Virus genome (UHGV): UHGV-1455077
DNA from: a virus
DNA length: 64,000 bases
Strand: one strand, 5' to 3'
How positions within the stretch are numbered: position 1 is the stretch's first letter; every line of letters begins with the position of its first letter. Positions 1-64,000 of this stretch are shown here, piece after piece. The notes beneath the pieces are model-generated. The model saw only the letters and a list, made by a program, of their open reading frames with translations, was not told where the DNA came from and searched no databases. The translations under genes were made by a program, and so were the position numbers.

Positions 1-64
1 AACAGAATCCTGATTTTAATAAACATAAAACTGAAATTGAAAACTTTATGAAAGGAAAAAATTA

Positions 65-1219
65 ATGATTAAACAATTTGTGGGTATTTTTGGTCTTATT
101 GCTGTTGTCGTATTGGTTTGGCTATCTGGCTCGTTGTTTGAAACAAATAAATTTGGTAATTATCAGATTAAACAAGCCGCAATGACTGGTACAATTTCTG
201 TAAGAAATGAACCTGGTTTCTATTGGCAGGGTGGTGGTTCAATTGTAACGTATCCTGTATCAGAAGATGTTAATTTTGAAACAGAAAATTTGAAAGTAAG
301 ATTTAATGATGGTTCAGTTGCAAGTGTAGTTGGTACTGTAAAATTTAAGTTGCCAACTGACCCTGAAAAGCAGAAAGAATTGCATAGAGATTATGGAAAT
401 TATGATAATGTTGAAAAGAACTTGATTGTTCGTAATGTTAGTGAAGCTTTGTCTAATACTGCAACTTATATGGTAGCTGAAGATTCTTATGCATCAGGAC
501 GTGCTGTATTCTCTGATTTGGCAATGCAACAGTTGAAAGATGGTATTTTTAAGACATCAACTAAAACTGTTGAAGTAATTGATACTGATGGAACTAAATT
601 TAAAAAGAAAGAAATTAGAGTAGTTTATGATGAAAATGGTAATCCTGTAATTCAGAAACCTTCTTTGCTTAAACATTATGGTATTGAAATCTTGCAGTTT
701 GTTGTAAATGACTTTGAATATGATGAAAAAATTAAGGATTTGATTGCTCGTAAAAAAGATGCTGAACAGAATAAAGTTGTAGCTATGGCAAATGCTGAAA
801 AAGCAAAGCAGGATGCTATTACTGCCGAAGAACAAGGTAAAGCTCGTGTAGCAGAAGCTCGTGCTAATGCAGAAGTTGAAAAAATTACTGCGGTAGTTGA
901 AGCCCAGAAGAAAGCAGAAGTTGCAGAATTGGAAGCAAAACAGGCAAAATTTGAAGCCCAGAAAATTGCTGAAAAGGGTAAGGCTGAAGCAGAAGTTGCA
1001 CGGCAGAAGGTTGCCGCTGGTTTGACACCATTGGAAAAAGCAACTCTTGAAAAAGAAACAGCTATTGGTGTAGCACAGCAGTTGGCTAATGTTAAATTCC
1101 CAGACACTATGGTTATTAGTGGTGGTTCAGATGGAAAAGCTAATCCTTGGGATGCTGTTGGTTTGAATCAGATGATGGAAATTACAGCAAAAATTAAAAA
1201 CGCTAAAATGATTCAGTAA
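65..1219 (+). CDS. SPFH/band-7 (prohibitin/stomatin/HflK-like) membrane protein. N-terminal TM helix, C-terminal Ala/Glu/Lys-rich coiled coil
   Basis: N-terminal hydrophobic helix; central band-7-like region; long AEAKAKQ-type coiled-coil tail. GC content and codon use (CAG, GCC, CGG) are clearly higher than in the rest of the window. Confidence 0.5.
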   Translation: MIKQFVGIFGLIAVVVLVWLSGSLFETNKFGNYQIKQAAMTGTISVRNEPGFYWQGGGSIVTYPVSEDVNFETENLKVRFNDGSVASVVGTVKFKLPTDPEKQKELHRDYGNYDNVEKNLIVRNVSEALSNTATYMVAEDSYASGRAVFSDLAMQQLKDGIFKTSTKTVEVIDTDGTKFKKKEIRVVYDENGNPVIQKPSLLKHYGIEILQFVVNDFEYDEKIKDLIARKKDAEQNKVVAMANAEKAKQDAITAEEQGKARVAEARANAEVEKITAVVEAQKKAEVAELEAKQAKFEAQKIAEKGKAEAEVARQKVAAGLTPLEKATLEKETAIGVAQQLANVKFPDTMVISGGSDGKANPWDAVGLNQMMEITAKIKNAKMIQ

Positions 1220-1221
1220 TA

Positions 1222-1247
1222 AAAAGGTGGGAAAACCCACCTTTTTT
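1222..1247 (+). terminator. rho-independent terminator
   Basis: aaaGGTGGGaaaaCCCACCtttttt hairpin plus T-run directly after the stop codon. Confidence 0.7.
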
Positions 1248-1325
1248 ACAAATAAAATTTTAATATTTGATTTTAAGATAATAAAATGATAAATTCTTTA
1301 TGTAAAAAATATTAGGAGATTTTTA

Positions 1326-1562
1326 ATGACTGATGAAGATATTTACTACATATGGAATATATTAAAAGAATTTATTCAATCTAAAGATAGAGAAGAAGCA
1401 TCATTGGCAATGCTAGAATACGTTTATAATAATGATGGTTGCGTTGCTTCAATTAGAGATGCCGCTCAAGAAGAAGATGATGAATTTATAGTTAATTTAA
1501 TTGATAAACATCAAGAAGATTTATTAGATGCTTATGATGATGGATATGAGGAAGATTGGTAA
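1326..1562 (+). CDS. hypothetical acidic protein
   Basis: ORF with AGGAG-like RBS (ttaggagatttttaATG). Confidence 0.4.
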   Translation: MTDEDIYYIWNILKEFIQSKDREEASLAMLEYVYNNDGCVASIRDAAQEEDDEFIVNLIDKHQEDLLDAYDDGYEEDW

Positions 1563-2017
1563 TGCAATATTTTCAATTTATTAAAAAAGATGAAACAAAA
1601 TTAGAAGAAGTTTTAAATTATTTTAATGATGAATATGAATTAGCCCGTGAAGAAATTAAAATTAAAGGAAGATTAAATAAATGTATTGCAGAATTACCTT
1701 CCTTATTTGAAATTAGATTTTCTCAATTACAAGAATTAGAAGCAATTTTAGCTTATTTTAATAATAAATTAAATGGATTAAGAGGTTCAATTTATAGACA
1801 ATTACAAGAACATTCAAAAAGACAGTTAAATTCAACTGATATTAAACAATATGTTGATAGTGATGAAAAAGTTCTTGCAATGCAAACAATTATTAATGAA
1901 ATTGCATTAGTTAGAAATAAATTTATTTCATTGTCAAAAGGATTTGAAACTAAAAATTGGCAGTTAAGTAATTTAACAAAATTACAATGTGCAGGCTTAG
2001 ATGATATTCAAATTTAA
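1556..2017 (+). CDS. hypothetical protein
   Basis: ORF overlapping the upstream stop (ATGA-type junction). Confidence 0.4.
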   Translation: MVMQYFQFIKKDETKLEEVLNYFNDEYELAREEIKIKGRLNKCIAELPSLFEIRFSQLQELEAILAYFNNKLNGLRGSIYRQLQEHSKRQLNSTDIKQYVDSDEKVLAMQTIINEIALVRNKFISLSKGFETKNWQLSNLTKLQCAGLDDIQI

Positions 2018-2035
2018 CTAATTTTGTGAGGAATA

Positions 2036-2446
2036 ATGAAAGTTTATACAACTGTTAAAACACATCAAAATTTTAGTAATATTGGTGTTGTTTTGTTAAG
2101 TGATAAAAATGACATATATATGATGAATAATTTTCAAGTTTCTGAAAAAGATAATGTCAAATCTCATATTTATGGAATTAAAAGAGCATTGAGTTTTGTT
2201 AAAAATATGAAGCTTTTATATGCCAAAAATGATATGGAAATATTAATTCCAGAAGACATTGAATTAAAAAAATTTCAAGAAAGTATTGCAAATGATGAAT
2301 ATATTGTAATGGTTTCAAAACAATTAGATATTAATGTAGTATCAAAAGAAAATTTATTGCCTAATGATGATTACTTTAAAATGATTGCAAAACATCAATT
2401 AAAAAATATTATAAATCCTATTTTTAATATTAAAGAACGAGAGTAA
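2036..2446 (+). CDS. hypothetical protein
   Basis: ORF, RBS gaggaataATG. Confidence 0.4.
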   Translation: MKVYTTVKTHQNFSNIGVVLLSDKNDIYMMNNFQVSEKDNVKSHIYGIKRALSFVKNMKLLYAKNDMEILIPEDIELKKFQESIANDEYIVMVSKQLDINVVSKENLLPNDDYFKMIAKHQLKNIINPIFNIKERE

Positions 2447-2467
2447 ATAATTAAAAAGGATATTTTT

Positions 2468-2704
2468 ATGAATAAAGAACAAGCATATTTAAGTATTATT
2501 AATGCAACTATTCGAACATTGAATGAATGTATTCAAAGAATAGATTCTCACGTCAGAAATTATTCTCAAACTCATCCAGTTTCTTCTAAAGAAAGTGATG
2601 AACATATGAATTATGTTGAAAATGTTATTAAAGTTTTAACTCGTATTGCTAAAGTTGTTAGTTCAAGAGCAAATACTGTATATAAAGCAGGAAAATATGA
2701 TTAG
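2468..2704 (+). CDS. hypothetical protein
   Basis: ORF, RBS aaaggatatttttATG. Confidence 0.35.
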   Translation: MNKEQAYLSIINATIRTLNECIQRIDSHVRNYSQTHPVSSKESDEHMNYVENVIKVLTRIAKVVSSRANTVYKAGKYD

Positions 2705-2770
2705 ACTTAATAAATATTTAAAGATAATGAAATAAATTGTTATCTGTATAATTTATTTAAGGAGAAATTT

Positions 2771-3502
2771 ATGGGAAGACCTCTTGCTGGTTTTGGATTT
2801 TTTAATGCCGAAAAAAGATTTGATGCTGAAGCAGAAAACTTTGAAAAAGTTAAAATTCACGCATTTTTAGAACAAGATGCTGAACCTGCTGTATGGGTAA
2901 AAAATACTCAATATGAAGTTGGTGATAAAGTTAAAAATGGTTCAAAATATTATATTTGCACAACAGCTAATTCACAAGCAACATTTAAAGCAAAAGAAAC
3001 TGCTCCTGCCGCTTGGGTTGCCGCAACTGCATATAATGTTGGTGATAAAGTAACAAATAGTGGTTTATATTATATTTGTAAAACTGCTCATACTTCAAGT
3101 GATGACTTTGCAACTGATTCAGCAAATTGGGATTCATACACATTAATTACCTACTGGACAGAATATACTTTAGGTGGTGGTGCAATTGAAGATGCAAAAA
3201 TTATTAAACAAACAGGATATAACAAATATTTAGTATCTGCTTCTGCTGATGTAAATCGTCAAGGTATTGTTATGTTAGTTGATAAAACTGATGCAACTGT
3301 TGCTGGAACTGCTTATATTTCAGTAACTAAGTTAGCTGATTCATCAACTAAATATGCAAGTAAAATCGTTCGTAATGTTATTGAAACATTTGATGGTGAA
3401 GTTTTAACTTATCAATATGATTTAACCGAAGAAGATGGCGAATTTTCAGGTGCATTTAATAAAGATAAAACAGTTGTTGAATGTTATCCAGAAGTATTTT
3501 AA
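2771..3502 (+). CDS. protein with two tandem chitin/carbohydrate-binding (CBM5/12, ChtBD3-like) repeats
   Basis: Two repeats of form AxW..Y.VGDKV.N....YYIC.TA....W. Confidence 0.45.
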   Translation: MGRPLAGFGFFNAEKRFDAEAENFEKVKIHAFLEQDAEPAVWVKNTQYEVGDKVKNGSKYYICTTANSQATFKAKETAPAAWVAATAYNVGDKVTNSGLYYICKTAHTSSDDFATDSANWDSYTLITYWTEYTLGGGAIEDAKIIKQTGYNKYLVSASADVNRQGIVMLVDKTDATVAGTAYISVTKLADSSTKYASKIVRNVIETFDGEVLTYQYDLTEEDGEFSGAFNKDKTVVECYPEVF

Positions 3503-3577
3503 TTAATATTTGACATTTAATCTAATTAAACCTATCATTAATTTGATAGGTTTAATTTTTAATATAAGGAAAAAATA

Positions 3578-4081
3578 ATGACAGTTAGAGTTGGTAAATT
3601 TGAAAAAATTAGTTTAGAACAATGGCATAAAGATTTTGACAACGATTCATCTAAAATTGTTGATAAAATGTTAAATGAAATTATTAAAATTCCAACCAGA
3701 GCTACAAAAGGGTCGGCAGGTTATGATATTGTTACACCATTTGATATAGATTTGCAACCAGGTGAATCAAGAAAAATCCCGACAGGATTAAAATGTCAAG
3801 TAGATAATGGTTGGTTTCTTGGTATTTTTCCAAAATCTGGTCTTGGTTTTAAATATTCGTTAAGATTAGGTAATTCAGTTGGTATTATTGATGAAGATTA
3901 TCATAATAATGAAAACAATGAAGGTCATATTTGGGTTAAAATTCAAAATGATGGATATAAAGAAGTTCATATAGATGCTGGTAAGGCATTTTGTCAAGGT
4001 ATTTTTTTGCCATATGGTATTACTTATGATGATAAAACAGAAGGTGTTAGACAAGGCGGATTAGGTTCTACTAATTCATAA
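3578..4081 (+). CDS. dut: dUTP pyrophosphatase (dUTPase)
   Basis: All five dUTPase motifs present: SAGYDI, KSGLG, GIIDEDYHN and C-terminal RQGGLGSTN. Confidence 0.85.
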   Translation: MTVRVGKFEKISLEQWHKDFDNDSSKIVDKMLNEIIKIPTRATKGSAGYDIVTPFDIDLQPGESRKIPTGLKCQVDNGWFLGIFPKSGLGFKYSLRLGNSVGIIDEDYHNNENNEGHIWVKIQNDGYKEVHIDAGKAFCQGIFLPYGITYDDKTEGVRQGGLGSTNS

Positions 4082-4108
4082 AAAGAGGGTTTAATAACCC
4101 TCTTTTTT
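4082..4108. terminator. bidirectional rho-independent terminator
   Basis: aaaGAGGGTTtaataAACCCTCtttttt, between convergent genes. Confidence 0.65.
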
Positions 4109-4508
4109 AATATCCACAAGTGTACCATCTTCTTATATTTAAACCGTTACCAGAATAGAAATGAATTACAAATGAAGAATTAGTTACACTTACTATTGTT
4201 GCAGGAATATGCCAACCTGTAACAGTTTGTGACCAAGCACCATTAAATCCAGTTGTTTGAGTTATAAAATAATCAGAATTTGTATAAGGTTTGTGTAATT
4301 GAATTGTAATTTCAGAATCAACTGCATTATAAGATTGTCCACCTTGTTCAATCCAGCCATCTGACCAAACACGATACCATTCAGTTCCTTCATTCCAAGT
4401 TTCAATGATATATTTTCTATTTTCTAAATTAATTAATCGGTTATTTATTTCATCTAATTTTGAAATTAATTCATCTACTCGTGATATAGGTAATTTACTT
4501 GTATCCAT
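4107..4508 (-). CDS. small tail-fibre-associated protein (family A). N-terminal coiled coil plus conserved C-terminal YRVWSDGWIEQGG...GY module
   Basis: Paralog of 36700-37101(-) and 56166-56570(+). The C-terminal module is shared with the fibre proteins at 60.5-64 kb. Confidence 0.5.
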   Translation of the reverse strand: MDTSKLPISRVDELISKLDEINNRLINLENRKYIIETWNEGTEWYRVWSDGWIEQGGQSYNAVDSEITIQLHKPYTNSDYFITQTTGFNGAWSQTVTGWHIPATIVSVTNSSFVIHFYSGNGLNIRRWYTCGY

Positions 4509-4521
4509 TTGAATTATCCCC

Positions 4522-4550
4522 TTTGTCTGTATTTATTAAATACAGACAAA
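4522..4550. promoter_or_regulatory. palindrome TTTGTCTGTATTTATTAAATACAGACAAA immediately upstream of the RBS of 4107-4508(-)
   Basis: Perfect dyad with TATTTATTAAATA core. Same architecture with different arms at 37115, 37687, 56128 and 59974. Confidence 0.5.
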
Positions 4551-4607
4551 CTTTATAAAGAAAAAATTATACAATAAATATTATTATATTGATAGGAGAA
4601 TATACTA

Positions 4608-5126
4608 ATGTTTAATGAAATAGTTACTCAATATGGTTCATCTGAACCTATTAAATCCTCTGTAACAACTTCTGAAAGTTCGGATAAAAAAATTGTTATT
4701 TCTTTTCCTTTATTGATGAGAATTATGGAGTGGTGTCACGAAGATGCTAAAGATGATGTTGAAATGCACAAAGTAATGGAAAAATTAATAGCATTTAATG
4801 ATGGTATGAATCCATTAACTATTGATGTTTATGATTGCTTAATTGCAGATGTATCAGAAAATAATTGTCAAGATATGGTAGAACCTATGCAAACAGGTTG
4901 TTTTTCTGAATATGATATGACTGATGCCGTTAGTGCTGTAAAAAAATCATATGATGAAATGATACCTTTAGATACCAAATCTTTTTCTTGGGAAAAAGGT
5001 TTAGATGATAATTCTACAACAATTACATTAAATGGTGATGAAGAATGTTCTTCTGAACAACCACAAGAAGTTGATGCAGAATTAGAAGAAGAAATTCAAA
5101 ATTTAATTAATTTAAGTAAATTATAA
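4608..5126 (+). CDS. hypothetical acidic protein
   Basis: ORF, RBS ataggagaatatactaATG. Confidence 0.4.
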   Translation: MFNEIVTQYGSSEPIKSSVTTSESSDKKIVISFPLLMRIMEWCHEDAKDDVEMHKVMEKLIAFNDGMNPLTIDVYDCLIADVSENNCQDMVEPMQTGCFSEYDMTDAVSAVKKSYDEMIPLDTKSFSWEKGLDDNSTTITLNGDEECSSEQPQEVDAELEEEIQNLINLSKL

Positions 5127-5138
5127 TTAGGAATATTA

Positions 5139-7877
5139 ATGGCAATTAATTGGATAACACCTCAAGGAATATTAATAAATGATTATGAAGAAACACCTGT
5201 AAATAATTTATTCATACAGGTTGAGCCAACTAATGCAATTATTGAAAAAATTGCTGGGGAATATCCAATGAATATGGATTTAAACTACGTTGAACCAGGA
5301 AAATATCAATTAGTCAGTTCAACAGGCAAATTACCAATTGTAAATGAAGAAACAAATTATTATTTCACATTAAGAGCATCTGTTGATGATGAATATTCTG
5401 ACAGATGGTTTGGAATAACAATTTTAAATAAAACAACCGATTGGAATATGCCTGAAACGGCATTTGAATATTCTGAAACATCATACGTTTCATTACAATT
5501 AAAATTATTAAATGCTCAAGGTAATGAAGAATTTTTTAAAATATCTGGTGAATTGCCACCAAATTTATTAATTAATAAAACTGGTTTAATTTATGGAATT
5601 GTAAATGAACAAGAAAAAGAAAAAACATTTTATTTTACAATTGGGGTTAGAAGAAATGATGAAGTTATTTTAACAAAAGATTTTAGTATAAAAGTTGTAA
5701 AATTATCTTCATTAAATGAACCAATATGGATTACTGAAGCAGGTTTTTTAGGTGTATTAAATTATGATGAAGTTTCAACATTATTTGTAAAAGCATATGA
5801 CCCTAATAATTTGCCAATTACCTATACATTATCAACATCAGGAAATGATAATTTACCACCAGGTTTAACATTAGATACAAATACTGGAAAAATTAATGGT
5901 CGTTTGTCAACAAGATATACTGATACTTGGAATTTTTCTGTTAATGTAAACAATGGAGAATATACAGTTTCCAGAGATTTTTATATTAATACAAATGTGA
6001 TTTCTGAAAATAATAAAATTGAATGGGTTTCTGAATCATTATTAGGAAATATTGCAATTGGTAATAACGTTTATATACAATTAGAAACTAATTCTAAAAA
6101 AACAGTTAATTATACTATTGTAAGTGGTCAATTACCAGATGGATTAACATTTTCTTCAACTGGTTCAATAAACGGCGTATTATCATATCAAGATATTAAA
6201 TCATATTCATTTATTGTTGAAGCATCAAATGGTTCAAATGTTATTCAAAAAGAATTTACTATTAATGTAGTTAAAGGCTTAGGTCAAAATGCATTAAAAT
6301 GCTTTTATTATATTAATAATGAATATATGGTTGAATATAATGAAATGAAAAATTCTTTTGATGTTGAAACAGCTTATCAACCATTAAATATTAAATATGA
6401 TATTGCTACAAAACCTCGTATTGATATTTGTACTTTGAATTGTTTTGATAAAATTTTATTAAAACATTTATTAAACTTTAATACAACTGATACTTATCAT
6501 TGGAAAAGAACAGTAAAACAAAATTTTAATAATGAATATTCTGTATATTATAAAGAATTACAAGAAGATAATAGCGATTCTAATACATATCATATTGCTG
6601 GAAATAAAACATTTATTAAACCATCAGAAACTTCACCAACAGGTTGGGTTACAGAATATAATGATACACCAATTCAACCAAATGATACTTTAGGAAATGA
6701 TTGGATTGATGGAAAAACATATTATATTAACTCATTTAATGAAAAAATTTATATAGAATACTTAAATGATTCTATGTATTATGAAACTGAATCATTAAAA
6801 ATTGTACCAAGTGGAACACCAATTTTTAAAGAACAAGTATTATTTCAAAATGAATTAATAGAATATCTTTATATATTAAAAGATGGTGTAAAATATTTTG
6901 TTACTAATGCGGCTGATAATCAATTGTTAAATGTAGAAACACAAACTGTTTTAGCGGATACCCGTGAAAATATTGAACCATTAAAAGATGAAAAAACTCG
7001 TAGATGGTTCTTTATTCCAAATAGTTCATTAAGTATTGTACCAGCATCAGTATCTGGAATTCGAGATATATTGAATACTCAAATATTTGTTGAAAAAAAT
7101 AATAATGAAAATGTTGTATATGATGTTGCAACTCAAGTTATTATTGATGGAATTGATACAAGTAAGAAATTCATTATTAAATGGGATGAAAAAAGAAAAA
7201 CATATTATACTGAATTTAATGGGGAAGAAGTATATTTAGATGTTTATGCAATTCTTGATACCGACCCAACAAAAACTCCAATTCAAGTTGAAGGTTTTAT
7301 CAATGGAACAAATTATCAATTAGTTCGTGTATGGCAACAATTTAATAATACAGATGTTGATTATTTAAATTATTTAATATATGAAAAAGGAACTAATAAA
7401 TTAGAAGAAAATATAATTTTTGAATTAGATTGGAATCGTGGTAATGAGTTTGTGATTCAAAATGGTGTTGTTCATTTTATTAGTTACATAGATAATCCTT
7501 GGATGTATAAACCTGAATTAAATGAATCTGTTGGTTATGGAGAAGAAATCGTATTACCTTATATTTTAGATTATGATGTAAGAGATATTGATAGTAAACC
7601 GTATATATATTTCTTTGATAAAGCCAACGAGTCATTAATTGAATGGAAAGAAAGATATTTTCCAACTCTTGATTTATTTTATTCAAATCTTAATACAAAT
7701 GTGGTATCATTATCTGAATTAAATCAAAAAGAAAGAAAAGGTGAATATTGGACTGGTAAAAAATTTGTATTTTTTGAAGTAACATTTGAACCAATTTATA
7801 ATAAAAATATTGACATATTTGGGATTCAATTTTATAATCATAATCAACCTAATTCACCAGAATTTCAATTAATTTAG
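5139..7877 (+). CDS. large structural protein with repeated putative Ig-like (He_PIG-type) domains
   Basis: 912 aa. Repeats LPPGLTLDTNTGKINGRL, GQLPDGLTFSSTGSINGVL and GELPPNLLINKTGLIYGIV. Confidence 0.5.
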   Translation: MAINWITPQGILINDYEETPVNNLFIQVEPTNAIIEKIAGEYPMNMDLNYVEPGKYQLVSSTGKLPIVNEETNYYFTLRASVDDEYSDRWFGITILNKTTDWNMPETAFEYSETSYVSLQLKLLNAQGNEEFFKISGELPPNLLINKTGLIYGIVNEQEKEKTFYFTIGVRRNDEVILTKDFSIKVVKLSSLNEPIWITEAGFLGVLNYDEVSTLFVKAYDPNNLPITYTLSTSGNDNLPPGLTLDTNTGKINGRLSTRYTDTWNFSVNVNNGEYTVSRDFYINTNVISENNKIEWVSESLLGNIAIGNNVYIQLETNSKKTVNYTIVSGQLPDGLTFSSTGSINGVLSYQDIKSYSFIVEASNGSNVIQKEFTINVVKGLGQNALKCFYYINNEYMVEYNEMKNSFDVETAYQPLNIKYDIATKPRIDICTLNCFDKILLKHLLNFNTTDTYHWKRTVKQNFNNEYSVYYKELQEDNSDSNTYHIAGNKTFIKPSETSPTGWVTEYNDTPIQPNDTLGNDWIDGKTYYINSFNEKIYIEYLNDSMYYETESLKIVPSGTPIFKEQVLFQNELIEYLYILKDGVKYFVTNAADNQLLNVETQTVLADTRENIEPLKDEKTRRWFFIPNSSLSIVPASVSGIRDILNTQIFVEKNNNENVVYDVATQVIIDGIDTSKKFIIKWDEKRKTYYTEFNGEEVYLDVYAILDTDPTKTPIQVEGFINGTNYQLVRVWQQFNNTDVDYLNYLIYEKGTNKLEENIIFELDWNRGNEFVIQNGVVHFISYIDNPWMYKPELNESVGYGEEIVLPYILDYDVRDIDSKPYIYFFDKANESLIEWKERYFPTLDLFYSNLNTNVVSLSELNQKERKGEYWTGKKFVFFEVTFEPIYNKNIDIFGIQFYNHNQPNSPEFQLI

Positions 7878-7886
7878 GAGAATGAA

Positions 7887-8159
7887 ATGCCTATGATTTT
7901 TTTTGAAGCTGATAAATTGAAAGATTTATCAAACATTGACCTTATACATAAACAACAAGAAATAGAAGAAAAACTATCTAATATTAAAAAGAATTTAATT
8001 TCACCTGATATTTTAGCATCTATGAATATGATGAATGAATATTATAATAATGAAATTGAAAGAAGAATTATTTCTGGTGATTTAGATATGGATGAAATTG
8101 AGGAAATTGAAGAAGAAAACTTTTTTAAGAATTTAAATAATGGAAAATCAAGTAATTAA
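7887..8159 (+). CDS. hypothetical protein
   Basis: ORF, RBS aggagaatgaaATG. Confidence 0.35.
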   Translation: MPMIFFEADKLKDLSNIDLIHKQQEIEEKLSNIKKNLISPDILASMNMMNEYYNNEIERRIISGDLDMDEIEEIEEENFFKNLNNGKSSN

Positions 8160-8670
8160 TTTAGGAAATAGAATTATTGATACTGATGGTAATGTTGTCT
8201 ATTGTATAGACGCATTGATTGAATTATTATACAATGGAGAAATACCTTCGGAAATATTATTTCCATATAATAATGAGGATGTTTTATTATTTAATAAATT
8301 TTCATATGAAAACTTTGATGATATTTTATATAAATTGCCTGAAAAATTATTAACAACAAAAGAAAGACAAAACGATTGGTTTTTTCCTGATTATTATAAA
8401 GAAATTAATTTAGAAGATTATTTCTTAAATTTATGTCAAACGGATATTGAAAAACAAAGAGTTATTGAAGAAACAAAATTATATAATGAAAAAGGATTTG
8501 ATAATTTTTTAAGATTTTGTATATTCTTTTCTGATAAAATTAAAGAAAATAATTGGGTAATTGGCGTTGGCAGAGGTTCATCTTGTGCATCATATCTATT
8601 GTATTTGCTAAAAATACATTTAGTTGATTCTATAAAATATAATTTAGATATTAAAGAATTTTTAAAATAA
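8140..8670 (+). CDS. hypothetical protein
   Basis: ORF. Confidence 0.4.
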   Translation: MENQVINLGNRIIDTDGNVVYCIDALIELLYNGEIPSEILFPYNNEDVLLFNKFSYENFDDILYKLPEKLLTTKERQNDWFFPDYYKEINLEDYFLNLCQTDIEKQRVIEETKLYNEKGFDNFLRFCIFFSDKIKENNWVIGVGRGSSCASYLLYLLKIHLVDSIKYNLDIKEFLK

Positions 8671-8685
8671 TCAGGGAGAGAATAA

Positions 8686-9057
8686 ATGGATAAAGAATTT
8701 TTAAATAATTTATTTCTATGGCTTCAAGAACTTTACAATAATACAACAGGCGGACAATTTGGTGAATATGATGAAATAGAAACATATGGTGATGTAAATG
8801 AAAATGGCTATCCTGAAATAATTAAAATTGAAAAACGCCCAATAGAAGAATTATATGAAATTGTTGATAAGCCAGAAGGAACAAAACAAGAATTTGAGGA
8901 TGAATGTTATGATGATATTCCAACAGCTTATAAATTTTTAACTTATGAGTATTGCGACCAATGGAGAAATGGTGGTTATTCAGGAGATGATTATGCTGGA
9001 CATATGTATTACCCATTGCCAGATGGTAAATTTATGAAAGTTTATTATTCCTGCTAA
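8686..9057 (+). CDS. hypothetical acidic protein
   Basis: ORF, RBS agggagagaataaATG. Confidence 0.4.
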   Translation: MDKEFLNNLFLWLQELYNNTTGGQFGEYDEIETYGDVNENGYPEIIKIEKRPIEELYEIVDKPEGTKQEFEDECYDDIPTAYKFLTYEYCDQWRNGGYSGDDYAGHMYYPLPDGKFMKVYYSC

Positions 9058-9075
9058 TTTTTTTTATTTTTCCTA

Positions 9076-9104
9076 TTGACAAGTAATTTTTATATGTTAT
9101 ATTA
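9076..9104 (+). promoter_or_regulatory. sigma70-like promoter (TTGACA-16-TATATT). Part of a 78-bp promoter-leader cassette that recurs identically at 29057-29135
   Basis: Exact copy of the sequence at 29057-29135, including leader, RBS and ATG. Confidence 0.55.
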
Positions 9105-9138
9105 ACCTTATCAAAAACAACAATGAAAGGTTAATAAG

Positions 9139-9597
9139 ATGACATTATACATTAACAAAGCACTTTACACCGATGTTCAATCTTGGAAAGTTATTGAATT
9201 GGATGAAGAAAAAGGTGAAGCAACTGTTATTGAAGTTGAAAAAAAGCCTGAAAATTTGAATTATGAGCTTGGTGGTTTTGTAGCTCATTTTAGCAATCTT
9301 AATGAAGCTTTTAGAAATGCTCCTATTGTTGAAGTTAAAAATGCCAAACCTTTTAAATTGTATCGCAGAAAAAATGGTTGGTTTAAAAAACAAAATGTTG
9401 GTTATTCTCTTGACAAAAGGATTGTTGATTTAAATAATCTTAAAAAAGAACCAAATACAACTATTGTTGTTGATGAATTTTCAGTTCATTTTTTGAAAAC
9501 AACAAAAACAGGTAAACTTAAAGAAACATTCACAAAATTTTGTGATTTAAATGCAATGTCTGAAAATTGCAATTACTTTTACGACTACAATTTTTAG
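9139..9597 (+). CDS. hypothetical protein
   Basis: ORF driven by the duplicated promoter-leader cassette. Confidence 0.4.
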   Translation: MTLYINKALYTDVQSWKVIELDEEKGEATVIEVEKKPENLNYELGGFVAHFSNLNEAFRNAPIVEVKNAKPFKLYRRKNGWFKKQNVGYSLDKRIVDLNNLKKEPNTTIVVDEFSVHFLKTTKTGKLKETFTKFCDLNAMSENCNYFYDYNF

Positions 9598-9611
9598 TAA
9601 GGATAAAAACA

Positions 9612-10016
9612 ATGCCATTGACCGATGATATTTTGGAAATATTAAAAGACCAACTGCAAAAAACAAATGATAACATTGCAGTTCTTGAAAAAAAGAAATT
9701 TGAAATTCAAGAAGGAATTCAAAAATATATTCTCCAAGCAAAATTATATGAAACAGATTTCGTACCATATAAAGGTCAATGGCTTGATGAAATTACTTTA
9801 ATTATTGAAGATAATTCTGGTATTCATCATATACATTATGATGGTGCATCTGTTGATAATAATGCTCATATTTCAGCATATCATACTGGAGAATTTAGTC
9901 ATTGGGGATATAGTTGGAGTGATAAAGACCAATCTTATGTATATGATACCTGCTTTGATAATACAAAATTCCCCGTTAAAATAATTGGTTTTTATGATGT
10001 TAAAATGGATGAATAA
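9612..10016 (+). CDS. hypothetical protein. Start moved to MPLTDD, which has an RBS
   Basis: ORF; aaggataaaaacaATG. Confidence 0.4.
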   Translation: MPLTDDILEILKDQLQKTNDNIAVLEKKKFEIQEGIQKYILQAKLYETDFVPYKGQWLDEITLIIEDNSGIHHIHYDGASVDNNAHISAYHTGEFSHWGYSWSDKDQSYVYDTCFDNTKFPVKIIGFYDVKMDE

Positions 10017-10361
10017 ATGCTAATAGAAGATGAAGAATTTTTTAAAAATAGTGCTAAAATTAATAGATTATATGCCGAAAATAAAAAAGGGTGCTGTAAA
10101 TTTGTTAAAATAGATACAGATTATCCAAAAATTATTGATGTTTTAGTTGAAGTTGGTATTGTAGAATCAAAAAGTCAATGCAGAAGATTAATTGAACAAA
10201 ATGGTATAACAATTGATGAATCTTGGGAATGTGAACAAAAACCAACAGATATTAATTGTATTGTTGACTTATCTATAGATGATTTTTTTGATGTTAGAAT
10301 TGGGAAGAAAAAGCATTTTAGAATTTTTTGTTTAACTCCTAAAGAATTTTTAAAAAATTAA
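10017..10361 (+). CDS. S4-like RNA-binding domain protein
   Basis: IDVLVEVGIVESKSQCRRLIEQNGITIDE...RIGKKKHFRI matches the S4 fold seen in the TyrRS C-terminus and Hsp15. Confidence 0.45.
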   Translation: MLIEDEEFFKNSAKINRLYAENKKGCCKFVKIDTDYPKIIDVLVEVGIVESKSQCRRLIEQNGITIDESWECEQKPTDINCIVDLSIDDFFDVRIGKKKHFRIFCLTPKEFLKN

Positions 10362-10497
10362 AAAAGTTTTGGACTTGGAAAAATCTTAATAGAAATAGAA
10401 TTACAATTAAATTTATTGATTTAATTTTTCTTAAATGTTATTGGAATATTAAATTATTTAATAAAATAAATATTATCATATTAATAGAGGAATTAAA

Positions 10498-10833
10498 ATG
10501 ATTGTTGATATTAACTTAAATAAACCAAATGTTTTTCAAAGTGAAGATTTATTAAATGTTTTGATAATGGATTATAAAAAATTAAAAAATAAAATTAATA
10601 ATGTTCAAATTTCTATGACAGATAGAAATTTATATAAAACTTTACTGCAATATGAAACTTCCTATATGGATGGAGTAGATTTAGAATATTTAGGAGATGG
10701 CGGTAATAAACAAAGTAAAGAATTCTATGTTAATTTTATTGCTATGGTTTTAGAAGCTAAAAAAAGAAATTTGCCATTAAATTATGAAAAATTGATAAGA
10801 AATATTGAATATGTTTGGGCAAATTATTATTAA
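10498..10833 (+). CDS. hypothetical protein
   Basis: ORF, RBS agaggaattaaaATG. Confidence 0.4.
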   Translation: MIVDINLNKPNVFQSEDLLNVLIMDYKKLKNKINNVQISMTDRNLYKTLLQYETSYMDGVDLEYLGDGGNKQSKEFYVNFIAMVLEAKKRNLPLNYEKLIRNIEYVWANYY

Positions 10834-10905
10834 TAACATTTTTTGTTATTTTTAGTGATATATAAATAGATTCTAAAAATTTTTTAAATTTTTTATAAAA
10901 AATTC

Positions 10906-10934
10906 TTGACAAGTAAAATTATTTATATTATATA
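10906..10934 (+). promoter_or_regulatory. sigma70-like promoter TTCTTGACA-17-TATATA
   Basis: Consensus -35/-10 hexamers; no ORF downstream. Confidence 0.5.
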
Positions 10935-11158
10935 TGAATGTACAGAGAGGAAATAAGGTGAAATACCTTATTGAGAGAATTTAGTAAGAAGTACAATGAA
11001 AAATTTTCGATGGTGTATAAAAGCAACACTCTGACTGCTATAAAAGTATTTTACAATATTTTTAATAGAGATATTATAAAATATTTTTAAGGTTTTTAAT
11101 TTATTATTATAAATATCTTATGAACAAATAAATATTTTATGAAAAAAGAAAAAAATTC

Positions 11159-11187
11159 TTGACAAGTAAAATAAATAAGTTTATAAG
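11159..11187 (+). promoter_or_regulatory. sigma70-like promoter TTCTTGACA-17-TATAAG
   Basis: Consensus -35/-10 hexamers; no ORF downstream. Confidence 0.5.
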
Positions 11188-11384
11188 ATAGATATTGAAA
11201 AGGAAAAAAGTGATACACAGTAATGTGGAAAATAATTCAAGAGATTATCAAATGTTTGCGATTAAACCTGCAAGCAAAAGGGCTTATATGTAACTATACA
11301 AAGGTATAAAATAGATACAAAATAAGCTCTAAAAGAAAATCTTTAGAGCTTTTTCTTTTTAATAAAAATAAATTAAAAAAGTTC

Positions 11385-11413
11385 TTGACATTAAAAAATA
11401 AATGATGTATAAG
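11385..11413 (+). promoter_or_regulatory. sigma70-like promoter TTCTTGACA-17-TATAAG
   Basis: Consensus -35/-10 hexamers; no ORF downstream. Confidence 0.5.
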
Positions 11414-11479
11414 AACAAACATTGAAAGAAATTGAAAACATAAGTTGAAAAATCTTTCAAAAATAAATTAAAAAAGTTC

Positions 11480-11508
11480 TTGACAAACAAAATTAAATAG
11501 TTTATAAA
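11480..11508 (+). promoter_or_regulatory. sigma70-like promoter TTCTTGACA-17-TATAAA
   Basis: Consensus -35/-10 hexamers; followed by about 400 nt without an ORF, then the tRNA array. Confidence 0.5.
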
Positions 11509-11955
11509 GAACACATAAAGAACGAAAGTTCTTGTTATAAAAGAAAAAATGGAGACCTTGCTCCTTGATAAACTTCAAATAATCTAAATCACCAAGGGAT
11601 AACCTGACGACTATATGGTGTAACAGCAGATATAGAGAACGGTTAGAGGGAGATAGCAAAAACCCCTCAATTTATATAAGTGGTTAATAATGTGGAACTC
11701 ATAAAAGTAATATTATAAGTATGCGATAAACGACATAGATGTAAGTGAAAGTAATATGAAATGAACGGAGTTTAAATTCCATAGACCATATGCGAAAAGA
11801 TTAGGTATGGACACTTTTTAGTTTATTAACCATTTATATAAATTTATTTGAGCAACAAGATATTCGGGTCTCTACCGAATACGTTAGAACCTTCGGCGAT
11901 TTTAGCAACAGTTCTTCACGATAATTACGATAAGATTATCAAAGATTTTTTTAAT

Positions 11956-12041
11956 GCAGAGTTATACCGTAGGAGTAGCGGGACAGACTGTAAATCTGTT
12001 GCCTTTTGGCTCGGGTGGTGCGACTCCATCACTCTGCACCA
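11956..12041 (+). tRNA. tRNA-Tyr(GTA), long variable arm, CCA encoded
   Basis: Acceptor GCAGAGT/ACTCTGC; anticodon loop CTGTAAA; T-arm GGTGG-TGCGACT-CCATC. Confidence 0.7.
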
Positions 12042-12051
12042 TTATTTTAAT

Positions 12052-12127
12052 GGCACTCTAGCAACCACGGTTGATGCGTCTGTCTGAAGAACAGAATAAC
12101 TCGGTTCGACTCCGAGGGGTGCCACCA
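12052..12127 (+). tRNA. tRNA-Phe(GAA), CCA encoded
   Basis: Acceptor GGCACTC/GGGTGCC; anticodon loop CTGAAGA; T-arm CTCGG-TTCGACT-CCGAG. Confidence 0.7.
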
Positions 12128-12135
12128 ATTTTATT

Positions 12136-12215
12136 CGGGTAGTTGGGGAGTTTGGTTACCCCGCTTGCTTTGGGAGCAAGAGAACTCGCAGGTTCGAATC
12201 CTGCCTACCCGACCA
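12136..12215 (+). tRNA. tRNA-Pro(TGG), CCA encoded
   Basis: Acceptor CGGGTAG/CTACCCG; anticodon loop TTTGGGA; T-arm GCAGG-TTCGAAT-CCTGC. Confidence 0.65.
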
Positions 12216-12299
12216 TTTTTAATAAATTAAATGTTCCAATAGTTTCTAACTAGCTAGTAGAATAAAGGATAATAACCTTTTTGGAACGCCGAGTTTCTT

Positions 12300-12377
12300 G
12301 GGCCAGTAGTTCAGTTAGGGAGAACGCCTGCTTTGCAAGCAGGATGTCGTGGGTTCGATTCCCACCTGTGTCCACCA
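12300..12377 (+). tRNA. tRNA-Ala(TGC)-like with a one-nucleotide bulge in the 3' acceptor strand (G3:U70 retained)
   Basis: GGGCCAG...anticodon loop TTTGCAA...T-arm GTGGG-TTCGATT-CCCAC...CTG(T)GTCC-A-CCA. Confidence 0.5.
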
Positions 12378-12663
12378 ATTTTTAAAAAGATTTGTGATAG
12401 GTGAAAACTATCATAAAAATGGGTAAATGCATACCGTTAGTCACAAGCATTCGGAGTCAGCCGCTTCGTTAGATAAGGGTATCGCCGTTTGAGATTTTAA
12501 GCGTTATTAATAAATCTCACCAGTTAGGTAGACAACTCCTGATTTGACTAATCCAGAACATTAGGTGAAGATGTTTTTAATATATATTGAAAAGAGAAGC
12601 CGAGCGTCACTCGCTCTAAAGGAGTAATTGTAAATCGCTCACCAATTTATTTAAGTTTAAAAA

Positions 12664-13008
12664 ATGATAGAATTAAGAAATTGTAAAAAACACGGTTTAA
12701 CAGAATTTTCATATCATAAATCTGGTAATAGATGGAGATGTAAAAAATGTATGGTTGAAGCTGTTAAATTAAGAAGGAAAAAAATTAAAGAAAAAGCTGT
12801 CGAATATAAAGGTGGAAAATGCGAAATCTGTGGATATAATAAATGTATAGATGCATTAGAATTTCATCATTTAAATCCAAAAGAAAAAGATTTTGGAATT
12901 GGAGAAAAAGGTTATACTCGCAGTTGGATAAAAATTCAAGAAGAACTTGATAAATGTATTATGGTGTGTGCAAATTGCCATAGAGAAATACATAATAAAG
13001 ATACGTAA
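12664..13008 (+). CDS. HNH homing endonuclease
   Basis: CxxC...CxxC zinc ribbon plus HNH core (EFHHLNP...CANCHREIH); located inside the tRNA array. Confidence 0.7.
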   Translation: MIELRNCKKHGLTEFSYHKSGNRWRCKKCMVEAVKLRRKKIKEKAVEYKGGKCEICGYNKCIDALEFHHLNPKEKDFGIGEKGYTRSWIKIQEELDKCIMVCANCHREIHNKDT

Positions 13009-13015
13009 TTTTTAT

Positions 13016-13092
13016 TCTGACGTAGCTCAGTTGGTTAGAGCGTTCGCCTGTTAAGCGAAGGGTCATAGGTTCAAGTCCTATCGTCAGAGCCA
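13016..13092 (+). tRNA. tRNA-Asn(GTT), CCA encoded
   Basis: Acceptor TCTGACG/CGTCAGA; D-arm GCTCAGTTGGTTAGAGC; anticodon loop CTGTTAA. Confidence 0.75.
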
Positions 13093-13287
13093 ATATTTAA
13101 TAAAAAATTTGTATGAAAGCTAGTGAGTAATACAGATAGTTTAACCCATCTGTACTTCAACAGGGTTCTTGCCATAGAAATAAATGGTCGTTGGATAGAA
13201 AATGTCAATGTTATGAAAAGGAACATTCAAAGTTTTAGTTTTTGAGTGGTAGTTACTAAATTAACAAATAAACTACCATACTTTTAT

Positions 13288-13363
13288 GGTTCGGTGACAG
13301 AACGATTAATGTACCCGTCTGCAAAACGGTGTTTAGTGGGTTTGACTCCCACCCGAATCTCCA
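13288..13363 (+). tRNA. tRNA-Cys(GCA), CCA encoded
   Basis: Acceptor GGTTCGG/CCGAATC; anticodon loop CTGCAAA; T-arm GTGGG-TTTGACT-CCCAC. Confidence 0.6.
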
Positions 13364-13389
13364 TTATTGTTTTTTCAAAATTTTTAAGA

Positions 13390-13520
13390 ATGGTGAGAAA
13401 TTGATTTACATAGACTGGAAATCCGTGTGTAGAAAGTTCGATTCTTTCCCCATCGACCATTTAACGGTGGGTAGCTCATTGGTAGAGCAACGTAAAATGA
13501 TAATCAATTGTTATGTTCCT
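13390..13520 (+). ncRNA. permuted or split tRNA-like unit 1. A tRNA 3' half (T-arm, 3' acceptor strand, ACCA) precedes a 5' half (5' acceptor strand, D-arm), and is itself preceded by the 25-nt motif
   Basis: 3' acceptor CCCATCG at 13449-13455 pairs 7/7 with 5' acceptor CGGTGGG at 13465-13471, 9 nt downstream. D-arm GCTCATTGGTAGAGC follows. A second copy with compensatory acceptor changes is at 23324-23455. Confidence 0.4.
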
Positions 13521-14178
13521 TCTTAATTTTAAAAGTTTTGGTAGTTGGAAGTTAAGCTTTTGGGGCAGGAGCAACTTAACTTCCATCTATTGATGCGTGT
13601 CCTGATTTAATTAATTACCTTCTCGTGGTTCAGGATGTAAGTAAGAATTGCAGTTTTTGACATAAGACAATTCTGAAACTAAAGATTAATATTAAAATGA
13701 TTTAATTGAAGTATAGTAAATTAAATAAGTTGATTAAATAAGTGAGCAAGATAGAATCAACTAAAGGTAATAATATGCAGATTATATGCCGAACTACTAA
13801 CGCTTAAGGTAGATGTAGGAAATAACCTCGGTAGGGCAATTTAATTGTTAATCTCTTAGAAGTCCTAAAAAAATAAACCGTTTTAAAAAACTGCGTTAAA
13901 TTAAAATTTTGAAATTGTTGTTCTCCTTTCATTGTTTTTCATACAACAAGAGTAAAAATATTCTTAGTATCGGGAGAGGTAATATCTTATCTCTCTCTTT
14001 TTATAAAAATGCTGGCAATATTGGTTCGAATCCAATATGTATATCTTATCCTAAAAATTACTATTATAGTATTAGATTTAAATAGTAATGATATGTCAAA
14101 TTTAATAAGAACGTGTTATTGAATTATATACATTAGTTTAATGGTAGAACCCCAGCATTTCTATAAGAAGATTTTTAT

Positions 14179-14245
14179 GGGTGTATAAGTCAACGGTTAG
14201 ACTAACAGCCTTTTAAGCTGTAGATTCGGGTTCGATTCCTTTATA
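14179..14245 (+). pseudogene. degenerate tRNA-Lys(TTT)-like element
   Basis: D-arm AGTCAACGGTTAGACT and anticodon arm ACAGC-CTTTTAA-GCTGT are present, but the T-stem and 3' acceptor are not recoverable. Confidence 0.25.
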
Positions 14246-14736
14246 ATCAATAATGTATAAGAAAAATAACAAATTTCTTTCTTGATAATTAGGTAATGAA
14301 ATTAATGCCTAATTATGACAAGTATTTAACAAAATTTTCTGACTCTAATCAAAGAATTAGTGATTGATAGTTTAAGAATTATCTGTATACGTGAATGACA
14401 CCCTTTATCAACGTTTGCATACATAACTGCATAAATCAAGATGGGTTAGGTGGTCGTTTATCCGTTTCACCTTTCATATGATAAACAAAACGAAAAACGG
14501 ATTGCATTTTTTATAATATTCAAAATGGGTATTAGATAAGATATTGGTAGCTAGATAACCCAATATATGATAAAAACCATTATTGATAAGGTTTAAGATT
14601 TCGACCTTTAACCCAATGGAAATCCAGTTTATCTATTGTACTTGGTTAACAATAGCGTAGAATTGGTCATTCTCAAAAAGGTACGTAAGCCTTTTTATAT
14701 TAAATAAATATCTTATATAATTTATGAGGTATTAAA

Positions 14737-15159
14737 ATGAAATTAATTGACATATTAGCATTATTTAAAGCTATAAAAAATACTGCTAAAAAATATCATT
14801 GGAAAACTGTTGGCACAACATTTATGTCTGACCATTTATTATTTGATAGAATTTATGATGATATTGATGATGACCAAATTGATACAATTGTTGAACAATA
14901 TTATATGGGTCTTGGAAGAAAAGATATTGATGATTTAGATAATTTAATTGCATTATCTGCTCAATATGAAGGACAGTCTTTTACTGCTTCTTCTGAAAAT
15001 TTATTAATGATGTATCAAGAATTAGCAAGAATGATGAATACATTTTTAGTAAATGTTGAAAAATTAAATTTATTAAGAGGTATAAATTCTGAATTAGATA
15101 ATATTGCATCAACAATTACTCAATTATATGGTTTAGTAACTGCAAGATTAATTCAGTAA
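14737..15159 (+). CDS. hypothetical protein
   Basis: ORF, RBS atgaggtattaaaATG. Confidence 0.4.
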   Translation: MKLIDILALFKAIKNTAKKYHWKTVGTTFMSDHLLFDRIYDDIDDDQIDTIVEQYYMGLGRKDIDDLDNLIALSAQYEGQSFTASSENLLMMYQELARMMNTFLVNVEKLNLLRGINSELDNIASTITQLYGLVTARLIQ

Positions 15160-15190
15160 TTTATAAATTTAATATTATAAACATTTAAAT

Positions 15191-15267
15191 GACCCCATCG
15201 TCTAAATGGTTAGGATACCACCCTTTCAAGGTGAAGATTACGGGTTCAAATCCCGTTGGGGTCGCCA
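15191..15267 (+). tRNA. tRNA-Glu(TTC), CCA encoded
   Basis: Acceptor GACCCCA/TGGGGTC; anticodon loop CTTTCAA; T-arm CGGGTTCAAATCCCG. Confidence 0.7.
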
Positions 15268-15495
15268 ATTTTGGTTGCTATCGGAAATCAAGTGCGAATT
15301 TATGATATGATATATCGGATAAATCATATGGAAAAATGGTAACTTGTGGTACGCCAAACTTAATATGTACCGATAATGTATTAAGTTAAAAATAGCGTTT
15401 TAATATTCAATTTGTCCTTGCCTTTACTTTATAAAGGACTTACAGGCGAGGGGGTGGTCTGGAGTTTAAATAGAGGAAAGTCCCCCAACATTTTT

Positions 15496-15569
15496 GGTGT
15501 ATTAGTTTAATGGTAAAACTCCCGACTGTCTATCGGAAATCAAGGGTTCGATTCCCTTATACACCGCCA
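15496..15569 (+). tRNA. tRNA-Asp(GTC), CCA encoded
   Basis: Acceptor GGTGTAT/ATACACC; anticodon loop CTGTCTA; T-arm AGGGTTCGATTCCCT. Confidence 0.7.
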
Positions 15570-15894
15570 TTTTTTATTTTATGGGAATATTATCATTCGA
15601 TATTATATTTTTATCTATCAAATAGTGATAAATCAACAGCTTAAGATTAGGACACTTAATAAATGAAACAATGTAATTTTTGTGTGTAGTAAAATTTATT
15701 GGTAGTAATTTATTAATATATGGAAAATCTAATGAATCATTAATGTAGAAATACACAACTTTAATGATAGTGAAAAATAATTGTCAATGGTATTTCAAAC
15801 AATTGTTTGATTTGATATATAACCACGATATAATTATATAATCAAGGTTTTACCTTGGTATTCCCCACCAAATTTATTAGAAGGATTTTTAATA

Positions 15895-16221
15895 ATGAAA
15901 TATAAAAAGAAATATATTGTAGTTGGTGCATACAAGATGAAAGATAATACAATTAATTATTCTTTTTATTATATGAATGAATGCTTTTTAAATACTTTTG
16001 CAACAACTTATTCATTAAATGAAGCTAAAGAAATTGTTAAACAGCTTTATAAAAATGTTAAAAAAGTTAATAAGCTAAAGAAAAATCGAAAAAGATATAC
16101 ATATTTCATTGTTAAAGCACATACATCAAAAACAAAATTATCTAATGGAAAATATTTATATATTAATAGAGATATACTTGATGAATTTAGTTCATATTGT
16201 ATTAAATGTGAAATTAAATAA
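15895..16221 (+). CDS. hypothetical basic protein
   Basis: ORF, RBS aggatttttaataATG. Confidence 0.35.
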   Translation: MKYKKKYIVVGAYKMKDNTINYSFYYMNECFLNTFATTYSLNEAKEIVKQLYKNVKKVNKLKKNRKRYTYFIVKAHTSKTKLSNGKYLYINRDILDEFSSYCIKCEIK

Positions 16222-16538
16222 AAATGAGATATATGCCTAATGTTTTCGGTAAAAAATCAAGAAAACAAATGCCTAAATGGTCAAGACATATATCAATAGT
16301 CTGTGGTACCAAATTCCGTAAGGTTCAGCGGGAACTCCTGTATTTATACTTTCCTGCTGGTAAAAAGTTCAGTCATCGAACATAGAATGACCAAACCAGC
16401 GATAAAGGTGGAAAGCCTTTAACAATATATGTGTAGATATGGCGAAAGTTGGTAAAAGCTCCGAGTGATATTGGTTTTAGGTTGTTTGAATTTTGAAGGT
16501 TAAAATTCAATTCCTTTTTCTATGTATATAATTAATTT

Positions 16539-16614
16539 GGGTGTGTAACTTAATTGGTAGAGAAACTGACTCTTAATCAGTATGATGAGGGTTCGAGTCC
16601 CTCTGCACCCACCA
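16539..16614 (+). tRNA. tRNA-Lys(CTT), CCA encoded
   Basis: Acceptor GGGTGTG/TGCACCC; anticodon arm ACTGA-CTCTTAA-TCAGT; T-arm GAGGGTTCGAGTCCCTC. Confidence 0.7.
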
Positions 16615-16629
16615 ATATGTAAATTTAAT

Positions 16630-16705
16630 TGCACCCATAGGCTAATTGGACAAACCCAAAGTCTTCTAAACTTTTATTACAGGTTCGAGTCCTGTTGGGT
16701 GTGCC
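16630..16705 (+). tRNA. tRNA-Arg(TCT), CCA encoded
   Basis: Acceptor GCACCCA/TGGGTGT; anticodon arm AAAGT-CTTCTAA-ACTTT; T-arm ACAGGTTCGAGTCCTGT. Confidence 0.7.
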
Positions 16706-16737
16706 ATTTATAAAAAATGATGAAACGGTGTGGCGGT

Positions 16738-16868
16738 GTACACGTCTGAAAGTAATAGACCTAGACTTTTAGTTTGAAAGTGAAAGCTAAACAAAGGTAT
16801 TACCGTTAGAGGAAGTAAGAAGTCATTGGTTCAACTCCAATTTTCATCACAAATGCTCGGTTAGTTCA
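16738..16868 (+). ncRNA. 131-nt tRNA-like element: acceptor GATGAAA/TTTCATC and a canonical T-arm, but about 55 extra internal nucleotides
   Basis: 5' GATGAAA...ATTGG-TTCAACT-CCAAT-TTTCATC-A; no CCA; the interior does not fold as a standard cloverleaf. Confidence 0.3.
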
Positions 16869-16873
16869 GTTGG

Positions 16874-16949
16874 AAGAACACCGCTTTTACACAGCGGGGG
16901 TCGGCAGTTCGAACCTGTCACCGAGTACCAAAAAATATCTTGACAATAA
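16874..16949 (+). tRNA. tRNA-Val(TAC), CCA encoded
   Basis: Acceptor GCTCGGT/ACCGAGT; D-arm GTTCAGTTGGAAGAAC; anticodon arm CCGCT-TTTACAC-AGCGG. Confidence 0.7.
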
Positions 16950-16958
16950 ATAAAATAA

Positions 16959-16987
16959 ATTATATAATAAAGTTATATTGGAAAGTC
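16959..16987 (+). promoter_or_regulatory. sigma70-like promoter TCTTGACA-17-TATAAT, 11 nt upstream of tRNA-Gln
   Basis: Consensus hexamers. Confidence 0.55.
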
Positions 16988-16997
16988 ATCTAAGGGT

Positions 16998-17071
16998 AGG
17001 ATAGCGGACTTTGACTCCGTTCATACTGGTTCGAATCCAGTCTTTCCAGCCATTTTTTAACTGGGGTTATG
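16998..17071 (+). tRNA. tRNA-Gln(TTG), with U1:A72 and G73 as in bacterial tRNA-Gln
   Basis: TGGAAAG...anticodon loop CTTTGAC...ACTGG-TTCGAAT-CCAGT-CTTTCCA-G-CCA. Confidence 0.7.
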
Positions 17072-17336
17072 ACTGTTATTCCCCATTCAGGTAAATGATA
17101 CAGCTATTGTTATGAAGTAACACGTTGAGGAATACTATCGTGAAAAAGTATTGGTTTGTTGGTTATTTGTTAGATATGTCAAAGTTTTGGAATTCCCAAA
17201 AACCTGAAATCAACAGGGTATAATAAAACATCCTTGAGTTATATTAAGTTTGTCTTAAAGCATTTAATATAAACATTAAAGTTTTATTCGTGAATACTGA
17301 AACAATGTTAAGTACGTTAATCTTAACAATGTTAAT

Positions 17337-17428
17337 GGAATGTTACCCAAGTCTGGTGAAGGGGACTGTTTGCTAAACAGTTAGGAGCAGTAATGTTCGC
17401 AGAGGTTCAAATCCTCTACATTCCGCCA
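17337..17428 (+). tRNA. tRNA-Ser(GCT), type II long variable arm
   Basis: Acceptor GGAATGT/ACATTCC; anticodon arm ACTGT-TTGCTAA-ACAGT; T-arm AGAGGTTCAAATCCTCT; discriminator G plus CCA. Confidence 0.7.
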
Positions 17429-17458
17429 TTTTGAAAAATAATTTTTCAAAAAAAGTTC

Positions 17459-17487
17459 TTGACAATATAAATTAAATATATTATATT
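17459..17487 (+). promoter_or_regulatory. sigma70-like promoter TTCTTGACA-17-TATATT
   Basis: Consensus hexamers; roughly 400 nt of non-coding sequence downstream, before tRNA-Ile. Confidence 0.5.
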
Positions 17488-17891
17488 AAGTTCATAAGGA
17501 GTTACCATTAGTCCTTAAATCACAATCATAATGGCGTTAGAATATCACGAGACGATATTTGGTTTGTAGTTATCCAGAACTATAATGTCACAATACGGAC
17601 ATTTCGTAAATTTAAAAACTGTATTGCGTGGCTGATTACCCATACCATTACGACAAGATGGTTAAAAAATTTAGGTTAAAATGTGATTCCTATAAATCAA
17701 AAAAGACATTCTTTTACTATTTTAGAGTTAGAAAATAGCGTTCATAATTAGAGTGAAATTATCGGTGAATTTGATATTACATCGTGATAAAAAATATTGA
17801 AGGAAGGAAAACCGTGTTGAAACCTTATTTAATCATTGTTATAAATGATTCGTGGTGATTCAATAACTATTACGTGAATATAGTTTTTAAT

Positions 17892-17969
17892 AGGCTCGTG
17901 GTGTTAATGGTTGGCACGTTCGCCTGATAAGCGAGAGGTTTGTGAGTTCGAATCTCACCGAGCCTACCA
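17892..17969 (+). tRNA. tRNA-Ile(GAT), CCA encoded
   Basis: Acceptor AGGCTCG/CGAGCCT; anticodon loop CTGATAA; T-arm GTGAGTTCGAATCTCAC. Confidence 0.65.
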
Positions 17970-18004
17970 AATTAAAATTAATTTTTTGTGGGAGTATAAA
18001 ATAA

Positions 18005-18217
18005 ATGCCAATGGAAAAGAAAGTTCTTACACAGGAAGAAAAAGAACTTAAAAAGAAAGAACAAGAATTTAATAAACATATGAATCAAGTATGGAAGCTA
18101 AGACCATATAAAATTAATGGAATTTCTAAGAATGTTGGTAAAGCTCCAAAATGTAATACAAAAGTTAAAACTGAAAGACCAGTTGAAATGGTAAATCAGA
18201 AAAAGAAAAAGAAGTAA
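18005..18217 (+). CDS. small Lys-rich basic protein
   Basis: ORF of 70 aa with a poly-K tail. Confidence 0.3.
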   Translation: MPMEKKVLTQEEKELKKKEQEFNKHMNQVWKLRPYKINGISKNVGKAPKCNTKVKTERPVEMVNQKKKKK

Positions 18218-18358
18218 TTAAAAAATATTTTTAATCGAAATTGAGTAAATCTTGAATATTTTATATTTGCAAGATAAATGCGATAGAGTAGCGAGAATCG
18301 AACGCTTGTAACAAATGTTCGGCTGTTAGAGTTCAGTATAAAAACTCATTTTTCTTAT

Positions 18359-18438
18359 TCTCTGGTAGCTAAACTGGTTGTAGCGGCGGTCTTATAAACC
18401 GTGTCTTTATGTGAGTTCAAGTCTCATCCAGAGAACCA
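18359..18438 (+). tRNA. tRNA-Ile(TAT)-like (AUA decoder), CCA encoded
   Basis: Acceptor TCTCTGG/CCAGAGA perfect; anticodon arm CGGT-CTTATAA-ACCG; T-arm GTGAGTTCAAGTCTCAT. Confidence 0.55.
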
Positions 18439-18836
18439 TTTTAAAAAATTTTTCAGAAATATATAAAATGGAACAAATGCTAGATAGTTCAATTCTATCA
18501 ATCTTGTTAAAGATAAAGGACGGTATTTGAAAAGGTTTGAAGCCCATTATATTACTGAAATTTGGTTCAGACAATATCCATACAGCCGTATAACGTGTGG
18601 TGAGCCAATTAATTTATGGGTCGCTCCCAATTAACGAATGGGTCTGATGACTTTTATAATTTTTCAATAAGAAAAAGTGTTGCAACAACCATTGATATAA
18701 AATCGTTTGCTAACAAGTTCGTGTATATCATATATGGTTAATAATGTTAGAGGAATAATTTGATATTTTGACTATGTAGAAAATATCCGATAGATTGGAT
18801 AATCTTCATAAATCATTCGTTAAGTGATTATTTTAA

Positions 18837-18909
18837 TGCGGAATAGAGCAGAGGTAGCTTAACTGGCTCATAACCAGGAGGTCGGGCGGTTCGAATCCCC
18901 CTTCCGCAA
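18837..18909 (+). tRNA. tRNA-Met(CAT), elongator-type (U1:A72 paired); no CCA encoded
   Basis: TGCGGAA...D-arm GAGCAGAGGTAGCTT...anticodon loop CTCATAA...GGCGG-TTCGAAT-CCCCC-TTCCGCA-A. Confidence 0.6.
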
Positions 18910-19014
18910 CATCTAACAAAAGCAAAACCTTTACGTGGTGTTAGATATAAGTAATTCGATTTGAATGAAACCAATTTGCTTAATTATTGAAAAATAGATA
19001 TTTAAGGTTCAATA

Positions 19015-19680
19015 ATGTATTACCTAATTTATAAAATAACTAATAATGTAAATAATAAAATCTATATTGGAAAACATCAAACGGAAAATAAAGATGATGA
19101 TTATATGGGTTCTGGAAAAATAATAAAAAGAGCTATTGAAAAATATGGTATAGATAAATTTACAAAAGAAATATTATATGAATGTAATTCATTAGAAGAA
19201 ATGAATGAAAAAGAAGCAGAAATTGTTGATGAAGAATTTGTTGTTCGTTTAGATACATATAATATTAAATTAGGTGGTCAAGGTGGATGGGATTATGTCC
19301 ATAAATATACTGATTGGAATGGATTTAAATATATAAATTCACAAAAGTTAAATAATAAATCGAATCAGTATAAAATATCTGCTGAAAAACTTAAAAATGA
19401 TGAAAAATATGCAAAAGAATTTTCTTTAAAAATTTCTAATGGATTAAAATTATATTACCAATTACATAATAATCCATTTAAAGGGAAAAAACATACAATT
19501 GAATCAAAAATAAAAATTGGTAAAGCAAATGCTATTAAACAAGCTGGTGAAGGAAATTCCAATTATGGAAAATGTTGGATTTATAATGAAGAATTAAAAG
19601 AAAATAAATCTATTAAAAAAGAAAATTTACAATCTTGGTTAGAGAAAGGTTGGAAAAAAGGGAGAAAAATGAAATTTTAA
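19015..19680 (+). CDS. GIY-YIG homing endonuclease (Seg/I-TevI-like)
   Basis: N-terminal YYLIYKITNNVNNKIYIGKH GIY-YIG motif with conserved Arg, Glu and Asn downstream. Confidence 0.75.
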   Translation: MYYLIYKITNNVNNKIYIGKHQTENKDDDYMGSGKIIKRAIEKYGIDKFTKEILYECNSLEEMNEKEAEIVDEEFVVRLDTYNIKLGGQGGWDYVHKYTDWNGFKYINSQKLNNKSNQYKISAEKLKNDEKYAKEFSLKISNGLKLYYQLHNNPFKGKKHTIESKIKIGKANAIKQAGEGNSNYGKCWIYNEELKENKSIKKENLQSWLEKGWKKGRKMKF

Positions 19681-19811
19681 ATTATTTATATAATTTAATT
19701 TTTTACTGGTAGGTACGAAGATAGCTCAAATACCTCGTTAAACTAAATAGTCGTGCTATCCGCAAACCTTTAGGAAGTAAATGGCGTTATAAGTAACTTC
19801 CTGTTTATAAT

Positions 19812-19886
19812 GGCAATGTAGTGAAAAGGTTATCACGACTGACTCATATTCAGTAATTTCAAGTTCGATTCTTGACATTGCTACCA
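19812..19886 (+). tRNA. tRNA-Met/fMet/Ile2(CAT), second CAT-anticodon tRNA, CCA encoded
   Basis: Acceptor GGCAATG/CATTGCT; D-arm GTGAAAAGGTTATCAC; anticodon arm ACTGA-CTCATAT-TCAGT; T-arm TCAAG-TTCGATT-CTTGA. Confidence 0.65.
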
Positions 19887-19916
19887 TTCATTATTAACTT
19901 GTGGGATATTAATTTA

Positions 19917-21080
19917 ATGACAAATTACATTATAAATAATAATATCGTCAGAATTTTTGGCGAAGATGAAATCAATATTAAACCAGAAATTCCATTAGGA
20001 ACATATTTGGTTAAAGAAAATGAATTAACAGGTGAATTGTTTTTAGAAAGAACAGCAGATTTTGTAAAGCCTGAAAAAATATATGGAGAATGTGAATTCC
20101 AATCTGAACGAATTATTAAAACATTTAAAGACAGACCTAATAATACTGGAGTTCTTTTAAATGGTGCAAAAGGTTCAGGAAAAACATTTTTAACTAAGTA
20201 TATTTCCTATAAGCTTTTAAAAGATAATTATCCAACAATAATTATTAATGATATATTTAGTCCAACAAAGTTATCTTTATTAATTCAAACAATTAGTGAA
20301 CCTTGTGTCATTATTTTTGATGAATTTGAAAAAATTTATCAATCAAATAAAAAAGATGATTTGCAAAACCCACAGAATGGTTTACTTTCATTGCTTGATG
20401 GTTTATTTCAAACTAAAAAGCTATTCATCTTTACTTGTAATGATGATAGTAATATTTCAGATTTGATGAAGAATAGACCTGGTAGAATTTTTTATAAATT
20501 GGAATTTAAAGGAATTACTGAAAAAACAATTGAAGAATATTGTGAAGAAAAATTAAATAATAAATCATATATTTCTCAAATTTTTAGTATTCGTAAAATG
20601 ATTAAAGATTTTACCTTTGATATTTTACAAGCAATTGTTGAAGAAGTTAATCGTTATAATGAAACTCCTTTAGATGTTGTTAAAATGCTTAATGTAACTC
20701 CAGAATCTTTATATGCAAAATATACTGTATCAATTAAGCCATTAAAGAATCAACAAATTGTAAAATTTGAAAAATCTTTATGGGTAAATCCATTATCTTC
20801 AGAAGAAGAATCAGTATGGATTTATAGAACTAAAACATCAAATGCAGATGATAATAAATATGTTGTTGAAGACGAGGATATTAAAATTTGTGAGCTTAGT
20901 TGTGAAACTGATGATGATGAAGATAATAATGTTAAAACAGTTACTGATTATTTTCCAGTATCATTGCTTACAATGGTATCATCTAACAAAAATACTTATG
21001 TGTATCAGAATGAAGAATATCAGGTTACTTTAACTAAAAAGATTATTGATACTGATGATATGTGGAAGTATGCATTTTAA
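19917..21080 (+). CDS. AAA+ family ATPase. Start moved to MTNYII, downstream of the tRNA
   Basis: Walker A GAKGSGKT, Walker B IIFDEFE, sensor RPGRIF. The listed ORF start at 19872 overlaps the tRNA. Confidence 0.6.
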   Translation: MTNYIINNNIVRIFGEDEINIKPEIPLGTYLVKENELTGELFLERTADFVKPEKIYGECEFQSERIIKTFKDRPNNTGVLLNGAKGSGKTFLTKYISYKLLKDNYPTIIINDIFSPTKLSLLIQTISEPCVIIFDEFEKIYQSNKKDDLQNPQNGLLSLLDGLFQTKKLFIFTCNDDSNISDLMKNRPGRIFYKLEFKGITEKTIEEYCEEKLNNKSYISQIFSIRKMIKDFTFDILQAIVEEVNRYNETPLDVVKMLNVTPESLYAKYTVSIKPLKNQQIVKFEKSLWVNPLSSEEESVWIYRTKTSNADDNKYVVEDEDIKICELSCETDDDEDNNVKTVTDYFPVSLLTMVSSNKNTYVYQNEEYQVTLTKKIIDTDDMWKYAF

Positions 21081-21268
21081 AAAATTATTGACATATAAAA
21101 AATATTATGTTAATTGTTATAACAAAAGGGAAAATAAAAAACGCCCCTCTGTTAGAAATATATGAGTAGAAATAACAAGTCGTTAAGAAGATTCGCCTTA
21201 TCTAACAAGGTTAAAGAGTTTTTTCCTAAAGATGATTTAGGTTTGATGATAAATCAGTAAAAAATATA

Positions 21269-21297
21269 TTGACATATGTTAATTATTATGATATATT
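21269..21297 (+). promoter_or_regulatory. sigma70-like promoter TTGACA-17-TATATT
   Basis: Consensus hexamers; precedes the structured non-coding region. Confidence 0.45.
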
Positions 21298-21299
21298 TA

Positions 21300-21880
21300 A
21301 TTATATTTTAATTTTAAGTAATATATTAAAATCATTTAATAATTGGTTGGCAAGACCAATAGGATGCCTTTTTAAGGCAATGAAAGTAAAATCTTTCTTT
21401 TAATATATGAAGATAAATTATGTCGTGAATGATTTAGTCGGAGAGATAAGCGACTAAGATAAAATAAAAAAATCTCAAATTCCATAGACGTATGGACGGC
21501 ATAATAAATTAAATTGTTGTAACTCAAACAATGGGTAGCCTGCCCATAAGAGTATGCTGGATAATCTGAAAAGATTTGAAGGTAGTTGTGAGTAATACGA
21601 ATCATAAGGTTGAAATAGCCACGGTTGGCTAACCGTGAGTGACGTAAGAACCAGACAAATCGTACAGATGAATAGGTCTGATGGCTGTATCTGGTTGGGA
21701 GTAGTCATTCTCCCCATCCATTAAGCAAAGGAGTAATTAACCTTTGTGGGTGTGACTGAATAATGTGTCGTATGAGGGGCTTGTTGGTAGTCAGGAGTCC
21801 AACCAATAATTTAATTTTAACAGTTTGTGGCAGTCGTTCTGTTTAAAAACTCTGCCTTTTTAAACAAACAGATAGTGATT
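21300..21880 (+). ncRNA. roughly 580-nt ORF-poor region with many stable hairpins; candidate large structured RNA of unassigned family
   Basis: Hairpins TAGTCGgagagataagCGACTA, ATGGGtagcctgCCCAT, CACGGTTggctAACCGTG, GGGAGtagtcattCTCCC, and CTGTTTAAAAA...TTTTTAAACAAACAG. GACTA and TAGTC elements could form a group-I-like P7 helix. Confidence 0.3.
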
Positions 21881-22095
21881 ATTAGATTTACATAGTTCGA
21901 TTCTATATTTTTTCATATAAAAAGGAAAAATGCCAAAAGGGTGGCGTTTACAATCTAATGAATTTTCTTCTGTTTATTTAAAAATTTTCGATAGTGAGTA
22001 TAAGATTTACATAGACCAGACTTTTAATCTGACATTTACAAAATCTTATAGATTGTTCTTCGAATTAATACTTTTTTGTGAATAGTGAGATATTA

Positions 22096-22170
22096 GGTTT
22101 ACATAGCTAAAGTGGTTAAAGCATTTGACTTGAAATCAAAGTATTGTAGGTTCGATTCCTACTGTAATTT
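22096..22170 (+). tRNA. tRNA-like, anticodon TGA (Ser codons) but type I (no long arm); one-nucleotide bulge in the 5' acceptor strand; preceded by the 25-nt motif
   Basis: GGTTTACA-TA-GCT...AGC-A-TTTGA-CTTGAAA-TCAAA-GTATT-GTAGG-TTCGATT-CCTAC-TGTAATT. Confidence 0.35.
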
Positions 22171-22244
22171 TAACTTAATAAAATGTTCTTTCACAAATTT
22201 AATTATTTGACACTTTATTATAAATGTTATATAAATAATAATAT

Positions 22245-22330
22245 GGAAGGTAACTGGCTGGATGAAGACACCGACTTGAAATCGGCTGGGCGTAACTGCT
22301 TTGGGGGTTCGAGTCCCTCACCTTCCGCCA
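22245..22330 (+). tRNA. tRNA-Ser(TGA), type II, CCA encoded
   Basis: Acceptor GGAAGGT/ACCTTCC; anticodon arm CCGA-CTTGAAA-TCGG; long variable arm; T-arm GGGGTTCGAGTCCCTC. Confidence 0.7.
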
Positions 22331-22337
22331 TTTTTAT

Positions 22338-23031
22338 TTGGTATTGTGGGATATGATAAAAGTAAGTAGAAAAGAATACGAAAATAATCCAGAAAAATAT
22401 ATTATATATTGTACAAAATGTAAAAAACCAATAATATTTAAAGATTATAGACATTATTGTGATAGAGTTAATAAAATTAATATTAGACATCATCAACCAT
22501 TTTGTTCAAAAGAATGCTCATATGAATATCATAGATTATTTACAAATAAAGGAATTTGTGATTTTTGTGGTAAAGAGTTTATTAGACAAAATGTTTATGG
22601 GGATAAAAGACAAAAACATACATTTTGTTCACAAAAATGTTCTGCAAAATATTTTAATAGTCATAAAAAATTTGGTTATAGAAAATCAAAAGCTGAAGAA
22701 TATATTGTAAGTCAATTAAAAAAAAGATTATCCGTATTTAAATATTAAAGAAAATGATGTATCAACAATAGGTAAAGAACTTGATATTTATTTACCAGAT
22801 TTAAATTTAGCATTTGAAATTAATGGTATAGTTCATTATAAACCTATATATGGAAAAGAAAAGTTAAATAAAATACAAAATAATGATTTTTTTAAAAAAG
22901 AATTATGTGAAAGTAAAAATATTTTATTGACAATAATTAATATAAGTGATATAAAAGTATTTAAAGAGAATTTAATTATAAATAAATATAATTACATTAA
23001 AGAAATTATAAGTAATACAATGCCACGATAG
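22338..23031 (+). pseudogene. frameshifted Zn-finger/Vsr-like endonuclease gene
   Basis: Frame 0 (22338-22748) encodes a Cys/His-rich domain. The +1 frame from an A-run at 22720 continues as ...GKELDIYLPDLNLAFEINGIVHY... (Vsr/PD-(D/E)xK-like) to 23031, ending inside tRNA-Thr. Confidence 0.4.
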
Positions 23032-23086
23032 CTCAACTGGCAGAGCAACCGATTTGTAATCGGTAGGTTGGGGATTCGACTTCCTC
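23011..23086 (+). tRNA. tRNA-Thr(TGT), CCA encoded
   Basis: Acceptor GCCACGA/TCGTGGC; D-arm GCTCAACTGGCAGAGC; anticodon arm ACCGA-TTTGTAA-TCGGT. Confidence 0.75.
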
Positions 23087-23323
23087 TCGTGGCACCAGAT
23101 TTTAATAAGCTCCCCCGCTAAAGATACTTTGTGTATACAGCGAATATGGGTCAAAGTTTAAACTTTGCATTAAATTATAATAATTGTACAATAAAAAATT
23201 ATGTGAGCATTTTTTAATTTTGTATGGTAATAGTGACTTAAAGAATTACATAGATAACTGATTATTGTCTGCCAAAACAAGAAATTCTTTAAAATTATTC
23301 TTTACCATTTAAACTATTTTAGC

Positions 23324-23455
23324 AATAGTGAGAAAAGGATTTACATAGGTTTGTAACCCGTTGGTAATTGGTTCGAATCCAATCAAGTAATTGAAATATA
23401 TTATTTGTAGCTCATTGGTAGAGCAACGATAAAAAATAATCCTTTATTATGTTCT
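23324..23455 (+). ncRNA. permuted or split tRNA-like unit 2 (paralog of unit 1 at 13390-13520)
   Basis: 25-nt motif, then T-arm ATTGG-TTCGAAT-CCAAT, then 3' acceptor CAAGTAA. Ten nt later 5' acceptor TTATTTG pairs 7/7, followed by TA, D-arm GCTCATTGGTAGAGC and a conserved hairpin ATAAT...TTAT-GTTC. Confidence 0.4.
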
Positions 23456-23489
23456 TTGCTAACAAATATTTGGTGATAGTGATTAATTA

Positions 23490-23563
23490 GGTTTACATAG
23501 CTTAATGGTTAGAGCATTGATTTAACACATCAAACGTTACAGGTTCAACTCCTGTTGTAATTA
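23490..23563 (+). tRNA. tRNA-like, anticodon AAC, bulged 5' acceptor strand; preceded by the 25-nt motif
   Basis: GGTTTACA-TA-GCTT-AATGGTTA-GAGC...TTGAT-TTAACAC-ATCAA...ACAGG-TTCAACT-CCTGT-TGTAATT. Confidence 0.3.
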
Positions 23564-23643
23564 ATACCTAATTTACTATTCTTCACCAGTTCAATTTTGC
23601 ACCCAAGAACATATGTTCTTGGGTATTTTTTTATATAAGTTAT

Positions 23644-23672
23644 TGACAAATCATCTATAAATGAAGTATATT
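23644..23672 (+). promoter_or_regulatory. sigma70-like promoter TTGACA-17-TATATT
   Basis: Upstream of ORF 23699. Confidence 0.45.
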
Positions 23673-23698
23673 AATAAAAAACGTAAAAAGAGGTAAAA

Positions 23699-23998
23699 AT
23701 GAGCTATATTACAAATGAAGATGAACATCAACATATGACATTGTTTGTCTATTTTCCTTGTTCATTAGGTTATGAATGTGCAAAAATTATATTGCAACCT
23801 GGTGAGAAATTTTTTGCTAATGATGATGAAATTATTATGAAAATAGATAATAATAAAAATCCATTAAATAAAGATTTTGTAGGAATTAAAAACGGTGTTT
23901 TATATGCTGTTGGTCAAGAAATATATAAATTAGGAATGTTTAGAGAAAAACCTAAACAAATGACATTTGCCACGACAATGTTTAAATATACAGAATAA
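23699..23998 (+). CDS. hypothetical protein
   Basis: ORF, RBS aagaggtaaaaATG. Confidence 0.4.
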   Translation: MSYITNEDEHQHMTLFVYFPCSLGYECAKIILQPGEKFFANDDEIIMKIDNNKNPLNKDFVGIKNGVLYAVGQEIYKLGMFREKPKQMTFATTMFKYTE

Positions 23999-24022
23999 AT
24001 TAATTATAAGGATTAATAAATT

Positions 24023-24205
24023 ATGGATTATAATGAAGAATGGACTTTAGCTGATATTGATAATAATCACGATACACAGATGCTCAATGAATATTTTTCA
24101 CAAAAAAGTATTAAAGAAAGAATATTAGAAAATAAAGAAAAATATCGTGCAGAACAAATACTTAAAACTAAAATGATTAAAGAAAATTTAGGTCAAAAAA
24201 GATAA
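24023..24205 (+). CDS. hypothetical small protein
   Basis: ORF, RBS aaggattaataaattATG. Confidence 0.3.
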   Translation: MDYNEEWTLADIDNNHDTQMLNEYFSQKSIKERILENKEKYRAEQILKTKMIKENLGQKR

Positions 24206-24214
24206 AAAAAGTAG

Positions 24215-24243
24215 TTGACTAATAAAACTAAAAATGTTATAAA
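24215..24243 (+). promoter_or_regulatory. sigma70-like promoter TTGACT-17-TATAAA
   Basis: Upstream of the Ro60-like gene. Confidence 0.4.
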
Positions 24244-24277
24244 AACAATGTAAAATTAACTTATGGAGTGTTGAAAA

Positions 24278-25564
24278 ATGAAAACAAATAAAGCTGAAAA
24301 GAAACCAGCAATTTACACTAATGAAGGTGGTAAAGCATCTCATATTAGTGATTTAGAAGAATTGAAAAGAGCAACAATGTCTTGTTTGCTTTGGGAAGAT
24401 AACTTCTATGAAGATGGTGTATCAATTGCTGACAGAATTACCTCTTTAGTTAAAAATTGTATTGATAAAGGTCATTATGATGATGTAATTGATATTTTGA
24501 AAACTGTAAAATTTGATATGAGATTACGTCATTGTCCATTGTGGATGATTGTTGCAATTTATAAAGCAGGTAAAACTATTGATAAGAATGTTATTGCATC
24601 TATTCTTACAAGACCAGATGATATGGGAGAATTACTTTCTCTTTATCGTAAAGACCAAGCAAATGCACCTATTCCAAATGCTATGAAAAAAGCTATGGCT
24701 ATTGCCATTACTAAATTTGATGAATATCAATTGGCTAAATGGAATCGTGATGCTAATTACAAATTGGTTGATATTGTAAACATTTGTCATCCACAAGTAA
24801 CTGAAGCTATTGATAAGTTGGTTAAAGGAACTTTAGAAACTCCAAAAACTTGGGAAGTTCTTCTTTCTGCCGCTGGTTCTGATAAAGAAAAGAAAAAAGA
24901 AGCTTGGTTGGATTTGATTGAAACTAATAAATTACCTGATATGGCTCTTTTGAAGAATATTCGTGGTATGTTGGATGTAGGTGTTTCTAAAAACACATTG
25001 GTTGACCGTATTAATAATATTAAAAATGGTAGATTATTGCCAATTGATTATATTAGAGCGGCAAATACAAATCCATCATTGGAAAATGAAATTGAAAAGA
25101 AATTCTTAAATTGCTTTGAAAAACCTTCTTTGAATGGTAAGACTGCAATTTTAGTAGATGTGTCAGGTTCTATGGATGGAGAAAGATTAAATTATGCAAA
25201 TGCATTAGCGATGATTGGTCGTGAAATGTGTGAAAATGTTGATATTTACTCATTCTCTAATGAAGTCAAATTCATTCCAAATCGTAGAGGATTTGCTTTA
25301 GCAGAAGCTATTGATAAATCACAATACCATAATGGAACTTATATGTGGGATGCTATTAGTACAGTTGAAAAAGCTCATTACGATAGATTAATTGTTATTA
25401 CTGATGAGCAAACAATGGGTATGCCACACAACGCAGTTATTAAAAATGCATACATTATTAATGTTGCACCATATAATAAAGGTGTTGGTTACAATAATGG
25501 TTACAAACATATTAATGGTTTTTCAGATAAAGTATTTAATTATATTACTGAAATTGAAAAATAA
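24278..25564 (+). CDS. Ro60/Rsr-like protein: TROVE-like N-terminal region plus C-terminal von Willebrand A domain with MIDAS motif
   Basis: N-terminus NEGGKASHISDLEELKRATMSCLLWEDNFYEDG resembles the Ro60 TROVE start (N.dGGy...L.RfL.fGsEggtYY). vWA domain ILVDVSGSMDG with downstream T and D residues. Confidence 0.45.
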   Translation: MKTNKAEKKPAIYTNEGGKASHISDLEELKRATMSCLLWEDNFYEDGVSIADRITSLVKNCIDKGHYDDVIDILKTVKFDMRLRHCPLWMIVAIYKAGKTIDKNVIASILTRPDDMGELLSLYRKDQANAPIPNAMKKAMAIAITKFDEYQLAKWNRDANYKLVDIVNICHPQVTEAIDKLVKGTLETPKTWEVLLSAAGSDKEKKKEAWLDLIETNKLPDMALLKNIRGMLDVGVSKNTLVDRINNIKNGRLLPIDYIRAANTNPSLENEIEKKFLNCFEKPSLNGKTAILVDVSGSMDGERLNYANALAMIGREMCENVDIYSFSNEVKFIPNRRGFALAEAIDKSQYHNGTYMWDAISTVEKAHYDRLIVITDEQTMGMPHNAVIKNAYIINVAPYNKGVGYNNGYKHINGFSDKVFNYITEIEK

Positions 25565-25920
25565 TTAAATAAATATAATAAACAAACCCGATAGGCTTCT
25601 TATTTAATGAGTAGTATGGGTATATTGGTTAAAGTTAGACTTGCCCCCCTCTGCTACTCACATCAATAAATGCTTCTCGTTAGTCCACGAAGATTAACCG
25701 CCTAGATATTGATGAGTTTAAATACAGCACAATTATCTTTCTGGAATTGACCAGATAAGTTTATTAATATTCCTAGGTTCAATTAATAAATGGGTAGATT
25801 TATTTTTAACTTAATAAATTCCAATCAAAAAATTTAATTATAAGTATTAAAATATAAGTTGGAGTTTAGTGTTAATTAATTTAACAAGAAGGATTGATTT
25901 CTTTCTTGTTAAATTATTTT
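25565..25920 (+). ncRNA. 350-nt non-coding region downstream of the Ro60-like gene; candidate Y-RNA-like partner
   Basis: No ORF. Helix TGAGTAG...CTACTCA (25608/25648) and a terminal hairpin TTAACAAGAAggattgatttcTTTCTTGTTAA at 25881-25912 followed by a T-run. Confidence 0.25.
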
Positions 25921-25921
25921 T

Positions 25922-26158
25922 GTGAAAAAGGATATGAAAATGTTAAATTTGAAAAGTATTTTAAATGATAATATGAGAGTTAAATTTGATTTTTATCGTG
26001 ATGGTGCTTTATGGTATTCAACAATGAATGGGTTTCAATTTCCTGTTCCTGTGAGAACTTTAGCCGCAACATCAATATTAAAAGCTAATGATAAAGCAAC
26101 AGCATTCAGTTATTATATTAAAAAATACTATAATGAATTAAATAAAAATAAGGAATAA
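25922..26158 (+). CDS. hypothetical protein
   Basis: ORF. Confidence 0.35.
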   Translation: MKKDMKMLNLKSILNDNMRVKFDFYRDGALWYSTMNGFQFPVPVRTLAATSILKANDKATAFSYYIKKYYNELNKNKE

Positions 26159-26163
26159 TTTTT

Positions 26164-26583
26164 ATGAAAATGCAATTTTATGTTAGTACAAAAGAAATAA
26201 GTGAAAATAATTATTTGTATGGTGTAATGTCAATGATTAATGATGAACCATTTGATTTTATTGTTGGTCAAATGAATGGAGAAAAGGATGATATTATTAA
26301 TTTAATATCTAAAAATACATTGATAAAAAATAAAACAGTATTGAAAAATAATTATTATACTTTTAAATATGAGGATTTATATACAACAAAAAAAATGTTA
26401 TCAAAATTTCATACAGATGATTTTTATAAATCATATTCAAAAGAACAGCAAACTGATTTAGATGCTTTGCCAGCATTATTTCTTTCGGATACAACAAAAA
26501 TGATGCCATTAAATAAAAAGATGAATAATTATAAACAAATGCTTCAATATTATCAGATAACAAAAGAAAAAAATCGGAAATAA
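26164..26583 (+). CDS. hypothetical protein
   Basis: ORF. Confidence 0.4.
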   Translation: MKMQFYVSTKEISENNYLYGVMSMINDEPFDFIVGQMNGEKDDIINLISKNTLIKNKTVLKNNYYTFKYEDLYTTKKMLSKFHTDDFYKSYSKEQQTDLDALPALFLSDTTKMMPLNKKMNNYKQMLQYYQITKEKNRK

Positions 26584-26599
26584 AAAATCCGATTTTTTT
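26568..26599 (+). terminator. rho-independent terminator
   Basis: AAAATCGGAaataaaaaaTCCGATTTTTTT. Confidence 0.6.
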
Positions 26600-26600
26600 C

Positions 26601-26628
26601 TTGACAGTTAATTTTTTTATGTTATATT
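26601..26628 (+). promoter_or_regulatory. sigma70-like promoter plus conserved leader (related to the 9076/29070 cassette)
   Basis: TTGACAgttaatttttttatgTTATATTgaCCTTATC...AAAGGaatataacaATG. Confidence 0.45.
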
Positions 26629-26736
26629 GACCTTATCTTAAACAATTAAAGGAATATAACAATGATTTATCTTTTCTTTGCCTGCGTAATTTTTTTCATT
26701 ATTTTTAATGATTCTATTGGTTAATGGAGAAAAATT

Positions 26737-26976
26737 ATGAAATGGTACACACAACAAGATATGCCTTATGGAAAAGACCCAATTGTGATTAAAACAATTG
26801 ATAAACAAATATTTGTTGGTAATCATCAACATATCCATAATTCAAGTCTTAAGCATAAATTTAAGAATGAAGAACAATGGGTATTAACGACTAATCAAAA
26901 TAAAATTGAATGGTCAAAGGTTAAAGAATGGCATTATGTTCGTAAATTTATTGAAGTAATAGAAAGGAATTTTTAA
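26737..26976 (+). CDS. hypothetical protein
   Basis: ORF, RBS atggagaaaaattATG. Confidence 0.35.
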   Translation: MKWYTQQDMPYGKDPIVIKTIDKQIFVGNHQHIHNSSLKHKFKNEEQWVLTTNQNKIEWSKVKEWHYVRKFIEVIERNF

Positions 26977-26977
26977 A

Positions 26978-27247
26978 ATGTCAAATTATCTAATAATGGT
27001 CTATGGTTTTTCTCATTGGACTTGGATTTACGATTTTAAAAATAAAAAATGGGATAGATTTAATTGGTGTAATAAAAACGCTAATGAAAAATTTATTGAA
27101 GTTGTTAAAACTCATCATACTTTATTTTTTAATGCAACTGAAATGGAAGAAGCATATACAAAATTTGATGAAGATGAACTTGAATATATGGGTTTTGAAA
27201 ATCCTAATTGGAAAGATTTTGTAAAGGTTGTTAGTTATGTTTGTTAA
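26978..27247 (+). CDS. hypothetical protein
   Basis: ORF, RBS aaaggaatttttaaaATG. Confidence 0.35.
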   Translation: MSNYLIMVYGFSHWTWIYDFKNKKWDRFNWCNKNANEKFIEVVKTHHTLFFNATEMEEAYTKFDEDELEYMGFENPNWKDFVKVVSYVC

Positions 27248-27587
27248 AAAAATATTGATTTTTTGGATTACATTAATTACACTTGTTTTATGTATTTCTA
27301 TAAGTGAAGCTAATGCAAAATATGTTATTGCATCAAGTTATCAATATTCAACTGATGATTTTGCAACACTTATAGAAATTTCTGAATTAAAAGGTTGCCA
27401 ATTAAAAGGTAATATTTTTAATATTTCAAATAATGTAATTGGTATATTAATGGAATGTCCTCATAATTTTGATTATGATAAAATCTTTGAAAGATATATG
27501 GAAATTATGGATAATGAACATATGGAAATTATGGATAATGAACATATTAAAATTGAAATGCCACGAGATATAGGAAGATTTCTATAA
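27228..27587 (+). CDS. hypothetical secreted protein with a 24-bp tandem duplication (MEIMDNEH x2)
   Basis: Signal-peptide-like N-terminus; direct repeat at 27497-27544. Confidence 0.35.
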   Translation: MLVMFVKKILIFWITLITLVLCISISEANAKYVIASSYQYSTDDFATLIEISELKGCQLKGNIFNISNNVIGILMECPHNFDYDKIFERYMEIMDNEHMEIMDNEHIKIEMPRDIGRFL

Positions 27588-27600
27588 ATATTTTAACAAT

Positions 27601-27689
27601 GGTGGACGTAGCCAAGTTGGTCGAAGGCGTTAGATTGTGGCTCTAATACATTAGAAACATCGTGGGTTCGAATCCCACCGTTCACCCCA
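27601..27689 (+). tRNA. tRNA-His(GTG)-like with G-1 and C73, but an unusually long variable region
   Basis: G(-1)-GTGGACG...D-arm GCC-AAGTTGGTCGAA-GGC...anticodon arm TTAGA-TTGTGGC-TCTAA...GTGGG-TTCGAAT-CCCAC-CGTTCAC-C-CCA. Confidence 0.5.
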
Positions 27690-27692
27690 GAT

Positions 27693-27769
27693 GGCTCGTT
27701 AGGCGAATTGGCATAGCCGTCTGTCTTAGGTACAGATGTTTGGGGGTTCGAGTCCCTCACGAGCTACCA
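27693..27769 (+). tRNA. tRNA with anticodon TAG (Leu CUA codon) but a short type-I variable arm, CCA encoded
   Basis: Acceptor GGCTCGT/ACGAGCT; anticodon arm TCTGT-CTTAGGT-ACAGA; T-arm GGGGG-TTCGAGT-CCCTC. Confidence 0.55.
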
Positions 27770-27802
27770 AAAATTAAATAATCTATTTTGAGAGTAATAT
27801 AA

Positions 27803-28360
27803 ATGTCAGACATACAAAAAGTTAAACAAGAAGAAGTCATTTATTGTGATGATGAATCTAAATGGGATAAAATTAAAGAAAAGTTTGATGATATTCTTTA
27901 TGAAATATTACCTCGTTTTTTATATAGATTTTTACATAATTTATTTAATTTATCTATGTGGAGAGGAAAAATTAGAAGATTTTTCCAAAGAATAATAAGA
28001 GGATGGGATGATTCTGATACTTGGTCATTAGATACAACTTTTTATCAATGGTTTTTACCAAGATTTAAAAGATTTCAAGAATTAAATTGTGGTTATTCTT
28101 GTGGTTATGAAACATTTGAACAATGGGATAATGAGTTAAAAGAAAAAATTTATGAGTTGGAAATGCTTATTAAATATATGGATGATAATAAAAATTTTCC
28201 AATTAACAAATATTTAACAAGTGAATTTATTAAAGAATTTGATATTGATAATAATAAAATTAAAAATGACAAATCTTATCATAATTTATGGGCATATACA
28301 GCTTGTTTAGAAAATTTTAATAATTGGTTTGGTAAAAAAATTAATCATTTGTGGTGGTAA
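27803..28360 (+). CDS. hypothetical protein
   Basis: ORF. Confidence 0.4.
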   Translation: MSDIQKVKQEEVIYCDDESKWDKIKEKFDDILYEILPRFLYRFLHNLFNLSMWRGKIRRFFQRIIRGWDDSDTWSLDTTFYQWFLPRFKRFQELNCGYSCGYETFEQWDNELKEKIYELEMLIKYMDDNKNFPINKYLTSEFIKEFDIDNNKIKNDKSYHNLWAYTACLENFNNWFGKKINHLWW

Positions 28361-28703
28361 AAAATGTTTAAAGATTTATGGTTTGAAATTAAAGAATGGT
28401 TATATGCTATTTGTTGGCTATTTAAATAAAAGTTGGAAAAGAAATTATAAAGGAAAACATCAATAGAAGGAATCATAATGGCAACATTAAGTAAAGATTC
28501 TAAATATTATGATATTTCCAATGGCTCAAGAAAATATATAAAATATATTACCAAAAGAAAAGCCAGAAGAAATTTTAAAAAAGGATTGATGGAAGTTAAT
28601 TCTAAAAAATTAATTGGCTGTAAAGAATATTATTTCGATAGATATTGGTAAATAAAAAAAGAATTAAAAATAATTATTATGTCAAACTTAATTACTATGT
28701 TTT

Positions 28704-28994
28704 ATGGAAAATAAAGATAGTTTAATTTTTCAGATGTACCACGTTAATAACGGTAAGTCCTTTGATTCAAAAAATTGTGTGCTTCTAATGGATTCAAAAG
28801 TTCATAAGTACCCAGAAGAAAAGTGTCCGTTTTGTAATAGTGTTCTGGAAGAAGGTCATTCAAAGGATTGTATGATGTATGAATATCCAGAAATATCTAT
28901 TTGGTGGTTTATTTTACCCATATTACTGTTAATTATGACAGGTTATATGTGGTTAAAATTTAAAATAAATGAATATCGTAAGCGAAAAAAATAA
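28704..28994 (+). CDS. hypothetical protein with a C-terminal TM helix
   Basis: ORF. Confidence 0.35.
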   Translation: MENKDSLIFQMYHVNNGKSFDSKNCVLLMDSKVHKYPEEKCPFCNSVLEEGHSKDCMMYEYPEISIWWFILPILLLIMTGYMWLKFKINEYRKRKK

Positions 28995-29019
28995 TTTTTG
29001 CAACTAATTTTTTCATTTT

Positions 29020-29060
29020 AAGTGTATTACTGCTTGTGAAAGTCGTATACACTTTTTTTA
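29020..29060 (+). terminator. rho-independent terminator (long loop)
   Basis: AAGTGTAT...ATACACTTTTTTTAT. Confidence 0.4.
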
Positions 29061-29069
29061 TTTTTCCTA

Positions 29070-29097
29070 TTGACAAGTAATTTTTATATGTTATATT
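29070..29097 (+). promoter_or_regulatory. sigma70-like promoter; second exact copy of the 78-bp promoter-leader cassette
   Basis: Identical to 9063-9141. Confidence 0.55.
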
Positions 29098-29132
29098 AAC
29101 CTTATCAAAAACAACAATGAAAGGTTAATAAG

Positions 29133-29330
29133 ATGTCTAAAATTGCTAAATTTGTTTTAAGATTTGGTTACAAAGATAAATTTGTTTTAAAAACAGGTAA
29201 TTTATATTCTGAACGTGGCGTTAACTCCATTGAAGAAGCTAATCAATTAGTTAAAGAAGCAAATATGAAAATGTTTGATGAGGTAACTTTATTTAATCAG
29301 CGTAATTGGAGCATCGTTAAAAAGTATTAA
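29133..29330 (+). CDS. hypothetical small protein
   Basis: ORF driven by the duplicated cassette. Confidence 0.35.
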   Translation: MSKIAKFVLRFGYKDKFVLKTGNLYSERGVNSIEEANQLVKEANMKMFDEVTLFNQRNWSIVKKY

Positions 29331-29337
29331 AAAAGAC

Positions 29338-29365
29338 TTGACAATATTGCAACTCCTTGTATAAT
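29338..29365 (+). promoter_or_regulatory. sigma70-like promoter TTGACA-16-TATAAT
   Basis: Consensus hexamers. Confidence 0.45.
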
Positions 29366-29409
29366 ACCAGTTATACAAGGAGTTTTTTATTTATAAAAAG
29401 GAATAAAAT

Positions 29410-29677
29410 AATGTGTAACTATGATATTGATGTTTTATATGTCAGATTAGAAAACGCTGAAAAGAAAATTGCAGAATTAACAAATACTTTAAATGAAGTT
29501 ATTAGAATTAATAACTTATTTACTAAAGAATATCCAATAACAGTACCAATGGTAACAAAATTAATGGAAAAAACAGGTGAATGTTATTATACCTGTGAAA
29601 AAGCATTAATTAAAAATCACGGTGATATGGAAAAAGCATTAGCGGGATTGGTTCGTTATACAAAGGAAGATATATGA
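29410..29677 (+). CDS. hypothetical protein. Start moved to MCNYDID
   Basis: RBS aaaaaggaataaaataATG. Confidence 0.35.
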
Positions 29678-29940
29678 AAACACCAATTAAAATTAAACCC
29701 TGTTCTTGTGGTTGTAAACATCCAAAATTTTATTCAGAAATGAATAAAGAGAAAACAACTGTCCATAATAATGAAGATGGTATAATGCTAGAAAAAGAAA
29801 ACTGGTTTCCAGTAGGAACAGCTTATTTTGGAACAGTAAAATGTAATGTTTGTGGTAAAACTAATGAAATGATTTCGTGGGGAACATCTTGGGAATCTTG
29901 TGCTAAAATTGCTATTGAAGATTGGAATAAAGACAAATGA
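29674..29940 (+). CDS. hypothetical zinc-ribbon-like protein
   Basis: CSCGC...CNVCGK cysteine pairs. Confidence 0.35.
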   Translation: MKTPIKIKPCSCGCKHPKFYSEMNKEKTTVHNNEDGIMLEKENWFPVGTAYFGTVKCNVCGKTNEMISWGTSWESCAKIAIEDWNKDK

Positions 29941-30155
29941 TAGGTATGGAAAAAATTCTTGCTGAAATATTAATTGATAAGCAAAAAGAAGTAATTGCTC
30001 AATATGAAGAAATAATTAAAAAGAAAAATGAACAATTAATAAAAGAAATGAAAAGAGCTAACGAATTGTTTCAATTATCATATAAGAGAAAATTAAGAAT
30101 TCAAGAATTAGAAAATGAATTATCTCAACTTAAAAATGAAAGAAATAAATTATGA
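29937..30155 (+). CDS. hypothetical coiled-coil protein
   Basis: ORF. Confidence 0.3.
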   Translation: MIGMEKILAEILIDKQKEVIAQYEEIIKKKNEQLIKEMKRANELFQLSYKRKLRIQELENELSQLKNERNKL

Positions 30156-30565
30156 AAAAATATAAATGTACTTGGGGAAGTATTGAACAAATAATATGTT
30201 GTAATTCAGAAGATGAAGCAAGAGAGGAATTTGTATCATCTCTTATTTCTGATGAAGAATTAAATAATTTTTATTTTTATGAAGATTTACGTTTTGAAAC
30301 AAAAGTTCAAGAAATTTTAAATATTGAAGTTGGTAAATGTTATCTGTCAAGAGATGGTAGAAAATGCTTTGTTTATTCTAAACCAAAATGCTTAAATGAT
30401 ACTTTTTTATTTAGCCGTGAAGAATTTCCAGATGATGTATTTTGGGAAACAAAATTAGATACAAAATTTTATCAATGCGATTCATCAGGAAAGATTTATA
30501 AAGATTATTGTGATAATGAATTAAAAGAAATATTTAAAAATTTTGATTTAGTAGAGGAAATTTAA
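30152..30565 (+). CDS. hypothetical protein
   Basis: ORF. Confidence 0.35.
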   Translation: MKKYKCTWGSIEQIICCNSEDEAREEFVSSLISDEELNNFYFYEDLRFETKVQEILNIEVGKCYLSRDGRKCFVYSKPKCLNDTFLFSREEFPDDVFWETKLDTKFYQCDSSGKIYKDYCDNELKEIFKNFDLVEEI

Positions 30566-30567
30566 TT

Positions 30568-30810
30568 ATGACAAAAACAGAAATAACTAATAGTGGTATA
30601 TATGGATTTGGATTATTAATTATTATATTTTTATTTACACTTACATTAGCAATACCTGGTTGTATAGCTTATGACCAACAAAAAAGTAATCTTCGGTCAG
30701 AGGTTATAAATGATTTATGCAATCAAAATAATGGAAAATATGATTTTTATGTATTAGATAAAACAACTTATCATTATATTGAAAAGGTCAATGAAAATGG
30801 CAGAAAATAA
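30568..30810 (+). CDS. hypothetical membrane protein
   Basis: TM helix. Confidence 0.3.
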   Translation: MTKTEITNSGIYGFGLLIIIFLFTLTLAIPGCIAYDQQKSNLRSEVINDLCNQNNGKYDFYVLDKTTYHYIEKVNENGRK

Positions 30811-31534
30811 TAATTATATAAATTTTGATGGTAGTTATCCTCTTGTTAAAGAAGATGATACAGGTATAAGACCTGCGGGAAAACCTGATGAATGTTTTTA
30901 TTGTGGTAGTAAAGTTGGTGAACCTCATAAACACGGATGTGTTACAGTTGTAAAAAAAGTTAAGTTAAAAGCAACAATTGAATATGAAAAAGAAGTTCCC
31001 GCCGATTGGGATGATGAACAAATTTATTATCATTACAATTTAGGCACTTGGTGTGCAAATAATATTGTTGATGATTTAAAAGATTACATTGATGAATTAA
31101 ATGAATATAATGATTGTTTATGTCATTATTCTGAAATAGAAGTTATTGAGGAACAAAAAATGAATGATATAAAAATTGAAAAGATAGATGTTAATTGTCC
31201 AGCAAGACCATTAAGTGAAGATTTTCAAGAATATTTTGATAAGTTATATGGTCGTCCTTGTACAGATATGTATGATTTTGAATTTCTTACTCTTGAAGAA
31301 TGTGAAGAAAAAGGTTTAGATTGGGGTTGGAAATCTAAAAAGAAAGAAAATATTACAGAAGACCAAAAGATTAAAAAACAACGTGAAAAATATTCATATT
31401 TAGATATGAAACCTCTCATTGTTACAGAAGAAATGACTAATATATCAACAGGTATAACTGAACAAGTTACAAATGAATTAAAAAAAGTTATTGATGAAGC
31501 AATTTTGGAAAGGCTATTTGAAAATGAATATTAA
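30779..31534 (+). CDS. hypothetical protein
   Basis: ORF. Confidence 0.4.
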   Translation: MKRSMKMAENNNYINFDGSYPLVKEDDTGIRPAGKPDECFYCGSKVGEPHKHGCVTVVKKVKLKATIEYEKEVPADWDDEQIYYHYNLGTWCANNIVDDLKDYIDELNEYNDCLCHYSEIEVIEEQKMNDIKIEKIDVNCPARPLSEDFQEYFDKLYGRPCTDMYDFEFLTLEECEEKGLDWGWKSKKKENITEDQKIKKQREKYSYLDMKPLIVTEEMTNISTGITEQVTNELKKVIDEAILERLFENEY

Positions 31535-31982
31535 TGCAAAAATGTTCGAATTATTAAAATCAATATATCCTAAAATTGTAGCAGAACAGCTTACTTCTGT
31601 TCAATCTATTACTTCAAATTTTAATGATGAATTAAGAAAAGAAATAGTTATTCCAGAATTTTATCAACAAATTATTGATGAAATTTCTAGTATGAAAACA
31701 AATTTTCGTTTCATTCATTATGATAATCGTTTTGATAAAATTTCAGGTCACATTAATTTAGTAAATTATGACACACATATTTTTACTGGAAATTTAAAAA
31801 GCGAAAGTATCAAAGACAAATATTTTGATATGTATAAAGAAGATATTGACATTATTAAAAATATTTGTAAGAATTACAATGTTAATGTTGAATTTAAATT
31901 ATCTGATTTACATTGCTTTGCATTTGGGTGGTGTAATATAATTGATATGGAAATAAAGAAGAAAGATGAAAATAATGGCTGA
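31491..31982 (+). CDS. hypothetical protein
   Basis: ORF; start possibly at 31524. Confidence 0.35.
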   Translation: MMKQFWKGYLKMNINAKMFELLKSIYPKIVAEQLTSVQSITSNFNDELRKEIVIPEFYQQIIDEISSMKTNFRFIHYDNRFDKISGHINLVNYDTHIFTGNLKSESIKDKYFDMYKEDIDIIKNICKNYNVNVEFKLSDLHCFAFGWCNIIDMEIKKKDENNG

Positions 31983-32454
31983 TAATCTAAATAGGTATAT
32001 TATAAAATTATGTAATGATTTACAAGATGGTAAAGAATTATTTTATGAAATCCCTTTATTTGATAATATTGAAAAAATTATAAATGATAAAAATATGATT
32101 GATGAAAAACAAATTAAAAATAATTTTCAAATATTCATTTCTGCATTAAATCATTTACCAAGAAATAGTTTTATATTTAAAACAATTATAATTAAAAAAC
32201 CAACTAATAGTAATGATATTACAAATAAATTGCAAAAATGGTTTCAAGAAAGTTTAGAAAATTTAGGTGATTTATTAAATTATGCTATTGGTTTTGAATT
32301 AGATAATATTGAAGATTTAATTTGGAAAAATAATCCTAAATATGCTATTTATAAAACACCCATAGGATTACTTAAAATATTTCCAATGACTTGGTTTTGT
32401 AACGATAATTTTGAAATATTGTGCAGTAAAATTATTAATGGAGATAATAAATGA
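31966..32454 (+). CDS. hypothetical protein
   Basis: ORF. Confidence 0.4.
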   Translation: MKIMADNLNRYIIKLCNDLQDGKELFYEIPLFDNIEKIINDKNMIDEKQIKNNFQIFISALNHLPRNSFIFKTIIIKKPTNSNDITNKLQKWFQESLENLGDLLNYAIGFELDNIEDLIWKNNPKYAIYKTPIGLLKIFPMTWFCNDNFEILCSKIINGDNK

Positions 32455-32474
32455 AAATAAAAAGGAAATAATAA

Positions 32475-32705
32475 ATGCAAAAACTAAATATTAAAATGCC
32501 ACGCCCTATGCCTGATGATTATAATATTGAATTAGAAAAAGGCAATTATATTGTTAAAGATACTAGAGGTAATTTTTATATTGATACTTGGTTAGATAAT
32601 ACAATGGGATTTTATTGTTGGGAACTTGATGCTTTATCAGAAATTGTATGTAAATTGCCTGATTGTGAAACTTTAATGAAAATTTTGGAAGACTATAAAA
32701 ATTAA
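32475..32705 (+). CDS. hypothetical protein
   Basis: ORF. Confidence 0.35.
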   Translation: MQKLNIKMPRPMPDDYNIELEKGNYIVKDTRGNFYIDTWLDNTMGFYCWELDALSEIVCKLPDCETLMKILEDYKN

Positions 32706-32717
32706 GGAGATTTTTAT

Positions 32718-33035
32718 ATGAAAAAAATATTTTTAGTTATTTTAATGTGTTTAATTTCATATAATGCAAATGCAGGAATATTTACATATTTGGAAGCATC
32801 AGGTGCTAATAATGCGGCTAATAAGGCATTAAATAGTCAAGAACAATTAAATAATAGACTTATTCGTTTAGAAAACGAAATAATTCAAATAAAAAATGAA
32901 ATTGTTGAAAATAGAAAGTATTTAATTATAATTAAAGAACATTTGAAAGCAGATGAAAAAGAAATTGTTAAGAAACAGGTTTCTTATCCTATAATGCCTA
33001 ATAATGAATTAAAAAATTATACAATACGATATTAA
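32718..33035 (+). CDS. hypothetical secreted coiled-coil protein
   Basis: Signal peptide MKKIFLVILMCLISYNANA. Confidence 0.35.
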   Translation: MKKIFLVILMCLISYNANAGIFTYLEASGANNAANKALNSQEQLNNRLIRLENEIIQIKNEIVENRKYLIIIKEHLKADEKEIVKKQVSYPIMPNNELKNYTIRY

Positions 33036-33043
33036 AGGACAAA

Positions 33044-33607
33044 ATGAATAATATAACATTTATTTCTAATGGTAATGTAAAAGATTACCCAAGTCAACCT
33101 GTTAGTTATACATTAACTTGGAAAAGACAAACAATAAATTTTAATAAGGAAACAGAAATGCAAGATAAAATTTTAAACGCTTATAAGCAGGCAGTTAAAG
33201 AAAATGATTTTTGGAGAAAGAAAGTTTTAACTACTTTACGCTCTGAAATTAAAAATATGGAAATTATGCTTCGTCCAAAAAATTTAACACCAACTGATGC
33301 AGATATTCTTTGTGTTATTCAAAAAATTATTAAACAAGATAAAGAAGCACTTGGTATGTTTATTGAAAGTGGACGACAAGATTTGATTGATGCAACTAAT
33401 ACTGAAATTACAATTCTTGAAGAATTTTTACCAACACAATTAACAAATGATGAAATTGATAATATCATCAAACAAGAAATTGAAAATAATAGCTATTCAT
33501 CAATGAAAGATATGGGCAAATTGATGGGATATTTTAAGAATAATTATTCTGGTCAATGTGATATGGGATATGTATCTAAGAAAATTAAGGAGATGTTAAA
33601 TGGATAA
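33044..33607 (+). CDS. GatB/YqeY-domain protein
   Basis: ...EILEEFLPTQLTNDEIDNIIKQEIENNSYSSMKDMGKLMGYFKNNYSGQCDMGYVSKKIKEML matches the YqeY/GatB C-terminal domain pattern. Confidence 0.5.
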   Translation: MNNITFISNGNVKDYPSQPVSYTLTWKRQTINFNKETEMQDKILNAYKQAVKENDFWRKKVLTTLRSEIKNMEIMLRPKNLTPTDADILCVIQKIIKQDKEALGMFIESGRQDLIDATNTEITILEEFLPTQLTNDEIDNIIKQEIENNSYSSMKDMGKLMGYFKNNYSGQCDMGYVSKKIKEMLNG

Positions 33608-33857
33608 TATATTTGCAGGATTATCTAAAAAGCAAATATTATTAATATTGATGATGGCATATAAATGTAGTACATTAGTATCTCCATTAGATATGAAAAA
33701 AATTTACAATATTTCTTATGATAGAAATTTTTCAGAATTTTTAAAAGATTTATGTTATAAAATTGATAATAATGAAATAATGAATATTGATAATGATTAT
33801 TTTTATTCAAAAGTTTTAAATAATTTAGAAAATGAATTAATAAATGAGGAAAAATAA
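33600..33857 (+). CDS. hypothetical protein
   Basis: ORF. Confidence 0.3.
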   Translation: MDNIFAGLSKKQILLILMMAYKCSTLVSPLDMKKIYNISYDRNFSEFLKDLCYKIDNNEIMNIDNDYFYSKVLNNLENELINEEK

Positions 33858-34344
33858 AATGTTTAAACTAATCGGTAATACTATTGATAAAATGATGTCA
33901 AGTTTTGATAAATGTTTCGATAAATTCGATAAATTGGATAAATGTATAGATAAATTTGAAAGTAATTTTGCAGGTGGTACATTTACAAATTGTAACTTTA
34001 AAAGTTTTAGAATTTCAAGTAAAGAAAAAAATAATATTCAAATTGGTAATAAAACGTATAATGGTAAAAATATTAGAGGTGTTAATAATAAAATTATTAT
34101 TGATGATAATATTGTGCTTGATTCTTCTGAAATTCCTATAATTATTATTAATAGTGATGTTGATGGTATAGATGCCACTTCTGTAATAGTTAATGGTAAT
34201 GTTAATGGAGATATTGATTGTACATCTATTAAAGTAGCTGGAAATGTAAAAGGTGATATAGATGGTACAAATGTTACTATTGAAGGAAATTATGAAGGCA
34301 ATATTGATGGACTAAATGTTACAATTAATAACAAAGGAAAATAA
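33844..34344 (+). CDS. hypothetical protein with bactofilin-like beta-helical repeats
   Basis: NGNVNGDIDCTSIKVAGNVKGDIDGTNVTIEGNYEGNIDGLNVTIN. Confidence 0.3.
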   Translation: MRKNKMFKLIGNTIDKMMSSFDKCFDKFDKLDKCIDKFESNFAGGTFTNCNFKSFRISSKEKNNIQIGNKTYNGKNIRGVNNKIIIDDNIVLDSSEIPIIIINSDVDGIDATSVIVNGNVNGDIDCTSIKVAGNVKGDIDGTNVTIEGNYEGNIDGLNVTINNKGK

Positions 34345-34559
34345 TGAAAAACGAAAGTTGTATAATATCAGATGTTCTTGATTGTGATGGTTTATATCAA
34401 GTAACATATAATAGAAAATGCAATAATTGTGATTATCAAGAATTAAAAGATAGAAAATTTGTTCAAGTTTTAAAAAATGGATATACTCAAGATATTGATA
34501 ATTGGCGTTGTCCAAAATGTAATTCATTAAATATTACTCAAATAATTGCAGATAAATAA
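34344..34559 (+). CDS. hypothetical zinc-ribbon protein
   Basis: CNNCD...CPKCN. Confidence 0.35.
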   Translation: MKNESCIISDVLDCDGLYQVTYNRKCNNCDYQELKDRKFVQVLKNGYTQDIDNWRCPKCNSLNITQIIADK

Positions 34560-34591
34560 GTTAAAATAATAAACTTAAAAAGGAGTCTGTT

Positions 34592-34879
34592 ATGACATTT
34601 AAAGAAATTTGGACATCATTTTGTGATAAAACAAAAGAACAAGGAATTAAGGCTTGGGAAGGCATCAAACAAGTATGTTCATCATCTTTTACAATTTTAA
34701 AAAATGCAGTTGTTGGTTTCTTTACAGGAATCTATAATTGGTTAATTGAAATTGTAACTGGTGTAGGTAAAATTGCTATGGCATTAATTTCATTTGTTTT
34801 TACTGCAATTGGTTCAGCTATTTTTGCAACATTAAAATTATGTTTAGATAAATTAGTTGATTGGGTAATGAAATGGTAA
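34592..34879 (+). CDS. hypothetical membrane protein
   Basis: Two TM helices. Confidence 0.35.
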   Translation: MTFKEIWTSFCDKTKEQGIKAWEGIKQVCSSSFTILKNAVVGFFTGIYNWLIEIVTGVGKIAMALISFVFTAIGSAIFATLKLCLDKLVDWVMKW

Positions 34880-34946
34880 TCTAATTTAAATTAGACTAAT
34901 CTATACTATATAAATAAATGCATAATAAAGAAAAAAGGATTTTATT

Positions 34947-35615
34947 ATGCATTTTTTATTTTCAACAATAAGTGGTTTTATTGAATCAATCTGGCGTAGA
35001 TGGTATGGTGGTTGGATTGAAGGAACTATGGAAGATAAATTACCTAAATGGTTATATAGATTTTTATCTTCTCGTGGAACACAAACTATTTTTAATTTAA
35101 TTGTTTTATTTGGCATCTTTATGCTTAATCCTATATGGACGACAACACCATTGTCTTCTTGGTTAATTTCTCACGGAATATATGATTGGTGTATAGCATC
35201 AATAATGTCAATTATTATACAATTTGAATTTTGGAGTCGAGGACACGGCCCAGCATTTGATGAAGGCAGAGGAATACCAACACAAGAAACAATAGATAGA
35301 TACCAAAAAGTTTGGTGGGTGTTCATTCCGAATAAATTAGTTCCTAAAGAACATTGGTATGGTTTTCTTTATGATTTTATTTGGATGTGGACAAGATATA
35401 CTATTGGATTATTCTTAATGATTCCATTTTTATGGTCATTTAATATTCTTTGGTTAGGCTTAATTACAACAAGCATTTATGCATTATGTTGGACTTTATA
35501 TGAACGAGAACCTTGGATATTTCCATTAATACCGTGGAAAATGACATCAGTCGCTACACAATTAGCTGAATTATTAGTAGGGTTTGTAGTAGGTTTTTGG
35601 CTAATGTGGTTTTAA
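34947..35615 (+). CDS. polytopic Trp-rich membrane protein
   Basis: Multiple TM helices. Confidence 0.4.
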   Translation: MHFLFSTISGFIESIWRRWYGGWIEGTMEDKLPKWLYRFLSSRGTQTIFNLIVLFGIFMLNPIWTTTPLSSWLISHGIYDWCIASIMSIIIQFEFWSRGHGPAFDEGRGIPTQETIDRYQKVWWVFIPNKLVPKEHWYGFLYDFIWMWTRYTIGLFLMIPFLWSFNILWLGLITTSIYALCWTLYEREPWIFPLIPWKMTSVATQLAELLVGFVVGFWLMWF

Positions 35616-35654
35616 TATTTTGTAGAAAAGTGTTATACATTTTCTACAAAAATC

Positions 35655-35682
35655 TTGACATTATTAAAAATTATGATATAAT
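35655..35682 (+). promoter_or_regulatory. sigma70-like promoter TCTTGACA-16-TATAAT
   Basis: Consensus hexamers. Confidence 0.45.
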
Positions 35683-35714
35683 AAATATAATTTTTAATTT
35701 ATTGGAGAAATAAA

Positions 35715-36065
35715 ATGTTGAATTATGAAAAATACAAAAATACATTAAAACCTGCACCAAGATTTTATGATGAATGTATTGAACTTAAGAAATTACAAAA
35801 ACTTAATGAATTAACTCCTGCTCAACAGTTAAGAGTAAAAGAATTAGAAAATTTTATTGAGAACGCCAAAAAGCAAGCCGATTTATATGATGCTGAAGAA
35901 AAGCAATTGCGTGACCTTTGGATTAATGATTTGTATGAAGAATATGGTGTAAAAGATAATCCTAAAGCAGATGATGCTTACCATCTTGCTTATGAATATG
36001 GACACGCTTATGGATATTCTGACATTGAAAATTATTTTAGTGATTTAGTAGAACTTATTAAATAA
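35715..36065 (+). CDS. hypothetical protein
   Basis: ORF. Confidence 0.4.
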   Translation: MLNYEKYKNTLKPAPRFYDECIELKKLQKLNELTPAQQLRVKELENFIENAKKQADLYDAEEKQLRDLWINDLYEEYGVKDNPKADDAYHLAYEYGHAYGYSDIENYFSDLVELIK

Positions 36066-36090
36066 ATTTAATATTATTTAAATTTTCCTA

Positions 36091-36118
36091 TTGACAAATA
36101 AAAAACTGGTGTTAATAT
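36091..36118 (+). promoter_or_regulatory. sigma70-like promoter TTGACA-16-TAATAT
   Basis: TTCCTATTGACA context as in the 9076 cassette. Confidence 0.4.
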
Positions 36119-36151
36119 AACATCAGTTTTTAACTTATATGGAGATAAAAA

Positions 36152-36688
36152 ATGACCACTTTAACAACAACAATTTGCTGGAATCCTTTTATCTTGAATG
36201 GCAGACGAGTTACTAACATCATTTTTTATAATGATGAAGGAATTATGTTTGAAACACATCGTGGTTGGTTTGGCAATGGAAATAATGTTTTCAGAACATT
36301 AAATGTTGGTGATGTTAAAACTCGTAGAGTTACTGCTTTGGAGAAAATGGATAAAAAAGAGAATTTCTGTGTTACAACAAAAATTCCTTATTCAAATGAT
36401 AAAGGTTATGTCCTTTACTTGTATGTTGATGGTGAAGGTATTCAACTTATTAAAGAAGAAGAAAAAGAAGAAATTTTTTCTCCTACACAAATTAGAAAAT
36501 ATGTTGAGCGTACAATTAGATTGTACGGGATTATGATTGATTTGGAAGAAACTTTAAAATTTATTGATAATGAATTTGGTAAAAAAGTTAAAGAATTTCA
36601 AAAAGAATTAGAAAGTTTTGGAATCAAACTTAATTGTTGGGATGCAGAAAACATTTTAAAACATTATGAATTTGTAAGGCGGTCTTAA
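36152..36688 (+). CDS. hypothetical protein
   Basis: ORF, RBS atggagataaaaaATG. Confidence 0.4.
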   Translation: MTTLTTTICWNPFILNGRRVTNIIFYNDEGIMFETHRGWFGNGNNVFRTLNVGDVKTRRVTALEKMDKKENFCVTTKIPYSNDKGYVLYLYVDGEGIQLIKEEEKEEIFSPTQIRKYVERTIRLYGIMIDLEETLKFIDNEFGKKVKEFQKELESFGIKLNCWDAENILKHYEFVRRS

Positions 36689-36702
36689 TGACCGCTTTTT
36701 TA
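36675..36702. terminator. bidirectional rho-independent terminator
   Basis: AGGCGGTCttaatGACCGCTTTTTT between convergent genes. Confidence 0.65.
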
Positions 36703-37101
36703 ATAACCATAAGCATACCAAATAGTATGACGGTTATGATAACAAGAAAATGATGATGTTGTTCGTGTACCTCTATTTATTGTAGCATTTCTTGAATTGT
36801 CAGATGTGCTTGATGGGTCTGATTCTGAAAATAAAACTTCATAATTTGTTGTTGTAAATTCTTTTAACAATTGAACTGTTACTGTTGCACTAGTTCCAGA
36901 TGTTATGATACTTCCTTGTTCAATCCAGCCATCTGACCAAACTCTATACCAATCATCTCCATTGGAATATGTTTCAATAATATGTTTATGTGATTCTAGT
37001 ACACTTATTCTATTTGATAATGAAGTAATATTGTTATTAATTTCTTCAAGTTTTGTTAATAATTCGTCAACACGAGAAATAGGTAATTTACTGCTATCCA
37101 T
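36700..37101 (-). CDS. small tail-fibre-associated protein (family A paralog)
   Basis: MDSSKLPISRVDEL...WYRVWSDGWIEQGS...WYAYGY, closely similar to 4107-4508(-). Confidence 0.5.
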   Translation of the reverse strand: MDSSKLPISRVDELLTKLEEINNNITSLSNRISVLESHKHIIETYSNGDDWYRVWSDGWIEQGSIITSGTSATVTVQLLKEFTTTNYEVLFSESDPSSTSDNSRNATINRGTRTTSSFSCYHNRHTIWYAYGY

Positions 37102-37114
37102 TGAATTATCTCCT

Positions 37115-37140
37115 TTATTTCTATTTAATAAATAGAAATA
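37115..37140. promoter_or_regulatory. palindrome TATTTCTATTTAATAAATAGAAATA upstream of 36700-37101(-)
   Basis: Same architecture as 4522-4550 with compensatory arm changes. Confidence 0.5.
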
Positions 37141-37143
37141 AAC

Positions 37144-37677
37144 TCAATATTTAATGAAGTAATTAACTATTGAAGCAGGTGGTTGAACGGTATTTGATTT
37201 ACCATAAATTGAATTATATGAATTTAAATTACCATTGATAATAATTTTACGTGGAGCATTACTTCCTGTATCAGCACCACCATTAGCATTTTCTATAGCT
37301 CCAGAATCACTTCCTGAAATAGAGCCTGTATTATTTTGTAAGCCAATAAATCTACCGTGGGCTTCTACTAAATAAAATGAACCACTCATATCTACATTTG
37401 GTAAACCAGCTTCAATTTCCTGACCTAAAGATTGATTATCATTTATCATTTGAAGAAATTTACCTTTGTAATTAGGCACATTAAATGTTGTTGTGCCGTC
37501 ACCAAAGCCAAAAGTTGTTCCAATAATTTCAAATAAATCTACATAATCAGTTCTTGATACTTCCTGACCGTCACATAAAAGCCAACCATTTTTATATGTT
37601 CTTAATGAATATGTTAAATCACCTGGTTCAACACCATCATCAATACGATTCATTTTAATTTTTGATATATCAGCCAT
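37144..37677 (-). CDS. phage tail collar domain protein (short fibre/collar-like)
   Basis: WLLCDGQEVSRTDYVDLFEIIGTTFGFGDGTTTFNVPNYKGKF matches the tail collar domain. Confidence 0.7.
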   Translation of the reverse strand: MADISKIKMNRIDDGVEPGDLTYSLRTYKNGWLLCDGQEVSRTDYVDLFEIIGTTFGFGDGTTTFNVPNYKGKFLQMINDNQSLGQEIEAGLPNVDMSGSFYLVEAHGRFIGLQNNTGSISGSDSGAIENANGGADTGSNAPRKIIINGNLNSYNSIYGKSNTVQPPASIVNYFIKY

Positions 37678-37686
37678 ATTAACCCC

Positions 37687-37715
37687 TTTGAAGTTATTTA
37701 ATAAATAACTTCAAA
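37687..37715. promoter_or_regulatory. palindrome TTTGAAGTTATTTAATAAATAACTTCAAA upstream of 37144-37677(-)
   Basis: Same core TATTTAATAAATA with different arms. Confidence 0.5.
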
Positions 37716-37770
37716 CCTTTTTAATGATTCTTCAATGAATAAATATTTGTATAGTTTTAAAGGTTATTAA

Positions 37771-40440
37771 ATGGCTGAAATTTTAGGAAGTAAATTAAAA
37801 ATTAATTCAATTGATATTATCCCTTCTACCATCAATCATAATGATGAATATTTAAAAGTAGCAACGGATGAAACTACTTATGAATATGTTTCTAATCAAG
37901 ATGTTAAAAATGAATTAAATATATCTTATGAAAAAAATGCTGTTGTAAATAAAGGTTATAATAAAACTTACGATTTATCTTTAACTAATTTCTCAACAGG
38001 TTTATTAACATCAAATTATAGTAATGGTTTTGTTATTACAACAAATGGTTCACAATATGATAGTAGTTGGTCAGTATTAAATGCTTTCAATGGAATAATA
38101 TTAGGCGAATGGTATTCCGCAAAAGCTGATAACATTTATCTTCAAATACAAACCCCTGTTCCAATGGCTTATACAGGAATATTGAGAAGGGTTATTGATT
38201 GGTATGATAATGTTAGAGCATTTGAACCTTTAAATTTTGTTGTTGAAGCATCAAATGATGGGCAAACATTTGTTGAAATGTTAAATCAAACAGAAGTATC
38301 ATTAGCACCTGCAAATGTTTATGAATATACTTTTAATGAAAATAAAGTAAAATATTTATATTGGCGTATAAGATACCCAACTGCTGGCGTAACTGGACAA
38401 AGATTTTCATATTGCTTTTTAGGAGAAATTGAACCAAATTTGTTTACTCAAACAGAATATCAGAAAAATAAATTGGTAAAATTAACTCCATTTTGGATGC
38501 AAGAATTAATTACTTATAGAACAACTTATTCAAATGAAAATGGAACTGTATCTGGAAGTGATAATATAACAGAATATAATGCAAACAATCAAATGTGGCA
38601 AGCATTTAGAGGTCGTGTTGATACATCAAATCAAGGTTGGATGTCAGCAAATACTCAAGCAGTCCCTTGTGATTTAATTTATACCCCAACAGAAATTTAT
38701 ACGTCAGGTTATTATTCTTTTTCATTTAGAAAAGGTATTTGGGGTGATACTTGGGGTTATACTCCTACTAATGTTGCGATACTTATTGTTGATGAAAATG
38801 ATGCCGAACACGTAGTATGGCATAGAGTTATGCATTATATTAATCCAGCAACATTTTCAACTGAAATTTTATATATTCCATATAATTTTAAACAAGTTAA
38901 ATGGAGAATAATTTCAAAATATTCAACACACGTTTCAATGGGTTGGTGTCAAGTATTAAAATGTAAAAATGAAAATGAATTTAATGTTGGTACACTTAGA
39001 CAAGATTATAATATCTTTATGGCTAATAAAGGAACAAATTTAAGAGCTGGTGGATATTTTCATAATCCGCATATTGAATTTAATGTTGATGAAAATAATC
39101 CATTAGACGTTACATTTCCTGATAATTCTAAAAAAACATTTACATCATTAAATGCGATAGATATTAAACCTCAAAAAAAATTTCGTTTAATTACTCCAAA
39201 ACATTTAGAATCAGATACATATAATTCAGCAATATTTGGAGAAATTAGTAATAATACAGATTATGTAAATATTGTTCAAGGAACTTGTACAGGAGTTGGT
39301 TCACAATTAGATGCTTCAAGATATTTTTGGAGAGCTATGTGTACTGATGTTAGAACAGCAGATGATTGTTGGCTTACTACAAATAATGGTGCATTAGGTG
39401 GCCCAATTTATAAATGGAATCAAATGAAGCCAAAAGGAAAATATGTATTTAAATTTAATACAGGTTGGTGGAAAGATACTAATGGATATTCTGCATCTGA
39501 AGTTAGAGTTCACGTAAGAAATGGCGATTCAGATGAATGGAAAACTGTTTGGAATGTCGTAAATATACCAGCAACTTATTCAACTTATTGGTGGTCACCA
39601 GTTATTGATATTAATTTTGAATTTAATCAAGTTTATTTTGAAATGGTATCACGAAACCAATCATATCACGGTGGTCTTGCTTGCTGTGCAGTTTTCCAAG
39701 AATGTGATTATGATTATCAAATTGTAACTGGAGTTGCTGAAAAAGAAAGATATTTATTTGAAAGAGCATATCAATATGCATATGATTATCAAGAATCACA
39801 AAACCTTTATTTGAAAAAAGATGGAATAGTATATGGTTTATCAAATAATGTTTATAGACAAGCCGAACAACCAGCAGAACCAGTAGAAAATGATATTTGG
39901 TATGATAATAAACAAGAACCATTAAGAGTATATCAATACAAAAATAATGAATGGATATTATTTAATGATGTATTATTAGGTAACTTTAATTTAATTAATG
40001 GTATGATTCAAACATTTCACGAAAATCCATATAATGATAATGGAACTTATAAAAATTCAGATTGTATTTGGTCAACAGAATTGACATTATCTGATGAAGC
40101 AACTATATTTGATGGCGATGTATTTTCTATTGTTAATTTAATATCAAATGTTTATCATAATTTAAATATTCAAGATACAACTAAGTATAAAGCTGAATGT
40201 TATTTAAAATGCGTTGCTGAAGATTGTGGCTATGAACCAGGTGATATTGGTATGGGTACAGTTGTAATGTTAAGTGATACATTGTTTGCTCAACCAATAC
40301 CATATTTAACAAAAAATACAATTGGTATTTGGACATCTAATTTAAATACTGGTTGGAGAGTAATACATAAATGGTCTGGACAAATTGTTAATGCAAATTG
40401 TAATAATTGGAGATTAGTATTTAAGATAAGGGAATTATAA
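37771..40440 (+). CDS. long tail fibre/receptor-binding protein with a galactose-binding-like (discoidin-type) domain
   Basis: 889 aa. SWSVLNAFNG...YLQI...EASNDGQTFVEM. C-terminal approximately 70 aa shared with 40440-42353 and 42362-44068 (...NWRLVFKIREL). Confidence 0.6.
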   Translation: MAEILGSKLKINSIDIIPSTINHNDEYLKVATDETTYEYVSNQDVKNELNISYEKNAVVNKGYNKTYDLSLTNFSTGLLTSNYSNGFVITTNGSQYDSSWSVLNAFNGIILGEWYSAKADNIYLQIQTPVPMAYTGILRRVIDWYDNVRAFEPLNFVVEASNDGQTFVEMLNQTEVSLAPANVYEYTFNENKVKYLYWRIRYPTAGVTGQRFSYCFLGEIEPNLFTQTEYQKNKLVKLTPFWMQELITYRTTYSNENGTVSGSDNITEYNANNQMWQAFRGRVDTSNQGWMSANTQAVPCDLIYTPTEIYTSGYYSFSFRKGIWGDTWGYTPTNVAILIVDENDAEHVVWHRVMHYINPATFSTEILYIPYNFKQVKWRIISKYSTHVSMGWCQVLKCKNENEFNVGTLRQDYNIFMANKGTNLRAGGYFHNPHIEFNVDENNPLDVTFPDNSKKTFTSLNAIDIKPQKKFRLITPKHLESDTYNSAIFGEISNNTDYVNIVQGTCTGVGSQLDASRYFWRAMCTDVRTADDCWLTTNNGALGGPIYKWNQMKPKGKYVFKFNTGWWKDTNGYSASEVRVHVRNGDSDEWKTVWNVVNIPATYSTYWWSPVIDINFEFNQVYFEMVSRNQSYHGGLACCAVFQECDYDYQIVTGVAEKERYLFERAYQYAYDYQESQNLYLKKDGIVYGLSNNVYRQAEQPAEPVENDIWYDNKQEPLRVYQYKNNEWILFNDVLLGNFNLINGMIQTFHENPYNDNGTYKNSDCIWSTELTLSDEATIFDGDVFSIVNLISNVYHNLNIQDTTKYKAECYLKCVAEDCGYEPGDIGMGTVVMLSDTLFAQPIPYLTKNTIGIWTSNLNTGWRVIHKWSGQIVNANCNNWRLVFKIREL

Positions 40441-42353
40441 TGACACAAGTTAATCCAAAAGTAGAATATGATAATTTAGAAGGATTTCCATCATATGATG
40501 GAAATGAAATTCATTATCTTAAAAGTACAACTGATTTAGTTAATTTAAAAGATGTTTCTGTGAATGAAATTAAAACAGAAATGGATTTTAATAATCCTCA
40601 AAAATTAAATTATAATTATATTCAAGAAGCTCCTGCAAATATTTTACAAGATATTAAAAAAGAAATTTTTACATTTCCTGTAATGACTGCCAACGAAACA
40701 ACTGTTGGAGATATTACTTATATTGCTTCTTCATCATCACAATATAATGATACTTATGCCGCTTGGAAAGCATTTACAGGTACATTTGCGGCAGAAACTG
40801 ATGCTTGGCAATCAGTTGCATTACCAACTGTTGATGCTCCACAATGGCTTAAAATATATTGTGGTGGGCAAGATATTTTTCCATTATATTGGACATTTGG
40901 AAATTGTGGTTCTTATACACGCTCAATGAAAAATTTTGTTATTCAAGGTTCTAATAACGATACTGAATGGACTGATTTAGTAACTGATATTAATTATTCA
41001 AATATAGCTAATGATACATTTTTTGTTTATTCAACTATTAAAAATCAATCATTTAAATATTTTAGAACACTTATTACCACAGGAAATGCAACTGATTTGG
41101 TAAAAATTGGTAATTGGTCAATGATTGGTTATTTAAATTCATCTACTATTACAATTCCATCAAACATTGATGAAAATAATCCATTAAAATATGTAGATGA
41201 TAATGGTACTGTTCATACAATTACAACTCCATTATCTATTAATGTCCAGCCAAATAGTTATACTAATATTGTACCTCATATGAATAGTAATGAAGAACAA
41301 GGTTGGACATTAACAAGTAATAGAATGAATGGATATGCATATGCTCAACCATATTTTATGACAAGTGGAATTAACACGCAAGGTTTTCATTGTAATACCG
41401 CTATTGCTACAAATAACATAAGCTATGTAAGTTATGCTAAAGATACAACATTTACTCCAGTAGCATTTAAAATTAAAAATAGATGGGATTATGGAAGTGG
41501 TATTGCTTATGAAGCAATTATTGGTTTTAATGTTAAAAATGAAAAATCAAATGTTTTATATAGAACTAATCAACATTATCGTTTAGCCCAAAATACTTGG
41601 CAAGAATTTAAATTACAAAGAATTGAACCTTGTACTTCATTTATTATTGAAGCATTTAATAGTGATAATACAAATTCATATCATAATTATGGCAGAGGAT
41701 TTGAAATTTTAGTAGAAGATAATAATGGTACAGATTTCTTAGAATGGAGTACATCATATATCTTTTTAAATACTACAACTAATCAATTGATTGAAGAAAA
41801 AGGTAAATTTACTATTTCGCAAATAATTCCAGCAACTCCTAAAAATAATGACCTTTGGTTAAGTATTTTAGATAAGAGCAGAGTTTATAAATTTGATGGT
41901 ACAAATTGGAATTTAACAACATATATACCCATTGCTATGATTGTATTTAATTATTATCAAATAGCAAAGGTATATAACTATCCAATAAATGCTAACTGGT
42001 ATGATTTAACAACTAAATCTATGTGGAAATCTGCGGAATTAATGCCTGCAACAAATGCGTGGATAATGTATCCTCATAATCAACAAATGCAAAATATTAA
42101 AAATAAATTTTATGACGTAATATTAATTAATAAAGTTGCTGAATTTGGCTATGAACCAGGTGATATTGCTGAAGGAATTTCTATGGATTATGTTGCAACA
42201 GATAATCGTTATCCAATGATTTATTTAGATGATGAATTAATTGGTATTCATACTGGAACTTTAAATACAGGTATTTCAATACTACAAAAAAATAGTTCAA
42301 CTGAACAATATATTACATTAGCTAATTGGCGTTTAATATTTAGAATATGGTAA
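40440..42353 (+). CDS. tail fibre/receptor-binding protein paralog
   Basis: 637 aa; discoidin-like segment AWKAFTG...PQWLKIY...; C-terminus ...NWRLIFRIW. Confidence 0.6.
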   Translation: MTQVNPKVEYDNLEGFPSYDGNEIHYLKSTTDLVNLKDVSVNEIKTEMDFNNPQKLNYNYIQEAPANILQDIKKEIFTFPVMTANETTVGDITYIASSSSQYNDTYAAWKAFTGTFAAETDAWQSVALPTVDAPQWLKIYCGGQDIFPLYWTFGNCGSYTRSMKNFVIQGSNNDTEWTDLVTDINYSNIANDTFFVYSTIKNQSFKYFRTLITTGNATDLVKIGNWSMIGYLNSSTITIPSNIDENNPLKYVDDNGTVHTITTPLSINVQPNSYTNIVPHMNSNEEQGWTLTSNRMNGYAYAQPYFMTSGINTQGFHCNTAIATNNISYVSYAKDTTFTPVAFKIKNRWDYGSGIAYEAIIGFNVKNEKSNVLYRTNQHYRLAQNTWQEFKLQRIEPCTSFIIEAFNSDNTNSYHNYGRGFEILVEDNNGTDFLEWSTSYIFLNTTTNQLIEEKGKFTISQIIPATPKNNDLWLSILDKSRVYKFDGTNWNLTTYIPIAMIVFNYYQIAKVYNYPINANWYDLTTKSMWKSAELMPATNAWIMYPHNQQMQNIKNKFYDVILINKVAEFGYEPGDIAEGISMDYVATDNRYPMIYLDDELIGIHTGTLNTGISILQKNSSTEQYITLANWRLIFRIW

Positions 42354-42361
42354 GGTAAAAA

Positions 42362-44068
42362 ATGGCAAATAAAACAAGTTATAAAAATGTTGAAGGATTA
42401 GTACCATTACAAAATAATGGTGGTAAATTTATTGGTATAAAAAATAACCAATTACAAGCAGTATCTAATATGGAATTATTAGATGCATTTAATATTAGTC
42501 AACGAGTACCATTTAGTAAAAATGCTTGTTCTAATAATTTTATTAAACCATATGGAATTATTTCAAGTGGTAATGAAATAACTTTATATCCTATGAAATT
42601 AATGGATTCAACAAATACAGTAGAAATAAATTTAACACAGACATTAACAAAAAATATGAATTTATTTGCTGAAGGTAATAATCAGGGTTGTAAAGATAAT
42701 TCTTACACAAAATGGCAACAACCGATTATGACTGGTGAATATGCTCCAATGGGTCGTTGCTATCAATCTCAAGGAACTATGACTTCTGCACCTTATATGG
42801 CTATGGATGGTATTATAGATTCTCCATTAAATCAATGGTTAGCATCAACAATTAATTCAACTTGGATTTATGTTAATCCTAATCCAATTATTGTCGAATC
42901 ATTATATTTACATAATACTAATACTATAAACAGAAGTAGAGATTTGGATATTTTTGTCAATGAAAATATTGAAGATAAAATATTATCTGATTATGTATGT
43001 TCTCCTGATATATACGATGTCAATTATGTTAATATACCTTATGAAAATCGTAAAGAATCAACATCTATTGGTATATTAGTTAAAACTGCATTTGTTGGCA
43101 CAACAGTTGGATTTACTGAAATTGAAATTAATGCAAAAACAAAATATGTTCAGCCAAAAACATATTATAATGTATTTTTAATTATGAATGAAGATAAAAC
43201 TAAAGTAGATTTTATTATTTCATCAGATGCAAAACCAATAATGCCAACTGGATTTGAGAATGGTTTTTATGCATATGTTAAACAAGTTCAAACTGATATA
43301 ATTTATACAGTATTTGAAACTTCTTTAGGAGATGGATTAGTTTTTGATTTATCTCGTGATTTAATTATTACTAATTGTAACAACCAAACATCTATAATTA
43401 CAAATGAATTACCAATATTAAAATTTAATGATACTGATTTAACAAAAGAAATAATTCATACTGTTTATTGTAAAATGGATGGTACAGTATATGATAGAAC
43501 ATCAAAATTTTATAAAAATATTGATAATTTACCAGTAGCCACAGAAGTTGGTGAAGTAGCATTTGTTACAAGTAAATATGCTGATGGTAAAGCATTTGAA
43601 TGGAATGGTGAAAGTTGGGTAGAATTTAATGATGTTCCTTTATGTGAAGTTTATAGATATAATAATAAAACAATAGCTATAAATCAATTTCCTTGTAATA
43701 ATAATTTTTATATTAATGCTATTCAAAATAATGTATGGATTCATAAAGAAACATTGAAATTAGGTTATAATTATATTATTCCCCATAATTTAAATATTGA
43801 AGACATTACAGATTATAAATTTGATTGCCAACTTTTATGTGTAAATGCAGATGCAGGATATATGGCAGGAGAAATAGCTATGTGTCCAACACGTTTATTT
43901 AATACTTCTAATAATATTAAAAATATTCAACCTTATTTAACTAAAAACTATATTGGTTTAATGTCAGGAACTGTTAATGCTGGTTTTTGGGTTGTACATA
44001 AAACAAGAGGTTATGCGTGGGATATTAATATAAACAAATGGCAACTTGTGTTTAGGATTTGGAAATAA
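42362..44068 (+). CDS. tail fibre/receptor-binding protein paralog
   Basis: 568 aa; C-terminus ...KWQLVFRIWK. Confidence 0.55.
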   Translation: MANKTSYKNVEGLVPLQNNGGKFIGIKNNQLQAVSNMELLDAFNISQRVPFSKNACSNNFIKPYGIISSGNEITLYPMKLMDSTNTVEINLTQTLTKNMNLFAEGNNQGCKDNSYTKWQQPIMTGEYAPMGRCYQSQGTMTSAPYMAMDGIIDSPLNQWLASTINSTWIYVNPNPIIVESLYLHNTNTINRSRDLDIFVNENIEDKILSDYVCSPDIYDVNYVNIPYENRKESTSIGILVKTAFVGTTVGFTEIEINAKTKYVQPKTYYNVFLIMNEDKTKVDFIISSDAKPIMPTGFENGFYAYVKQVQTDIIYTVFETSLGDGLVFDLSRDLIITNCNNQTSIITNELPILKFNDTDLTKEIIHTVYCKMDGTVYDRTSKFYKNIDNLPVATEVGEVAFVTSKYADGKAFEWNGESWVEFNDVPLCEVYRYNNKTIAINQFPCNNNFYINAIQNNVWIHKETLKLGYNYIIPHNLNIEDITDYKFDCQLLCVNADAGYMAGEIAMCPTRLFNTSNNIKNIQPYLTKNYIGLMSGTVNAGFWVVHKTRGYAWDININKWQLVFRIWK

Positions 44069-44101
44069 TAAATATTCTATATAAGAAATGAAGGAAATTT
44101 A

Positions 44102-44833
44102 ATGTCTACAATTTATGATATAGCTGGTACAACATCTGATGCTTTTAATCTTAATGGTAAAGTAACTTTCTTACAAGGTGATGAAGCTCCAGAAGTATAT
44201 CAAGGTATTAATGGAGATGTTTATTTTAGAACAAATGGTTTAATTTATTCTAAACAAAATAATACTTGGTTAAACTTATCATCTGCATCTTTACCTGATG
44301 CCGCTTCTGGTGCAGGAAAATTTATTATGTCAAATGGACAGAACTATGAATTTGCTGAAATACCTGTTCAAGATATTGCATCTAAAACAGAAGATAATGT
44401 ATGGTCAGGTAATAATACATTTACAGGTACAATAAATGGTATTTCAATGGGTTCATATTGGGGTGACTTAGCAGAATATTATGAATCTGATAATGAATAT
44501 CCTAAAGGAACTTTAGTTAAATTTGGTGGTGAAAAAGAAATTACTATTGCAGATGATACTGTTAATGCTGTTATTACATCTAATCCAGGTTTTATATTAA
44601 ATATGGGAATGAATAAAAAAACTCGTCAAGCAATTGCATTAGTTGGTCGTGTTCCTGTAAGAGTTATTGGTAAATGTAATAAATTTGATTATTTAACATT
44701 ATCTGATGTTCCTGGTATTGCAAGAGCATTGGAACAAAATGAATTTCCAATGAATGTTATTGCAAGAGCGTTAGAAAATAAAGATGAAATTAAAGAAGAT
44801 TTAGTTCTTTGTGTGGTCAAACTTGACTTATAA
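44102..44833 (+). CDS. tail-fibre-associated structural protein (hypothetical)
   Basis: ORF in the fibre operon. Confidence 0.4.
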   Translation: MSTIYDIAGTTSDAFNLNGKVTFLQGDEAPEVYQGINGDVYFRTNGLIYSKQNNTWLNLSSASLPDAASGAGKFIMSNGQNYEFAEIPVQDIASKTEDNVWSGNNTFTGTINGISMGSYWGDLAEYYESDNEYPKGTLVKFGGEKEITIADDTVNAVITSNPGFILNMGMNKKTRQAIALVGRVPVRVIGKCNKFDYLTLSDVPGIARALEQNEFPMNVIARALENKDEIKEDLVLCVVKLDL

Positions 44834-44858
44834 ATATGATTATTGAAAACTAATTAAA

Positions 44859-44892
44859 AATCTCTTATGATGAATACCATAAGAGATTTTTT
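44859..44892 (+). terminator. rho-independent terminator
   Basis: AATCTCTTATGatgaataccATAAGAGATTTTTT. Confidence 0.65.
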
Positions 44893-44912
44893 ATAATAAA
44901 TAGTTAATATAA

Positions 44913-45635
44913 ATGGAGAAAATAATGGTAGAGTTTTCATACGATTTAATAAAAACAAATAAAGTAGAAAGAAATGATGAAAATGGTAAAAAAATTATTG
45001 AATTATTACCACAAACAGATATTACATCAGACGAATTATTAGAATTATTAAATTATGTTTATAATTTAGAAAATAATGAAGAATTTAAAGATACAATTCT
45101 TTTACAATTAAAAGGCTTAAACAAAAATCTTTTAATTGATGCCTTTAAATATTCATTATCAAGAGAAGATTTAAAAGACCCAATAATGATTTTAAATATT
45201 ATTAATCTTATTAAAATTTATAATAATTTAAATGATAATTTCTTTCAAGATGAAAACATTTATATTTCTTCAAAAGCTGATTTATTAGATATTAAGAAAA
45301 ATTTGAAACCTGAATTAAAAGAATTTGTAAAGAAAGTTAGTATTTACTTTTTATCAGTTATTAAATCATATAATAAAGTAACTTATACTTCACTTGATAC
45401 TTTTGAAATATTACCTAATATTTACAGAACTATCTTTTTATCATCAGACTTTTTAACATTATCAGGTATTTTTTCAGTTTCAGAACCATTTAATACAGAA
45501 GAATGTGTAACAATCAAAGATTCTTTTACTTATGTGTCGGCATTTTTAACAAAGAATTTAATTGGATTAAATTTTATGGATTCATTCTTCAAAAATTTAG
45601 AACAAAATAAACCTATTGAAAATAAGGAAGAATAA
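44913..45635 (+). CDS. hypothetical protein
   Basis: ORF. Confidence 0.35.
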   Translation: MEKIMVEFSYDLIKTNKVERNDENGKKIIELLPQTDITSDELLELLNYVYNLENNEEFKDTILLQLKGLNKNLLIDAFKYSLSREDLKDPIMILNIINLIKIYNNLNDNFFQDENIYISSKADLLDIKKNLKPELKEFVKKVSIYFLSVIKSYNKVTYTSLDTFEILPNIYRTIFLSSDFLTLSGIFSVSEPFNTEECVTIKDSFTYVSAFLTKNLIGLNFMDSFFKNLEQNKPIENKEE

Positions 45636-46282
45636 TGGCTGTACAAAAAGGTGAATTAATTGTATATCAGGATTTAATTGATTTTGTATTAACAAATATT
45701 AAATCACATTGTTCAAATATTGATGCATTTGCAAGTAATGTTCCTGTATCTTTAAGAAATGGGTCAAGTTATGTATTAGCATCTACACCTGGTGGTAATG
45801 GAACTGTTACAGCCACAGGTACAGTTAATGATGGTTTATTAGTTACCGTTTCAAGTGCAACTGTTGAACAACAATTAAATGATTTTTTAGTTGCTAGAGG
45901 TATTAAAAATAAACCTGATAGAGTTGTAGCATTTAAAGATATTATGAATTTTTACAATAATATTGCTTCATTTTTAGCTACAAAATTAATGTTTGTAAGT
46001 AATAGTTTTGGTAGTGGTACTTTTATTTTTTATAATAGTGCAAATACATCATTTCCTTCTGTTAATTTAGATATTACAAGTATTGATTTTACTAATCCAG
46101 AAGTTAAAACAAGTATAACTGATTTAATGAACGCAATTAATAATGTTTCAAATACACATTATGCCGCTACAACTATTGTTTATACTTGTTCATCAAGTAG
46201 TTCATCTAGTTGTTCTTCATCAAGTAGTTCATCTAGTTGTTCTTCATCAAGTTCAATGTTTATTGCATATATGGATATATAA
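45635..46282 (+). CDS. hypothetical protein with a Ser/Cys-repeat C-terminal tail (SSSSSSSCSSSSSSSSCSSSSS)
   Basis: Tail encoded by a 27-bp tandem repeat; paralog of the next gene. Confidence 0.45.
   Translation: MAVQKGELIVYQDLIDFVLTNIKSHCSNIDAFASNVPVSLRNGSSYVLASTPGGNGTVTATGTVNDGLLVTVSSATVEQQLNDFLVARGIKNKPDRVVAFKDIMNFYNNIASFLATKLMFVSNSFGSGTFIFYNSANTSFPSVNLDITSIDFTNPEVKTSITDLMNAINNVSNTHYAATTIVYTCSSSSSSSCSSSSSSSSCSSSSSMFIAYMDI
46187..46253 (+). repeat. 27-bp tandem direct repeat (about 2.4 copies) encoding the Ser/Cys-rich tail
   Basis: TCATCAAGTAGTTCATCTAGTTGTTCT repeated. Confidence 0.6.
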
Positions 46283-46833
46283 TGGCTATACAAAATATTA
46301 CATATAATGAAATTGTTGAAGCAGTTAAAAATTATGCAAAAAGTAACTGTATGAATATTGCTAATTTTGGAGCTATTCCAGCGGCATTTAAAGCAGGATA
46401 TTCTTTATCAGGAGATATTAGTTCATCGGGAAATAGATATACATCTAAATATGTTGTTACAATTACTAGAGCTGTTTCGCAAGTAGCTTCAAGTGTAGTT
46501 GATACAGATATGAATAATTTTTTAACAAGCATAAATGTTGCTAATAAATTAAATGACAATATTCCTGCAAGTGAATTTATTAATTTTATAAATGATATGG
46601 TAAGTTTTTGTTCAACAAAATTATGTTTTGCTACCAGTCAATATGATGGCAATAGATATTTAATTTATTATACAGCAAATACTTCTTATTCATCAGTAGT
46701 TTCTATTACAACAAATAATCAATTAAAACTTATTGAAGCAAGTGATGTTAATTCAATCTTAAATATGCTTTTTAATGTTGTCAAACAAAATATTAGAAAT
46801 GTACCTTGTACATATAATATTGCATTATCTTAA
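46282..46833 (+). CDS. paralog of 45635-46282 lacking the Ser/Cys tail. Start moved to MAIQNIT
   Basis: Shares NDFL..., F(C/L)ATKL..., YY(T/N)ANTS(Y/F) blocks with the upstream gene; TAATG start/stop overlap. Confidence 0.45.
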   Translation: MAIQNITYNEIVEAVKNYAKSNCMNIANFGAIPAAFKAGYSLSGDISSSGNRYTSKYVVTITRAVSQVASSVVDTDMNNFLTSINVANKLNDNIPASEFINFINDMVSFCSTKLCFATSQYDGNRYLIYYTANTSYSSVVSITTNNQLKLIEASDVNSILNMLFNVVKQNIRNVPCTYNIALS

Positions 46834-46880
46834 TTTTTTTAATATAATTATTTCCATAAACTATTTTAAGGATATTTTTT

Positions 46881-47747
46881 ATGAATTGTAAGCCTGTATA
46901 CGAATTTTTATTATGGGATAATTGTAATAATAATTGTAAATTCTGTTGGCAACGAGAAAATCCAAGAATTTTTAATAAACAACAACGAGAAAAAATATTA
47001 AATAATGTAATTAAATTTATTGAAAGTAGTAAATTTAAAAAAGGCAGTCATATTCTTATCGTTGGTGGAGAAATATTTGATAAACCTTCTGATTTTGAAA
47101 TGCTCGATGCTTTCTTTTGTAAAATTCTTGAATTTATGATTGCTGGAGTAATTGATTTATTATATATTAATACAAATCTTATCTATAAAGATTTAACTGG
47201 TATTGTCCGCTTATTACAAAGAATAAAAATATTAAATTTATTTGATAAATTAAGATTTACAACTTCTTATGATACAGAAGGAAGATTCAAATCATTAGAA
47301 GATAAAGATTTAATGTTATCTAATTTAAAACTTCTTACAGGTATATATGATAAACTACAAACAGTTACAAATGTAATTTTAACTAAACCAACTTGCCAAG
47401 CAATTATTAATAAAGAATTTAGTATTAAAGACTTTATGAATAATTTTAATTGCTGGGTTAATCTTATTCCGTATATTGTATTAAATAATGATTTGACGGC
47501 TAACAGAGAAGAAATATTTAATGCTTTGCAATTTGTTGATGAAGAAAATAATGGATATTTACAAAAATACATTACTAATTTGGATTTAGCTCAAGATAAA
47601 TTATTATATATGTTTAAAGATGGTAGATTTCAATTTTGTAGTTGTGAAAATGCAGATTGTGGACATTCAATCAATTTTAAAAAATATTCTAATACTAATG
47701 AATGTTTTATATGTGATTTAAAGGAATTATTTAATGGAAAACTTTAA
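46881..47747 (+). CDS. radical SAM enzyme paralog 1
   Basis: N-terminal WDNCNNNCKFC (Cx3Cx2C), GGEIF motif, SYDTEGRF, C-terminal CGHS...CFICD. Confidence 0.65.
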   Translation: MNCKPVYEFLLWDNCNNNCKFCWQRENPRIFNKQQREKILNNVIKFIESSKFKKGSHILIVGGEIFDKPSDFEMLDAFFCKILEFMIAGVIDLLYINTNLIYKDLTGIVRLLQRIKILNLFDKLRFTTSYDTEGRFKSLEDKDLMLSNLKLLTGIYDKLQTVTNVILTKPTCQAIINKEFSIKDFMNNFNCWVNLIPYIVLNNDLTANREEIFNALQFVDEENNGYLQKYITNLDLAQDKLLYMFKDGRFQFCSCENADCGHSINFKKYSNTNECFICDLKELFNGKL

Positions 47748-48654
47748 GAATAGAAATCGTTTTATTCAATATGAATTATGGAAAGATTGTAGTTTAGGTT
47801 GCAAATTTTGTTTTAATAAAAAACAAAAAGATGCCGATAAAATAGAATCATTGTTATTTGTTATTGATAAATTAGATAATCCAGAAGTTTTAGATTATAA
47901 TGAAGTTGGTTTTATTGGCGGAGAATTTTTTAATGGTGAAATAGCTAAACCAAAAGTAAAACAATTATTTTATAATTTGTTTAAAAAACTTTCAACAATG
48001 CATTTTGAAAAAATATATATAACAGGTGCATTAATGTATGATATGAATACTTATTTAATTCCTTTTTTAGATTATTTAAAAGAAATTAAATTATTAGATA
48101 AAACTTTATTCTGTACATCCTATGATTTAAAATATCGTTTTTATACAAAAGAAAGAGAAGATTTATGGAAAAATAATATGTTATTACTTCATAAATTATA
48201 TCCTGAATTAAAATTACATACAGAAACTGTTATTACACAATATTTTATAGATGCTGTATTAAATGATGAATTTAGTATAACTGATTTTTGTAACACTTAT
48301 CATACAAGATTAGATTATATTGAACCTACATCAGGATTATATTATAAAGATAAGCAAGAATGTATAAAAGATATTCCAGATTTTTTTCCTACAAAAGATA
48401 GTTTTATTGATTTTATGATGAAAACAGGTGTAGAATCAAATGAAATTGATTTAAAAACATTTTTATCTATGGAAATACGTTCTAATAAATTATATTATTT
48501 AGATGAAGGCATTAGATGTGTATCAGCCGATAGACGAGAAAATGACGGAATGATAGTTCCAAAAAATAATTCAGTTAAGTATGAAATAGGTTTTTCAGAT
48601 TCAGATGATAATATGCCAGAATTAGTTAGAGATTTTTGTTTAACAGTAGGATAA
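47734..48654 (+). CDS. radical SAM enzyme paralog 2
   Basis: WKDCSLGCKFCFN (Cx3Cx2C), GGEFF, SYDLKYRF. Confidence 0.65.
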   Translation: MENFKNRNRFIQYELWKDCSLGCKFCFNKKQKDADKIESLLFVIDKLDNPEVLDYNEVGFIGGEFFNGEIAKPKVKQLFYNLFKKLSTMHFEKIYITGALMYDMNTYLIPFLDYLKEIKLLDKTLFCTSYDLKYRFYTKEREDLWKNNMLLLHKLYPELKLHTETVITQYFIDAVLNDEFSITDFCNTYHTRLDYIEPTSGLYYKDKQECIKDIPDFFPTKDSFIDFMMKTGVESNEIDLKTFLSMEIRSNKLYYLDEGIRCVSADRRENDGMIVPKNNSVKYEIGFSDSDDNMPELVRDFCLTVG

Positions 48655-48658
48655 CATT

Positions 48659-49648
48659 ATGGATTTAATAGATTGGTGGATAAACTTAGAACCTTTGTCA
48701 GTAGAAGAAAAAAAATTATTAACTTCTTCAAGAAATGATGAATTTATAGATAAAATTTTTACAGTATCATTGACATCAGAATTTATTAAAAGATTACCAA
48801 ATTGTAATTTATCTAATGAATATCAAGTACGTGTAGATAATTGTGCAACGAATTTAATTCAAAGTTTATTTAATACATATATTGATGATGATACTCTTGT
48901 TATATATACCGAAAATGAGCATTATAAAATTAAAGGAATTCTTGATGCATTTAAAAATAAATTGGTATTAAGTTATAATGATATACTTAAATTAAATATG
49001 TCTAAAATAGCTTCTCAATTATCTAAATTCAAAAAAGTTTTTGTTTATATTATTGGAACTCAATTATCAAGTGGAGAAATAACTTCTCAATATTTTTTCA
49101 TAAAATTAAAAGAATTATTAAATACTTATAAATGTCAATATAAATTAGTTTTAGATGATGTTCACGGAATGTTTTTTGTCCCTCGTGATTATAGCATATT
49201 TGATTATATTATTGGAACAACACACGCCCTCATTCCATCATATCATATGGGGATTTTAATTGGTAAAGAAAATATGGATAAATTTGGAAGAATACAATAT
49301 CAATGGGAAGATGAATATCTTAGAGCATTAGATGTATTATTAAAAAGAAAAGAAAAAATTTATCAATTTAAATATATAATGGAACAAAGTTTAGCTAAAA
49401 TTATTTCTGAAGGTAAATGTCATTTATTAACTCAAACTGCCCCACATTTGTTTACTTTAAAAACCGACCAATTACAATATAATCAAGAATTTAAAGATGA
49501 ATTGGATAAGTATGGAATAAGGTTAGAAGGGGTTAATGAAGAATTAAAATATATTTTATGTAGAGTATCACAATTTATTATTAATCCTAATATATTAAAA
49601 GAAGGTATTGAAACATTAAATATTGTATTAAACTATATGTATGAATAA
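48659..49648 (+). CDS. hypothetical protein; possible degenerate fold-type-I PLP enzyme-like protein (VLDDVHGMF motif), no obvious catalytic Lys
   Basis: YKLVLDDVHGMFFVP...DYIIGTTHALIPSYHMGIL resembles the (D/E)EAHG...SK(A/T)LG pattern of alpha-oxoamine-synthase-like enzymes, with His in place of Lys. Confidence 0.3.
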   Translation: MDLIDWWINLEPLSVEEKKLLTSSRNDEFIDKIFTVSLTSEFIKRLPNCNLSNEYQVRVDNCATNLIQSLFNTYIDDDTLVIYTENEHYKIKGILDAFKNKLVLSYNDILKLNMSKIASQLSKFKKVFVYIIGTQLSSGEITSQYFFIKLKELLNTYKCQYKLVLDDVHGMFFVPRDYSIFDYIIGTTHALIPSYHMGILIGKENMDKFGRIQYQWEDEYLRALDVLLKRKEKIYQFKYIMEQSLAKIISEGKCHLLTQTAPHLFTLKTDQLQYNQEFKDELDKYGIRLEGVNEELKYILCRVSQFIINPNILKEGIETLNIVLNYMYE

Positions 49649-49659
49649 GGAAAAAAATT

Positions 49660-50586
49660 ATGGGTAATATGGTTCAATTTGGAGTTTGGTCTAATTGTTG
49701 TAATGCGTGTGATTTTTGTTTACGTGAAGAAAGAATTCCATATAGCAAAGAAAAACAATTATATTATTTAGATATGATTAAAAAGAATATTGAATATATT
49801 GATTGGAAAGATAAATTTTCATATGGAATTTCATTACTTGGCGGAGAATTATATTACATTACTGATAAAGATTTACAAAAATCATTTCTTGAATTAATTG
49901 ATGTTATTATTGAAAAAGTATTAAAAGTTTCTACTAATCCAGAATGTAAGTATTCAACTGTTACAAATGGATTATACGACCCTGCATTTTTATATCAAGT
50001 TATTGATAAAATTGTTAATGAAGTAGGATTAAAAGCAATTGATGTTAATTTTTCATATGATTTAAAATACAGATTTAAATCAGAAGAAGACCGTTTAAAA
50101 TGTTTAAAAAATATTAATGATTTTCATTCAAGATATGATTATAATGTTGGTGTGCAAATGATTATGACACAATATGTTATTAATGAATGGAAAGCTGGAC
50201 GATTTGATGTCAATAAATTTATGGAAGAAGAAATTCCAGGAAATTATTTAACGTTTTTATATCCACATCCTGTAAGAACAGGTAAAAAATTAGATGATTT
50301 TAATTTTAACAGAAATGATTTTTTAGATTTTATTCAATATTTAAAAGATGAATGTTATAATGTTTATTTGTCATTTTTACATTCAACAAAAAATTCAGGA
50401 ACTTTTAAATATACAGGCTTACAAAATCGTATTCATCCATCAGTTAATGCCCAGCCTGTATTATCAGATGGTAAAGAAATTATAAATCAAGAATGTGGTC
50501 ATTCTATCATATATAAATGTTATAGCGATTGTGATGATTGTGTCTTATGCGATTTAAAAAATTTTGATGAGGAAGTATATCTATGA
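49660..50586 (+). CDS. radical SAM enzyme paralog 3
   Basis: WSNCCNACDFC, GGELY, SYDLKYRF, C-terminal CGHSIIYKCYSDCDDCVLCD. Confidence 0.65.
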   Translation: MGNMVQFGVWSNCCNACDFCLREERIPYSKEKQLYYLDMIKKNIEYIDWKDKFSYGISLLGGELYYITDKDLQKSFLELIDVIIEKVLKVSTNPECKYSTVTNGLYDPAFLYQVIDKIVNEVGLKAIDVNFSYDLKYRFKSEEDRLKCLKNINDFHSRYDYNVGVQMIMTQYVINEWKAGRFDVNKFMEEEIPGNYLTFLYPHPVRTGKKLDDFNFNRNDFLDFIQYLKDECYNVYLSFLHSTKNSGTFKYTGLQNRIHPSVNAQPVLSDGKEIINQECGHSIIYKCYSDCDDCVLCDLKNFDEEVYL

Positions 50587-51569
50587 AAAAACAAATGCAA
50601 TTTGAATTATGGGACGAATGTAATTCTAAATGTACTTTTTGTCATTTATGTAATAAAAATGGAAATACTCCAAATAATATAAAATTAGAAATGCTTCAAG
50701 ATACATTAGATAAAATTTCTGATTTATCAATTTATTCTGAATATAATACAATTGGTTTTATTGGTGGGGAATTTTTTCAAGGACAACTTAATACGCCTGA
50801 AATTAAATCTAAATTTATGGAATTGATGGATAAGGCTTGTTGGTTATTAAATAATGATTATATAGATAATGTTTGGATTAATGCTACATTAACAATTGGA
50901 AATCAAGATGATTTATATGCCGTTTTAAAGCGTTTTGAGGGGCATAAAGGAAATTTATGGATACTTACCTCATTTGATACATTAGGACGCTTCCACACCC
51001 AAAAAATGAAAGATAATTGGGATTATCATATGAAGAATATTCATAATTTATATCCAGAAATTAAATTTAATATTACTACTATTTTATCAGGTGATTTTAT
51101 TGAACGCTATTTAAATGATGAAATAAATTTTGAGCAATTTATGCAAGAATATAATGCTTCATTATTTTTTAAAGTTCCTGCATTACAAAAAGAATATTAT
51201 CATACTAATAAAGAAATGAATGATAAAATTGGTTATTTTTTTCCTACACGGGATTTATTTTTAGAATTTTTATCAAAATTTAGACAAACAGAACATCCTG
51301 ATTTATGGAATAAATTATTTAATATTGAATATCGTGCCGATACATTATATTGTAAAGAAAATGGCGATGATATAGAAATAACTCGTTCTAAAGATAATAA
51401 TTATATGGAAACAATTATAGATACAACCATTAATGAACAAATGGAAAGAGTAAAAGAAAAGCAAATGGATTATATTATGGATTGCGGGCATTTAAGTACA
51501 TATAATTCTTATATAGATGAAGATGGTTGTGCATTATGTGATAAGTTAATGTTTGAAGAACTAATATAA
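50583..51569 (+). CDS. radical SAM enzyme paralog 4
   Basis: WDECNSKCTFC, GGEFFQGQLNTPEIKSKFMEL, SFDTLGRFH, CGHL...CALCD. Confidence 0.65.
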   Translation: MKKQMQFELWDECNSKCTFCHLCNKNGNTPNNIKLEMLQDTLDKISDLSIYSEYNTIGFIGGEFFQGQLNTPEIKSKFMELMDKACWLLNNDYIDNVWINATLTIGNQDDLYAVLKRFEGHKGNLWILTSFDTLGRFHTQKMKDNWDYHMKNIHNLYPEIKFNITTILSGDFIERYLNDEINFEQFMQEYNASLFFKVPALQKEYYHTNKEMNDKIGYFFPTRDLFLEFLSKFRQTEHPDLWNKLFNIEYRADTLYCKENGDDIEITRSKDNNYMETIIDTTINEQMERVKEKQMDYIMDCGHLSTYNSYIDEDGCALCDKLMFEELI

Positions 51570-51589
51570 ATATTTCAAAAGGTAAAATA

Positions 51590-52540
51590 ATGAGTAAACA
51601 GATGCAATTTGAGTTATGGCAAGAATGCAATTCTAAATGTAAATTTTGTTATTTAGGAAAAGAAAATTGTCATACACCAGATGAATTAAAATTACAATCT
51701 TTACAAAATGCAATTGATAAAATTTCTGATTTATCAATTTATTCTGAATATGATACTTTATCATATCTGGGTGGAGAATTTTTTCAAGGACAACTTAATA
51801 CGCCCGAAATTAAATCTAAATTTATGGAATTGATGGAAAAAACCGCTTGGTTATATGATAATGATTATATTAAACACGTATGGATTTATGCTACATTAAC
51901 TATCGGCGACCAACAAGATTTATATGATACTTTGAAATTATTTAATAAAAAAGATGAATTATGGATTTTAACATCATATGATACAATTGGTAGATTTCAT
52001 ACTAAAAAGATGTTTGATAATTGGGATTATCATATGAAGAATATTCATAATTTATATCCAGAAATTAAATTTAACATTACTACTATTTTATCAGAAGACT
52101 GTATAGACAAGTATTTAAATGATGAATTGTCATTTAAAGATATGATGGAAGAATATCATTGTTCATTCTTTTTTAAGCAATGCGGCAATGGTTCTTATAC
52201 AAAAGAAGAAATGAATACAATTATTCCTCACTTCTTTCCACCTAGAGATAAATTTATTGACTTCTTACAAAAATTCCGCAATGAAGAAAATGATGAAATG
52301 TGGAATAAATTATTTAATATTCATTATAGAGCAGATAGTTTGTATAGGAATTTCAATGATAAAAATCATCAAATGGAATTAAATGTTCGTCATAAAGATT
52401 CATTAAATGAAATTGAAAATGATAATAAAGATGAAATGGAAACAAATGAATGTGGTCATTTAAAAGTTTATGCGGCATATATTGATTGTGATGAGTGTGT
52501 ACTTTGTGATAAATTAATGATAGAAGAATTTTTAAAATAA
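51590..52540 (+). CDS. radical SAM enzyme paralog 5
   Basis: WQECNSKCKFC, GGEFFQGQLNTPEIKSKFMEL, SYDTIGRFH, CGHL...CVLCD. About 77-bp and about 65-bp tracts are near-identical to paralog 4. Confidence 0.65.
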   Translation: MSKQMQFELWQECNSKCKFCYLGKENCHTPDELKLQSLQNAIDKISDLSIYSEYDTLSYLGGEFFQGQLNTPEIKSKFMELMEKTAWLYDNDYIKHVWIYATLTIGDQQDLYDTLKLFNKKDELWILTSYDTIGRFHTKKMFDNWDYHMKNIHNLYPEIKFNITTILSEDCIDKYLNDELSFKDMMEEYHCSFFFKQCGNGSYTKEEMNTIIPHFFPPRDKFIDFLQKFRNEENDEMWNKLFNIHYRADSLYRNFNDKNHQMELNVRHKDSLNEIENDNKDEMETNECGHLKVYAAYIDCDECVLCDKLMIEEFLK

Positions 52541-52550
52541 GGAAATATAA

Positions 52551-53027
52551 ATGATTACAATTGAAAATAATGATAATGATATTATGATTGAAAATGATGT
52601 CAATCAACCATATGTAAAAAAAATTATATTAAATAAAAGTATTACTATTAAAGCACAAACTAATACTTCTTTTGATATTAATACTGTCTTTAAATTTACT
52701 GATAATAATGATTTTGCATTTGTTGAAGGTGTTATTGTTGATGCAAAAGATTATTATGTAGTTGGAGAAGTATATAGTTTAGACCGCCAAAATAATAAAT
52801 TATCTTTATTAATTGGTAATAATTCAAATGTATCTTATACAATTCCAGCAGGAACTCATATTGCTAATATCTATACATTAGCAAAAAATTTTAGTGGTAA
52901 TGTTATATATAATAATGGAAATATTGCAGTAATAGATTATAATAACTATTATAAAGTTAGTGATACAACTTTAACTGAATTTCCAGATGGAAAAAAAGCT
53001 ATAACAATTAATTTAGATAAAGAATAA
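52551..53027 (+). CDS. hypothetical protein within the rSAM array
   Basis: ORF. Confidence 0.35.
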   Translation: MITIENNDNDIMIENDVNQPYVKKIILNKSITIKAQTNTSFDINTVFKFTDNNDFAFVEGVIVDAKDYYVVGEVYSLDRQNNKLSLLIGNNSNVSYTIPAGTHIANIYTLAKNFSGNVIYNNGNIAVIDYNNYYKVSDTTLTEFPDGKKAITINLDKE

Positions 53028-53983
53028 TGAGTTTACAAATACAATATGAATTATGGAGAGAGTGTAATTGTAAATGTACATATTGCACTCTTGGAATAGA
53101 TAATTGCTTAACAAGTAATGAATTAAAACTTCAATCAATGCAAACAGCAATTGATGAAATGAAACAATTTAAATCAAATGAACATCAAACAGTTGGTTTT
53201 ATTGGTGGAGAGTTTTTTCAAGGACAACTTAATACACCTGAAATTAAATCTAAATTTATGGAATTAATTACAGAAGCAAATAATTTATTAAATAATAATA
53301 TTGTAAAAGATTTATGGCTTAATGCATCATTATTAATCGGTAATCAAGATGATTTATATGAAGCAATAAATTTAATTAATGATAAAACAAAACTATGGGT
53401 TTTAACATCATATGATACAATTGGTAGATTTCACACATCTAAAATGTTAGATACTTGGAAATATCATATGAATAAACTTCATAATGATTATCCAGAAGTT
53501 AAATTAAACACTACAAGTATTTTAACGGGTGATTTTATTGAAAAATATTTAAATGATGAATTTGATATTGAAGATTTTAAAGCTAAATATCATACCAATT
53601 TATTTTTAAAAACAACTGTTAAACCTGGTCATTTAAGCCATTTAACAAAACAAGAAATTAATGATAAGATAGGTAATTTTTTTCCTACACAAGAAAAATT
53701 TCAAGAATTTTTATTTACATATTATTCACGTGAAGGAGAAGATGAATATCATAAATTGTTTAGTAATGATTTAAGAGCCGATGAGGTTCGTAAAAATTTC
53801 AATGATGAAAATAAAAGAAATATTAAATTTATAAGAGATAAAAACACTCTTGAAGAAACAATTGATTGTATTGATGAACATATTGATAATTTATCTTGTG
53901 GTCATTCATCTATCTATCAATCTTATGTTGATTCAGATGATTGTTCAATATGTGATAAACAACAAATTTTGGATATAATTTAA
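53027..53983 (+). CDS. radical SAM enzyme paralog 6
   Basis: WRECNCKCTYC, GGEFFQGQLNTPEIKSKFMEL, SYDTIGRFH, CGHS...CSICD. Confidence 0.65.
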   Translation: MSLQIQYELWRECNCKCTYCTLGIDNCLTSNELKLQSMQTAIDEMKQFKSNEHQTVGFIGGEFFQGQLNTPEIKSKFMELITEANNLLNNNIVKDLWLNASLLIGNQDDLYEAINLINDKTKLWVLTSYDTIGRFHTSKMLDTWKYHMNKLHNDYPEVKLNTTSILTGDFIEKYLNDEFDIEDFKAKYHTNLFLKTTVKPGHLSHLTKQEINDKIGNFFPTQEKFQEFLFTYYSREGEDEYHKLFSNDLRADEVRKNFNDENKRNIKFIRDKNTLEETIDCIDEHIDNLSCGHSSIYQSYVDSDDCSICDKQQILDII

Positions 53984-54618
53984 TGCCTGATTTTGAAAAA
54001 AATAATTATTATAAAATTATAGATATAAAAACAAATGCTATTATTTGTGCAGGGAAGATTGCATTTATTAAACAAACTAAAGATATGCCTATTCTAATTA
54101 GTTTTGATAATAAATTCTTCTTCAATTCCGAAGGAACTTCAAAATATAAAGTTGTTAAATCTGATACAGAGGTTGATGTTCCTTTATTAAGAAATATTAT
54201 ATTAGAATCTTATAAAATATGCTTATATGAAGATTATTTTAATTATCCTGATTATGATATATTTAGAGAATATGATATTAATGAATTAGATGAGCCAGTT
54301 ATTAAATTAGTTACTATATTAAATAAATTTGATGATATTGAAACCACAGGAAGTTGTTGCGGACACGGTGATAATTATTTATGGGTTGATATTATGTTTC
54401 ATTCGTTATCATCTATTAATTTAATTATTGATTTATTAAATGATGATAAATGGAATAATAAATTTATTTTAAGTAATTATTATACTAATAAAAATAAATC
54501 TAATTATTCTGTTATGCTACATTTACGTTCATTTACTAAAGGTGAAGAAGCATATAAAGATGCTAGTTTATTAGCAGATGATTTACAAGAAATTTATGAA
54601 TTACTTTATGGATTATAA
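53983..54618 (+). CDS. hypothetical protein with TTGSCCGHGD motif
   Basis: ORF; ATGA start/stop overlap with rSAM6. Confidence 0.35.
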   Translation: MPDFEKNNYYKIIDIKTNAIICAGKIAFIKQTKDMPILISFDNKFFFNSEGTSKYKVVKSDTEVDVPLLRNIILESYKICLYEDYFNYPDYDIFREYDINELDEPVIKLVTILNKFDDIETTGSCCGHGDNYLWVDIMFHSLSSINLIIDLLNDDKWNNKFILSNYYTNKNKSNYSVMLHLRSFTKGEEAYKDASLLADDLQEIYELLYGL

Positions 54619-54662
54619 ATGATATTTAGATTTTAAATAATTTATTATAGAAATAAACTATA

Positions 54663-54690
54663 AAAAAGAGAGCTTTTTAAAGCTCTCTTT
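54663..54690. terminator. bidirectional rho-independent terminator
   Basis: AAAGAGAGCTTTttaaAGCTCTCTTT between convergent genes. Confidence 0.65.
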
Positions 54691-56098
54691 AACTATCACC
54701 TTGAGCAAAAATTATTCTAAAAGCTACTGTTGGACCATCAAATGTGTAACCTATTGTAAATTTTTGTCCTTTTCTAACAGGAAAATAAAGAACATCATTA
54801 ACACCACTTGTTGACCATTTTATTGCAATTGTATTTTCATCAACGCTAGTTGATGGTAAATCATTATCATAAGCAATCATATATTGACCACTAGCAGTTG
54901 CTTGTTTAACAAATTGAATATATCCATTTGCTAATGCTGTATAAGTTGTTCCAGATACACCTAATTCTAAATCAACATATTTAGAAGAAGGCATTGCTTG
55001 TTCTGCAATAAAAGTCGTATCATTTTTATCTAATAATTGATTTGTATTATATGGATTAAAAGAAATTATTTTACCTAAATTATTAGATATTGCTGTTCCA
55101 CAAATATATCTTTGTTGATTATCCCAAGTAGTTCCATTATAATAAAACATTTTATTATCATTTAAAACAAAATAATTTCCATTTCCAAAAACTTCTTCTT
55201 TTGTTTTAATGGTAAATATTGGTCTAAATAAAAGGGAATTAGATTGTTGAATAAAAATATATCCATTTCTTTCAATAGTTTCATTATAAATTAATACATT
55301 TGTTGTAATCGTTTCAATATTATTTAAACTACCATCTGAATTTCTATTATTTGGAATCAATCCTTTAACTCCAGGTAATGCAAATATTGTTGAACCAATA
55401 AAACCCAATCCATTAAATATCTGGTCAATAGAAATAATTCCAGTACCATTTGTTATATTTAATAAACTAAATGGCAACGAACAACCATTTTGCCAATTTG
55501 CTCCATTATCAATAGTATATTTAATAATATTATTTGCAGTATCATACCAAAAAGCATATGTTGCAGTAACGGTTGGTGCAGTATCTCCACTAAATTGTTG
55601 AGTTGATATTACCAATGCTTGAATTAAATTTGTTGGTAATAAACAAGCCATATGTTGGTTAGAAGCATAGGTTGATGCATTAAAACTAATATCATTCTCA
55701 ATTATTTTAATATCAAATTTTTTAGTAGTACCATCAGTTTCAAAACCATTAGGAATATATAATTTACTACCTGCTTTTAAAGTAATCGTATTATCTGAAT
55801 TTAATTCTACTTTAATATCTTGAGGTATTTCAGTAATGCAATTAGTAACTTGATTATAACCTATTTGTTCTTCACGCCATATTAAATTAGTGCCATCATT
55901 ACTTAATATTTGTTGACTTGTTTCAGTATTAAATTCTGGTATTGCTCCACCGTCAGGAGTTATATAAAATTCATTTTCAACTAATTGTCCAGCTTCTTTT
56001 AATTCTTCATATTTTGCTGAACTCATTTTATTAAATTTTAATTGTGCAATATCTGTATTTGTTGTCATAATAAACTTTTCCTTGATAAACTTATACAA
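54689..56098 (-). CDS. tail-fibre-like protein (paralog of 56895-58160)
   Basis: Shared blocks VTNCITEIPQDIKVELN..ITLKAGSKLY and IDQIFNGLGFIGSTIF. Confidence 0.5.
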   Translation of the reverse strand: MYKFIKEKFIMTTNTDIAQLKFNKMSSAKYEELKEAGQLVENEFYITPDGGAIPEFNTETSQQILSNDGTNLIWREEQIGYNQVTNCITEIPQDIKVELNSDNTITLKAGSKLYIPNGFETDGTTKKFDIKIIENDISFNASTYASNQHMACLLPTNLIQALVISTQQFSGDTAPTVTATYAFWYDTANNIIKYTIDNGANWQNGCSLPFSLLNITNGTGIISIDQIFNGLGFIGSTIFALPGVKGLIPNNRNSDGSLNNIETITTNVLIYNETIERNGYIFIQQSNSLLFRPIFTIKTKEEVFGNGNYFVLNDNKMFYYNGTTWDNQQRYICGTAISNNLGKIISFNPYNTNQLLDKNDTTFIAEQAMPSSKYVDLELGVSGTTYTALANGYIQFVKQATASGQYMIAYDNDLPSTSVDENTIAIKWSTSGVNDVLYFPVRKGQKFTIGYTFDGPTVAFRIIFAQGDS

Positions 56099-56127
56099 AT
56101 ATTTATTTTAAAATTATTGATAATAAA

Positions 56128-56156
56128 GTTTGTGGATATTTATTAAATATCCACAA
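56128..56156. promoter_or_regulatory. palindrome TTTGTGGATATTTATTAAATATCCACAAA between divergent fibre genes, just upstream of 56166(+)
   Basis: Perfect 29-nt dyad; identical copy at 59974-60002. Confidence 0.55.
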
Positions 56157-56165
56157 AGGGGATAA

Positions 56166-56570
56166 TTGATGACTGATATAAGTAAAATAGATATGGAACG
56201 AATTAATGGATTACTTGATAAACTTGAAGAAGTAACTGATAAACTTAATTCAATGAAATATGTTGTGGAAACTGGTGGAGATTCAACGCAATGGTATAGA
56301 AAATGGAATGATGGTTTTATAGAACAATGGGGGAATATAATTTTTTCACAATCTGCTGGAAGTTATACTAATCAAACAACAACATTACCAATAGCATTTT
56401 CTTCAACTGCATATTATATAACACTTATTGCAACAAATTCAAATAATCAACAAAGTCACACCTGTGGTATTTTAGTTAAAAATAAAAATTCATTTAATTG
56501 GTCATCATCATATTGGTGGGCAAGAGATGCATATGTTTCAAGCTTTAATTGGTATGCGTGTGGATATTAA
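56166..56570 (+). CDS. small tail-fibre-associated protein (family A paralog)
   Basis: ...QWYRKWNDGFIEQWGN...WYACGY. Confidence 0.5.
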   Translation: MMTDISKIDMERINGLLDKLEEVTDKLNSMKYVVETGGDSTQWYRKWNDGFIEQWGNIIFSQSAGSYTNQTTTLPIAFSSTAYYITLIATNSNNQQSHTCGILVKNKNSFNWSSSYWWARDAYVSSFNWYACGY

Positions 56571-56598
56571 AAAAGAGAGGTTTTAAAACCTCTCTTTA
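56571..56598. terminator. bidirectional rho-independent terminator
   Basis: AAAAGAGAGGTTTTaaAACCTCTCTTT. Confidence 0.65.
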
Positions 56599-56895
56599 TT
56601 CTTTTGGATATTTTTCTTTAATTGATTTAATTAATGTTTGCCAGTTATTTGTTCCATCTTCTAAATCGTGATATATCATATCTAACTGTTCAGCTAATGG
56701 TGGATATTCTTTTAATCTATTATTAATAGCAACAGCATTATGTGATTCAGATTCTTTAATATATTCTCCATTAACTAAAATATATTTTTCATTTGTTTTC
56801 ACTATTTTATCAAATTCCATAAGAGGAATAGATTCAATTTCTTTCTTTGTATTTTTAACTACAATAATCTTGTTATTTTGATAACCTAACCACAT
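56596..56895 (-). CDS. hypothetical protein
   Basis: ORF; ATGA overlap with the upstream gene. Confidence 0.35.
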   Translation of the reverse strand: MWLGYQNNKIIVVKNTKKEIESIPLMEFDKIVKTNEKYILVNGEYIKESESHNAVAINNRLKEYPPLAEQLDMIYHDLEDGTNNWQTLIKSIKEKYPKE

Positions 56896-58160
56896 TATAT
56901 TTCCCCTTTTGCATAGATAAATTTAAAACTAATTAAATTTGTAAATTCAGTATCAAACAATATTTGACAAGTTTCACCTTTTAAAACAGGTATAATTGTT
57001 CTTAAATATTTGTCTGCACTTCTTGATGCATAACAATAACCATAATTTAAACCACTTCTTATAATAGCTATATCAACCCAGTTTGGCCCTTGCCCATCTA
57101 TACTGAAATAACCATTTGCTGGAGCAATATAAGTTGCTCCTGATGCTCCTAAAGTTAATGAAACATATTTACTACCTGGCATAACTTGTTGTGTAATAAA
57201 TGTAGTATCATTTTTATCAAATAATTGATATGCATTATTAAAACTAAATGTAGTAATTTTTCCAGAAGCATCAGTTAAAAATGTTCCAATTGGACATACT
57301 ACCCAATCATTTAACCATCCATTTGAAATATCATTTAAAACATATTTCCATTTATTTTCATTTGGAGAATACCAAATAGAATATGTAGATAATGTTGGTG
57401 CATTATTTTGATAATAAACTTTTGATGTTTCTAAAAACTCTAATTGTCTTTCATCATCTGAAACTCTAGCAAATAATGTATATGATGTATTTGGAGCTAA
57501 AGATATTGTCCAATAAGTTAAAGTAGGTAAAATTTTTACAATATTATTTTGACTTCCATCATCATTGTTACCATTTGGAAATATATAAGTATTTCCACCA
57601 TTTTTAATTATTGTATTTCCAATAAAACCAAATCCGTTAAATACTTGGTCAATAGATGTCCAAGATGTTGTAGTAGATGTTCCAATAGCAAATGGAAAAG
57701 AACATTCTTGCCAACCATCAGTTGTATCCAAATAACATTTTTTATCAGTTGTATTAAAATAAATTTTAAATGTTGCAGTTGATTCGGGTAATTCAGATAC
57801 AGTTTCACCTGTTAAAAATCCAGTTAATAATACATCATAATCTTTAGAAAGTGCTAACATAACTTGACCATCATAATTTGCATTTGCACTTGTAATATCT
57901 GTTGTGGTAGTTTTCATAATACCATTACCATTATAAACTTTACTACCTGCTTTAAGTGTAATTGTACCATTATTTAATTCAAGTTTAATATCTTGAGGTA
58001 TTTTTGTTAAACAGTTTGTAATTTGACCATAAGTCCAATATGGTTTAGAACCATTATTACTTAACATCATTCCTGATGTTTCATCATTCATTAATGGCAT
58101 TTGAACACCATTTAACATAATTTTTTGACTAAGTTCATTGTTACCTAAATATAATGTCAT
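56895..58160 (-). CDS. tail-fibre-like protein paralog
   Basis: ITNCLTKIPQDIKLELNNGTITLKAGSKVY...IDQVFNGFGFIGNTI. Confidence 0.5.
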   Translation of the reverse strand: MTLYLGNNELSQKIMLNGVQMPLMNDETSGMMLSNNGSKPYWTYGQITNCLTKIPQDIKLELNNGTITLKAGSKVYNGNGIMKTTTTDITSANANYDGQVMLALSKDYDVLLTGFLTGETVSELPESTATFKIYFNTTDKKCYLDTTDGWQECSFPFAIGTSTTTSWTSIDQVFNGFGFIGNTIIKNGGNTYIFPNGNNDDGSQNNIVKILPTLTYWTISLAPNTSYTLFARVSDDERQLEFLETSKVYYQNNAPTLSTYSIWYSPNENKWKYVLNDISNGWLNDWVVCPIGTFLTDASGKITTFSFNNAYQLFDKNDTTFITQQVMPGSKYVSLTLGASGATYIAPANGYFSIDGQGPNWVDIAIIRSGLNYGYCYASRSADKYLRTIIPVLKGETCQILFDTEFTNLISFKFIYAKGEI

Positions 58161-59914
58161 TATTCACCCCAATCTACTATTGTTGCCGCAATATATGTTT
58201 TTAAAATTTTGTACATTTCCATCCAGTATGTTGTATTTGTTAATTCTGTTCCCGCTGGAATATTATCTTGTAATCCTAAATAACCATATTGAGCTGTACT
58301 ATCTTCATATGTTACAAAATCACTAGCAATATATGCTTTACTTGAATCCCAATCACCTTTAGGATTAATACCTTTACCACTTGTAATATCTACTGGAGTT
58401 GGGTTTTCTAAACCACCGTCATTTGTCCAAGATAATGTATAACCATTTTCCATAGGAGTTAATTCTGGAGTAAATGTTATACCTTCTGTACCAATATTAA
58501 GATTGTAAAAATATTTTAAATCTACTAATGTTCCAGCAGTTAATCCAGAAACTAATGTAACTGTTTTTTTATCTGTTCCTAATGTATAAGCCGCAGAAGT
58601 TAATTCTGTATTACCAACATTTACAGACAATACTGATTTATCATAAATTTCGTGAGAAGCTACAAAAGTTGTTTGTCCTTCTGTGGCTGTAAATGATTCA
58701 ACAATTCTTTGTGCATAATTAGTATAGATAGAAATTGTTTCAGGATTATCTAAATTTTTATTATTTGTAAATGAAATTGTTGCTTCGTGTGCATCTTGTG
58801 TTGTATGTGGTGTATATGTAACACCATCAGAAATAACAACGTCCGTTGGATTAGGCAATCCAGCATCATTTGTCCAAGATAATGTTGTATCCAAACCAAC
58901 TTTAGTTTGAGTTGGAGTATAGGTTGCACCATCTTTTATAATAACAGTATTTGGATTTTCCAATTCTCCATCATTTGTCCAAGATAATGTTGTTTCTGTT
59001 CCTGTTTTAGATTGTGAAGGAATAAATGTAACACCATCATAGATATGAGAATCTGCTGGGTTTTCTAAACCACCGTCATTTGTCCAAGATAATGTTGTAT
59101 CTCTATCAACTTTATTAATATGAGGAGTATAAGTTGCACCTACTTGAATCTCTAAATTATTAAACCAAGATAATTGAACTCTTGTTCCTATTGGAACAGC
59201 ATTTTTTAAAACAACGGTATCTAAAGTTTCATTTAAATCCCATTCAGAATTTAAAATAACTGAATTTTCAATATTAACAGTAATTAAATCTTTTTTAAGA
59301 ACTTTTTCACCTAAAGGAAAATCAGTTGTACTTTCTAAAGTTGTTGTAAATGATTTTGAAACAATTTGAGATACGTTTGTTGGAATAATCATATTACCAT
59401 ATACAATTACTTCAATATTATTACCTGGTTCAACTGGCTCATTAAAAGTAAGAGTTTTACCATCTTCAGCTAATGTATAGTTATTTGATTGTAATAAAAG
59501 GTTATTAATATTAACTGATAAAGATTCTTTGTTAGCAACTGCATCATCTAATACAACACTTGTAATTTCATTTACAGGGTCATAGAAAAATTTAGATGAT
59601 TTAAAATAACCTGCTAATAATTGCCATTTATTAAAATCAAATGGTTCTTGAGCTGTATGTTCCATTCTACATTGAAATAAACTATTATTATATGAAACAA
59701 TATCGCCAACACGGTAAGTAATACCAGGTGTCCAAATTGTTGAAGTATTATCACCACCTGTACCACCAATATCGTGAGCAACTTCATCAGGTGTTAAATA
59801 TTGAGCAAAACCATCATTATTAATTTTTACATAAGTATTAGGATTATCCTTAAAAGGTGATTGAAATTCATCAATCATACTTGTTGTAATTTTTATATTT
59901 GGTGTTCCAACCAT
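58160..59914 (-). CDS. tail-fibre-like protein with four to five tandem ~40-aa repeats (TLSWTNDGGLENP). Start moved to MVGTPN
   Basis: RBS aaggaaaattgaaATG at 59914. Internal repeats are visible as recurring tcatttgtccaagataatgt at 58418, 58867, 58970 and 59075. Confidence 0.5.
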   Translation of the reverse strand: MVGTPNIKITTSMIDEFQSPFKDNPNTYVKINNDGFAQYLTPDEVAHDIGGTGGDNTSTIWTPGITYRVGDIVSYNNSLFQCRMEHTAQEPFDFNKWQLLAGYFKSSKFFYDPVNEITSVVLDDAVANKESLSVNINNLLLQSNNYTLAEDGKTLTFNEPVEPGNNIEVIVYGNMIIPTNVSQIVSKSFTTTLESTTDFPLGEKVLKKDLITVNIENSVILNSEWDLNETLDTVVLKNAVPIGTRVQLSWFNNLEIQVGATYTPHINKVDRDTTLSWTNDGGLENPADSHIYDGVTFIPSQSKTGTETTLSWTNDGELENPNTVIIKDGATYTPTQTKVGLDTTLSWTNDAGLPNPTDVVISDGVTYTPHTTQDAHEATISFTNNKNLDNPETISIYTNYAQRIVESFTATEGQTTFVASHEIYDKSVLSVNVGNTELTSAAYTLGTDKKTVTLVSGLTAGTLVDLKYFYNLNIGTEGITFTPELTPMENGYTLSWTNDGGLENPTPVDITSGKGINPKGDWDSSKAYIASDFVTYEDSTAQYGYLGLQDNIPAGTELTNTTYWMEMYKILKTYIAATIVDWGE

Positions 59915-59973
59915 TTCAATTTTCCTTATATATTCATATAAGATATTTATAAAAAAATTTAGGAATAAAAAAG

Positions 59974-60002
59974 TTTGTGGATATTTATTAAATATCCACA
60001 AA
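59974..60002. promoter_or_regulatory. palindrome TTTGTGGATATTTATTAAATATCCACAAA, second copy, upstream of 60023(+)
   Basis: Identical to 56128-56156, including the flanking AAAG...AAAGGG. Confidence 0.55.
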
Positions 60003-60022
60003 GGGTTATTTTGGAAATAGTT

Positions 60023-60541
60023 ATGGCTGATATTAGTAAAATTAAAATAGATAGAATTGATGGTCTTGAAGAAGAACTTCAAAAAGTATCATCACCTGGT
60101 GATTTATGTTATTCATTATGTACTTCAAAAACAGGTTGGCTTTTATGTGATGGAACAAGTTATTCAGTTTCAGATTATCCAAACTTATTTAATGTCATTG
60201 GTTATACCTTTGGTGGAAGTGGAGATAATTTTAATGTGCCTAATTACAAAGGTAAATTTCTTCAAATGATAAATGATAATCAATCTTTAGGTCAGGAAAT
60301 TGAAGCTGGTTTACCTAATATTGTAGGTAAATTTTCAGGAAGATGTATATTAAATGATTCTATACAATATTCAGGTGCCCTTTATGAAGATAATACATAT
60401 ACTACTCAATTAGCTGGTGGTACATCAGGTAATCATACTAGAGGTATTGGTTTTAATGCATCAAAATCAAATACAATTTATGGTAAGTCAAATACAGTTC
60501 AACCACCTGCTTCATTAGTTAATTACTTCATCAAATATTAA
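60023..60541 (+). CDS. phage tail collar domain protein (paralog of 37144-37677). Start moved to MADISKIKID
   Basis: WLLCDGTSYSVSDYPNLFNVIGYTFGGSGDNFNVPNYKGKF. The 26-aa block NYKGKFLQMINDNQSLGQEIEAGLPN and the C-terminus YGKSNTVQPPAS(I/L)VNYFIKY are identical or near-identical to 37144-37677. Confidence 0.7.
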   Translation: MADISKIKIDRIDGLEEELQKVSSPGDLCYSLCTSKTGWLLCDGTSYSVSDYPNLFNVIGYTFGGSGDNFNVPNYKGKFLQMINDNQSLGQEIEAGLPNIVGKFSGRCILNDSIQYSGALYEDNTYTTQLAGGTSGNHTRGIGFNASKSNTIYGKSNTVQPPASLVNYFIKY

Positions 60542-61801
60542 TTAATATCCTTCTGCTTGCCAATAACCAGCAGTAATTGTCATACCTGTTGTTGTAATAT
60601 TAGTTGCTCCAACAGTTGTTGTTAATGGTATATTTTCAAATGCAACAGGAAATACTGGATTAGCATTATTTCCCCATTGTTCTTTCCATCCGTCTGAATA
60701 AATTCTATATCCAATTGTTGTTGCTTGTTCTTTAACTACAAAATGATGCTCAAAACTTGAAGTTAAATCTCGTGTTGGAAAATAAGAACTTAATTGTGAA
60801 GATGTTGCTTTAAATCTACCAATTAATTTATATCTATTTGTTGGTTCAACATCAGAATAAATGAAATCATCATTTATAAAATCATAATATACATTATATG
60901 TTACATTAATTTTTAATGATTCTGTATTAAAGTATTCAATTTTCATATAACCATTAGAACCATTATAAGCAATAGTATTACTACCAGAAGTATTTGAATC
61001 TCCACCTTTACCATATGTTTCATAAACTGGTGTGCCACCATTTTTATAACCACCATTTGCTCCATAATTTCCTGAAACACCATCTAAATTAAATACTTCT
61101 TCTTCAATAGTAAAATTAATTACTGTTGTTAATCCACCAGTCTTTGCGGCTTCTGCTCCACTTCTCCACCAAGAATGTCCACCAAAACCACCAGGTGTTG
61201 AAATATATTGGCTATCTGATAATTTTAATATTGTTGCTCCACCTGTATCACCAGTTGCATTCATATCTAAACCATATTTTGCATTACCACCTTGACCAAC
61301 AGTTAAAGTATAAGTTCCTTCTGCTAAAAATACTTTACATTGATATGCTGAACCAGATGCACCTGCGGATGATGCAGATGAATTACTTGATTGTGTTCCT
61401 GCTCCGCCACCACCAGCACCAACAGTTGTAATAATATAAAAACCAGAAGGTAAATATTTTTGAATAGTTTGTGGTGTATCACTTTCAAATAATATTTCTC
61501 CAGCAGTTAAATCAATTTCACTTTCATCAGCAAATTTTAAGTTTTTTACTGTTGGTTTATTAAAAATATATAATTTTTCTGTTTCTTCATCATAAAATGA
61601 GCCTTCACTTATAATAAGTCTATTATCAAAATTTGATAAAGTTAAACCATTATTATATTCACGTAATGCCATATGAGAAACTAAATCATCTTGTGGAATA
61701 TAATTAATTGTTTTCTCATCTTCAAAAACTGCAATGTTATTTGCATTATTAAATGGTTTAATATTTAATTCTAAACGTGGATTTGATATTTTTACACTCA
61801 T
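60542..61801 (-). CDS. fibre protein with Gly-rich domain and conserved C-terminal YRIYSDGWKEQWG...GY module
   Basis: C-terminal module shared with 61803-62780, 62782-63975 and the family A small proteins. Start chosen at MSVKIS (RBS aaaaggctattaaaATG); the longer ORF to 61837 is possible. Confidence 0.5.
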   Translation of the reverse strand: MSVKISNPRLELNIKPFNNANNIAVFEDEKTINYIPQDDLVSHMALREYNNGLTLSNFDNRLIISEGSFYDEETEKLYIFNKPTVKNLKFADESEIDLTAGEILFESDTPQTIQKYLPSGFYIITTVGAGGGGAGTQSSNSSASSAGASGSAYQCKVFLAEGTYTLTVGQGGNAKYGLDMNATGDTGGATILKLSDSQYISTPGGFGGHSWWRSGAEAAKTGGLTTVINFTIEEEVFNLDGVSGNYGANGGYKNGGTPVYETYGKGGDSNTSGSNTIAYNGSNGYMKIEYFNTESLKINVTYNVYYDFINDDFIYSDVEPTNRYKLIGRFKATSSQLSSYFPTRDLTSSFEHHFVVKEQATTIGYRIYSDGWKEQWGNNANPVFPVAFENIPLTTTVGATNITTTGMTITAGYWQAEGY

Positions 61802-61802
61802 T

Positions 61803-62780
61803 TTAATAGCCTTTTGCAAACCAATAACCAGCGGCAATTGTCATTCCTGTACGAGTAACAGCAGAAGCCCCTCTTGAAATAGATAATGGAATTTCATTAA
61901 ATGCTACTGGAAATACAGGATTAACTAAATTACCCCATTGTTCTTTCCATCCGTCTGAATAAATTCTATATCCTGTCGTTCCTGATTGCTCTTTAATTAT
62001 ATATCTATTTTGATATGATGTTGCTAAATCTTGTGTTGGATAATAACGAACAATTGAGGTGCTATCACTTGCAGTTACAAAATAGCCTATTTCTCTAAAT
62101 ACTTCTCCATTATTTTCAAAATCAGTATCTGCACTTTGTGATAGTACATAAGGATATAATGCATTAGGTTGTAATGTTGGCATATCAATAATGAAATCTT
62201 GAGTAATTTCTAAATATTTTTTATCTAATATTTTTTTATAATGATATTCATTATTAATCGGAACATAATATAATAATTCATCACCTTCATTCATTATTGG
62301 TTTATCTGCATAACTTGTTATAATCATATCATATTCATTAATATGATTTTTAATACGGCAAAGATAATATTTTAATGTTTCTCCTGTTGATGAATCTAAT
62401 CCGCCATCACCATTTGTATTATATAAATTAGTTGTATATCTTACTTGATAATTATTAACTGTTAAATCCATCGGTTGAAATTGATATGTTACATTAATAT
62501 CCCATAATGGATAATTTGAATGAAAATGCTGTTGATTAGAATTTATTTCAAGATAGTAATCACAAACTGTATCTAAAAAGGTATGCCCTTTTGTAAGCAT
62601 TAATTGCCCATTTACCATTTTAAATGTTAATCCAGAAGAAGCATTTGAAAGATTATATTTTTCTGCAAGTTCAGTTGAAGAAATAGTATCTAATGCAGAA
62701 GCGTTTGAATTTATTACAACAAATCCATTATTATCAGGCAATGGACGTTCAAATCTATTAAATTTTATTTTATTTGTCAT
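61803..62780 (-). CDS. fibre protein paralog with the conserved C-terminal module
   Basis: ...GYRIYSDGWKEQWGNLVNPVFPVAFNEIPL...GYWFAKGY. Start chosen at MTNKIKF (RBS gaaggttgaaggatattaatATG); the alternative start is at 62795. Confidence 0.5.
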   Translation of the reverse strand: MTNKIKFNRFERPLPDNNGFVVINSNASALDTISSTELAEKYNLSNASSGLTFKMVNGQLMLTKGHTFLDTVCDYYLEINSNQQHFHSNYPLWDINVTYQFQPMDLTVNNYQVRYTTNLYNTNGDGGLDSSTGETLKYYLCRIKNHINEYDMIITSYADKPIMNEGDELLYYVPINNEYHYKKILDKKYLEITQDFIIDMPTLQPNALYPYVLSQSADTDFENNGEVFREIGYFVTASDSTSIVRYYPTQDLATSYQNRYIIKEQSGTTGYRIYSDGWKEQWGNLVNPVFPVAFNEIPLSISRGASAVTRTGMTIAAGYWFAKGY

Positions 62781-62781
62781 A

Positions 62782-63975
62782 TTAATATCCTTCAACCTTC
62801 CAATTTCTTGCTGTAATTGTCATACCTGTTGTTGTAACATTTGTAGCATCTCTTTCAACAATTTGTGGTATTCTAATAAAAGCAACAGGAAATGTTGGAT
62901 TAGCATTATTTCCCCATTGGACTTTCCATCCATCTGAATAAATTCTATATCCAATTGTTTCAAGTGATTCAGCAATAACATTACCGTGCATAAATGATTC
63001 TTCAAGAGTTAATGATGGATAAAAATATTCAGTTTCATTTAAAATATTTGTGTTATAAAAACCTATTTTAGCATATTCAGTATATCCATCAGGCAAAGTT
63101 GGAATGTTATCAATTGAAGTTAATATTTTTCCTTCTTTATTTTCTCCACCTATTGCAAAAATATTATATGATTGATTAGGTATTCTAAAATCGTGATAAT
63201 ATGCAACAATTATAAATCTTCCTATTGATACATATCCTTCTGCGTGTGTTGAAGCATAATTAACATATCTAAAATAACTATATTCTTTTAAAGTTTCTTT
63301 TGCTTGATATTCATTAATAGCATTTTCCACAGTATTTGGAATAATATCTTTATTATTAACAGAAACCAATATGTCCCAATTAACTCCATCTTGAGAAGCT
63401 AAAATATCAAAAACTGTTCCACTTGTTGTTGCATCAGCTTGTCTATTTTGAATAACAAATTTTTCAACTCTTATTGGAAATATTGTTTTATATTGTAGCC
63501 AATGTGGATATTCCGTAGAATTATTTTTTGAATGCCAGCAATCAGTATTAGAACTATTTGTTCCATTAAATGCTTTCCAAGGATAATAATTATTATCATA
63601 AAAACTACTTGCTGTAACTTCTCCATAAGGTGTTGTATAATTTGTCATTATTGGTTGATTCCATAATCTTTCAACTATTTTATCACCTATTTCATTATCA
63701 TTAACCCCTTTTGAAGTGTCAAATGTTCCGCCATTAAAACGAATTATTTTATTATTTTGACTTAAAACTGAACCGCCAGAAACATTAATTGAAGTTCCTG
63801 TCATAGAATTTATTTTAAATGAATTCACAGTATTATCTAAACCAATACCATTTGCTAAATCATCTTTATTAACATAAATTGTTTGATTATTATTACGCAA
63901 AATAAGTTTACCAGTATTATTACTTAATTCTGGTATTTTCTCATTTAATCTTGTAATTTTAATTTTATCAACCAT
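62782..63975 (-). CDS. fibre protein with galactose-binding-like (discoidin-type) domain plus the conserved C-terminal module
   Basis: CWHS...PHWLQYKTIFPIRVEKFVIQNR...FDILASQDGVNW, then GYRIYSDGWKVQWG...NWKVEGY. Confidence 0.5.
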   Translation of the reverse strand: MVDKIKITRLNEKIPELSNNTGKLILRNNNQTIYVNKDDLANGIGLDNTVNSFKINSMTGTSINVSGGSVLSQNNKIIRFNGGTFDTSKGVNDNEIGDKIVERLWNQPIMTNYTTPYGEVTASSFYDNNYYPWKAFNGTNSSNTDCWHSKNNSTEYPHWLQYKTIFPIRVEKFVIQNRQADATTSGTVFDILASQDGVNWDILVSVNNKDIIPNTVENAINEYQAKETLKEYSYFRYVNYASTHAEGYVSIGRFIIVAYYHDFRIPNQSYNIFAIGGENKEGKILTSIDNIPTLPDGYTEYAKIGFYNTNILNETEYFYPSLTLEESFMHGNVIAESLETIGYRIYSDGWKVQWGNNANPTFPVAFIRIPQIVERDATNVTTTGMTITARNWKVEGY

Positions 63976-64000
63976 TTATTACCTTAATTTTTGCTAAATT

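Follow-up and report, generated by a model that had tools for sequence, protein, structure and literature searches.

What is the function of a perfect palindrome that recurs ahead of small tail genes in a gut phage? The question was raised by 64,000 nucleotides of the virus genome UHGV-1455077, a stretch called the window here. Five perfect 29-nt palindromes were found in the window (Table 1). All five had been noticed in an earlier sequence-only reading, and the extents of two were revised, from 37115-37140 to 37114-37142 and from 56128-56156 to 56129-56157. That reading had described the last two 29-mers as identical, which was borne out. It had also described the arms as self-complementary, which was correct, and given them a length which was too short. 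The true arms are 14 nt, lie either side of one central base and include the invariant TTT...AAA, the full pattern being TTT-R-N4-TATTTA-W-TAAATA-N4-Y-AAA. The five palindromes are the longest perfect dyads of the window. Five dyads of this form, with arms of 14 nt about a 1-nt centre, occurred there and none in dinucleotide-preserving shuffles (n = 40), and the palindrome family is far above chance level.

The distance from the end of the palindrome to the ATG was 9-20 nt at all five sites, and GGGG, GGAG or GGGT lay directly 3' of every palindrome. Four of the five sit between divergent genes, in line with the earlier remark that several did so. The genes behind the palindromes had been taken for small-fibre and tail-collar genes with a ribosome-binding site (RBS), and matches to Collar and Gp53-like_C agree with this. 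An N-terminal motif, M-x-D-x-SK-[IL]-x3-R-[IV]-[DN], is common to all five proteins. All five cassettes are oriented against the flanking gene arrays.

Table 1. Palindromes, cassette genes, generic promoter boxes and a terminator in the window.
Feature	Position	Strand	Remarks
Palindrome 1	4522-4550	-	arm GTCTG; sense-strand centre A, not T (3/52 contexts such)
Palindrome 2	37114-37142	-	arm ATTTC; tandem context, collar-gene stop codon 3 nt upstream
Palindrome 3	37687-37715	-	arm GAAGT
Palindrome 4	56129-56157	+	arm GTGGA; same 29-mer as palindrome 5
Palindrome 5	59974-60002	+	arm GTGGA
Small fibre gene	4107-4508	-	133 aa; N-anchor MDTSKLPISRVDEL; ATG 13 nt past palindrome 1
Small fibre gene	36700-37101	-	133 aa; N-anchor MDSSKLPISRVDEL; behind palindrome 2
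Tail-collar-domain gene A	37144-37677	-	177 aa; N-anchor MADISKIKMNRID; Pfam Collar 1.1e-19; PHROG tail and collar families
Small fibre gene	56169-56570	+	133 aa; Pfam Gp53-like_C 7.6e-11; behind palindrome 4
Tail-collar-domain gene B	60023-60541	+	172 aa; N-anchor MADISKIKIDRID; Pfam Collar 1.3e-15
Generic promoter box AATAAATA	4573-4580	+	divergent gene 4608+; starts 37 nt from palindrome 1 centre
Generic promoter box AATAAATA	37738-37745	+	divergent gene 37771+; starts 37 nt from palindrome 3 centre
Generic promoter box AATAAATA	56100-56107	-	divergent gene 54689-56068(-); 36 nt from palindrome 4 centre
Generic promoter box TATAAATA	59944-59951	-	divergent gene 58160-59914(-); 37 nt from palindrome 5 centre
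Canonical bidirectional terminator	56572-56597		closes cassette 4; example of a genuine terminator here

About 52 distinct contexts of the palindrome were found in related gut phage contigs of 200-285 kb. A wider scan for dyads had been proposed in the sequence-only reading, and across the clade every dyad stood 8-23 nt ahead of a small tail gene (52/52 contexts), with the N-anchor in 51/52. The core was present at most 60 nt upstream of 55/55 N-anchor gene starts. The palindrome marks the start of every small tail-fibre or collar cassette in this clade of uncultured human-gut jumbo phages, with about ten accessory-fibre genes per genome. A pattern search of 185,579 prokaryotic genomes gave 13 matches, the only palindromic ones being the two from this phage clade. 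The palindromic element was found neither in bacterial genomes nor in other phages and is clade-specific.

The cassette behaves as one unit, with palindrome and gene present or absent together among unrelated neighbours such as a dUTPase and a GroEL-like gene. Indel alignment showed that the relative 143958 lacks the whole of cassette 4, palindrome and gene together. The junctions of this indel were microhomologies and lay outside the dyad. Identical 29-mers were found at different loci, and L223 and L129 carry one gene body behind differing palindromes.

At least 22 arm variants occurred across the clade contexts. The dyads were Watson-Crick throughout, with no G.U pair among these variants, and the one mismatched copy (L091/L137) is C.A on the sense RNA. 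Insertions were mirrored in both arms, giving arms of 14 or 15 nt and dyads of 29-31 bp. The outer pair covaried as well (TTC...GAA). Among ten distinct 29-mers 99.2% of cells were paired and all 5 variable pairs changed on both sides, with 0 one-sided changes; the observed covariation score was reached by 0/500 shuffles. Because G.U pairs are absent, indels are symmetric and the outer pair covaries, the constraint acts at the DNA level or on both strands.

The covariation pointed out earlier is formally supported by these counts, but the step from it to selection for pairing is weakened by template-switch signatures, namely spacer inversion and centre flips. Such signatures comprise perfect arms, one-step compensatory double changes, symmetric indels and spacer inversion (PMC8604942, PMC8794818). 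Arms can be homogenised by template switching without selection, and the signatures are present here (PMC8604942). A terminator loop was inverted between relatives (TATTAAA in L131, TTTAATA in L132/L227). Central-base flips were seen three times, two of them within flanks of 99.2-99.4% identity; the centre of palindrome 1 is flipped in the 99.2%-identical relative L141/L005. The sense-strand base was nevertheless T in 49/52 contexts, despite the centre being a hotspot of flips. By this strand bias the element is functionally asymmetric.

The clade has a generic promoter, (T/A)ATAAATA, of which 38-45 distinct boxes were found, mostly 24-32 nt ahead of an ATG. In the window 27/41 copies were intergenic, compared to 17% of the window being non-coding. 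After the box, Y was found at +5 in 26/38 and A at +6 in 28/38. The TAAATA-N4-Y-A of the palindrome shares this register. The extended generic promoter, (T/A)ATAAATA-T-N3-4-TATA, resembles the T4 late promoter TATAAATA. Generic clade promoters are not palindromic. On its sense strand (ATTAAATA) the palindrome matches the T4 consensus at 6/8 positions and the clade WATAAATA at 7/8; the antisense strand (AATAAATA) matches at 7/8 and 8/8, respectively. T4 late promoters have an 8-bp box about one turn before the start and no -35, with A(-13) as a common variant (PMC2988020). ATAAATA is the predicted late promoter of other jumbo phages, Rak2/GAP32/CBB-like (PMC5259590). Judged from the sequence, the Y-A in the palindrome falls where -1/+1 would be expected for a T4-type late promoter.

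Flanks 5' of the dyad were unrelated among paralogous sites, some being terminator hairpins, and there is therefore no conserved -35 or other upstream promoter element at these sites. At least six contexts have the palindrome squeezed between an intrinsic terminator, ending 0-5 nt upstream of it, and the RBS, which follows at once. In L131 the palindrome is preceded by a 545-aa gene and an intrinsic terminator that stops 5 nt short of it, and is followed by the Shine-Dalgarno sequence (SD). In L120 the gene upstream codes for 929 aa, and the terminator after it directly abuts the palindrome. Both terminators were confirmed by a terminator scan, and no sigma-70-type promoter was found by scan between terminator and palindrome in either locus. 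Further independent cases were L201, L202, L209/L238, L216 and L224-227. With a terminator abutting on one side and the RBS directly following on the other, no room for a promoter is left outside the palindrome. The palindrome itself was tried as a canonical intrinsic terminator and rejected, having no GC-rich stem with a direct U-tract. Recognition of T4 late promoters depends on gp55 acting with gp33 and the gp45 clamp. An HMM of T4 gp55 plus five homologues, run on 1,842 ORF fragments from about 1.16 Mb of AT-rich loci (only part of them from this clade, and only fragments of each clade genome), detected no gp55-like sigma factor; its best match was partial and not convincing, with an E of 0.003.

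We put it at about an even chance that the palindrome is the cassette's own promoter and operator, a palindromic variant of the T4-style late promoter. Of the functions suggested in the sequence-only reading this favours the late promoter, given the abutting terminators and the match of the right arm to (T/A)ATAAATA in sequence and register, over the N4 analogy, the translational operator and the RNA stability element. The palindrome would exert control at the DNA level, as a promoter that has an operator-like dyad built in, and with the SD and a small fibre or collar gene bearing the common N-terminal anchor it would form a portable, moron-like cassette. The right arm would supply the -10-type box, A-TTAAATA on the sense strand, one base off the generic box. 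Transcription would start at the conserved Y-A 5-6 nt past the box, at the A that opens the invariant AAAGG(G/A)G, and the mRNA would thus begin practically at the RBS, without the hairpin. The left arm is its mirror image, with the better consensus (AATAAATA) pointing away from the fibre gene. Because the antisense strand carries that consensus, the divergent neighbour may be transcribed from the element too. Conservation extends over the whole dyad even at sites without a divergent gene, from which we infer a second layer, either a dimeric phage factor on the dyad or a transient hairpin or cruciform. This layer would single out the accessory-fibre genes of a genome as one regulon. Late timing would likewise be expected of such a promoter. 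Arm symmetry is probably kept jointly by functional constraint and by template-switch homogenisation during replication.

Some features sit uneasily with a promoter. The weaker box (TTAAATA) is on the sense strand and the consensus on the antisense strand, which is odd for driving the fibre gene. The leader would be unusually short if the mRNA starts directly at the SD. The terminator-abutted cassettes might in principle still be reached by read-through or antitermination. A promoter also explains only half of the dyad, because a plain promoter needs no 29-bp dyad and the generic promoters are not palindromic. There is a slim chance that the dyad serves accessory receptor-binding proteins exclusively, as a minimal invertible promoter switch or as a promoter read through its structure. 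The two -10 boxes share the central base, so only one strand can hold the consensus ATAAATA. In a switch of this kind a one-base template-switch flip would shift promoter strength from the fibre gene to the opposite direction or back, and the dyad arms would exist to make the centre flip frequent. The virions of a population would then differ, much as in phase variation, in the fibre tip displayed out of about ten alternatives.

Other explanations of the dyad were weighed against a palindromic promoter. It may be transcribed as a 5' mRNA hairpin of 13 bp with a 3-nt loop before the SD, serving as a stabiliser or as the operator of a translational regulator, which we consider unlikely. Compensatory changes suit a hairpin, this one is predicted to be stable (dG -9 to -14 kcal/mol, z -2.7 to -4.8) and to leave the SD free, its distance to the SD is constant at 0 nt, and the conserved central U of the sense strand could be a loop determinant. 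The terminator-abutted sites, however, leave neither space nor a conserved motif for a promoter upstream of it, the arm variants lack G.U and the lone mismatch is C.A on the sense RNA, and only coincidence would account for the right arm matching the generic promoter. In all five folds the SD core and AUG were single-stranded and only the AAA before GG(G/A)G was paired; this, with the lack of room and of G.U pairs, disfavours the translational operator and RNA stability element. Covariance models at the gathering threshold gave no Rfam match at the palindromes, the only matches in the window being tRNAs. Folding in both transcripts would itself rule out G.U pairs, as expected if the hairpin were a terminator or insulator, PeSL-like, that stops or processes antisense read-through before the neighbour's promoter, with cassettes inserted head-on in arrays. 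All five window cassettes are head-on to the flanking arrays, the antisense-side flank is T-rich, the neighbour's promoter box lies at a fixed 36-37 nt, and both GTGGA copies pass a consensus terminator scan on the antisense strand. These calls, at sites 4 and 5, are mainly antisense (site 5 on sense too) with only 3 GC pairs, and sites 1-3 fail the scan. The stem base is AT-rich, and sites 1, 2 and 4 have poor U-tracts or none. The genuine terminators of the genome have a GC-rich stem and a T-run and sometimes adjoin the palindrome, which would make it redundant, and the cassette would be left without a promoter. We give this explanation little credence.

At the DNA level, the AT-rich palindrome could extrude as a hairpin or cruciform read by a phage RNAP or factor, N4-like, with the loop base setting the direction and the variable stem positions counting solely through their pairing. 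N4 virion-RNAP promoters have a 5-7 bp stem and a 3-nt loop and lie upstream of early genes; the template strand has a purine at the centre of the loop, and transcription starts about 11-12 nt away from that centre. The palindromes are like them in the conserved top and loop, the variable yet always paired stem, the template-strand purine at the loop centre (49/52 contexts) and a putative start about 11-12 nt off. Stem length changes symmetrically, as DNA the hairpin is stable (dG -8 to -10.5 kcal/mol, z -5.9 to -8.2), and dyad and asymmetry would both be explained in one step. Unlike N4 promoters they have a stem of 13-14 bp, precede tail genes in a jumbo phage, and would have the putative start inside the stem; the perfect arms are also more simply explained by template switching. 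No N4-like giant RNAP was found in the window, the two largest ORFs there, of 912 and 889 aa, having only He_PIG, an Ig-like domain, as a match or none at all. The earlier analogy with N4 is unsupported on these grounds, and this explanation is quite improbable. A pure operator, at which a dimeric phage or host regulator times or silences accessory fibres while transcription comes from another signal, also has a small probability. Its core layout of 6-1-6 or 7-1-7 is typical of dimeric regulators, its restriction to one gene family is regulon-like, and T4 DsbA binds A/T-rich sites overlapping late promoters (PMC2988020). The cassette, however, has no other conserved promoter candidate. A protein needs no self-complementarity at 4-5 variable positions, the change from 14- to 15-nt arms moves the outer conserved TTTR 1 bp per side, and no regulator gene was identified within the window. 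A host factor is disfavoured because the dyad is absent from bacterial genomes. It is very improbable that the palindromes serve as sites of crossover or insertion by which fibre cassettes are moved or shuffled. The cassettes are scattered and variably present, and the shared 29-mers and the single gene body behind different palindromes would suit such sites. The sole inversion seen (contig 152892 compared to the window) nevertheless crosses in a 90-nt, 99% inverted repeat inside collar genes, and the microhomology junctions of the cassette indel are outside the dyad. There is no adjacent recombinase, the only homing endonuclease (19015-19680) being in the tRNA region, and homologous recombination within the conserved sequence that codes for the N-anchor can account for gene swaps.

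Read as a palindromic promoter, the element has in common with T4-type and Rak2-like late promoters an AT-rich 8-bp box about one helical turn upstream of the start (here a putative one), no -35, the A at -13 variant, AT-rich downstream DNA, short leaders and structural genes (PMC2988020; PMC5259590). It differs in that the box is inside a perfect dyad of 29-31 bp, with a mirror half that is just as conserved, T replaces A at -12 on the sense strand, and the element is confined to one gene family. T4 genes e, soc, 49 and I-TevI have a late promoter within the 5' strand of an inhibitory RNA hairpin. The gene-e-type hairpin sequesters the SD or AUG of read-through transcripts, whereas here both are unpaired and, at most sites, no transcription arrives from upstream on the same strand that would need silencing. 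The PeSLs of T4-type phages are similarly short, repeated stem-loop regulatory cassettes bordering small accessory genes and are linked to indels and mosaicism between close relatives (PMC2839356, PMC4122927). A PeSL consists of a sigma-70 early promoter and a separate terminator stem-loop; here the promoter box is within the stem and the stem-loop is not a canonical terminator. A promoter scan gave no sigma-70-type match at or beside the dyads, such promoters of the phage being elsewhere, and no PeSL-like recombination junctions were found at the dyad, the indel junctions and inversion crossover being outside it. Replication template switching (quasi-palindrome correction) has signatures that match the arms, symmetric indels, terminator-loop inversion and centre flips. 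It is a mutational mechanism, not a function, and leaves the 13-nt core, the strand bias of the centre and the gene exclusivity unexplained. A moron is a self-contained promoter-gene-terminator insert. The cassettes are like phage morons in being independent units among unrelated genes, often in opposite orientation, variably present between relatives and sometimes with their own terminator (as in cassette 4). Unlike morons, all cassettes here belong to one protein family with an N-terminal anchor and share one conserved palindromic control element.

Five perfect palindromes of exactly 29 nt were found in the window by a perfect-dyad scan. Each has two 14-nt arms and one central base and takes the form TTT-R-N4-TATTTA-W-TAAATA-N4-Y-AAA. 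They are the five longest perfect dyads of the window, and no dyad with 14-nt arms appeared in 40 dinucleotide-preserving shuffles. The sequence-only reading had placed five such sites directly before the ribosome-binding sites of small-fibre and tail-collar genes, and this was borne out. GGGG, GGAG or GGGT comes immediately after the palindrome, whose end lies 9 to 20 nt before the ATG. Downstream, two of the genes encode Collar-domain proteins (Pfam 1e-19 and 1e-15); the other three encode small fibres of 133 aa, and one of these fibres matches Gp53-like_C. All five proteins start with the motif M-x-D-x-SK-[IL]-x3-R-[IV]-[DN], referred to here as the N-anchor. Two more perfect palindromes, both CATATG-centred, lie outside this family.

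Coordinates of the palindromes and of other features in the window and in related loci (L-numbers)
Feature	Position	Strand	Description
Palindrome 1	4522-4550		
Palindrome 2	37114-37142		
Palindrome 3	37687-37715		
Palindrome 4	56129-56157		
Palindrome 5	59974-60002		
CATATG-centred palindrome	23601-23624		ACCCAAGAACATATGTTCTTGGGT
CATATG-centred palindrome	40484-40505		ATTTCCATCATATGATGGAAAT
70-nt upstream region	9069-9138		identical to 29063-29132
70-nt upstream region	29063-29132		identical to 9069-9138
70-nt upstream region	~36082-36151		similar to the other two
tRNA array	12052-27769		interspersed with small ORFs and a homing endonuclease gene
Homing endonuclease gene	19015-19680		PHROG 314, 3.8e-45
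TROVE-domain gene	24278-25564	+	428 aa, Ro60-like, Pfam 2.5e-17, inside tRNA region
Paralogue array	46881-53983	+	~7 tandem ORFs of 290-330 aa, N-termini MQFELW-ECN--C
Collar-gene inverted repeat	37396-37485 / 60230-60319		90 nt, 99%
Collar-gene inverted repeat	37146-37215 / 60470-60539		70 nt, 93%
Terminator, L131	2930-2958		CCGCC-TATTAAA-GGCGG
Terminator, L120	2941-2963		
Palindrome, L183	2434-2464		TTCAGCGA-ATATTTATTAAATAT-TCGCTGAA

The window has a GC content of about 26% and 21 to 23 tRNA genes. Its ribosome-binding sites are strong and of the AAGGAG type, and sigma-70-type TTGACA/TATAAT promoters are present in the tRNA and early region. No cultured relative was found by megablast of positions 55000-62000 against the phage collection or by tblastn with an 889-aa tail protein, and an ATPase search gave distant matches only (37% identity or less). 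Pattern and protein scans placed the window in a clade of 200-285 kb contigs, to which it is related as a mosaic with 70-99% identity. The members are contigs 149940, 143958, 163091 and 152892 of IMG/VR sample 3300045988 and the ENA human-gut assemblies OJNH01000001, UMLR01072909 and ORKV01000065/142. PHROG and Pfam scans of 40 window proteins identified no regulator or RNA polymerase. Two ORFs of the paralogue array, which directly adjoins the tail-fibre genes, gave weak Radical_SAM matches in Pfam (5.9e-07 and 3.3e-04). The repeated 70-nt region carries a sigma-70-type promoter (tttcctaTTGACAagtaattttta...) 5' of three unrelated ORFs and looks like an early-promoter cassette. The usual partners of Ro proteins are Y-RNA-like small RNAs. 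Rfam at gathering thresholds found tRNAs only in the window, with no Y-RNA-like RNA.

In the clade DNA analysed, the palindrome occurs in 52 distinct contexts, and its arms come in at least 22 different sequences. The 13-nt core TATTTA-W-TAAATA is kept in every copy. All copies but L091/L137, where one arm contains one mismatched base, are perfect Watson-Crick palindromes. Where the arms are 15 nt long (L116, L117/118, L130, L201, L204, L208), both contain the additional base, and in L197 the outer pair covaries too (TTC...GAA). Over 10 different 29-mers, pairing holds in 99.2% of cells. Each of the five variable pairs has changed on both sides and none on one side only, leaving no G.U pairs, and the covariation score was reached by 0 of 500 shuffles. 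At one orthologous locus the arms are GTCTG/CAGAC in the window and contig 152892 and GTTTG/CAAAC in three other genomes.

The association with small tail genes, a point on which the sequence-only reading could be checked, was complete. Every palindrome of the clade lies 8-23 nt 5' of a protein gene encoding 114-240 aa. The N-anchor is present in the protein of 51 of the 52 contexts, the exception being a Collar protein with a different N-terminus. Conversely, the core was found no more than 60 nt upstream of each of the 55 distinct N-anchor gene starts. The C-terminal domains are diverse (Gp53-like knobs, Collar, and unrelated 142-, 159- and 233-aa types), so the set looks like interchangeable tips on one anchor. 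The cassettes, each a palindrome, Shine-Dalgarno (SD) sequence and gene, number about 10 per genome and are scattered among unrelated genes such as those for dUTPase and a GroEL-like protein. Loci L223 and L129 share a small-fibre gene body (99%) but differ in palindrome (GTCTG vs ATGGA) and SD spacer, which implies exchange within the conserved stretch coding for the N-anchor. In contigs of about 25-60 kb, distant homologues of the fibre domain were without the palindrome. The same 15-nt core, with GC-rich arms, precedes a 260-aa Gp53-like fibre gene by 23 nt in an unrelated 57-kb phage of higher GC content (L183, IMGVR_UViG_3300028888_000164). A third arm copy (GCTGAA) lies 8 nt upstream there and could form an alternative hairpin. 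No further copies of this element were found in IMG/VR, so it added no covariation data.

Flanks upstream of the dyad are unrelated among paralogous sites, and no conserved promoter, either sigma-70 type or sense-strand generic box, was found 5' of it. In L131 a 545-aa gene, a canonical terminator, 5 nt, the palindrome and the SD follow one another on the same strand. L120 has a 929-aa gene and then a terminator, the U-tract of which doubles as the palindrome's left arm. Both terminators were confirmed by a scan tool, with no sigma-70-type promoter between terminator and palindrome. The same layout occurs with different terminators in L201, L202, L209/L238, L216 and L224-227. In those cassettes the palindrome is therefore the only non-coding space for a promoter.

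A generic promoter class of the clade was recognized by its box, (T/A)ATAAATA. In the window 27 of 41 copies are intergenic, although non-coding DNA is 17% of the window, and at least eight lie 25-31 nt before an ATG. Clade DNA contains 38-45 distinct boxes with the consensus T-rich-(T/A)ATAAATA-T-N3-4-TATA, having Y at +5 in 26/38 and A at +6 in 28/38. On the sense strand, 17-28 nt before the ATG, the right arm has the sequence (A)TTAAATA-N4-Y-A, which is the generic box with one substitution in the same Y-A register. The antisense box is AATAAATA, matching the consensus in full. A gp55 HMM run against 1.16 Mb of DNA (fragments of each genome) gave nothing convincing (best E 0.003).

Of the functions proposed from sequence, a late promoter is the best supported, by the terminator-abutted sites and the match of the right arm to the generic box. 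There is about an even chance that the palindrome is a promoter carried by the cassette and acting at the DNA level, with an operator-like dyad layout: a palindromic, regulon-specific variant of a T4-type late promoter driving the small anchor-bearing tail-fibre and collar genes. We infer the start site, the timing and the reader of the dyad; transcription would begin at the first A of the invariant AAAGG(G/A)G.

The element is not fully symmetric. The central base is T on the sense strand of the fibre gene in 49/52 contexts. Window site 1 and L206 are among the three exceptions, and their nearest relatives (L141 and L203, respectively) are 99.2-99.4% identical over 3-3.4 kb with the centre flipped. 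The centre is thus a mutational hotspot still held in one orientation, and the element is therefore functionally directional. In divergent contexts the generic box of the neighbouring gene starts 36-37 nt from the palindrome centre at 4/4 window sites; in relatives the distance, measured from the dyad edge, is 21-24 nt. This spacing is constant despite differences in the sequence between. A plain promoter has no need of a perfect dyad, and those of the generic class are not palindromic. The left half is no less invariant than the right, also in tandem contexts without a divergent gene. A dimeric factor marking the regulon, a hairpin or cruciform (predicted DNA hairpin dG -8 to -10.5 kcal/mol) and back-to-back promoters remain as explanations of the dyad and are not mutually exclusive.

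The differing but self-complementary arms had been taken as a sign of selection for pairing. The covariation itself stands; the selection need not follow from it, since template switching during replication homogenises inverted-repeat arms and inverts spacers (PMC8604942, PMC8794818). Both signatures are present here, as palindrome-centre flips and as an inverted terminator loop beside the palindrome. That loop is TATTAAA in L131/L224-226 and its exact reverse complement in L132/L227 (CCGCC-TTTAATA-GGCGG), the kind of spacer inversion that template switching typically leaves. Part of the covariation, or even all of it, may therefore have a mutational origin. Template switching cannot account for the invariant core, the strand bias or the exclusive gene association. 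With no G.U pairs and with symmetric indels, the constraint appears to act on DNA or on both strands and not on a single RNA. An RNA hairpin in the 5'-UTR of the fibre mRNA, acting as a translational operator or stability element, would fold stably and leave the SD free. Against it stand the missing upstream promoter and the lack of any G.U pair, as well as the one mismatched copy, which gives C.A on the sense RNA; the free SD also speaks against an RNA-level role. No Rfam family matched at the palindromes. A promoter read through its structure, modelled on the N4-type hairpin, had also been suggested, but the stem length, the gene class and the lack of an N4-type RNA polymerase in the window argue against N4 membership. 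A structure-read promoter outside that class is a low-probability alternative.

Termination was dismissed as an account of the family as a whole. The two GTGGA copies (palindromes 4 and 5) are the only ones to pass the consensus scan, chiefly on the antisense strand. The real terminators of the genome look different, some lying right beside the dyad. A host transcription-factor site was likewise rejected. In 185,579 prokaryotic genomes there were 13 pattern matches; 11 were non-palindromic chance matches and the two perfect ones were contigs of this phage clade, to which the palindromic form is specific. Recombination at the dyad was discounted for the two resolvable rearrangements, a cassette indel and a 22.7-kb inversion in contig 152892, both of which have their junctions elsewhere. 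The inverted repeats of the oppositely oriented collar genes bracket this 22.7 kb of tail genes. The crossover lies at the 90-nt repeat inside the two genes and yields chimeric collar proteins with swapped C-terminal halves (p28, p29). The inversion resembles Mu G or P1 C fibre switching, with no invertase seen here.

If correct, the promoter reading describes a compact (~40 bp) portable control module in an abundant, uncultured clade of human-gut jumbo phages. Through it these phages would produce their full set of small receptor-binding or tail-decoration proteins, about 10 per genome and with one anchor peptide in common, and the palindrome would be a sequence tag finding every accessory-fibre gene in clade genomes. 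It would also be a testable T4-like late promoter with an added dyad layer, bearing on the subdivision of late expression in large phages, and a natural example separating functional constraint from template-switch homogenisation of inverted repeats. The case also warns that perfect compensatory changes need not prove an RNA structure.

A literature search found no report of palindromic late promoters or of palindromes preceding fibre genes. T4 gene-e-type control is a known case of a late box set within a hairpin arm (PMC3014915); in contrast to that control, the SD and AUG are not sequestered at these palindromes. The box of T4 late promoters is 8 bp long and spans -13 to -6; a -35 element is absent, the DNA downstream is AT-rich, and A(-13) is a common variant (PMC2988020). 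ATAAATA is the predicted late promoter of other jumbo phages (PMC5259590). The generic box of the clade fits both the T4 late promoter geometry and the jumbo-phage ATAAATA.

Follow-up and report, generated by a model that had tools for sequence, protein, structure and literature searches.

YrlA RNAs, found in 254 bacteria and 22 phages (Chen et al. 2014; PMC4201824), are defined by GNCGAA(N)G near the 5' end, the motif YUAY, three stem-loops (T, 'AS' at the acceptor position, and D) and tRNA-type tertiary pairs, with a described covariation of the 15:48 pair; a further criterion is that they lie within 4 kb of a Ro60 gene and on the same strand (PMC4201824). In the literature these RNAs have been described as resembling circularly permuted tRNAs. 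The protein partner Ro60 mainly reads the 5' strand of the Y RNA stem, the only strand that is conserved in bacteria (10.1101/312249), and the association of Y RNA and Ro60 with PNPase has precedents in D. radiodurans, S. Typhimurium and the Thermus phage phiLo, the phage Ro60 binding phage-encoded Y-like RNAs as well as host PNPase (PMC12135203).

The window analyzed here, a stretch of 64,000 nt from the virus genome UHGV-1455077, contains a plus-strand tRNA array in which ARAGORN finds 21 tRNAs between 12052 and 27769. The original prediction had pointed to two units in which a tRNA 3' half precedes a tRNA 5' half, and this order can indeed be read directly from the sequence: T-arm, 3' acceptor strand, ACCA, loop, 5' acceptor strand, TA and D-arm in unit 1, with the same layout in unit 2, which has no encoded CCA. 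Most ordinary tRNAs of the window encode CCA in the same sequence context as unit 1. The acceptor strands are complementary in both copies despite their differing sequences, as had been claimed, with 7/7 pairs in each unit including one G-U each; the D-arm GUAGCUCAUUGGUAGAGC is identical in the two units and the T-loop reads UUCGAWU. Such a layout is not due to chance, since the window has exactly two copies of the 22-mer GTAGCTCATTGGTAGAGCAACG, which spans the D-arm, where shuffles predict 0.00. When units 1 and 2 are aligned, loops and junctions are identical and the stems differ with compensation, which is the signature of a structured RNA; helix P2, for instance, carries two compensatory changes between the copies, its 5' strand being AATTGATT in one and AAAGGATT in the other. 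All 27 pairs of the structure that we derived (table 1) form in both copies, and the minimum-free-energy fold of unit 2 contains P2, the acceptor helix and both arms (T and D), the folding energy of the two units being unexceptional (z of -1.25 and -1.42). The full elements (13384-13526 and 23319-23462) extend slightly beyond the limits proposed originally, 13390-13520 and 23324-23455.

Table 1. Positions of the Y RNA units, related scaffold units and the Ro60 gene in the window
Feature	Position	Strand	Evidence and remarks
Y RNA unit 1, YrlA-type, complete with terminal stem	13384..13526	+	Rfam YrlA 42.5 bits, E 1.3e-6, model positions 1-114; R1 152.6 bits; ends set by P1
Unit 1, terminal stem P1, 5' strand TTAAGAA	13384..13390	+	Pairs with TTCTTAA 13520-13526; 7 bp in-register run
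Unit 1, 5' internal-loop motif U-GGUGAGA	13391..13398	+	Presumed counterpart of GNCGAA(N)G, the proposed Ro60/Rsr contact (PMC4201824)
Unit 1, helix P2, 5' strand AATTGATT	13399..13406	+	Pairs with AATCAATT 13502-13509; 8/8 pairs form; 8/8 compensatory across 11 sequences
Conserved TTACATAG, including the YUAY motif of YrlA RNAs (PMC4201824)	13406..13413	+	In 7/7 scaffold units of the window
Unit 1, anticodon-stem remnant, 3 bp, CGU	13424..13426	+	Pairs with ACG 13490-13492; 3/3 pairs covary
Unit 1, T-arm GAAAG-TTCGATT-CTTTC	13432..13448	+	Helix 3: 100% paired, 4/5 pairs compensatory
Unit 1, acceptor-like hairpin CCCATCG, loop ACCATTTAA, CGGTGGG	13449..13471	+	Helix 4: 98.7% paired, 7/7 pairs compensatory; 3' acceptor strand CCCATCG 13449-13455; ACCA 13456-13459; 9-nt loop; 5' acceptor strand CGGTGGG 13465-13471
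Unit 1, U8-A9, D-arm GCTC-ATTGGTA-GAGC, A26	13472..13489 (D-arm 13474-13488)	+	Matches the near-invariant YrlA block GUAGCUCA..GGUAGAGC; 15:48 tertiary pair covaries
Unit 1, 3' internal-loop tail GUUAUGUUCCU	13510..13520	+	WUGUUCY kept in all units; UGUUCCC in distant homologues
Y RNA unit 2, YrlA-type, complete	23319..23462	+	Rfam YrlA 35.4 bits, E 1.4e-4; R1 154.4 bits
Unit 2, P1	23319-23325 / 23456-23462	+	
Unit 2, P2	23334-23341 / 23438-23445	+	
Unit 2, T-arm ATTGG-TTCGAAT-CCAAT	23367-23383	+	
Unit 2, acceptor hairpin	23384-23407	+	CAAGTAA 23384-23390, 10-nt loop, TTATTTG 23401-23407
Unit 2, D-arm, after TA	23410-23424	+	Same sequence as unit 1 D-arm
Scaffold unit, T-arm-like insert hairpin ATAG-TTCGATT-CTAT	21866..21975	+	Same P1/loop/P2; R1 18.4 bits, filters off
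Short scaffold unit, insert hairpin CAGA-CTTTTAA-TCTG	21987..22064	+	R1 31.2 bits, E 4e-5
Scaffold unit around a whole cloverleaf	22075..22197	+	ARAGORN tRNA-Ser(TGA) 22096-22171; short variable loop, no encoded CCA
Short scaffold unit, insert hairpin GATAA-CTGATTA-TTGTC	23224..23308	+	R1 25.6 bits, E 0.001
Scaffold unit around a whole cloverleaf	23470..23589	+	ARAGORN tRNA-Val(AAC) 23491-23563; no encoded CCA
Terminator-like hairpin and T-run closing the tandem triplet 23224-23589	23601..23634	+	10-bp stem, 5 G-C pairs, T tail; consensus match only
Ro60/Rsr orthologue, TROVE + VWA-like domains, 428 aa, presumed protein partner	24278..25564	+	Pfam, PHROG and PDB matches

When 17 kb were scanned against all Rfam families, the YrlA family (RF02553, 'Y RNA-like') matched both units over its full length (model positions 1-114), at 13407-13520 and 23334-23448. 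The scores of these matches (42.5 and 35.4 bits) lie below the gathering score of 69, and the assignment therefore needed independent support. The Ro60-adjacent RNAs of other phage loci, including cultured phages, reach 37-52 bits and are likewise below the gathering score, so that sub-threshold values seem typical of phage members rather than a sign of false positives. The units also show the YrlA order of T-arm, loop-closed acceptor-like stem and D-arm with the conserved nucleotides of T-loop and D-arm (helices 3-5 being 99-100% paired), the tRNA-type U8, A14 and G18G19, and a YUAY motif in the form UUAC. The 15:48 Levitt pair is U:A in the window clade, G:C in loci L005 and L006 and A:U in L005, L010 and L011, reading A:A in one of the 11 sequences (L008). 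The near-invariant T-stem GCGGG/CCCGC of the Rfam consensus is replaced here by GAAAG/CTTTC and ATTGG/CCAAT, and the T-stem covaries freely in the phage set. At the 5' end the motif is GGUGAGAA in one unit and AGUGAGAA in the other (consensus RGUGAG), two positions off GNCGAA; the aligned sequence GGCGAAUG of L005 is an exact match, and the U-GGUGAGA of unit 1 aligns with GGCGAATG or GGCGAG in L005 and with GGCGUAG in L006 and in the Caulobacter phage CcrColossus. We would read RGUGAG as a putative diverged form of the GNCGAA motif. Inspection of the loop strands for canonical pairing of 5' RGUGAG with 3' UGUUCY gave no convincing conserved register.

The open reading frame at 24278-25564 matches Pfam TROVE with 63.6 bits (cut-off 23), and residues 289-377, farther along the protein, give a weak VWA_2 match; a TROVE HEAT-repeat ring and then a VWA domain is the arrangement that defines the Ro60/Rsr family. 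It also matches PHROG 850, 'RNA-binding protein' (E 1.7e-28), and its residues 14-427 match the Ro60 of Thermus phage phiLo in PDB 9KOP/9L5Y (E 1.9e-13). The nearest Ro60 is 41% identical and belongs to the Ralstonia phage RsoM2USA; no close DNA relative of the window was found among 50,697 phage records. Between the end of unit 2 and the Ro60 gene downstream, which shares its strand, there are 816 nt, well within the distance of 4 kb used for YrlA RNAs; in relatives the homologous RNAs precede Ro60 by 30-400 nt. Unit 1 has this orientation too, but at 10.8 kb from the gene it falls outside the 4-kb rule of thumb and inside the tRNA array. Among the ORFs scanned with Pfam and PHROGs, no RtcB or other RNA-repair gene is present near the units.

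To compare these RNAs across phages we used 12 viral-contig loci fetched with the Ro60 protein as query, namely a near-identical contig of ~217 kb (L001), loci with 86% (L002-L004, close relatives of the window) and 59% (L005) Ro60 identity, and others with 34-40%, together with a covariance model, hereafter abbreviated as R1, that was built from units 1 and 2 of the window alone. In L002-L008, L010 and L011, whose Ro60 proteins are 34-86% identical, R1 gives full-length matches on the Ro60 strand and directly upstream of the gene, and it also matches upstream of Ro60 in the Xanthomonas phage Tabio and in CcrColossus. In 692 kb of unrelated viral contigs R1 had no match at E <= 0.001, and it found nothing in 80 pattern-scan loci (L017-L096), which served as negative control only; the loose pattern TAGTGA N7-14 TTACATAG produced only chance single matches in viral contigs.

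Covariation among the 11 distinct sequences extends to all five helices and to the 15:48 tertiary pair. Standard pairs occupy 98.0% of 293 pair cells, double (compensatory) changes are seen in 24 of the 27 pairs, and the covariation score is 0.859 against 0.223 in shuffles, none of 500 shuffles reaching the former value. The alignment behind the pair counts was fitted to the model, which biases them toward the structure; when the 3' partner is slid by 1-3 columns, only 39-48% of the cells remain paired, a contrast too large for this bias to be a sufficient explanation. The acceptor-like helix is the most variable of all helices and yet keeps its complementarity in the homologous loci (98.7% of cells paired, all seven pairs compensatory in the 11 sequences). 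The terminal stem P1 has a fixed register in every unit examined, with a mean run of 6.2 bp between cognate strands vs 1.9 bp between non-cognate strands (19 units). Distant homologues have a GCAA or UUCG tetraloop at the end of the acceptor helix, indicating that this part was ancestrally a hairpin and not a pair of ends to be processed; NCCA follows the 3' acceptor strand only in unit 1, L008 and one CcrColossus unit. The window therefore encodes an RNA of YrlA architecture that is selected for its fold and genetically linked to a phage Ro60 gene, and the selection on a folded RNA that the original prediction deduced from the acceptor strands is supported by real covariation, this RNA being tRNA-like and circularly permuted in the order of T-arm, acceptor and D-arm.

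The same comparison modifies the view of the 3' part of the units. The letters of the downstream hairpin ATAAT-7nt-TTAT are present as reported, but its supposed loop, AATCAATT or AATCCTTT, is the 3' strand of the 8-bp P2 and pairs with AATTGATT or AAAGGATT at the 5' end of the unit, so that the loop triplets AAT and CTT are not anticodons. The local hairpin ATAA-7nt-TTAT was accordingly rejected, given that its loop covaries with the 5' end as part of P2 and that the hairpin is absent from distant homologues. Another candidate, the pairing ACATAG:TTATGT that forms the outer helix in the Rfam alignment of unit 1, was also discarded: its sequence does not vary within the window clade, it would cross P2, and distant homologues have no counterpart.

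Taken together, units 1 and 2 are very probably genes for YrlA-type Y RNAs of ~140 nt, divergent phage members of the family that are built of two modules and partnered with the phage Ro60. The resemblance of YrlA to permuted tRNAs that is described in the literature is exactly the pattern from which the original prediction started, and the claim that phages had no reported case is incorrect as far as this class is concerned, 22 bacteriophages being known to have YrlA-like RNAs (PMC4201824). If the loci were instead true circularly permuted tRNA genes of the C. merolae kind, with a transcript that is circularized or spliced and then opened at the acceptor loop to give a decoding tRNA, one could account for the order of 3' half and 5' half, for the perfect 7-bp acceptor pairing, for the ACCA encoded by unit 1 and for the position of the units in a tRNA array. 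The anticodon stem-loop is missing, however, and is reduced to a 3-bp stump with flanks that form the covarying P2 and P1, a ~20-bp interrupted 5'/3' stem occupying the position of the anticodon arm. Unit 2 lacks CCA; the GCAA and UUCG tetraloops that close the acceptor helix in homologues leave no free 5' and CCA-3' ends; ARAGORN reports no tRNA at either unit, the Rfam tRNA model giving at most 16.5 bits; and the RNA, in addition to its full-length match with YrlA, travels with Ro60 genes rather than with tRNA arrays. Bacteria are also not known to have the bulge-helix-bulge splicing endonuclease that permuted tRNA genes require. A reading as genes of the Cyanidioschyzon and Thermofilum type consequently does not hold, and we regard decoding permuted tRNAs as extremely improbable.

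An artefact of adjacent or decayed tRNA genes is a further alternative, as YrlA searches are known to give false positives where a T-arm and a D-arm belong to two neighboring tRNAs (Chen et al.; PMC4201824), the array is dense, a tRNA-Cys (13288-13360) ends 23 nt before unit 1, and the upstream half of unit 1 is a weak tRNA match (16.5 bits, E 0.91). Neither ARAGORN nor the Rfam tRNA model detects a 5' half upstream or a T-arm or 3' half downstream, though, and genomes that have no tRNA array also carry the element beside their Ro60 genes. P1 and P2 moreover enclose the whole element, the fold of which is conserved, and this also speaks against a decayed tandem tRNA duplication, the outcome that would have overturned the original prediction; we find such an origin scarcely conceivable. 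A decoy acting independently of Ro60, in which the L-shaped domain soaks up a host nuclease or modification enzyme directed at tRNA and the closing stems merely stabilize it, would be in line with the location in a tRNA array, with sister units that carry anticodon-loop-like, T-arm-like or whole-cloverleaf inserts, and with the response of the Salmonella rsr-yrlBA-rtcBA operon to tRNA damage (PMC7790460). A decoy tRNA-like RNA was already among the alternatives named originally. Conservation of the internal loop, together with a strict linkage to Ro60 genes across distant phages, points instead to a Ro60 partner, the YrlA-type unit offers no anticodon loop to an anticodon nuclease, and acting as a decoy does not compete with Ro60 binding, since an RNA could do both; in its Ro60-independent form we consider it very unlikely.

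As for the function of these YrlA-type Y RNAs, their 5' and 3' ends would constitute a first module comprising P1 (7 bp in both window units), a conserved, asymmetric internal loop (U-RGUGAGA on the 5' side, NUUAUGUUCY on the 3' side) and the 8-bp P2. By analogy with all characterized Y RNAs, this module probably binds the phage's own Ro60 (24278-25564) via the internal loop. The second module would be a tRNA-shaped effector domain formed by the 3-bp anticodon-stem stump, a 5-nt variable loop, the T-arm, the 7-bp acceptor helix with its 9-10-nt closing loop, U8-A9 and the D-arm. The chain appears to enter and leave at the position of the anticodon stem, and a loop caps the acceptor helix, which explains why the 'tRNA' has its 3' half upstream of its 5' half. 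Such an L-shaped domain might be recognized by host tRNA enzymes, or might tether Ro60 to an effector such as host PNPase, as the precedents above suggest; RNA decay or quality control would thereby be redirected in the infected cell. In addition, RNase P may cleave unit 1 ahead of C13465, with trimming to a CCA end (...CCCATCGACCA, 13459) that yields a two-piece RNA. This is plausible given its 7-bp acceptor helix and encoded ACCA, by comparison with the YrlA of M. smegmatis, in which a 7-bp acceptor helix leads to RNase P cleavage and then to a CCA end, as shown experimentally (PMC4201824).

Units 1 and 2 are not isolated, for the scaffold that encloses them (P1, U-RGUGAK, P2, TTACATAG, insert, P2', WUKUUCU and P1') is found seven times on the plus strand of the window. 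The scaffold units upstream of Ro60 form two tandem triplets, the second of which ends at a terminator-like hairpin, and comparable tandem sets are present in L002-L005 and CcrColossus. The inserts of the units at 21987-22064 and 23224-23308 are hairpins with 7-nt loops that resemble anticodon arms. Thermodynamic stability of the scaffold units, with z between -0.4 and -1.4 and +0.4 for one of them, is not significant alone. In the two units that contain a whole cloverleaf every helix is maintained, the anticodon stem being compensatory at 5/5 pairs. The top of their acceptor stem is often unpaired, with weak 1:72 and 2:71 pairs, they encode no CCA, the 'Ser' unit has no long variable arm (a type-II tRNA-Ser(TGA)-like gene with CCA adjoins it at 22245-22330), and the anticodons shift between close relatives (TGA, TTT, GTT and GAT for one unit, AAC and TGA for the other). 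On these grounds we suspect that the cloverleaf units do not decode but mimic tRNAs, presented on a Y-RNA scaffold. A generic tRNA-flank or processing signal was considered as an explanation of RGTGAG and ATGTTCTT and rejected, since among all 22 tRNA flanks only those of the two scaffold-embedded cloverleaves have these motifs; scans for single motifs were uninformative.

A broader possibility, which we put forward tentatively and hold to be rather doubtful, is that at least seven RNAs of the window share one scaffold, the presumed handle for Ro60, on which interchangeable tRNA pieces are displayed, Ro60 thus being the platform for a panel of tRNA mimics. If all of these RNAs bind Ro60, they could act as decoys for tRNA-directed host nucleases or hijack tRNA-processing enzymes or PNPase, and YrlA-like and Yrn1-like Y-RNA topologies would coexist on one scaffold. 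For the Listeria phage CKA15, independent transcriptomics revealed that the 2 kb upstream of an Rsr-like gene give rise to three RNAs of very high abundance (PMC12282133), which fit clusters of the kind formed by the scaffold units.

The loci are thus not a new kind of tRNA gene; they belong to a class of RNA already known in bacteria and some phages. Their assignment to a known ribonucleoprotein system, that of Ro60 and Y RNA, means that what looked like the first permuted tRNA genes of a phage are no such genes, and extends the system to an AT-rich phage contig of ~217 kb with a tRNA array. It also has consequences for annotation, since standard Rfam thresholds miss the Y RNAs of this phage and tRNA finders mislabel related units: the 'tRNA-Ser(TGA)' and 'tRNA-Val(AAC)' of the window, as well as the 'tRNA-Gln' of CcrColossus in GenBank, appear to be examples. 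A phage-specific model combined with the scaffold of P1, internal loop and P2 offers a practical route to the annotation of phage Y RNAs, and the two allow the effect of the phage Ro60 ribonucleoprotein on the tRNA and RNA metabolism of host and phage to be tested. The variant with encoded CCA and the modular scaffold with seven members would be of interest to specialists of Y RNAs and phage tRNAs if binding to Ro60 is shown.

Compared with the YrlA RNAs of S. Typhimurium, M. smegmatis, other bacteria and 22 phages (RF02553), the window units share the 5'/3' stem with a purine-rich 5' motif, the YUAY motif, the succession of elements from the variable region through T-arm and loop-closed acceptor helix to the D-arm, the GUAGCUCA..GGUAGAGC block, the covarying 15:48 pair, the proximity to Ro60 on the same strand and the presence of more than one Y RNA per genome. 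They differ in their sub-threshold Rfam scores, free T-stem sequence, RGUGAG in place of GNCGAA, AT-richness and the clearly defined extra terminal stem P1, as well as in the distance of 10.8 kb between unit 1, within its tRNA array, and Ro60. The M. smegmatis YrlA has a 7-bp acceptor helix like that of unit 1, but its CCA is added after nibbling, whereas NCCA is encoded in unit 1, L008 and one CcrColossus unit, where cleavage is hypothetical. Thermus phage phiLo resembles the window in having a phage Ro60 (phiRo60; 9KOP, 9L5Y), to which the window Ro60 aligns over almost its full length, and Y-like RNAs, Yrl1 and Yrl2, encoded upstream with a stem/internal loop/stem organization; these Yrls are defined by a CGAA motif with no tRNA-like domain reported (PMC12135203), unlike the window units. 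The permuted tRNA genes of Cyanidioschyzon merolae, nucleomorphs and Thermofilum have in common with our units the upstream 3' half and the acceptor strands joined by a short spacer, but possess a complete anticodon arm split at the gene ends, a circular intermediate, a splicing endonuclease and decoding tRNAs as products. Finally, in D. radiodurans Yrn1 the tRNA-like part has the opposite orientation, its acceptor side being joined to the Ro stem, a situation similar to that of the two cloverleaf units of the window; Yrn1 is without a full D-arm and has a 6-nt 'anticodon' loop, whereas these cloverleaf units score 59-61 bits against the tRNA model.

Five further RNAs of the window have the same scaffold as units 1 and 2, the YrlA-type pair, sharing with them a terminal stem, a U-RGUGAK loop, helix P2, TTACATAG and a WUKUUCU tail. 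Upstream of the Ro60 gene the scaffold units are arranged as two tandem triplets. The inserts that they carry vary, being a T-arm-like hairpin in one of the five, hairpins with 7-nt loops in two and whole cloverleaves in the remaining two. A degenerate eighth unit is possible at 13120-13175 (plus strand), where AGTGAGTA is followed by a hairpin, TACAGAT...ATCTGTA, and then by a GGTTCTT tail; this segment scores only 13.8 bits with R1, the covariance model built from units 1 and 2 alone, and has no in-register terminal stem. Additionally, a perfect 10-bp hairpin (GGAAGTTAAG...CTTAACTTCC; loop of 18 nt) that lacks a T-run lies approximately 20 nt downstream of unit 1 (13548-13586, plus strand).

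Scaffold units, predicted tRNA and tRNA-like genes, and interspersed ORFs of the window
Feature	Position	Strand	Details
Scaffold unit	21866-21975	+	
Scaffold unit	21987-22064	+	
Scaffold unit	22075-22197	+	
Scaffold unit	23224-23308	+	
Scaffold unit	23470-23589	+	
tRNA-Ser(TGA)	22096-22171	+	inside scaffold; ARAGORN
tRNA-Val(AAC)	23491-23563	+	inside scaffold; ARAGORN
tRNA-like gene	22245-22330	+	long variable arm; anticodon loop CTTGAAA (TGA, Ser); 3' GCCA
tRNA-Cys(GCA)	13288-13360	+	Rfam tRNA model, 46.8 bits
Borderline tRNA	11958-12036	+	Rfam tRNA model, 29.8 bits
Homing-endonuclease-like ORF, HNH	12664-13008	+	interspersed in tRNA array
Homing-endonuclease-like ORF, GIY-YIG/NUMOD3	19015-19680	+	interspersed in tRNA array

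The cloverleaves enclosed in the scaffold, which ARAGORN reports as tRNA-Ser and tRNA-Val, probably mimic tRNAs and do not serve in decoding. Neither encodes CCA, unlike most other tRNAs of the array, and the Ser unit is missing the long variable arm. Orthologous cloverleaf units in three viral contigs retrieved with the Ro60 query (L002, L003 and L005) present other anticodons, namely TTT, GTT, GAT and TGA. The L005 contig contains five scaffold units, with the 5' motif GGCGAA or GGCGAG, and one ordinary tRNA within 650 nt (9329-9950), directly 5' of a Ro60 gene whose product is 59% identical to that of the window; in its enclosed cloverleaf the acceptor stem is broken, and only positions 5-66 of the Rfam tRNA model are matched.

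Three further entries of the table were not called by ARAGORN: the tRNA-like gene at 22245-22330, whose only Rfam match, to tRNA-Sec, is weak (30.7 bits), the borderline tRNA and tRNA-Cys(GCA), which ends 23 nt upstream of unit 1. Within the array region, relatives in known phages are found at the DNA level for the HNH ORF only. Elsewhere in the window, the ORF list shows seven successive ORFs of similar length (288-329 aa) at 46881-53983 (plus strand), which suggests a paralogous gene array.

The IMG/VR contig IMGVR_UViG_3300045988_152892 (216,815 bp) encodes a Ro60 100% identical to that of the window. Small changes lie inside its RNA units, for example an additional A within the unit 2 loop and an A in place of G in the short unit's tail, and the contig thus represents a near-identical strain, not the same sequence.

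Among cultured phages, the closest Ro60 is that of Ralstonia phage RsoM2USA (41% identity), in which 217 nt separate the Ro60 gene from an upstream tRNA (3713-3784 of the extracted locus, 59.6 bits). Neither R1 nor Rfam detected a YrlA-type RNA at this locus, and any Y RNA that it encodes may belong to a different type. Caulobacter phage CcrColossus (JX100810) has four Y-like units in tandem (2959-3581 of the extracted locus) upstream of its TROVE gene, all with GGUGGCGUAG on the 5' side and UGUUCCCC on the 3' side. In the unit at 3131-3283, ACCA and a long spacer come after an acceptor helix of 7 bp; GenBank labels the first half of this unit tRNA-Gln (record positions 109217-109284), apparently a mis-annotation.

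What the first reader, a model, noticed from the sequence alone, without database searches (positions are those of the whole stretch)
21872..23500. Conserved approximately 25-nt motif ATAGTGAnnnnnTTAGRTTTACATAG repeated at least seven times, always abutting tRNA-like sequence
Copies lie at 13390, 21872, 21991, 22081, 23229 (degenerate), 23324 and 23475. Each runs directly into something tRNA-like:
- a complete but odd tRNA at 22096 and at 23490, where the motif's 3' end (G)GTTTACA is itself the 5' acceptor strand;
- a permuted unit at 13390 and 23324;
- a stub at 21872 (motif followed by TTCGATTC) and at 21991 (motif followed by a Lys-TTT-like anticodon arm).
The motif could be a phage-specific promoter (its 3' end TACATAG is reminiscent of T7-type CACTATAG), an RNA-processing signal, a homing-endonuclease target, or the conserved 5' end of a family of mobile tRNA-derived mini-elements.
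Basis: seen in the sequence. Interest (0 to 1): 0.6.

Follow-up and report, generated by a model that had tools for sequence, protein, structure and literature searches.

The report
Phage Y-RNA array beside Ro60 gene
The repeated 24-25-nt motif is the conserved 5' half of the stem of seven small Y-RNA-like genes, which are tRNA-derived RNAs expected to bind the phage's own Ro60/Rsr protein encoded just downstream; this is a known kind of system in an unusually rich and modular form.

Summary
It is not a promoter. Each copy is the 5' strand of a covarying two-helix stem whose 3' strand lies 30-110 nt downstream: P0 | U(A/G)GUGA | P1 | UUACAUAG | variable tRNA-derived insert | P1' | ~AUUAUGUUCU | P0'.

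Two inserts are circularly permuted tRNA-like domains that hit Rfam YrlA below its threshold. Two are full cloverleaves without CCA. Three are short, and two of those are bare anticodon-like hairpins.

A TROVE/Ro60 (Rsr) gene starts 689 nt after the last unit. The same architecture lies directly upstream of rsr in phages whose Rsr is only 34-59% identical. There the first half-motif reads GGCGA(A), the published Rsr-site motif GNCGAA, and UUAC matches the published conserved YUAY.

So this is a diverged, multi-copy phage Y RNA family, already known in kind (Chen 2014; Thermus phage phiLo 2025). The less ordinary points:
- Seven paralogues lie in one tRNA array.
- Both known Y/tRNA topologies share one stem module.
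- Hairpin loops are identical to true tRNA anticodon loops.
- The anticodon changes (Lys/Asn/Tyr/Ser/Ile) on a near-identical chassis in related phages.

Rsr binding and function are inferred, not shown.

The parts
13384..13526 (+). Unit A, YrlA-type Y-RNA-like gene. P0 13384-13390/13520-13526; UGGUGA 13391-13396; P1 13399-13406/13502-13509; UUACAUAG 13406-13413. The insert holds an anticodon-like hairpin (loop CUGGAAA), a T arm, a 7-bp acceptor-like hairpin whose loop keeps ACCA plus UUUAA, and a D arm.
   Evidence: Rfam YrlA RF02553 42.5 bits, E 3e-8 locally and 1.3e-6 in a 17.5-kb scan. Scanner and coordinates. Covariation.
21866..21975 (+). Unit U1, atypical insert. P0 21866-21872/21969-21975; UAGUGA 21873-21878; P1 21879-21888/21952-21961; UUACAUAG 21888-21895. 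The insert begins with a T-loop-like AUAG-UUCGAUU-CUAU.
   Evidence: The minimum-free-energy (MFE) fold pairs leader with trailer (z -2.0).
21987..22064 (+). Unit U2, mini Y RNA. The stem module carries a 26-nt insert holding a hairpin CAGA-CUUUUAA-UCUG, whose loop is identical to the tRNA-Lys(UUU) anticodon loop.
22075..22197 (+). Unit U3, cloverleaf type. The Y stem is continuous with the acceptor stem (UACA/UGUA), followed by D arm, anticodon arm UUUGA-CUUGAAA-UCAAA and T arm. No CCA is encoded. ARAGORN calls it tRNA-Ser(tga) at 22096-22171, but it has no long variable arm.
   Evidence: 61.2 bits tRNA; 98.5% of cells paired, 13 pairs with compensatory change.
23224..23308 (+). Unit U4, mini Y RNA. 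The stem module carries a 29-nt insert with hairpin GAUAA-CUGAUUA-UUGUC, one mismatch from the tRNA-Ile(GAU) loop CUGAUAA.
   Evidence: (z -2.5).
23319..23462 (+). Unit U5, YrlA-type. P0 23319-23325/23456-23462; UAGUGA 23326-23331; P1 23334-23341/23438-23445; UUACAUAG 23341-23348. Its anticodon-like loop UUUGUAA is identical to that of the neighbouring tRNA-Thr(UGU). It also has a T arm, a 7-bp acceptor-like hairpin and a D arm.
   Evidence: Rfam YrlA 35.4 bits, E 3.5e-6 locally and 1.5e-4 in 17.5 kb. Covariation.
23470..23589 (+). Unit U6, cloverleaf type. The Y stem sits on the acceptor stem. The anticodon arm is UUGAU-UUAACAC-AUCAA, one mismatch from the tRNA-Val(UAC) loop. No CCA is encoded.
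   Evidence: (59.3 bits).
24278..25564 (+). Ro60/Rsr orthologue: a 428-aa protein with a TROVE ring and a vWA domain carrying the MIDAS-like motif DVSGS. It is the presumed protein partner of the seven RNAs.
   Evidence: Pfam TROVE PF05731, E 2.5e-17. Residues 14-427 align to Thermus phage phiLo phiRo60, PDB 9KOP/9L5Y, E 1.9e-13. Translation.
23601..23632 (+). Intrinsic terminator closing the Y-RNA cluster: a 10-bp stem followed by a T run.
23643..23672 (+). Sigma-70-like promoter TTGACA-N18-TATATT (11 of 12 matches), upstream of the small ORF 23699-23998 and of rsr.
   Evidence: This is a consensus match only.

Best explanation
The motif is the 5' strand of the protein-binding stem of a family of seven phage Y-RNA-like RNAs.

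**Architecture.** Each gene reads, 5' to 3':
1. Outer helix P0, 5-8 bp.
2. One bulged U, then 2 bp.
3. The conserved purine-rich element (U)AGUGA, a diverged form of the Y-RNA motif GNCGAA.
4. Inner helix P1, 8-10 bp.
5. The junction element UUAC-AUAG, where UUAC matches the conserved YUAY of YrlA.
6. A tRNA-derived module.
7. The return strands P1', (A/U)U(G/A)UUCU and P0'.

**How it most likely works (inferred).**
- The units are probably transcribed together with the neighbouring tRNAs as one precursor and trimmed back to the stem.
- The phage Ro60/Rsr ring, encoded 0.7 kb downstream, binds the conserved internal loop and bulge of the stem.
- The exposed tRNA-like or anticodon-like module recruits, or is recognised by, tRNA-binding factors. 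By analogy with Ro60-Y RNA-PNPase complexes, one such factor would be the host exoribonuclease PNPase.

**Shown here:** the repeat, the structure with covariation, the tRNA-like modules, the adjacent TROVE gene, and conservation of the arrangement across phages.

**Inferred:** transcription and processing, Rsr binding, and the downstream function.
For: **Structure**
- Every copy has a complementary partner downstream. Cognate leader/trailer pairs give P0 of 5-7 bp and P1 of 8-10 bp. Swapped pairs average 2.1 and 5.4 bp, and 0 of 5039 permutations reach the observed sum.
- In 22 distinct units from four phages, 93.9% of cells are paired against 60.3% when shuffled and 39-54% when slid. There are 129 double-change cells against 40, and 16 of 17 pairs show compensatory change. 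AG/GG of the motif covaries perfectly with CU/CC of the trailer.
- Unfitted MAFFT alignments agree: 98.5% paired for the cloverleaf type and 95.9% for the YrlA type.

**Family identity**
- Both permuted units match the full Rfam YrlA model, at E 1.3e-6 and 1.5e-4 in a 17.5-kb two-strand scan.
- A TROVE/Ro60 gene lies on the same strand 689 nt after the last unit.

**Conservation with rsr**
- Homologous units lie directly upstream of rsr in phages with 86%, 59% and 34-40% identical Rsr.
- Five unannotated units lie upstream of rsr in Xanthomonas phage Tabio.
- In the 59% relative the first element reads (A/C)GGCGA(A/G), that is GNCGAA.

**Precedent in the literature**
- YrlA RNAs lie within 4 kb of rsr on the same strand, carry GNCGAAN0-1G and YUAY, and mimic tRNA. 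D. radiodurans Y RNAs are made in one precursor with a tRNA (PMC4201824).
- Thermus phage phiLo Ro60 binds two upstream Y-like RNAs and host PNPase in vitro (PMC12135203).

**Gene layout**
- Units are 7-11 nt apart and the cluster ends in one terminator.
Against: - No expression, end-mapping or binding data exist for this phage.
- Both Rfam YrlA hits are well below the gathering score (42.5 and 35.4 against 69 bits), and part of their score comes from generic T and D arms.
- The literal GNCGAA motif is absent from the window (UAGUGA/UGGUGA instead). The equivalence rests on position and on intermediate forms in relatives.
- The P1 register in alignment A4 was fitted by a helix search.
- Five of the seven units lack the YrlA T-AS-D domain.
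- Unit A lies 10.8 kb from rsr, outside the 4-kb rule used in the literature.
Confidence: 0.85

Rival explanations
1. The stem is only a leader/trailer processing scaffold for unusual but functional tRNAs. On this reading the embedded cloverleaves U3 and U6 are released by RNase P and 3' nucleases and receive CCA. The permuted units are cut in the acceptor loop, giving two-piece tRNAs. The Ro60 gene next door is incidental.
For: - U3 and U6 score as good tRNAs (61.2 and 59.3 bits).
- Unit A keeps ACCA at the right place after a 7-bp acceptor-like stem.
- M. smegmatis YrlA is cut by RNase P and receives CCA in vivo (PMC4201824).
- Changing the anticodon on a constant chassis is also what tRNA remoulding would look like.
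Against: - Three units carry no tRNA body at all, yet keep the full conserved stem.
- The unpaired stem elements are conserved in phages whose Rsr is only 34-59% identical, always next to rsr.
- Nearly all true tRNAs here encode CCA, but U3 and U6 do not.
- Their leader is base-paired to the trailer.
- U3 has a Ser anticodon without the long variable arm.
Confidence: 0.07
2. The motif is a phage-specific promoter (T7-like or other), one per small gene.
For: - It is a strongly conserved 24-nt element immediately 5' of small RNA genes.
- ATAGTGAG is the reverse complement of T7 CTCACTAT.
Against: - The middle of the motif is variable and covaries with a downstream partner.
- Only 7-11 nt separate one unit's end from the next motif.
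- The conserved elements correspond to known RNA-level Y-RNA motifs.
- The T7 resemblance is on the opposite strand to all the genes.
- None of the large ORFs tested carries an RNA polymerase domain. The window covers only part of a genome of more than 200 kb.
Confidence: 0.02
3. The units are miniature inverted-repeat mobile elements or homing-endonuclease targets that have spread through the tRNA array.
For: - P0 and P1 are inverted repeats at the DNA level.
- HNH and GIY-YIG endonuclease ORFs lie in the array.
Against: - The inverted repeats differ between copies while the unpaired elements are conserved, the opposite of transposase-recognised ends.
- All copies are on one strand.
- G-U pairs occur, and they would be A-C on the other strand.
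- Orthologous units hold the same order upstream of rsr in related phages.
- No copy lies elsewhere in 64 kb.
Confidence: 0.02

Closest known systems
YrlA Y-RNA-like RNAs of bacteria and mycobacteriophages (Rfam RF02553; Chen et al. 2014, PMC4201824; structure in Wang et al. 2018, bioRxiv 10.1101/312249)
   Same: - Encoded upstream of rsr on the same strand.
- The 5' and 3' ends form a stem with a conserved purine-rich 5' element.
- YUAY lies at the junction.
- The domain order is T arm, closed acceptor-like hairpin, D arm, with tRNA-like T and D loops (units A and U5).
- More than one Y RNA per genome.
   Different: - The motif reads UAGUGA/UGGUGA, not GNCGAA.
- Scores are far below the Rfam gathering threshold.
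- There are seven paralogues.
- A hairpin with a true 7-nt anticodon loop is present, whereas Salmonella YrlA 'lacks the anticodon loop'.
- Unit A keeps ACCA inside the acceptor loop.
- Five units replace the YrlA domain with other modules.
Thermus phage phiLo phiRo60 with Yrl1/Yrl2 (PMC12135203; PDB 9KOP, 9L5Y)
   Same: - A phage-encoded Ro60 is the closest solved relative of the window protein (E 1.9e-13).
- Y-like RNAs lie upstream of its gene.
- They have a stem / internal loop / stem layout.
   Different: - That phage has two RNAs found through a CGAA motif.
- No tRNA array, cloverleaf or anticodon-type modules are described there.
- Binding was shown there but not here.
Deinococcus radiodurans Yrn1/Yrn2 (PMC4201824)
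   Same: - Yrn1 has the D - anticodon-like arm - T order with the Y stem in the acceptor position, as in U3 and U6.
- Yrn2 is a plain hairpin Y RNA, like the mini units.
- The RNAs are made in one precursor with a tRNA.
   Different: - Yrn1 has a 6-nt 'anticodon loop' and an incomplete D arm.
- Chen et al. argued that Yrn1 and YrlA arose independently, whereas here both topologies share one stem module in one array.
Metazoan Y RNAs
   Same: A terminal stem with a conserved bulged helix bound by Ro60, a variable distal module, and 2-4 paralogues per genome.
   Different: No tRNA-like module, a different conserved sequence (GGUCCGA), and transcription by Pol III.
Circularly permuted tRNA genes (Cyanidioschyzon merolae), recalled from memory
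   Same: The 3' half of the tRNA precedes the 5' half, and flanking sequences pair with each other.
   Different: - Those are matured through a bulge-helix-bulge cut and a circular intermediate into real tRNAs.
- Here the break is at the D/anticodon junction, no such motif is evident, and the flanks carry Ro60-type elements.

Membership tests
Y RNA / YrlA (Chen 2014; Rfam RF02553) | Encoded near (within 4 kb of) and on the same strand as a Ro60/Rsr (TROVE) gene | tested here: met
   Six units lie 0.7-2.4 kb upstream of the TROVE ORF 24278-25564 on the same strand. Unit A is 10.8 kb upstream. The same adjacency holds in L121-L130 and in phage Tabio.
Y RNA / YrlA (Chen 2014; Rfam RF02553) | Long stem formed by the 5' and 3' ends, interrupted by a conserved internal loop or bulge | tested here: met
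   P0 and P1 covary: 93.9% paired, 16 of 17 pairs with compensatory change, 0 of 500 shuffles as high. Permutation test. MFE folds.
Y RNA / YrlA (Chen 2014; Rfam RF02553) | Conserved 5' motif GNCGAAN0-1G (putative Rsr contact) | tested here: inconclusive
   The window has UAGUGA/UGGUGA at the equivalent position. The relative with 59% identical Rsr (L124) has (A/C)GGCGA(A/G), L125 has UGGCGAAAG, and GC-rich relatives have GGUGAAG. This is a graded series, not a literal match.
Y RNA / YrlA (Chen 2014; Rfam RF02553) | tRNA-like domain in the order T arm, closed acceptor-like stem, D arm, with YUAY before it | tested here: met
   Met for units A and U5 only. UUAC is present in all seven units. 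The other five units have different inserts.
Y RNA / YrlA (Chen 2014; Rfam RF02553) | Score at or above the Rfam gathering threshold (69 bits) | tested here: not met
   42.5 and 35.4 bits. No phage locus tested reaches the threshold, and Tabio's best unit scores 52.1 bits.
Y RNA / YrlA (Chen 2014; Rfam RF02553) | Bound and stabilised by Ro60/Rsr | not testable with these tools
   This needs co-immunoprecipitation or gel-shift assays.
Canonical elongator tRNA (for U3 and U6) | Cloverleaf with conserved D and T loops | tested here: met
   Rfam tRNA 61.2 and 59.3 bits against a threshold of 29. All arms covary.
Canonical elongator tRNA (for U3 and U6) | Features of this phage's working tRNAs: encoded CCA, free leader and trailer, and identity elements such as the long variable arm for Ser | tested here: not met
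   Nearly all other tRNAs in the window end in CCA, but U3 and U6 do not. Their flanks form a 9-10-bp helix plus P0. U3 has anticodon UGA but a 5-nt variable loop, whereas the true tRNA-Ser(UGA) at 22245-22331 has the long arm.
Single-subunit-RNAP (T7-type) promoter | Invariant recognition bases from -17 to -5 on the transcribed strand, and a cognate RNAP gene | tested here: not met
   The middle 9-10 nt vary between copies and covary with the trailer. No RNA polymerase domain was found in the large ORFs scanned. The rest of the genome is not in the window.

The most novel reading that the evidence does not exclude
The array is a set of interchangeable 'anticodon displays'. One Ro60-binding stem presents anticodon stem-loops either alone, on a permuted tRNA body, or on a full CCA-less cloverleaf.

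The supporting observations are:
- The loops are identical to those of real tRNAs while the stems have diverged.
- Near-identical phages differ mainly in the loop, which reads Lys UUU, Asn GUU or Tyr GUA.
- Further relatives carry Ser UGA, Ile UAU and Ile GAU.

From my own knowledge, Lys, Asn and Tyr are among the tRNAs cut by known anticodon nucleases: PrrC, the PARIS effector AriB, colicin E5 and the retron-associated PtuAB. The phage may therefore use Ro60-protected tRNA mimics as decoys or sensors for host tRNA-targeting defences or tRNA-modifying enzymes, with the anticodon evolving in an arms race.

A side reading is that unit A is a near-intact intermediate supporting the proposed origin of YrlA from a dimeric tRNA transcript. 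It retains an anticodon arm, T arm, acceptor 3' strand, ACCA, a 5-nt spacer, the acceptor 5' strand and a D arm.
Probability: 0.2. Interest if true: 0.8.

Novelty: new variant of a known kind. Interest (0 to 1): 0.5.

Why it matters
Y RNAs and Ro60 occur from bacteria to humans, yet what the bacterial tRNA-like module does remains unknown.

This phage lineage has relatives in human gut metagenome assemblies. It offers a natural series in which one conserved Ro60-type stem carries seven different tRNA-derived modules, and in which the anticodon loop is the part that changes between near-identical genomes. That points the search for the unknown effector at proteins that read anticodon loops, and it makes a link to tRNA-targeting phage defence directly testable.

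Practically, the curated Rfam threshold detected none of these RNAs in the phage loci scanned, including Xanthomonas phage Tabio. tRNA finders also report parts of them as ordinary tRNAs (Ser, Val, Lys, Asn, Pro), which inflates phage tRNA counts.

Tried and rejected
It gave 0 matches with up to 3 mismatches, so I replaced it with the correct spacing.
- **Exact-motif scan of viral contigs**. 118 of 119 loci were single chance hits. Only one contig, the same phage lineage, was real. Relatives had to be reached through the TROVE protein instead.
- **Looser structural scanners**. These gave about one hit per 20 kb in unrelated viral DNA, so they were used only to locate units, not as evidence.
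- **Self-cleaving ribozyme** (hammerhead, hairpin). Considered from the TACATA|G junction, but the core sequences do not fit and Rfam gave no ribozyme hit even at E of 10 or less.
- **Permuted-tRNA splicing.** My first reading was that joining ...ACG|G... rebuilds a 5-bp anticodon stem. The YrlA topology superseded this. In GC-rich relatives the anticodon-like hairpin is self-contained.
- **Pairing of ACAUAG with the trailer UUAUGU.** The Rfam alignment of unit A suggests this pairing. It holds only in units A and U5 and would cross P1, so it was not adopted.
- **T7-like promoter on the minus strand.** Rejected, as set out under the rival explanations.
- **Possible eighth copy at 17765-17784.** It has no trailer and its fold has z = +0.7.
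- **Rfam at gathering threshold on 11 related loci.** No YrlA hits.
- **Two review papers on bacterial Y RNAs.** Neither was held in the library, and no supplement of Chen 2014 was held.
- **Insert-tolerant covariance model.** I did not build one, because the variable 17-89-nt insert sits inside the conserved loop.
Full report
**1. The observation**

The window is AT-rich (26.6% GC). Between about 11.9 and 27.8 kb it carries an array of more than 20 tRNA genes, all on the + strand.

ATAGTGA-N8-12-TTACATAG finds six exact + strand copies (21872, 21991, 22082, 23230, 23325, 23476) against 0.00 expected. A seventh copy with one change (ATGGTGA...) lies at 13390. A shorter core, GTGA-N8-13-TACATMG, gives eight hits against 0.17 expected. 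The extra hit at 17765 has no partner strand and no stable fold. The repeat is therefore real, strand-specific and confined to the tRNA array.

**2. Anatomy**

- The variable 9-10 nt in the middle of each motif are complementary to a stretch 30-110 nt downstream (helix P1, 8-10 bp).
- The 5-8 nt just before the motif pair with the bases just after a conserved trailer (A/U)U(G/A)UUC(U/C) (helix P0).
- The AG or GG of UAGUGA/UGGUGA pairs with the CU or CC of the trailer, leaving one bulged U.

Minimum-free-energy folds recover the leader/trailer pairing in all seven units. A motif-anchored scanner recovers exactly these seven, plus one weak false hit, in both strands of the 64 kb.

Each unit thus reads: P0 | U(A/G)GUGA | P1 | UUACAUAG | insert | P1' | trailer | P0'. 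The units span 13384-13526, 21866-21975, 21987-22064, 22075-22197, 23224-23308, 23319-23462 and 23470-23589. Neighbouring units are only 7-11 nt apart.

**3. Statistical support for the structure**

| Test | Result |
|---|---|
| Cognate against swapped leader/trailer, 7 window units | P0 5-7 bp and P1 8-10 bp, against means of 2.1 and 5.4; 0 of 5039 permutations reach the observed sum |
| 22 distinct units from the window and three related phages | 93.9% of cells paired, against 60.3% shuffled and 39-54% slid |
| Same alignment, double changes | 129 cells against 40; 16 of 17 pairs with compensatory change |
| Same alignment, 2-bp element | 17 A-U and 5 G-C, no exception |
| Natural MAFFT alignment, cloverleaf units | 98.5% paired, 13 compensatory pairs |
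| Natural MAFFT alignment, permuted units | 95.9% paired, 15 compensatory pairs |

In the 22-unit alignment the P0 register is fixed by the motif, whereas the P1 register was fitted by a helix search. A few G-U pairs occur in these alignments; they would be A-C on the other strand. All units share the orientation of the tRNAs. Both points indicate an RNA read from the + strand.

**4. What the inserts are**

- **Units A and U5** contain a hairpin with a 7-nt loop, 4-5 nt, a T arm, a 7-bp hairpin in the acceptor position, and a D arm. This is a tRNA circularly permuted at the D/anticodon junction. Both match the full length of Rfam YrlA ('Y RNA-like', RF02553). Scores are 42.5 and 35.4 bits, below the gathering score of 69. 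They remain significant at E 1.3e-6 and 1.5e-4 in a 17.5-kb two-strand search of all families.
- **Units U3 and U6** are complete cloverleaves (61.2 and 59.3 bits as tRNA). Part of the motif (UACA) forms their acceptor 5' strand, and the Y stem continues from the acceptor stem. They encode no CCA, although nearly every other tRNA here does.
- **Units U2 and U4** carry only a short hairpin with a 7-nt loop.
- **Unit U1** carries a T-loop-like stub and little else.

**5. The neighbour**

ORF 24278-25564 (+ strand, 428 aa) has a TROVE domain (E 2.5e-17). It aligns over residues 14-427 with the Ro60 homologue of Thermus phage phiLo (PDB 9KOP/9L5Y, E 1.9e-13), and it has the DVSGS metal-site motif of the vWA domain.

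It starts 689 nt after unit U6. In between lie a strong intrinsic terminator (23601-23624) and a near-consensus sigma-70-type promoter (23643-23672).

**6. Conservation with rsr in other phages**

Searching viral contigs with the protein gave 12 loci. Where units were found, they lie just upstream of rsr on its strand.
- **86% identical Rsr (L121-L123):** six units each, with the same motifs but different helix sequences.
- **59% identity (L124):** five or six units in which UUUACAUAG is kept but the first element reads (A/C)GGCGA(A/G).
- **34-40% identity (L125-L130):** two to four units with (G)UGG(U/C)G(A/U)AG ... P1 ... (G)UUAC(U/A)UC(G) ... (C)UUGUUCC.
- **L131:** no unit could be made out in the stretch upstream of rsr.
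- **Xanthomonas phage Tabio:** one of 93 sequenced phages with a homologue. It has five such units in an unannotated 675-nt gap upstream of rsr.

**7. Comparison with the literature**

Chen et al. 2014 (PMC4201824) defined YrlA RNAs by these features:
- location within 4 kb of rsr on the same strand;
- a 5' motif GNCGAAN0-1G, proposed as the Rsr contact;
- a conserved YUAY at the start of the next element;
- a T arm / acceptor-like stem / D arm domain.

They found such RNAs in 254 bacteria and 22 phages. They also showed co-transcription of D. radiodurans Y RNAs with a tRNA, and RNase P cleavage plus CCA addition for the M. smegmatis RNA, which has a 7-bp acceptor-like stem.

ATAGTGA is a diverged GNCGAA, a correspondence supported by the graded series GGCGAA, GGUGAA, AGUGA across relatives. 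The middle is the P1 5' strand. TTAC is the YUAY. ATAG begins the tRNA-derived module: it forms the anticodon-stem, acceptor-stem or T-stem 5' strand, depending on the unit.

A 2025 study showed that a phage Ro60 binds two upstream Y-like RNAs and assembles with host PNPase in vitro (PMC12135203).

None of the phage loci tested reaches the Rfam gathering score. Tabio's best unit scores 52.1 bits.

**8. Most likely mechanism**

The seven RNAs are probably made from precursor transcripts shared with the tRNAs and trimmed to the P0 stem. The phage Rsr ring would bind the conserved bulge and internal loop, and the distal tRNA-derived module would then be presented to other factors.

The structure, homology and gene neighbourhood are shown here. 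Transcription, binding and function are inferred from the characterised systems. I put 0.85 on 'Y-RNA-like RNAs whose conserved stem is the Rsr-binding module'.

**9. What is unusual**

- **Number.** There are seven paralogues, whereas characterised bacteria have two and phiLo has two.
- **Two topologies on one stem.** The YrlA topology (T - acceptor - D) and the Yrn1-like topology (D - anticodon - T, stem on the acceptor end) occur side by side on the same stem module. Chen et al. took the two topologies to be independent inventions.
- **Anticodon-like loops.** Salmonella YrlA 'lacks the anticodon loop' (bioRxiv 10.1101/312249), yet six of the seven units here carry a hairpin with a 7-nt loop.
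  - Three loops are identical to those of true tRNAs in the same window: Lys CUUUUAA, Ser CUUGAAA and Thr UUUGUAA.
  - Two differ by one base: Ile and Val.
  - The stems are unrelated.
  - In L124 a 13-nt stretch of the hairpin equals the neighbouring tRNA-Lys anticodon arm.
  - In GC-rich relatives the equivalent loops read Asn CUGUUAA, Cys CUGCAAA and Pro UUUGGGA.
- **Changing anticodons.**
  - The first cloverleaf unit keeps its chassis across relatives while the anticodon changes.
  - Six distinct sequences share the same P0, nearly the same P1, and the same anticodon stem and T arm. They carry Lys UUU, Asn GUU or Tyr GUA.
  - 3 of 7 loop columns vary, against 8 of 110 elsewhere (Fisher p = 0.018).
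  - More distant relatives carry Ser UGA, Ile UAU and Ile GAU.
- **Unit A.** It retains ACCA and a 5-nt spacer inside its acceptor-like hairpin (CCCAUCG-ACCA-UUUAA-CGGUGGG). This is what the proposed origin of YrlA from a dimeric tRNA transcript predicts.

These points suggest that the anticodon loop is a functional, fast-evolving part of the RNAs. They do not prove it. A decoy or sensor role in conflicts over tRNA cleavage is my speculation (probability about 0.2).

**10. Verdict**

The motif is real and explained. It belongs to a known kind of system, Ro60/Rsr with Y-RNA-like tRNA mimics. Here it appears as a diverged, multi-copy and modular variant that current annotation tools either miss or mislabel as tRNAs.

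Relatives occur in 200-280-kb viral contigs and in human gut metagenome assemblies.

Noticed in passing
window 22245-22331: A tRNA-Ser(UGA) with a long variable arm and an encoded CCA sits here. ARAGORN and the Rfam tRNA model both miss it, and it appears only as a sub-threshold tRNA-Sec hit (30.7 bits). It lies just after a TTGACA-type promoter-like site near 22208.
   Followed up: partly
window 17765-17784: A partial copy of the motif (GTGAATTTGATATTACATCG) lies upstream of tRNA-Ile. It has no matching trailer and no stable fold (z +0.7), so it may be a decayed unit or chance.
   Followed up: yes
window 12400-12640, 13100-13290, 13540-13660, 14380-14700, 15280-15490, 21606-21860: GC-richer blocks that look structured lie between the tRNA genes and match no Rfam family at threshold. 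The last one gives a weak manA-RNA hit (21726-21813, 23.5 bits against 55.2). They may be further unannotated phage ncRNAs.
   Followed up: no
window 13900-14250: Odd tRNA-like debris lies here: an isolated T-arm-like GGTTCGAATCC near 14024, a D-arm-like piece near 14130, and a low-scoring tRNA-Lys(UUU) at 14178-14250 (44.5 bits) that, unlike its neighbours, encodes no CCA.
   Followed up: no
window 12664-13008, 19015-19680, 22338-23010: Homing-endonuclease-type ORFs sit inside the tRNA array: an HNH ORF, a GIY-YIG/NUMOD3 ORF, and a zinc-finger ORF that appears frameshifted near 22745. The DNA just downstream of that frameshift (about 22771-22829) resembles a stretch annotated 'homing endonuclease' in Klebsiella phage RaK2.
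   Followed up: partly
window 19872-21080: A 402-aa AAA/STAND-type NTPase ORF with a TTG start is embedded in the tRNA array (Pfam AAA, nSTAND3, NACHT).
   Followed up: no
L133 (Xanthomonas phage Tabio LR743528) 1330-1960: Five tandem Y-RNA-like units fill an unannotated 675-nt gap upstream of a 'hypothetical protein' that is a Ro60 homologue. The same protein is present, annotated as hypothetical, in about ten other 43-kb Xanthomonas/Xylella phages.
   Followed up: partly
L129 2058-2134; L121 4851-4924 and 5778-5850; window 22096-22171 and 23491-23563: tRNA finders report parts of Y-RNA-like units as ordinary tRNAs (Pro, Lys, Ser, Val). Phage tRNA inventories in Ro60-encoding phages are therefore likely inflated.
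   Followed up: partly
L132 (Ralstonia phage RsoM2USA) 2640-3000: The closest cultured-phage Rsr (41% identity) has a tRNA directly upstream (2713-2784), and I saw no obvious Y-like unit in the 300-nt gap. I inspected this by eye only.
   Followed up: no
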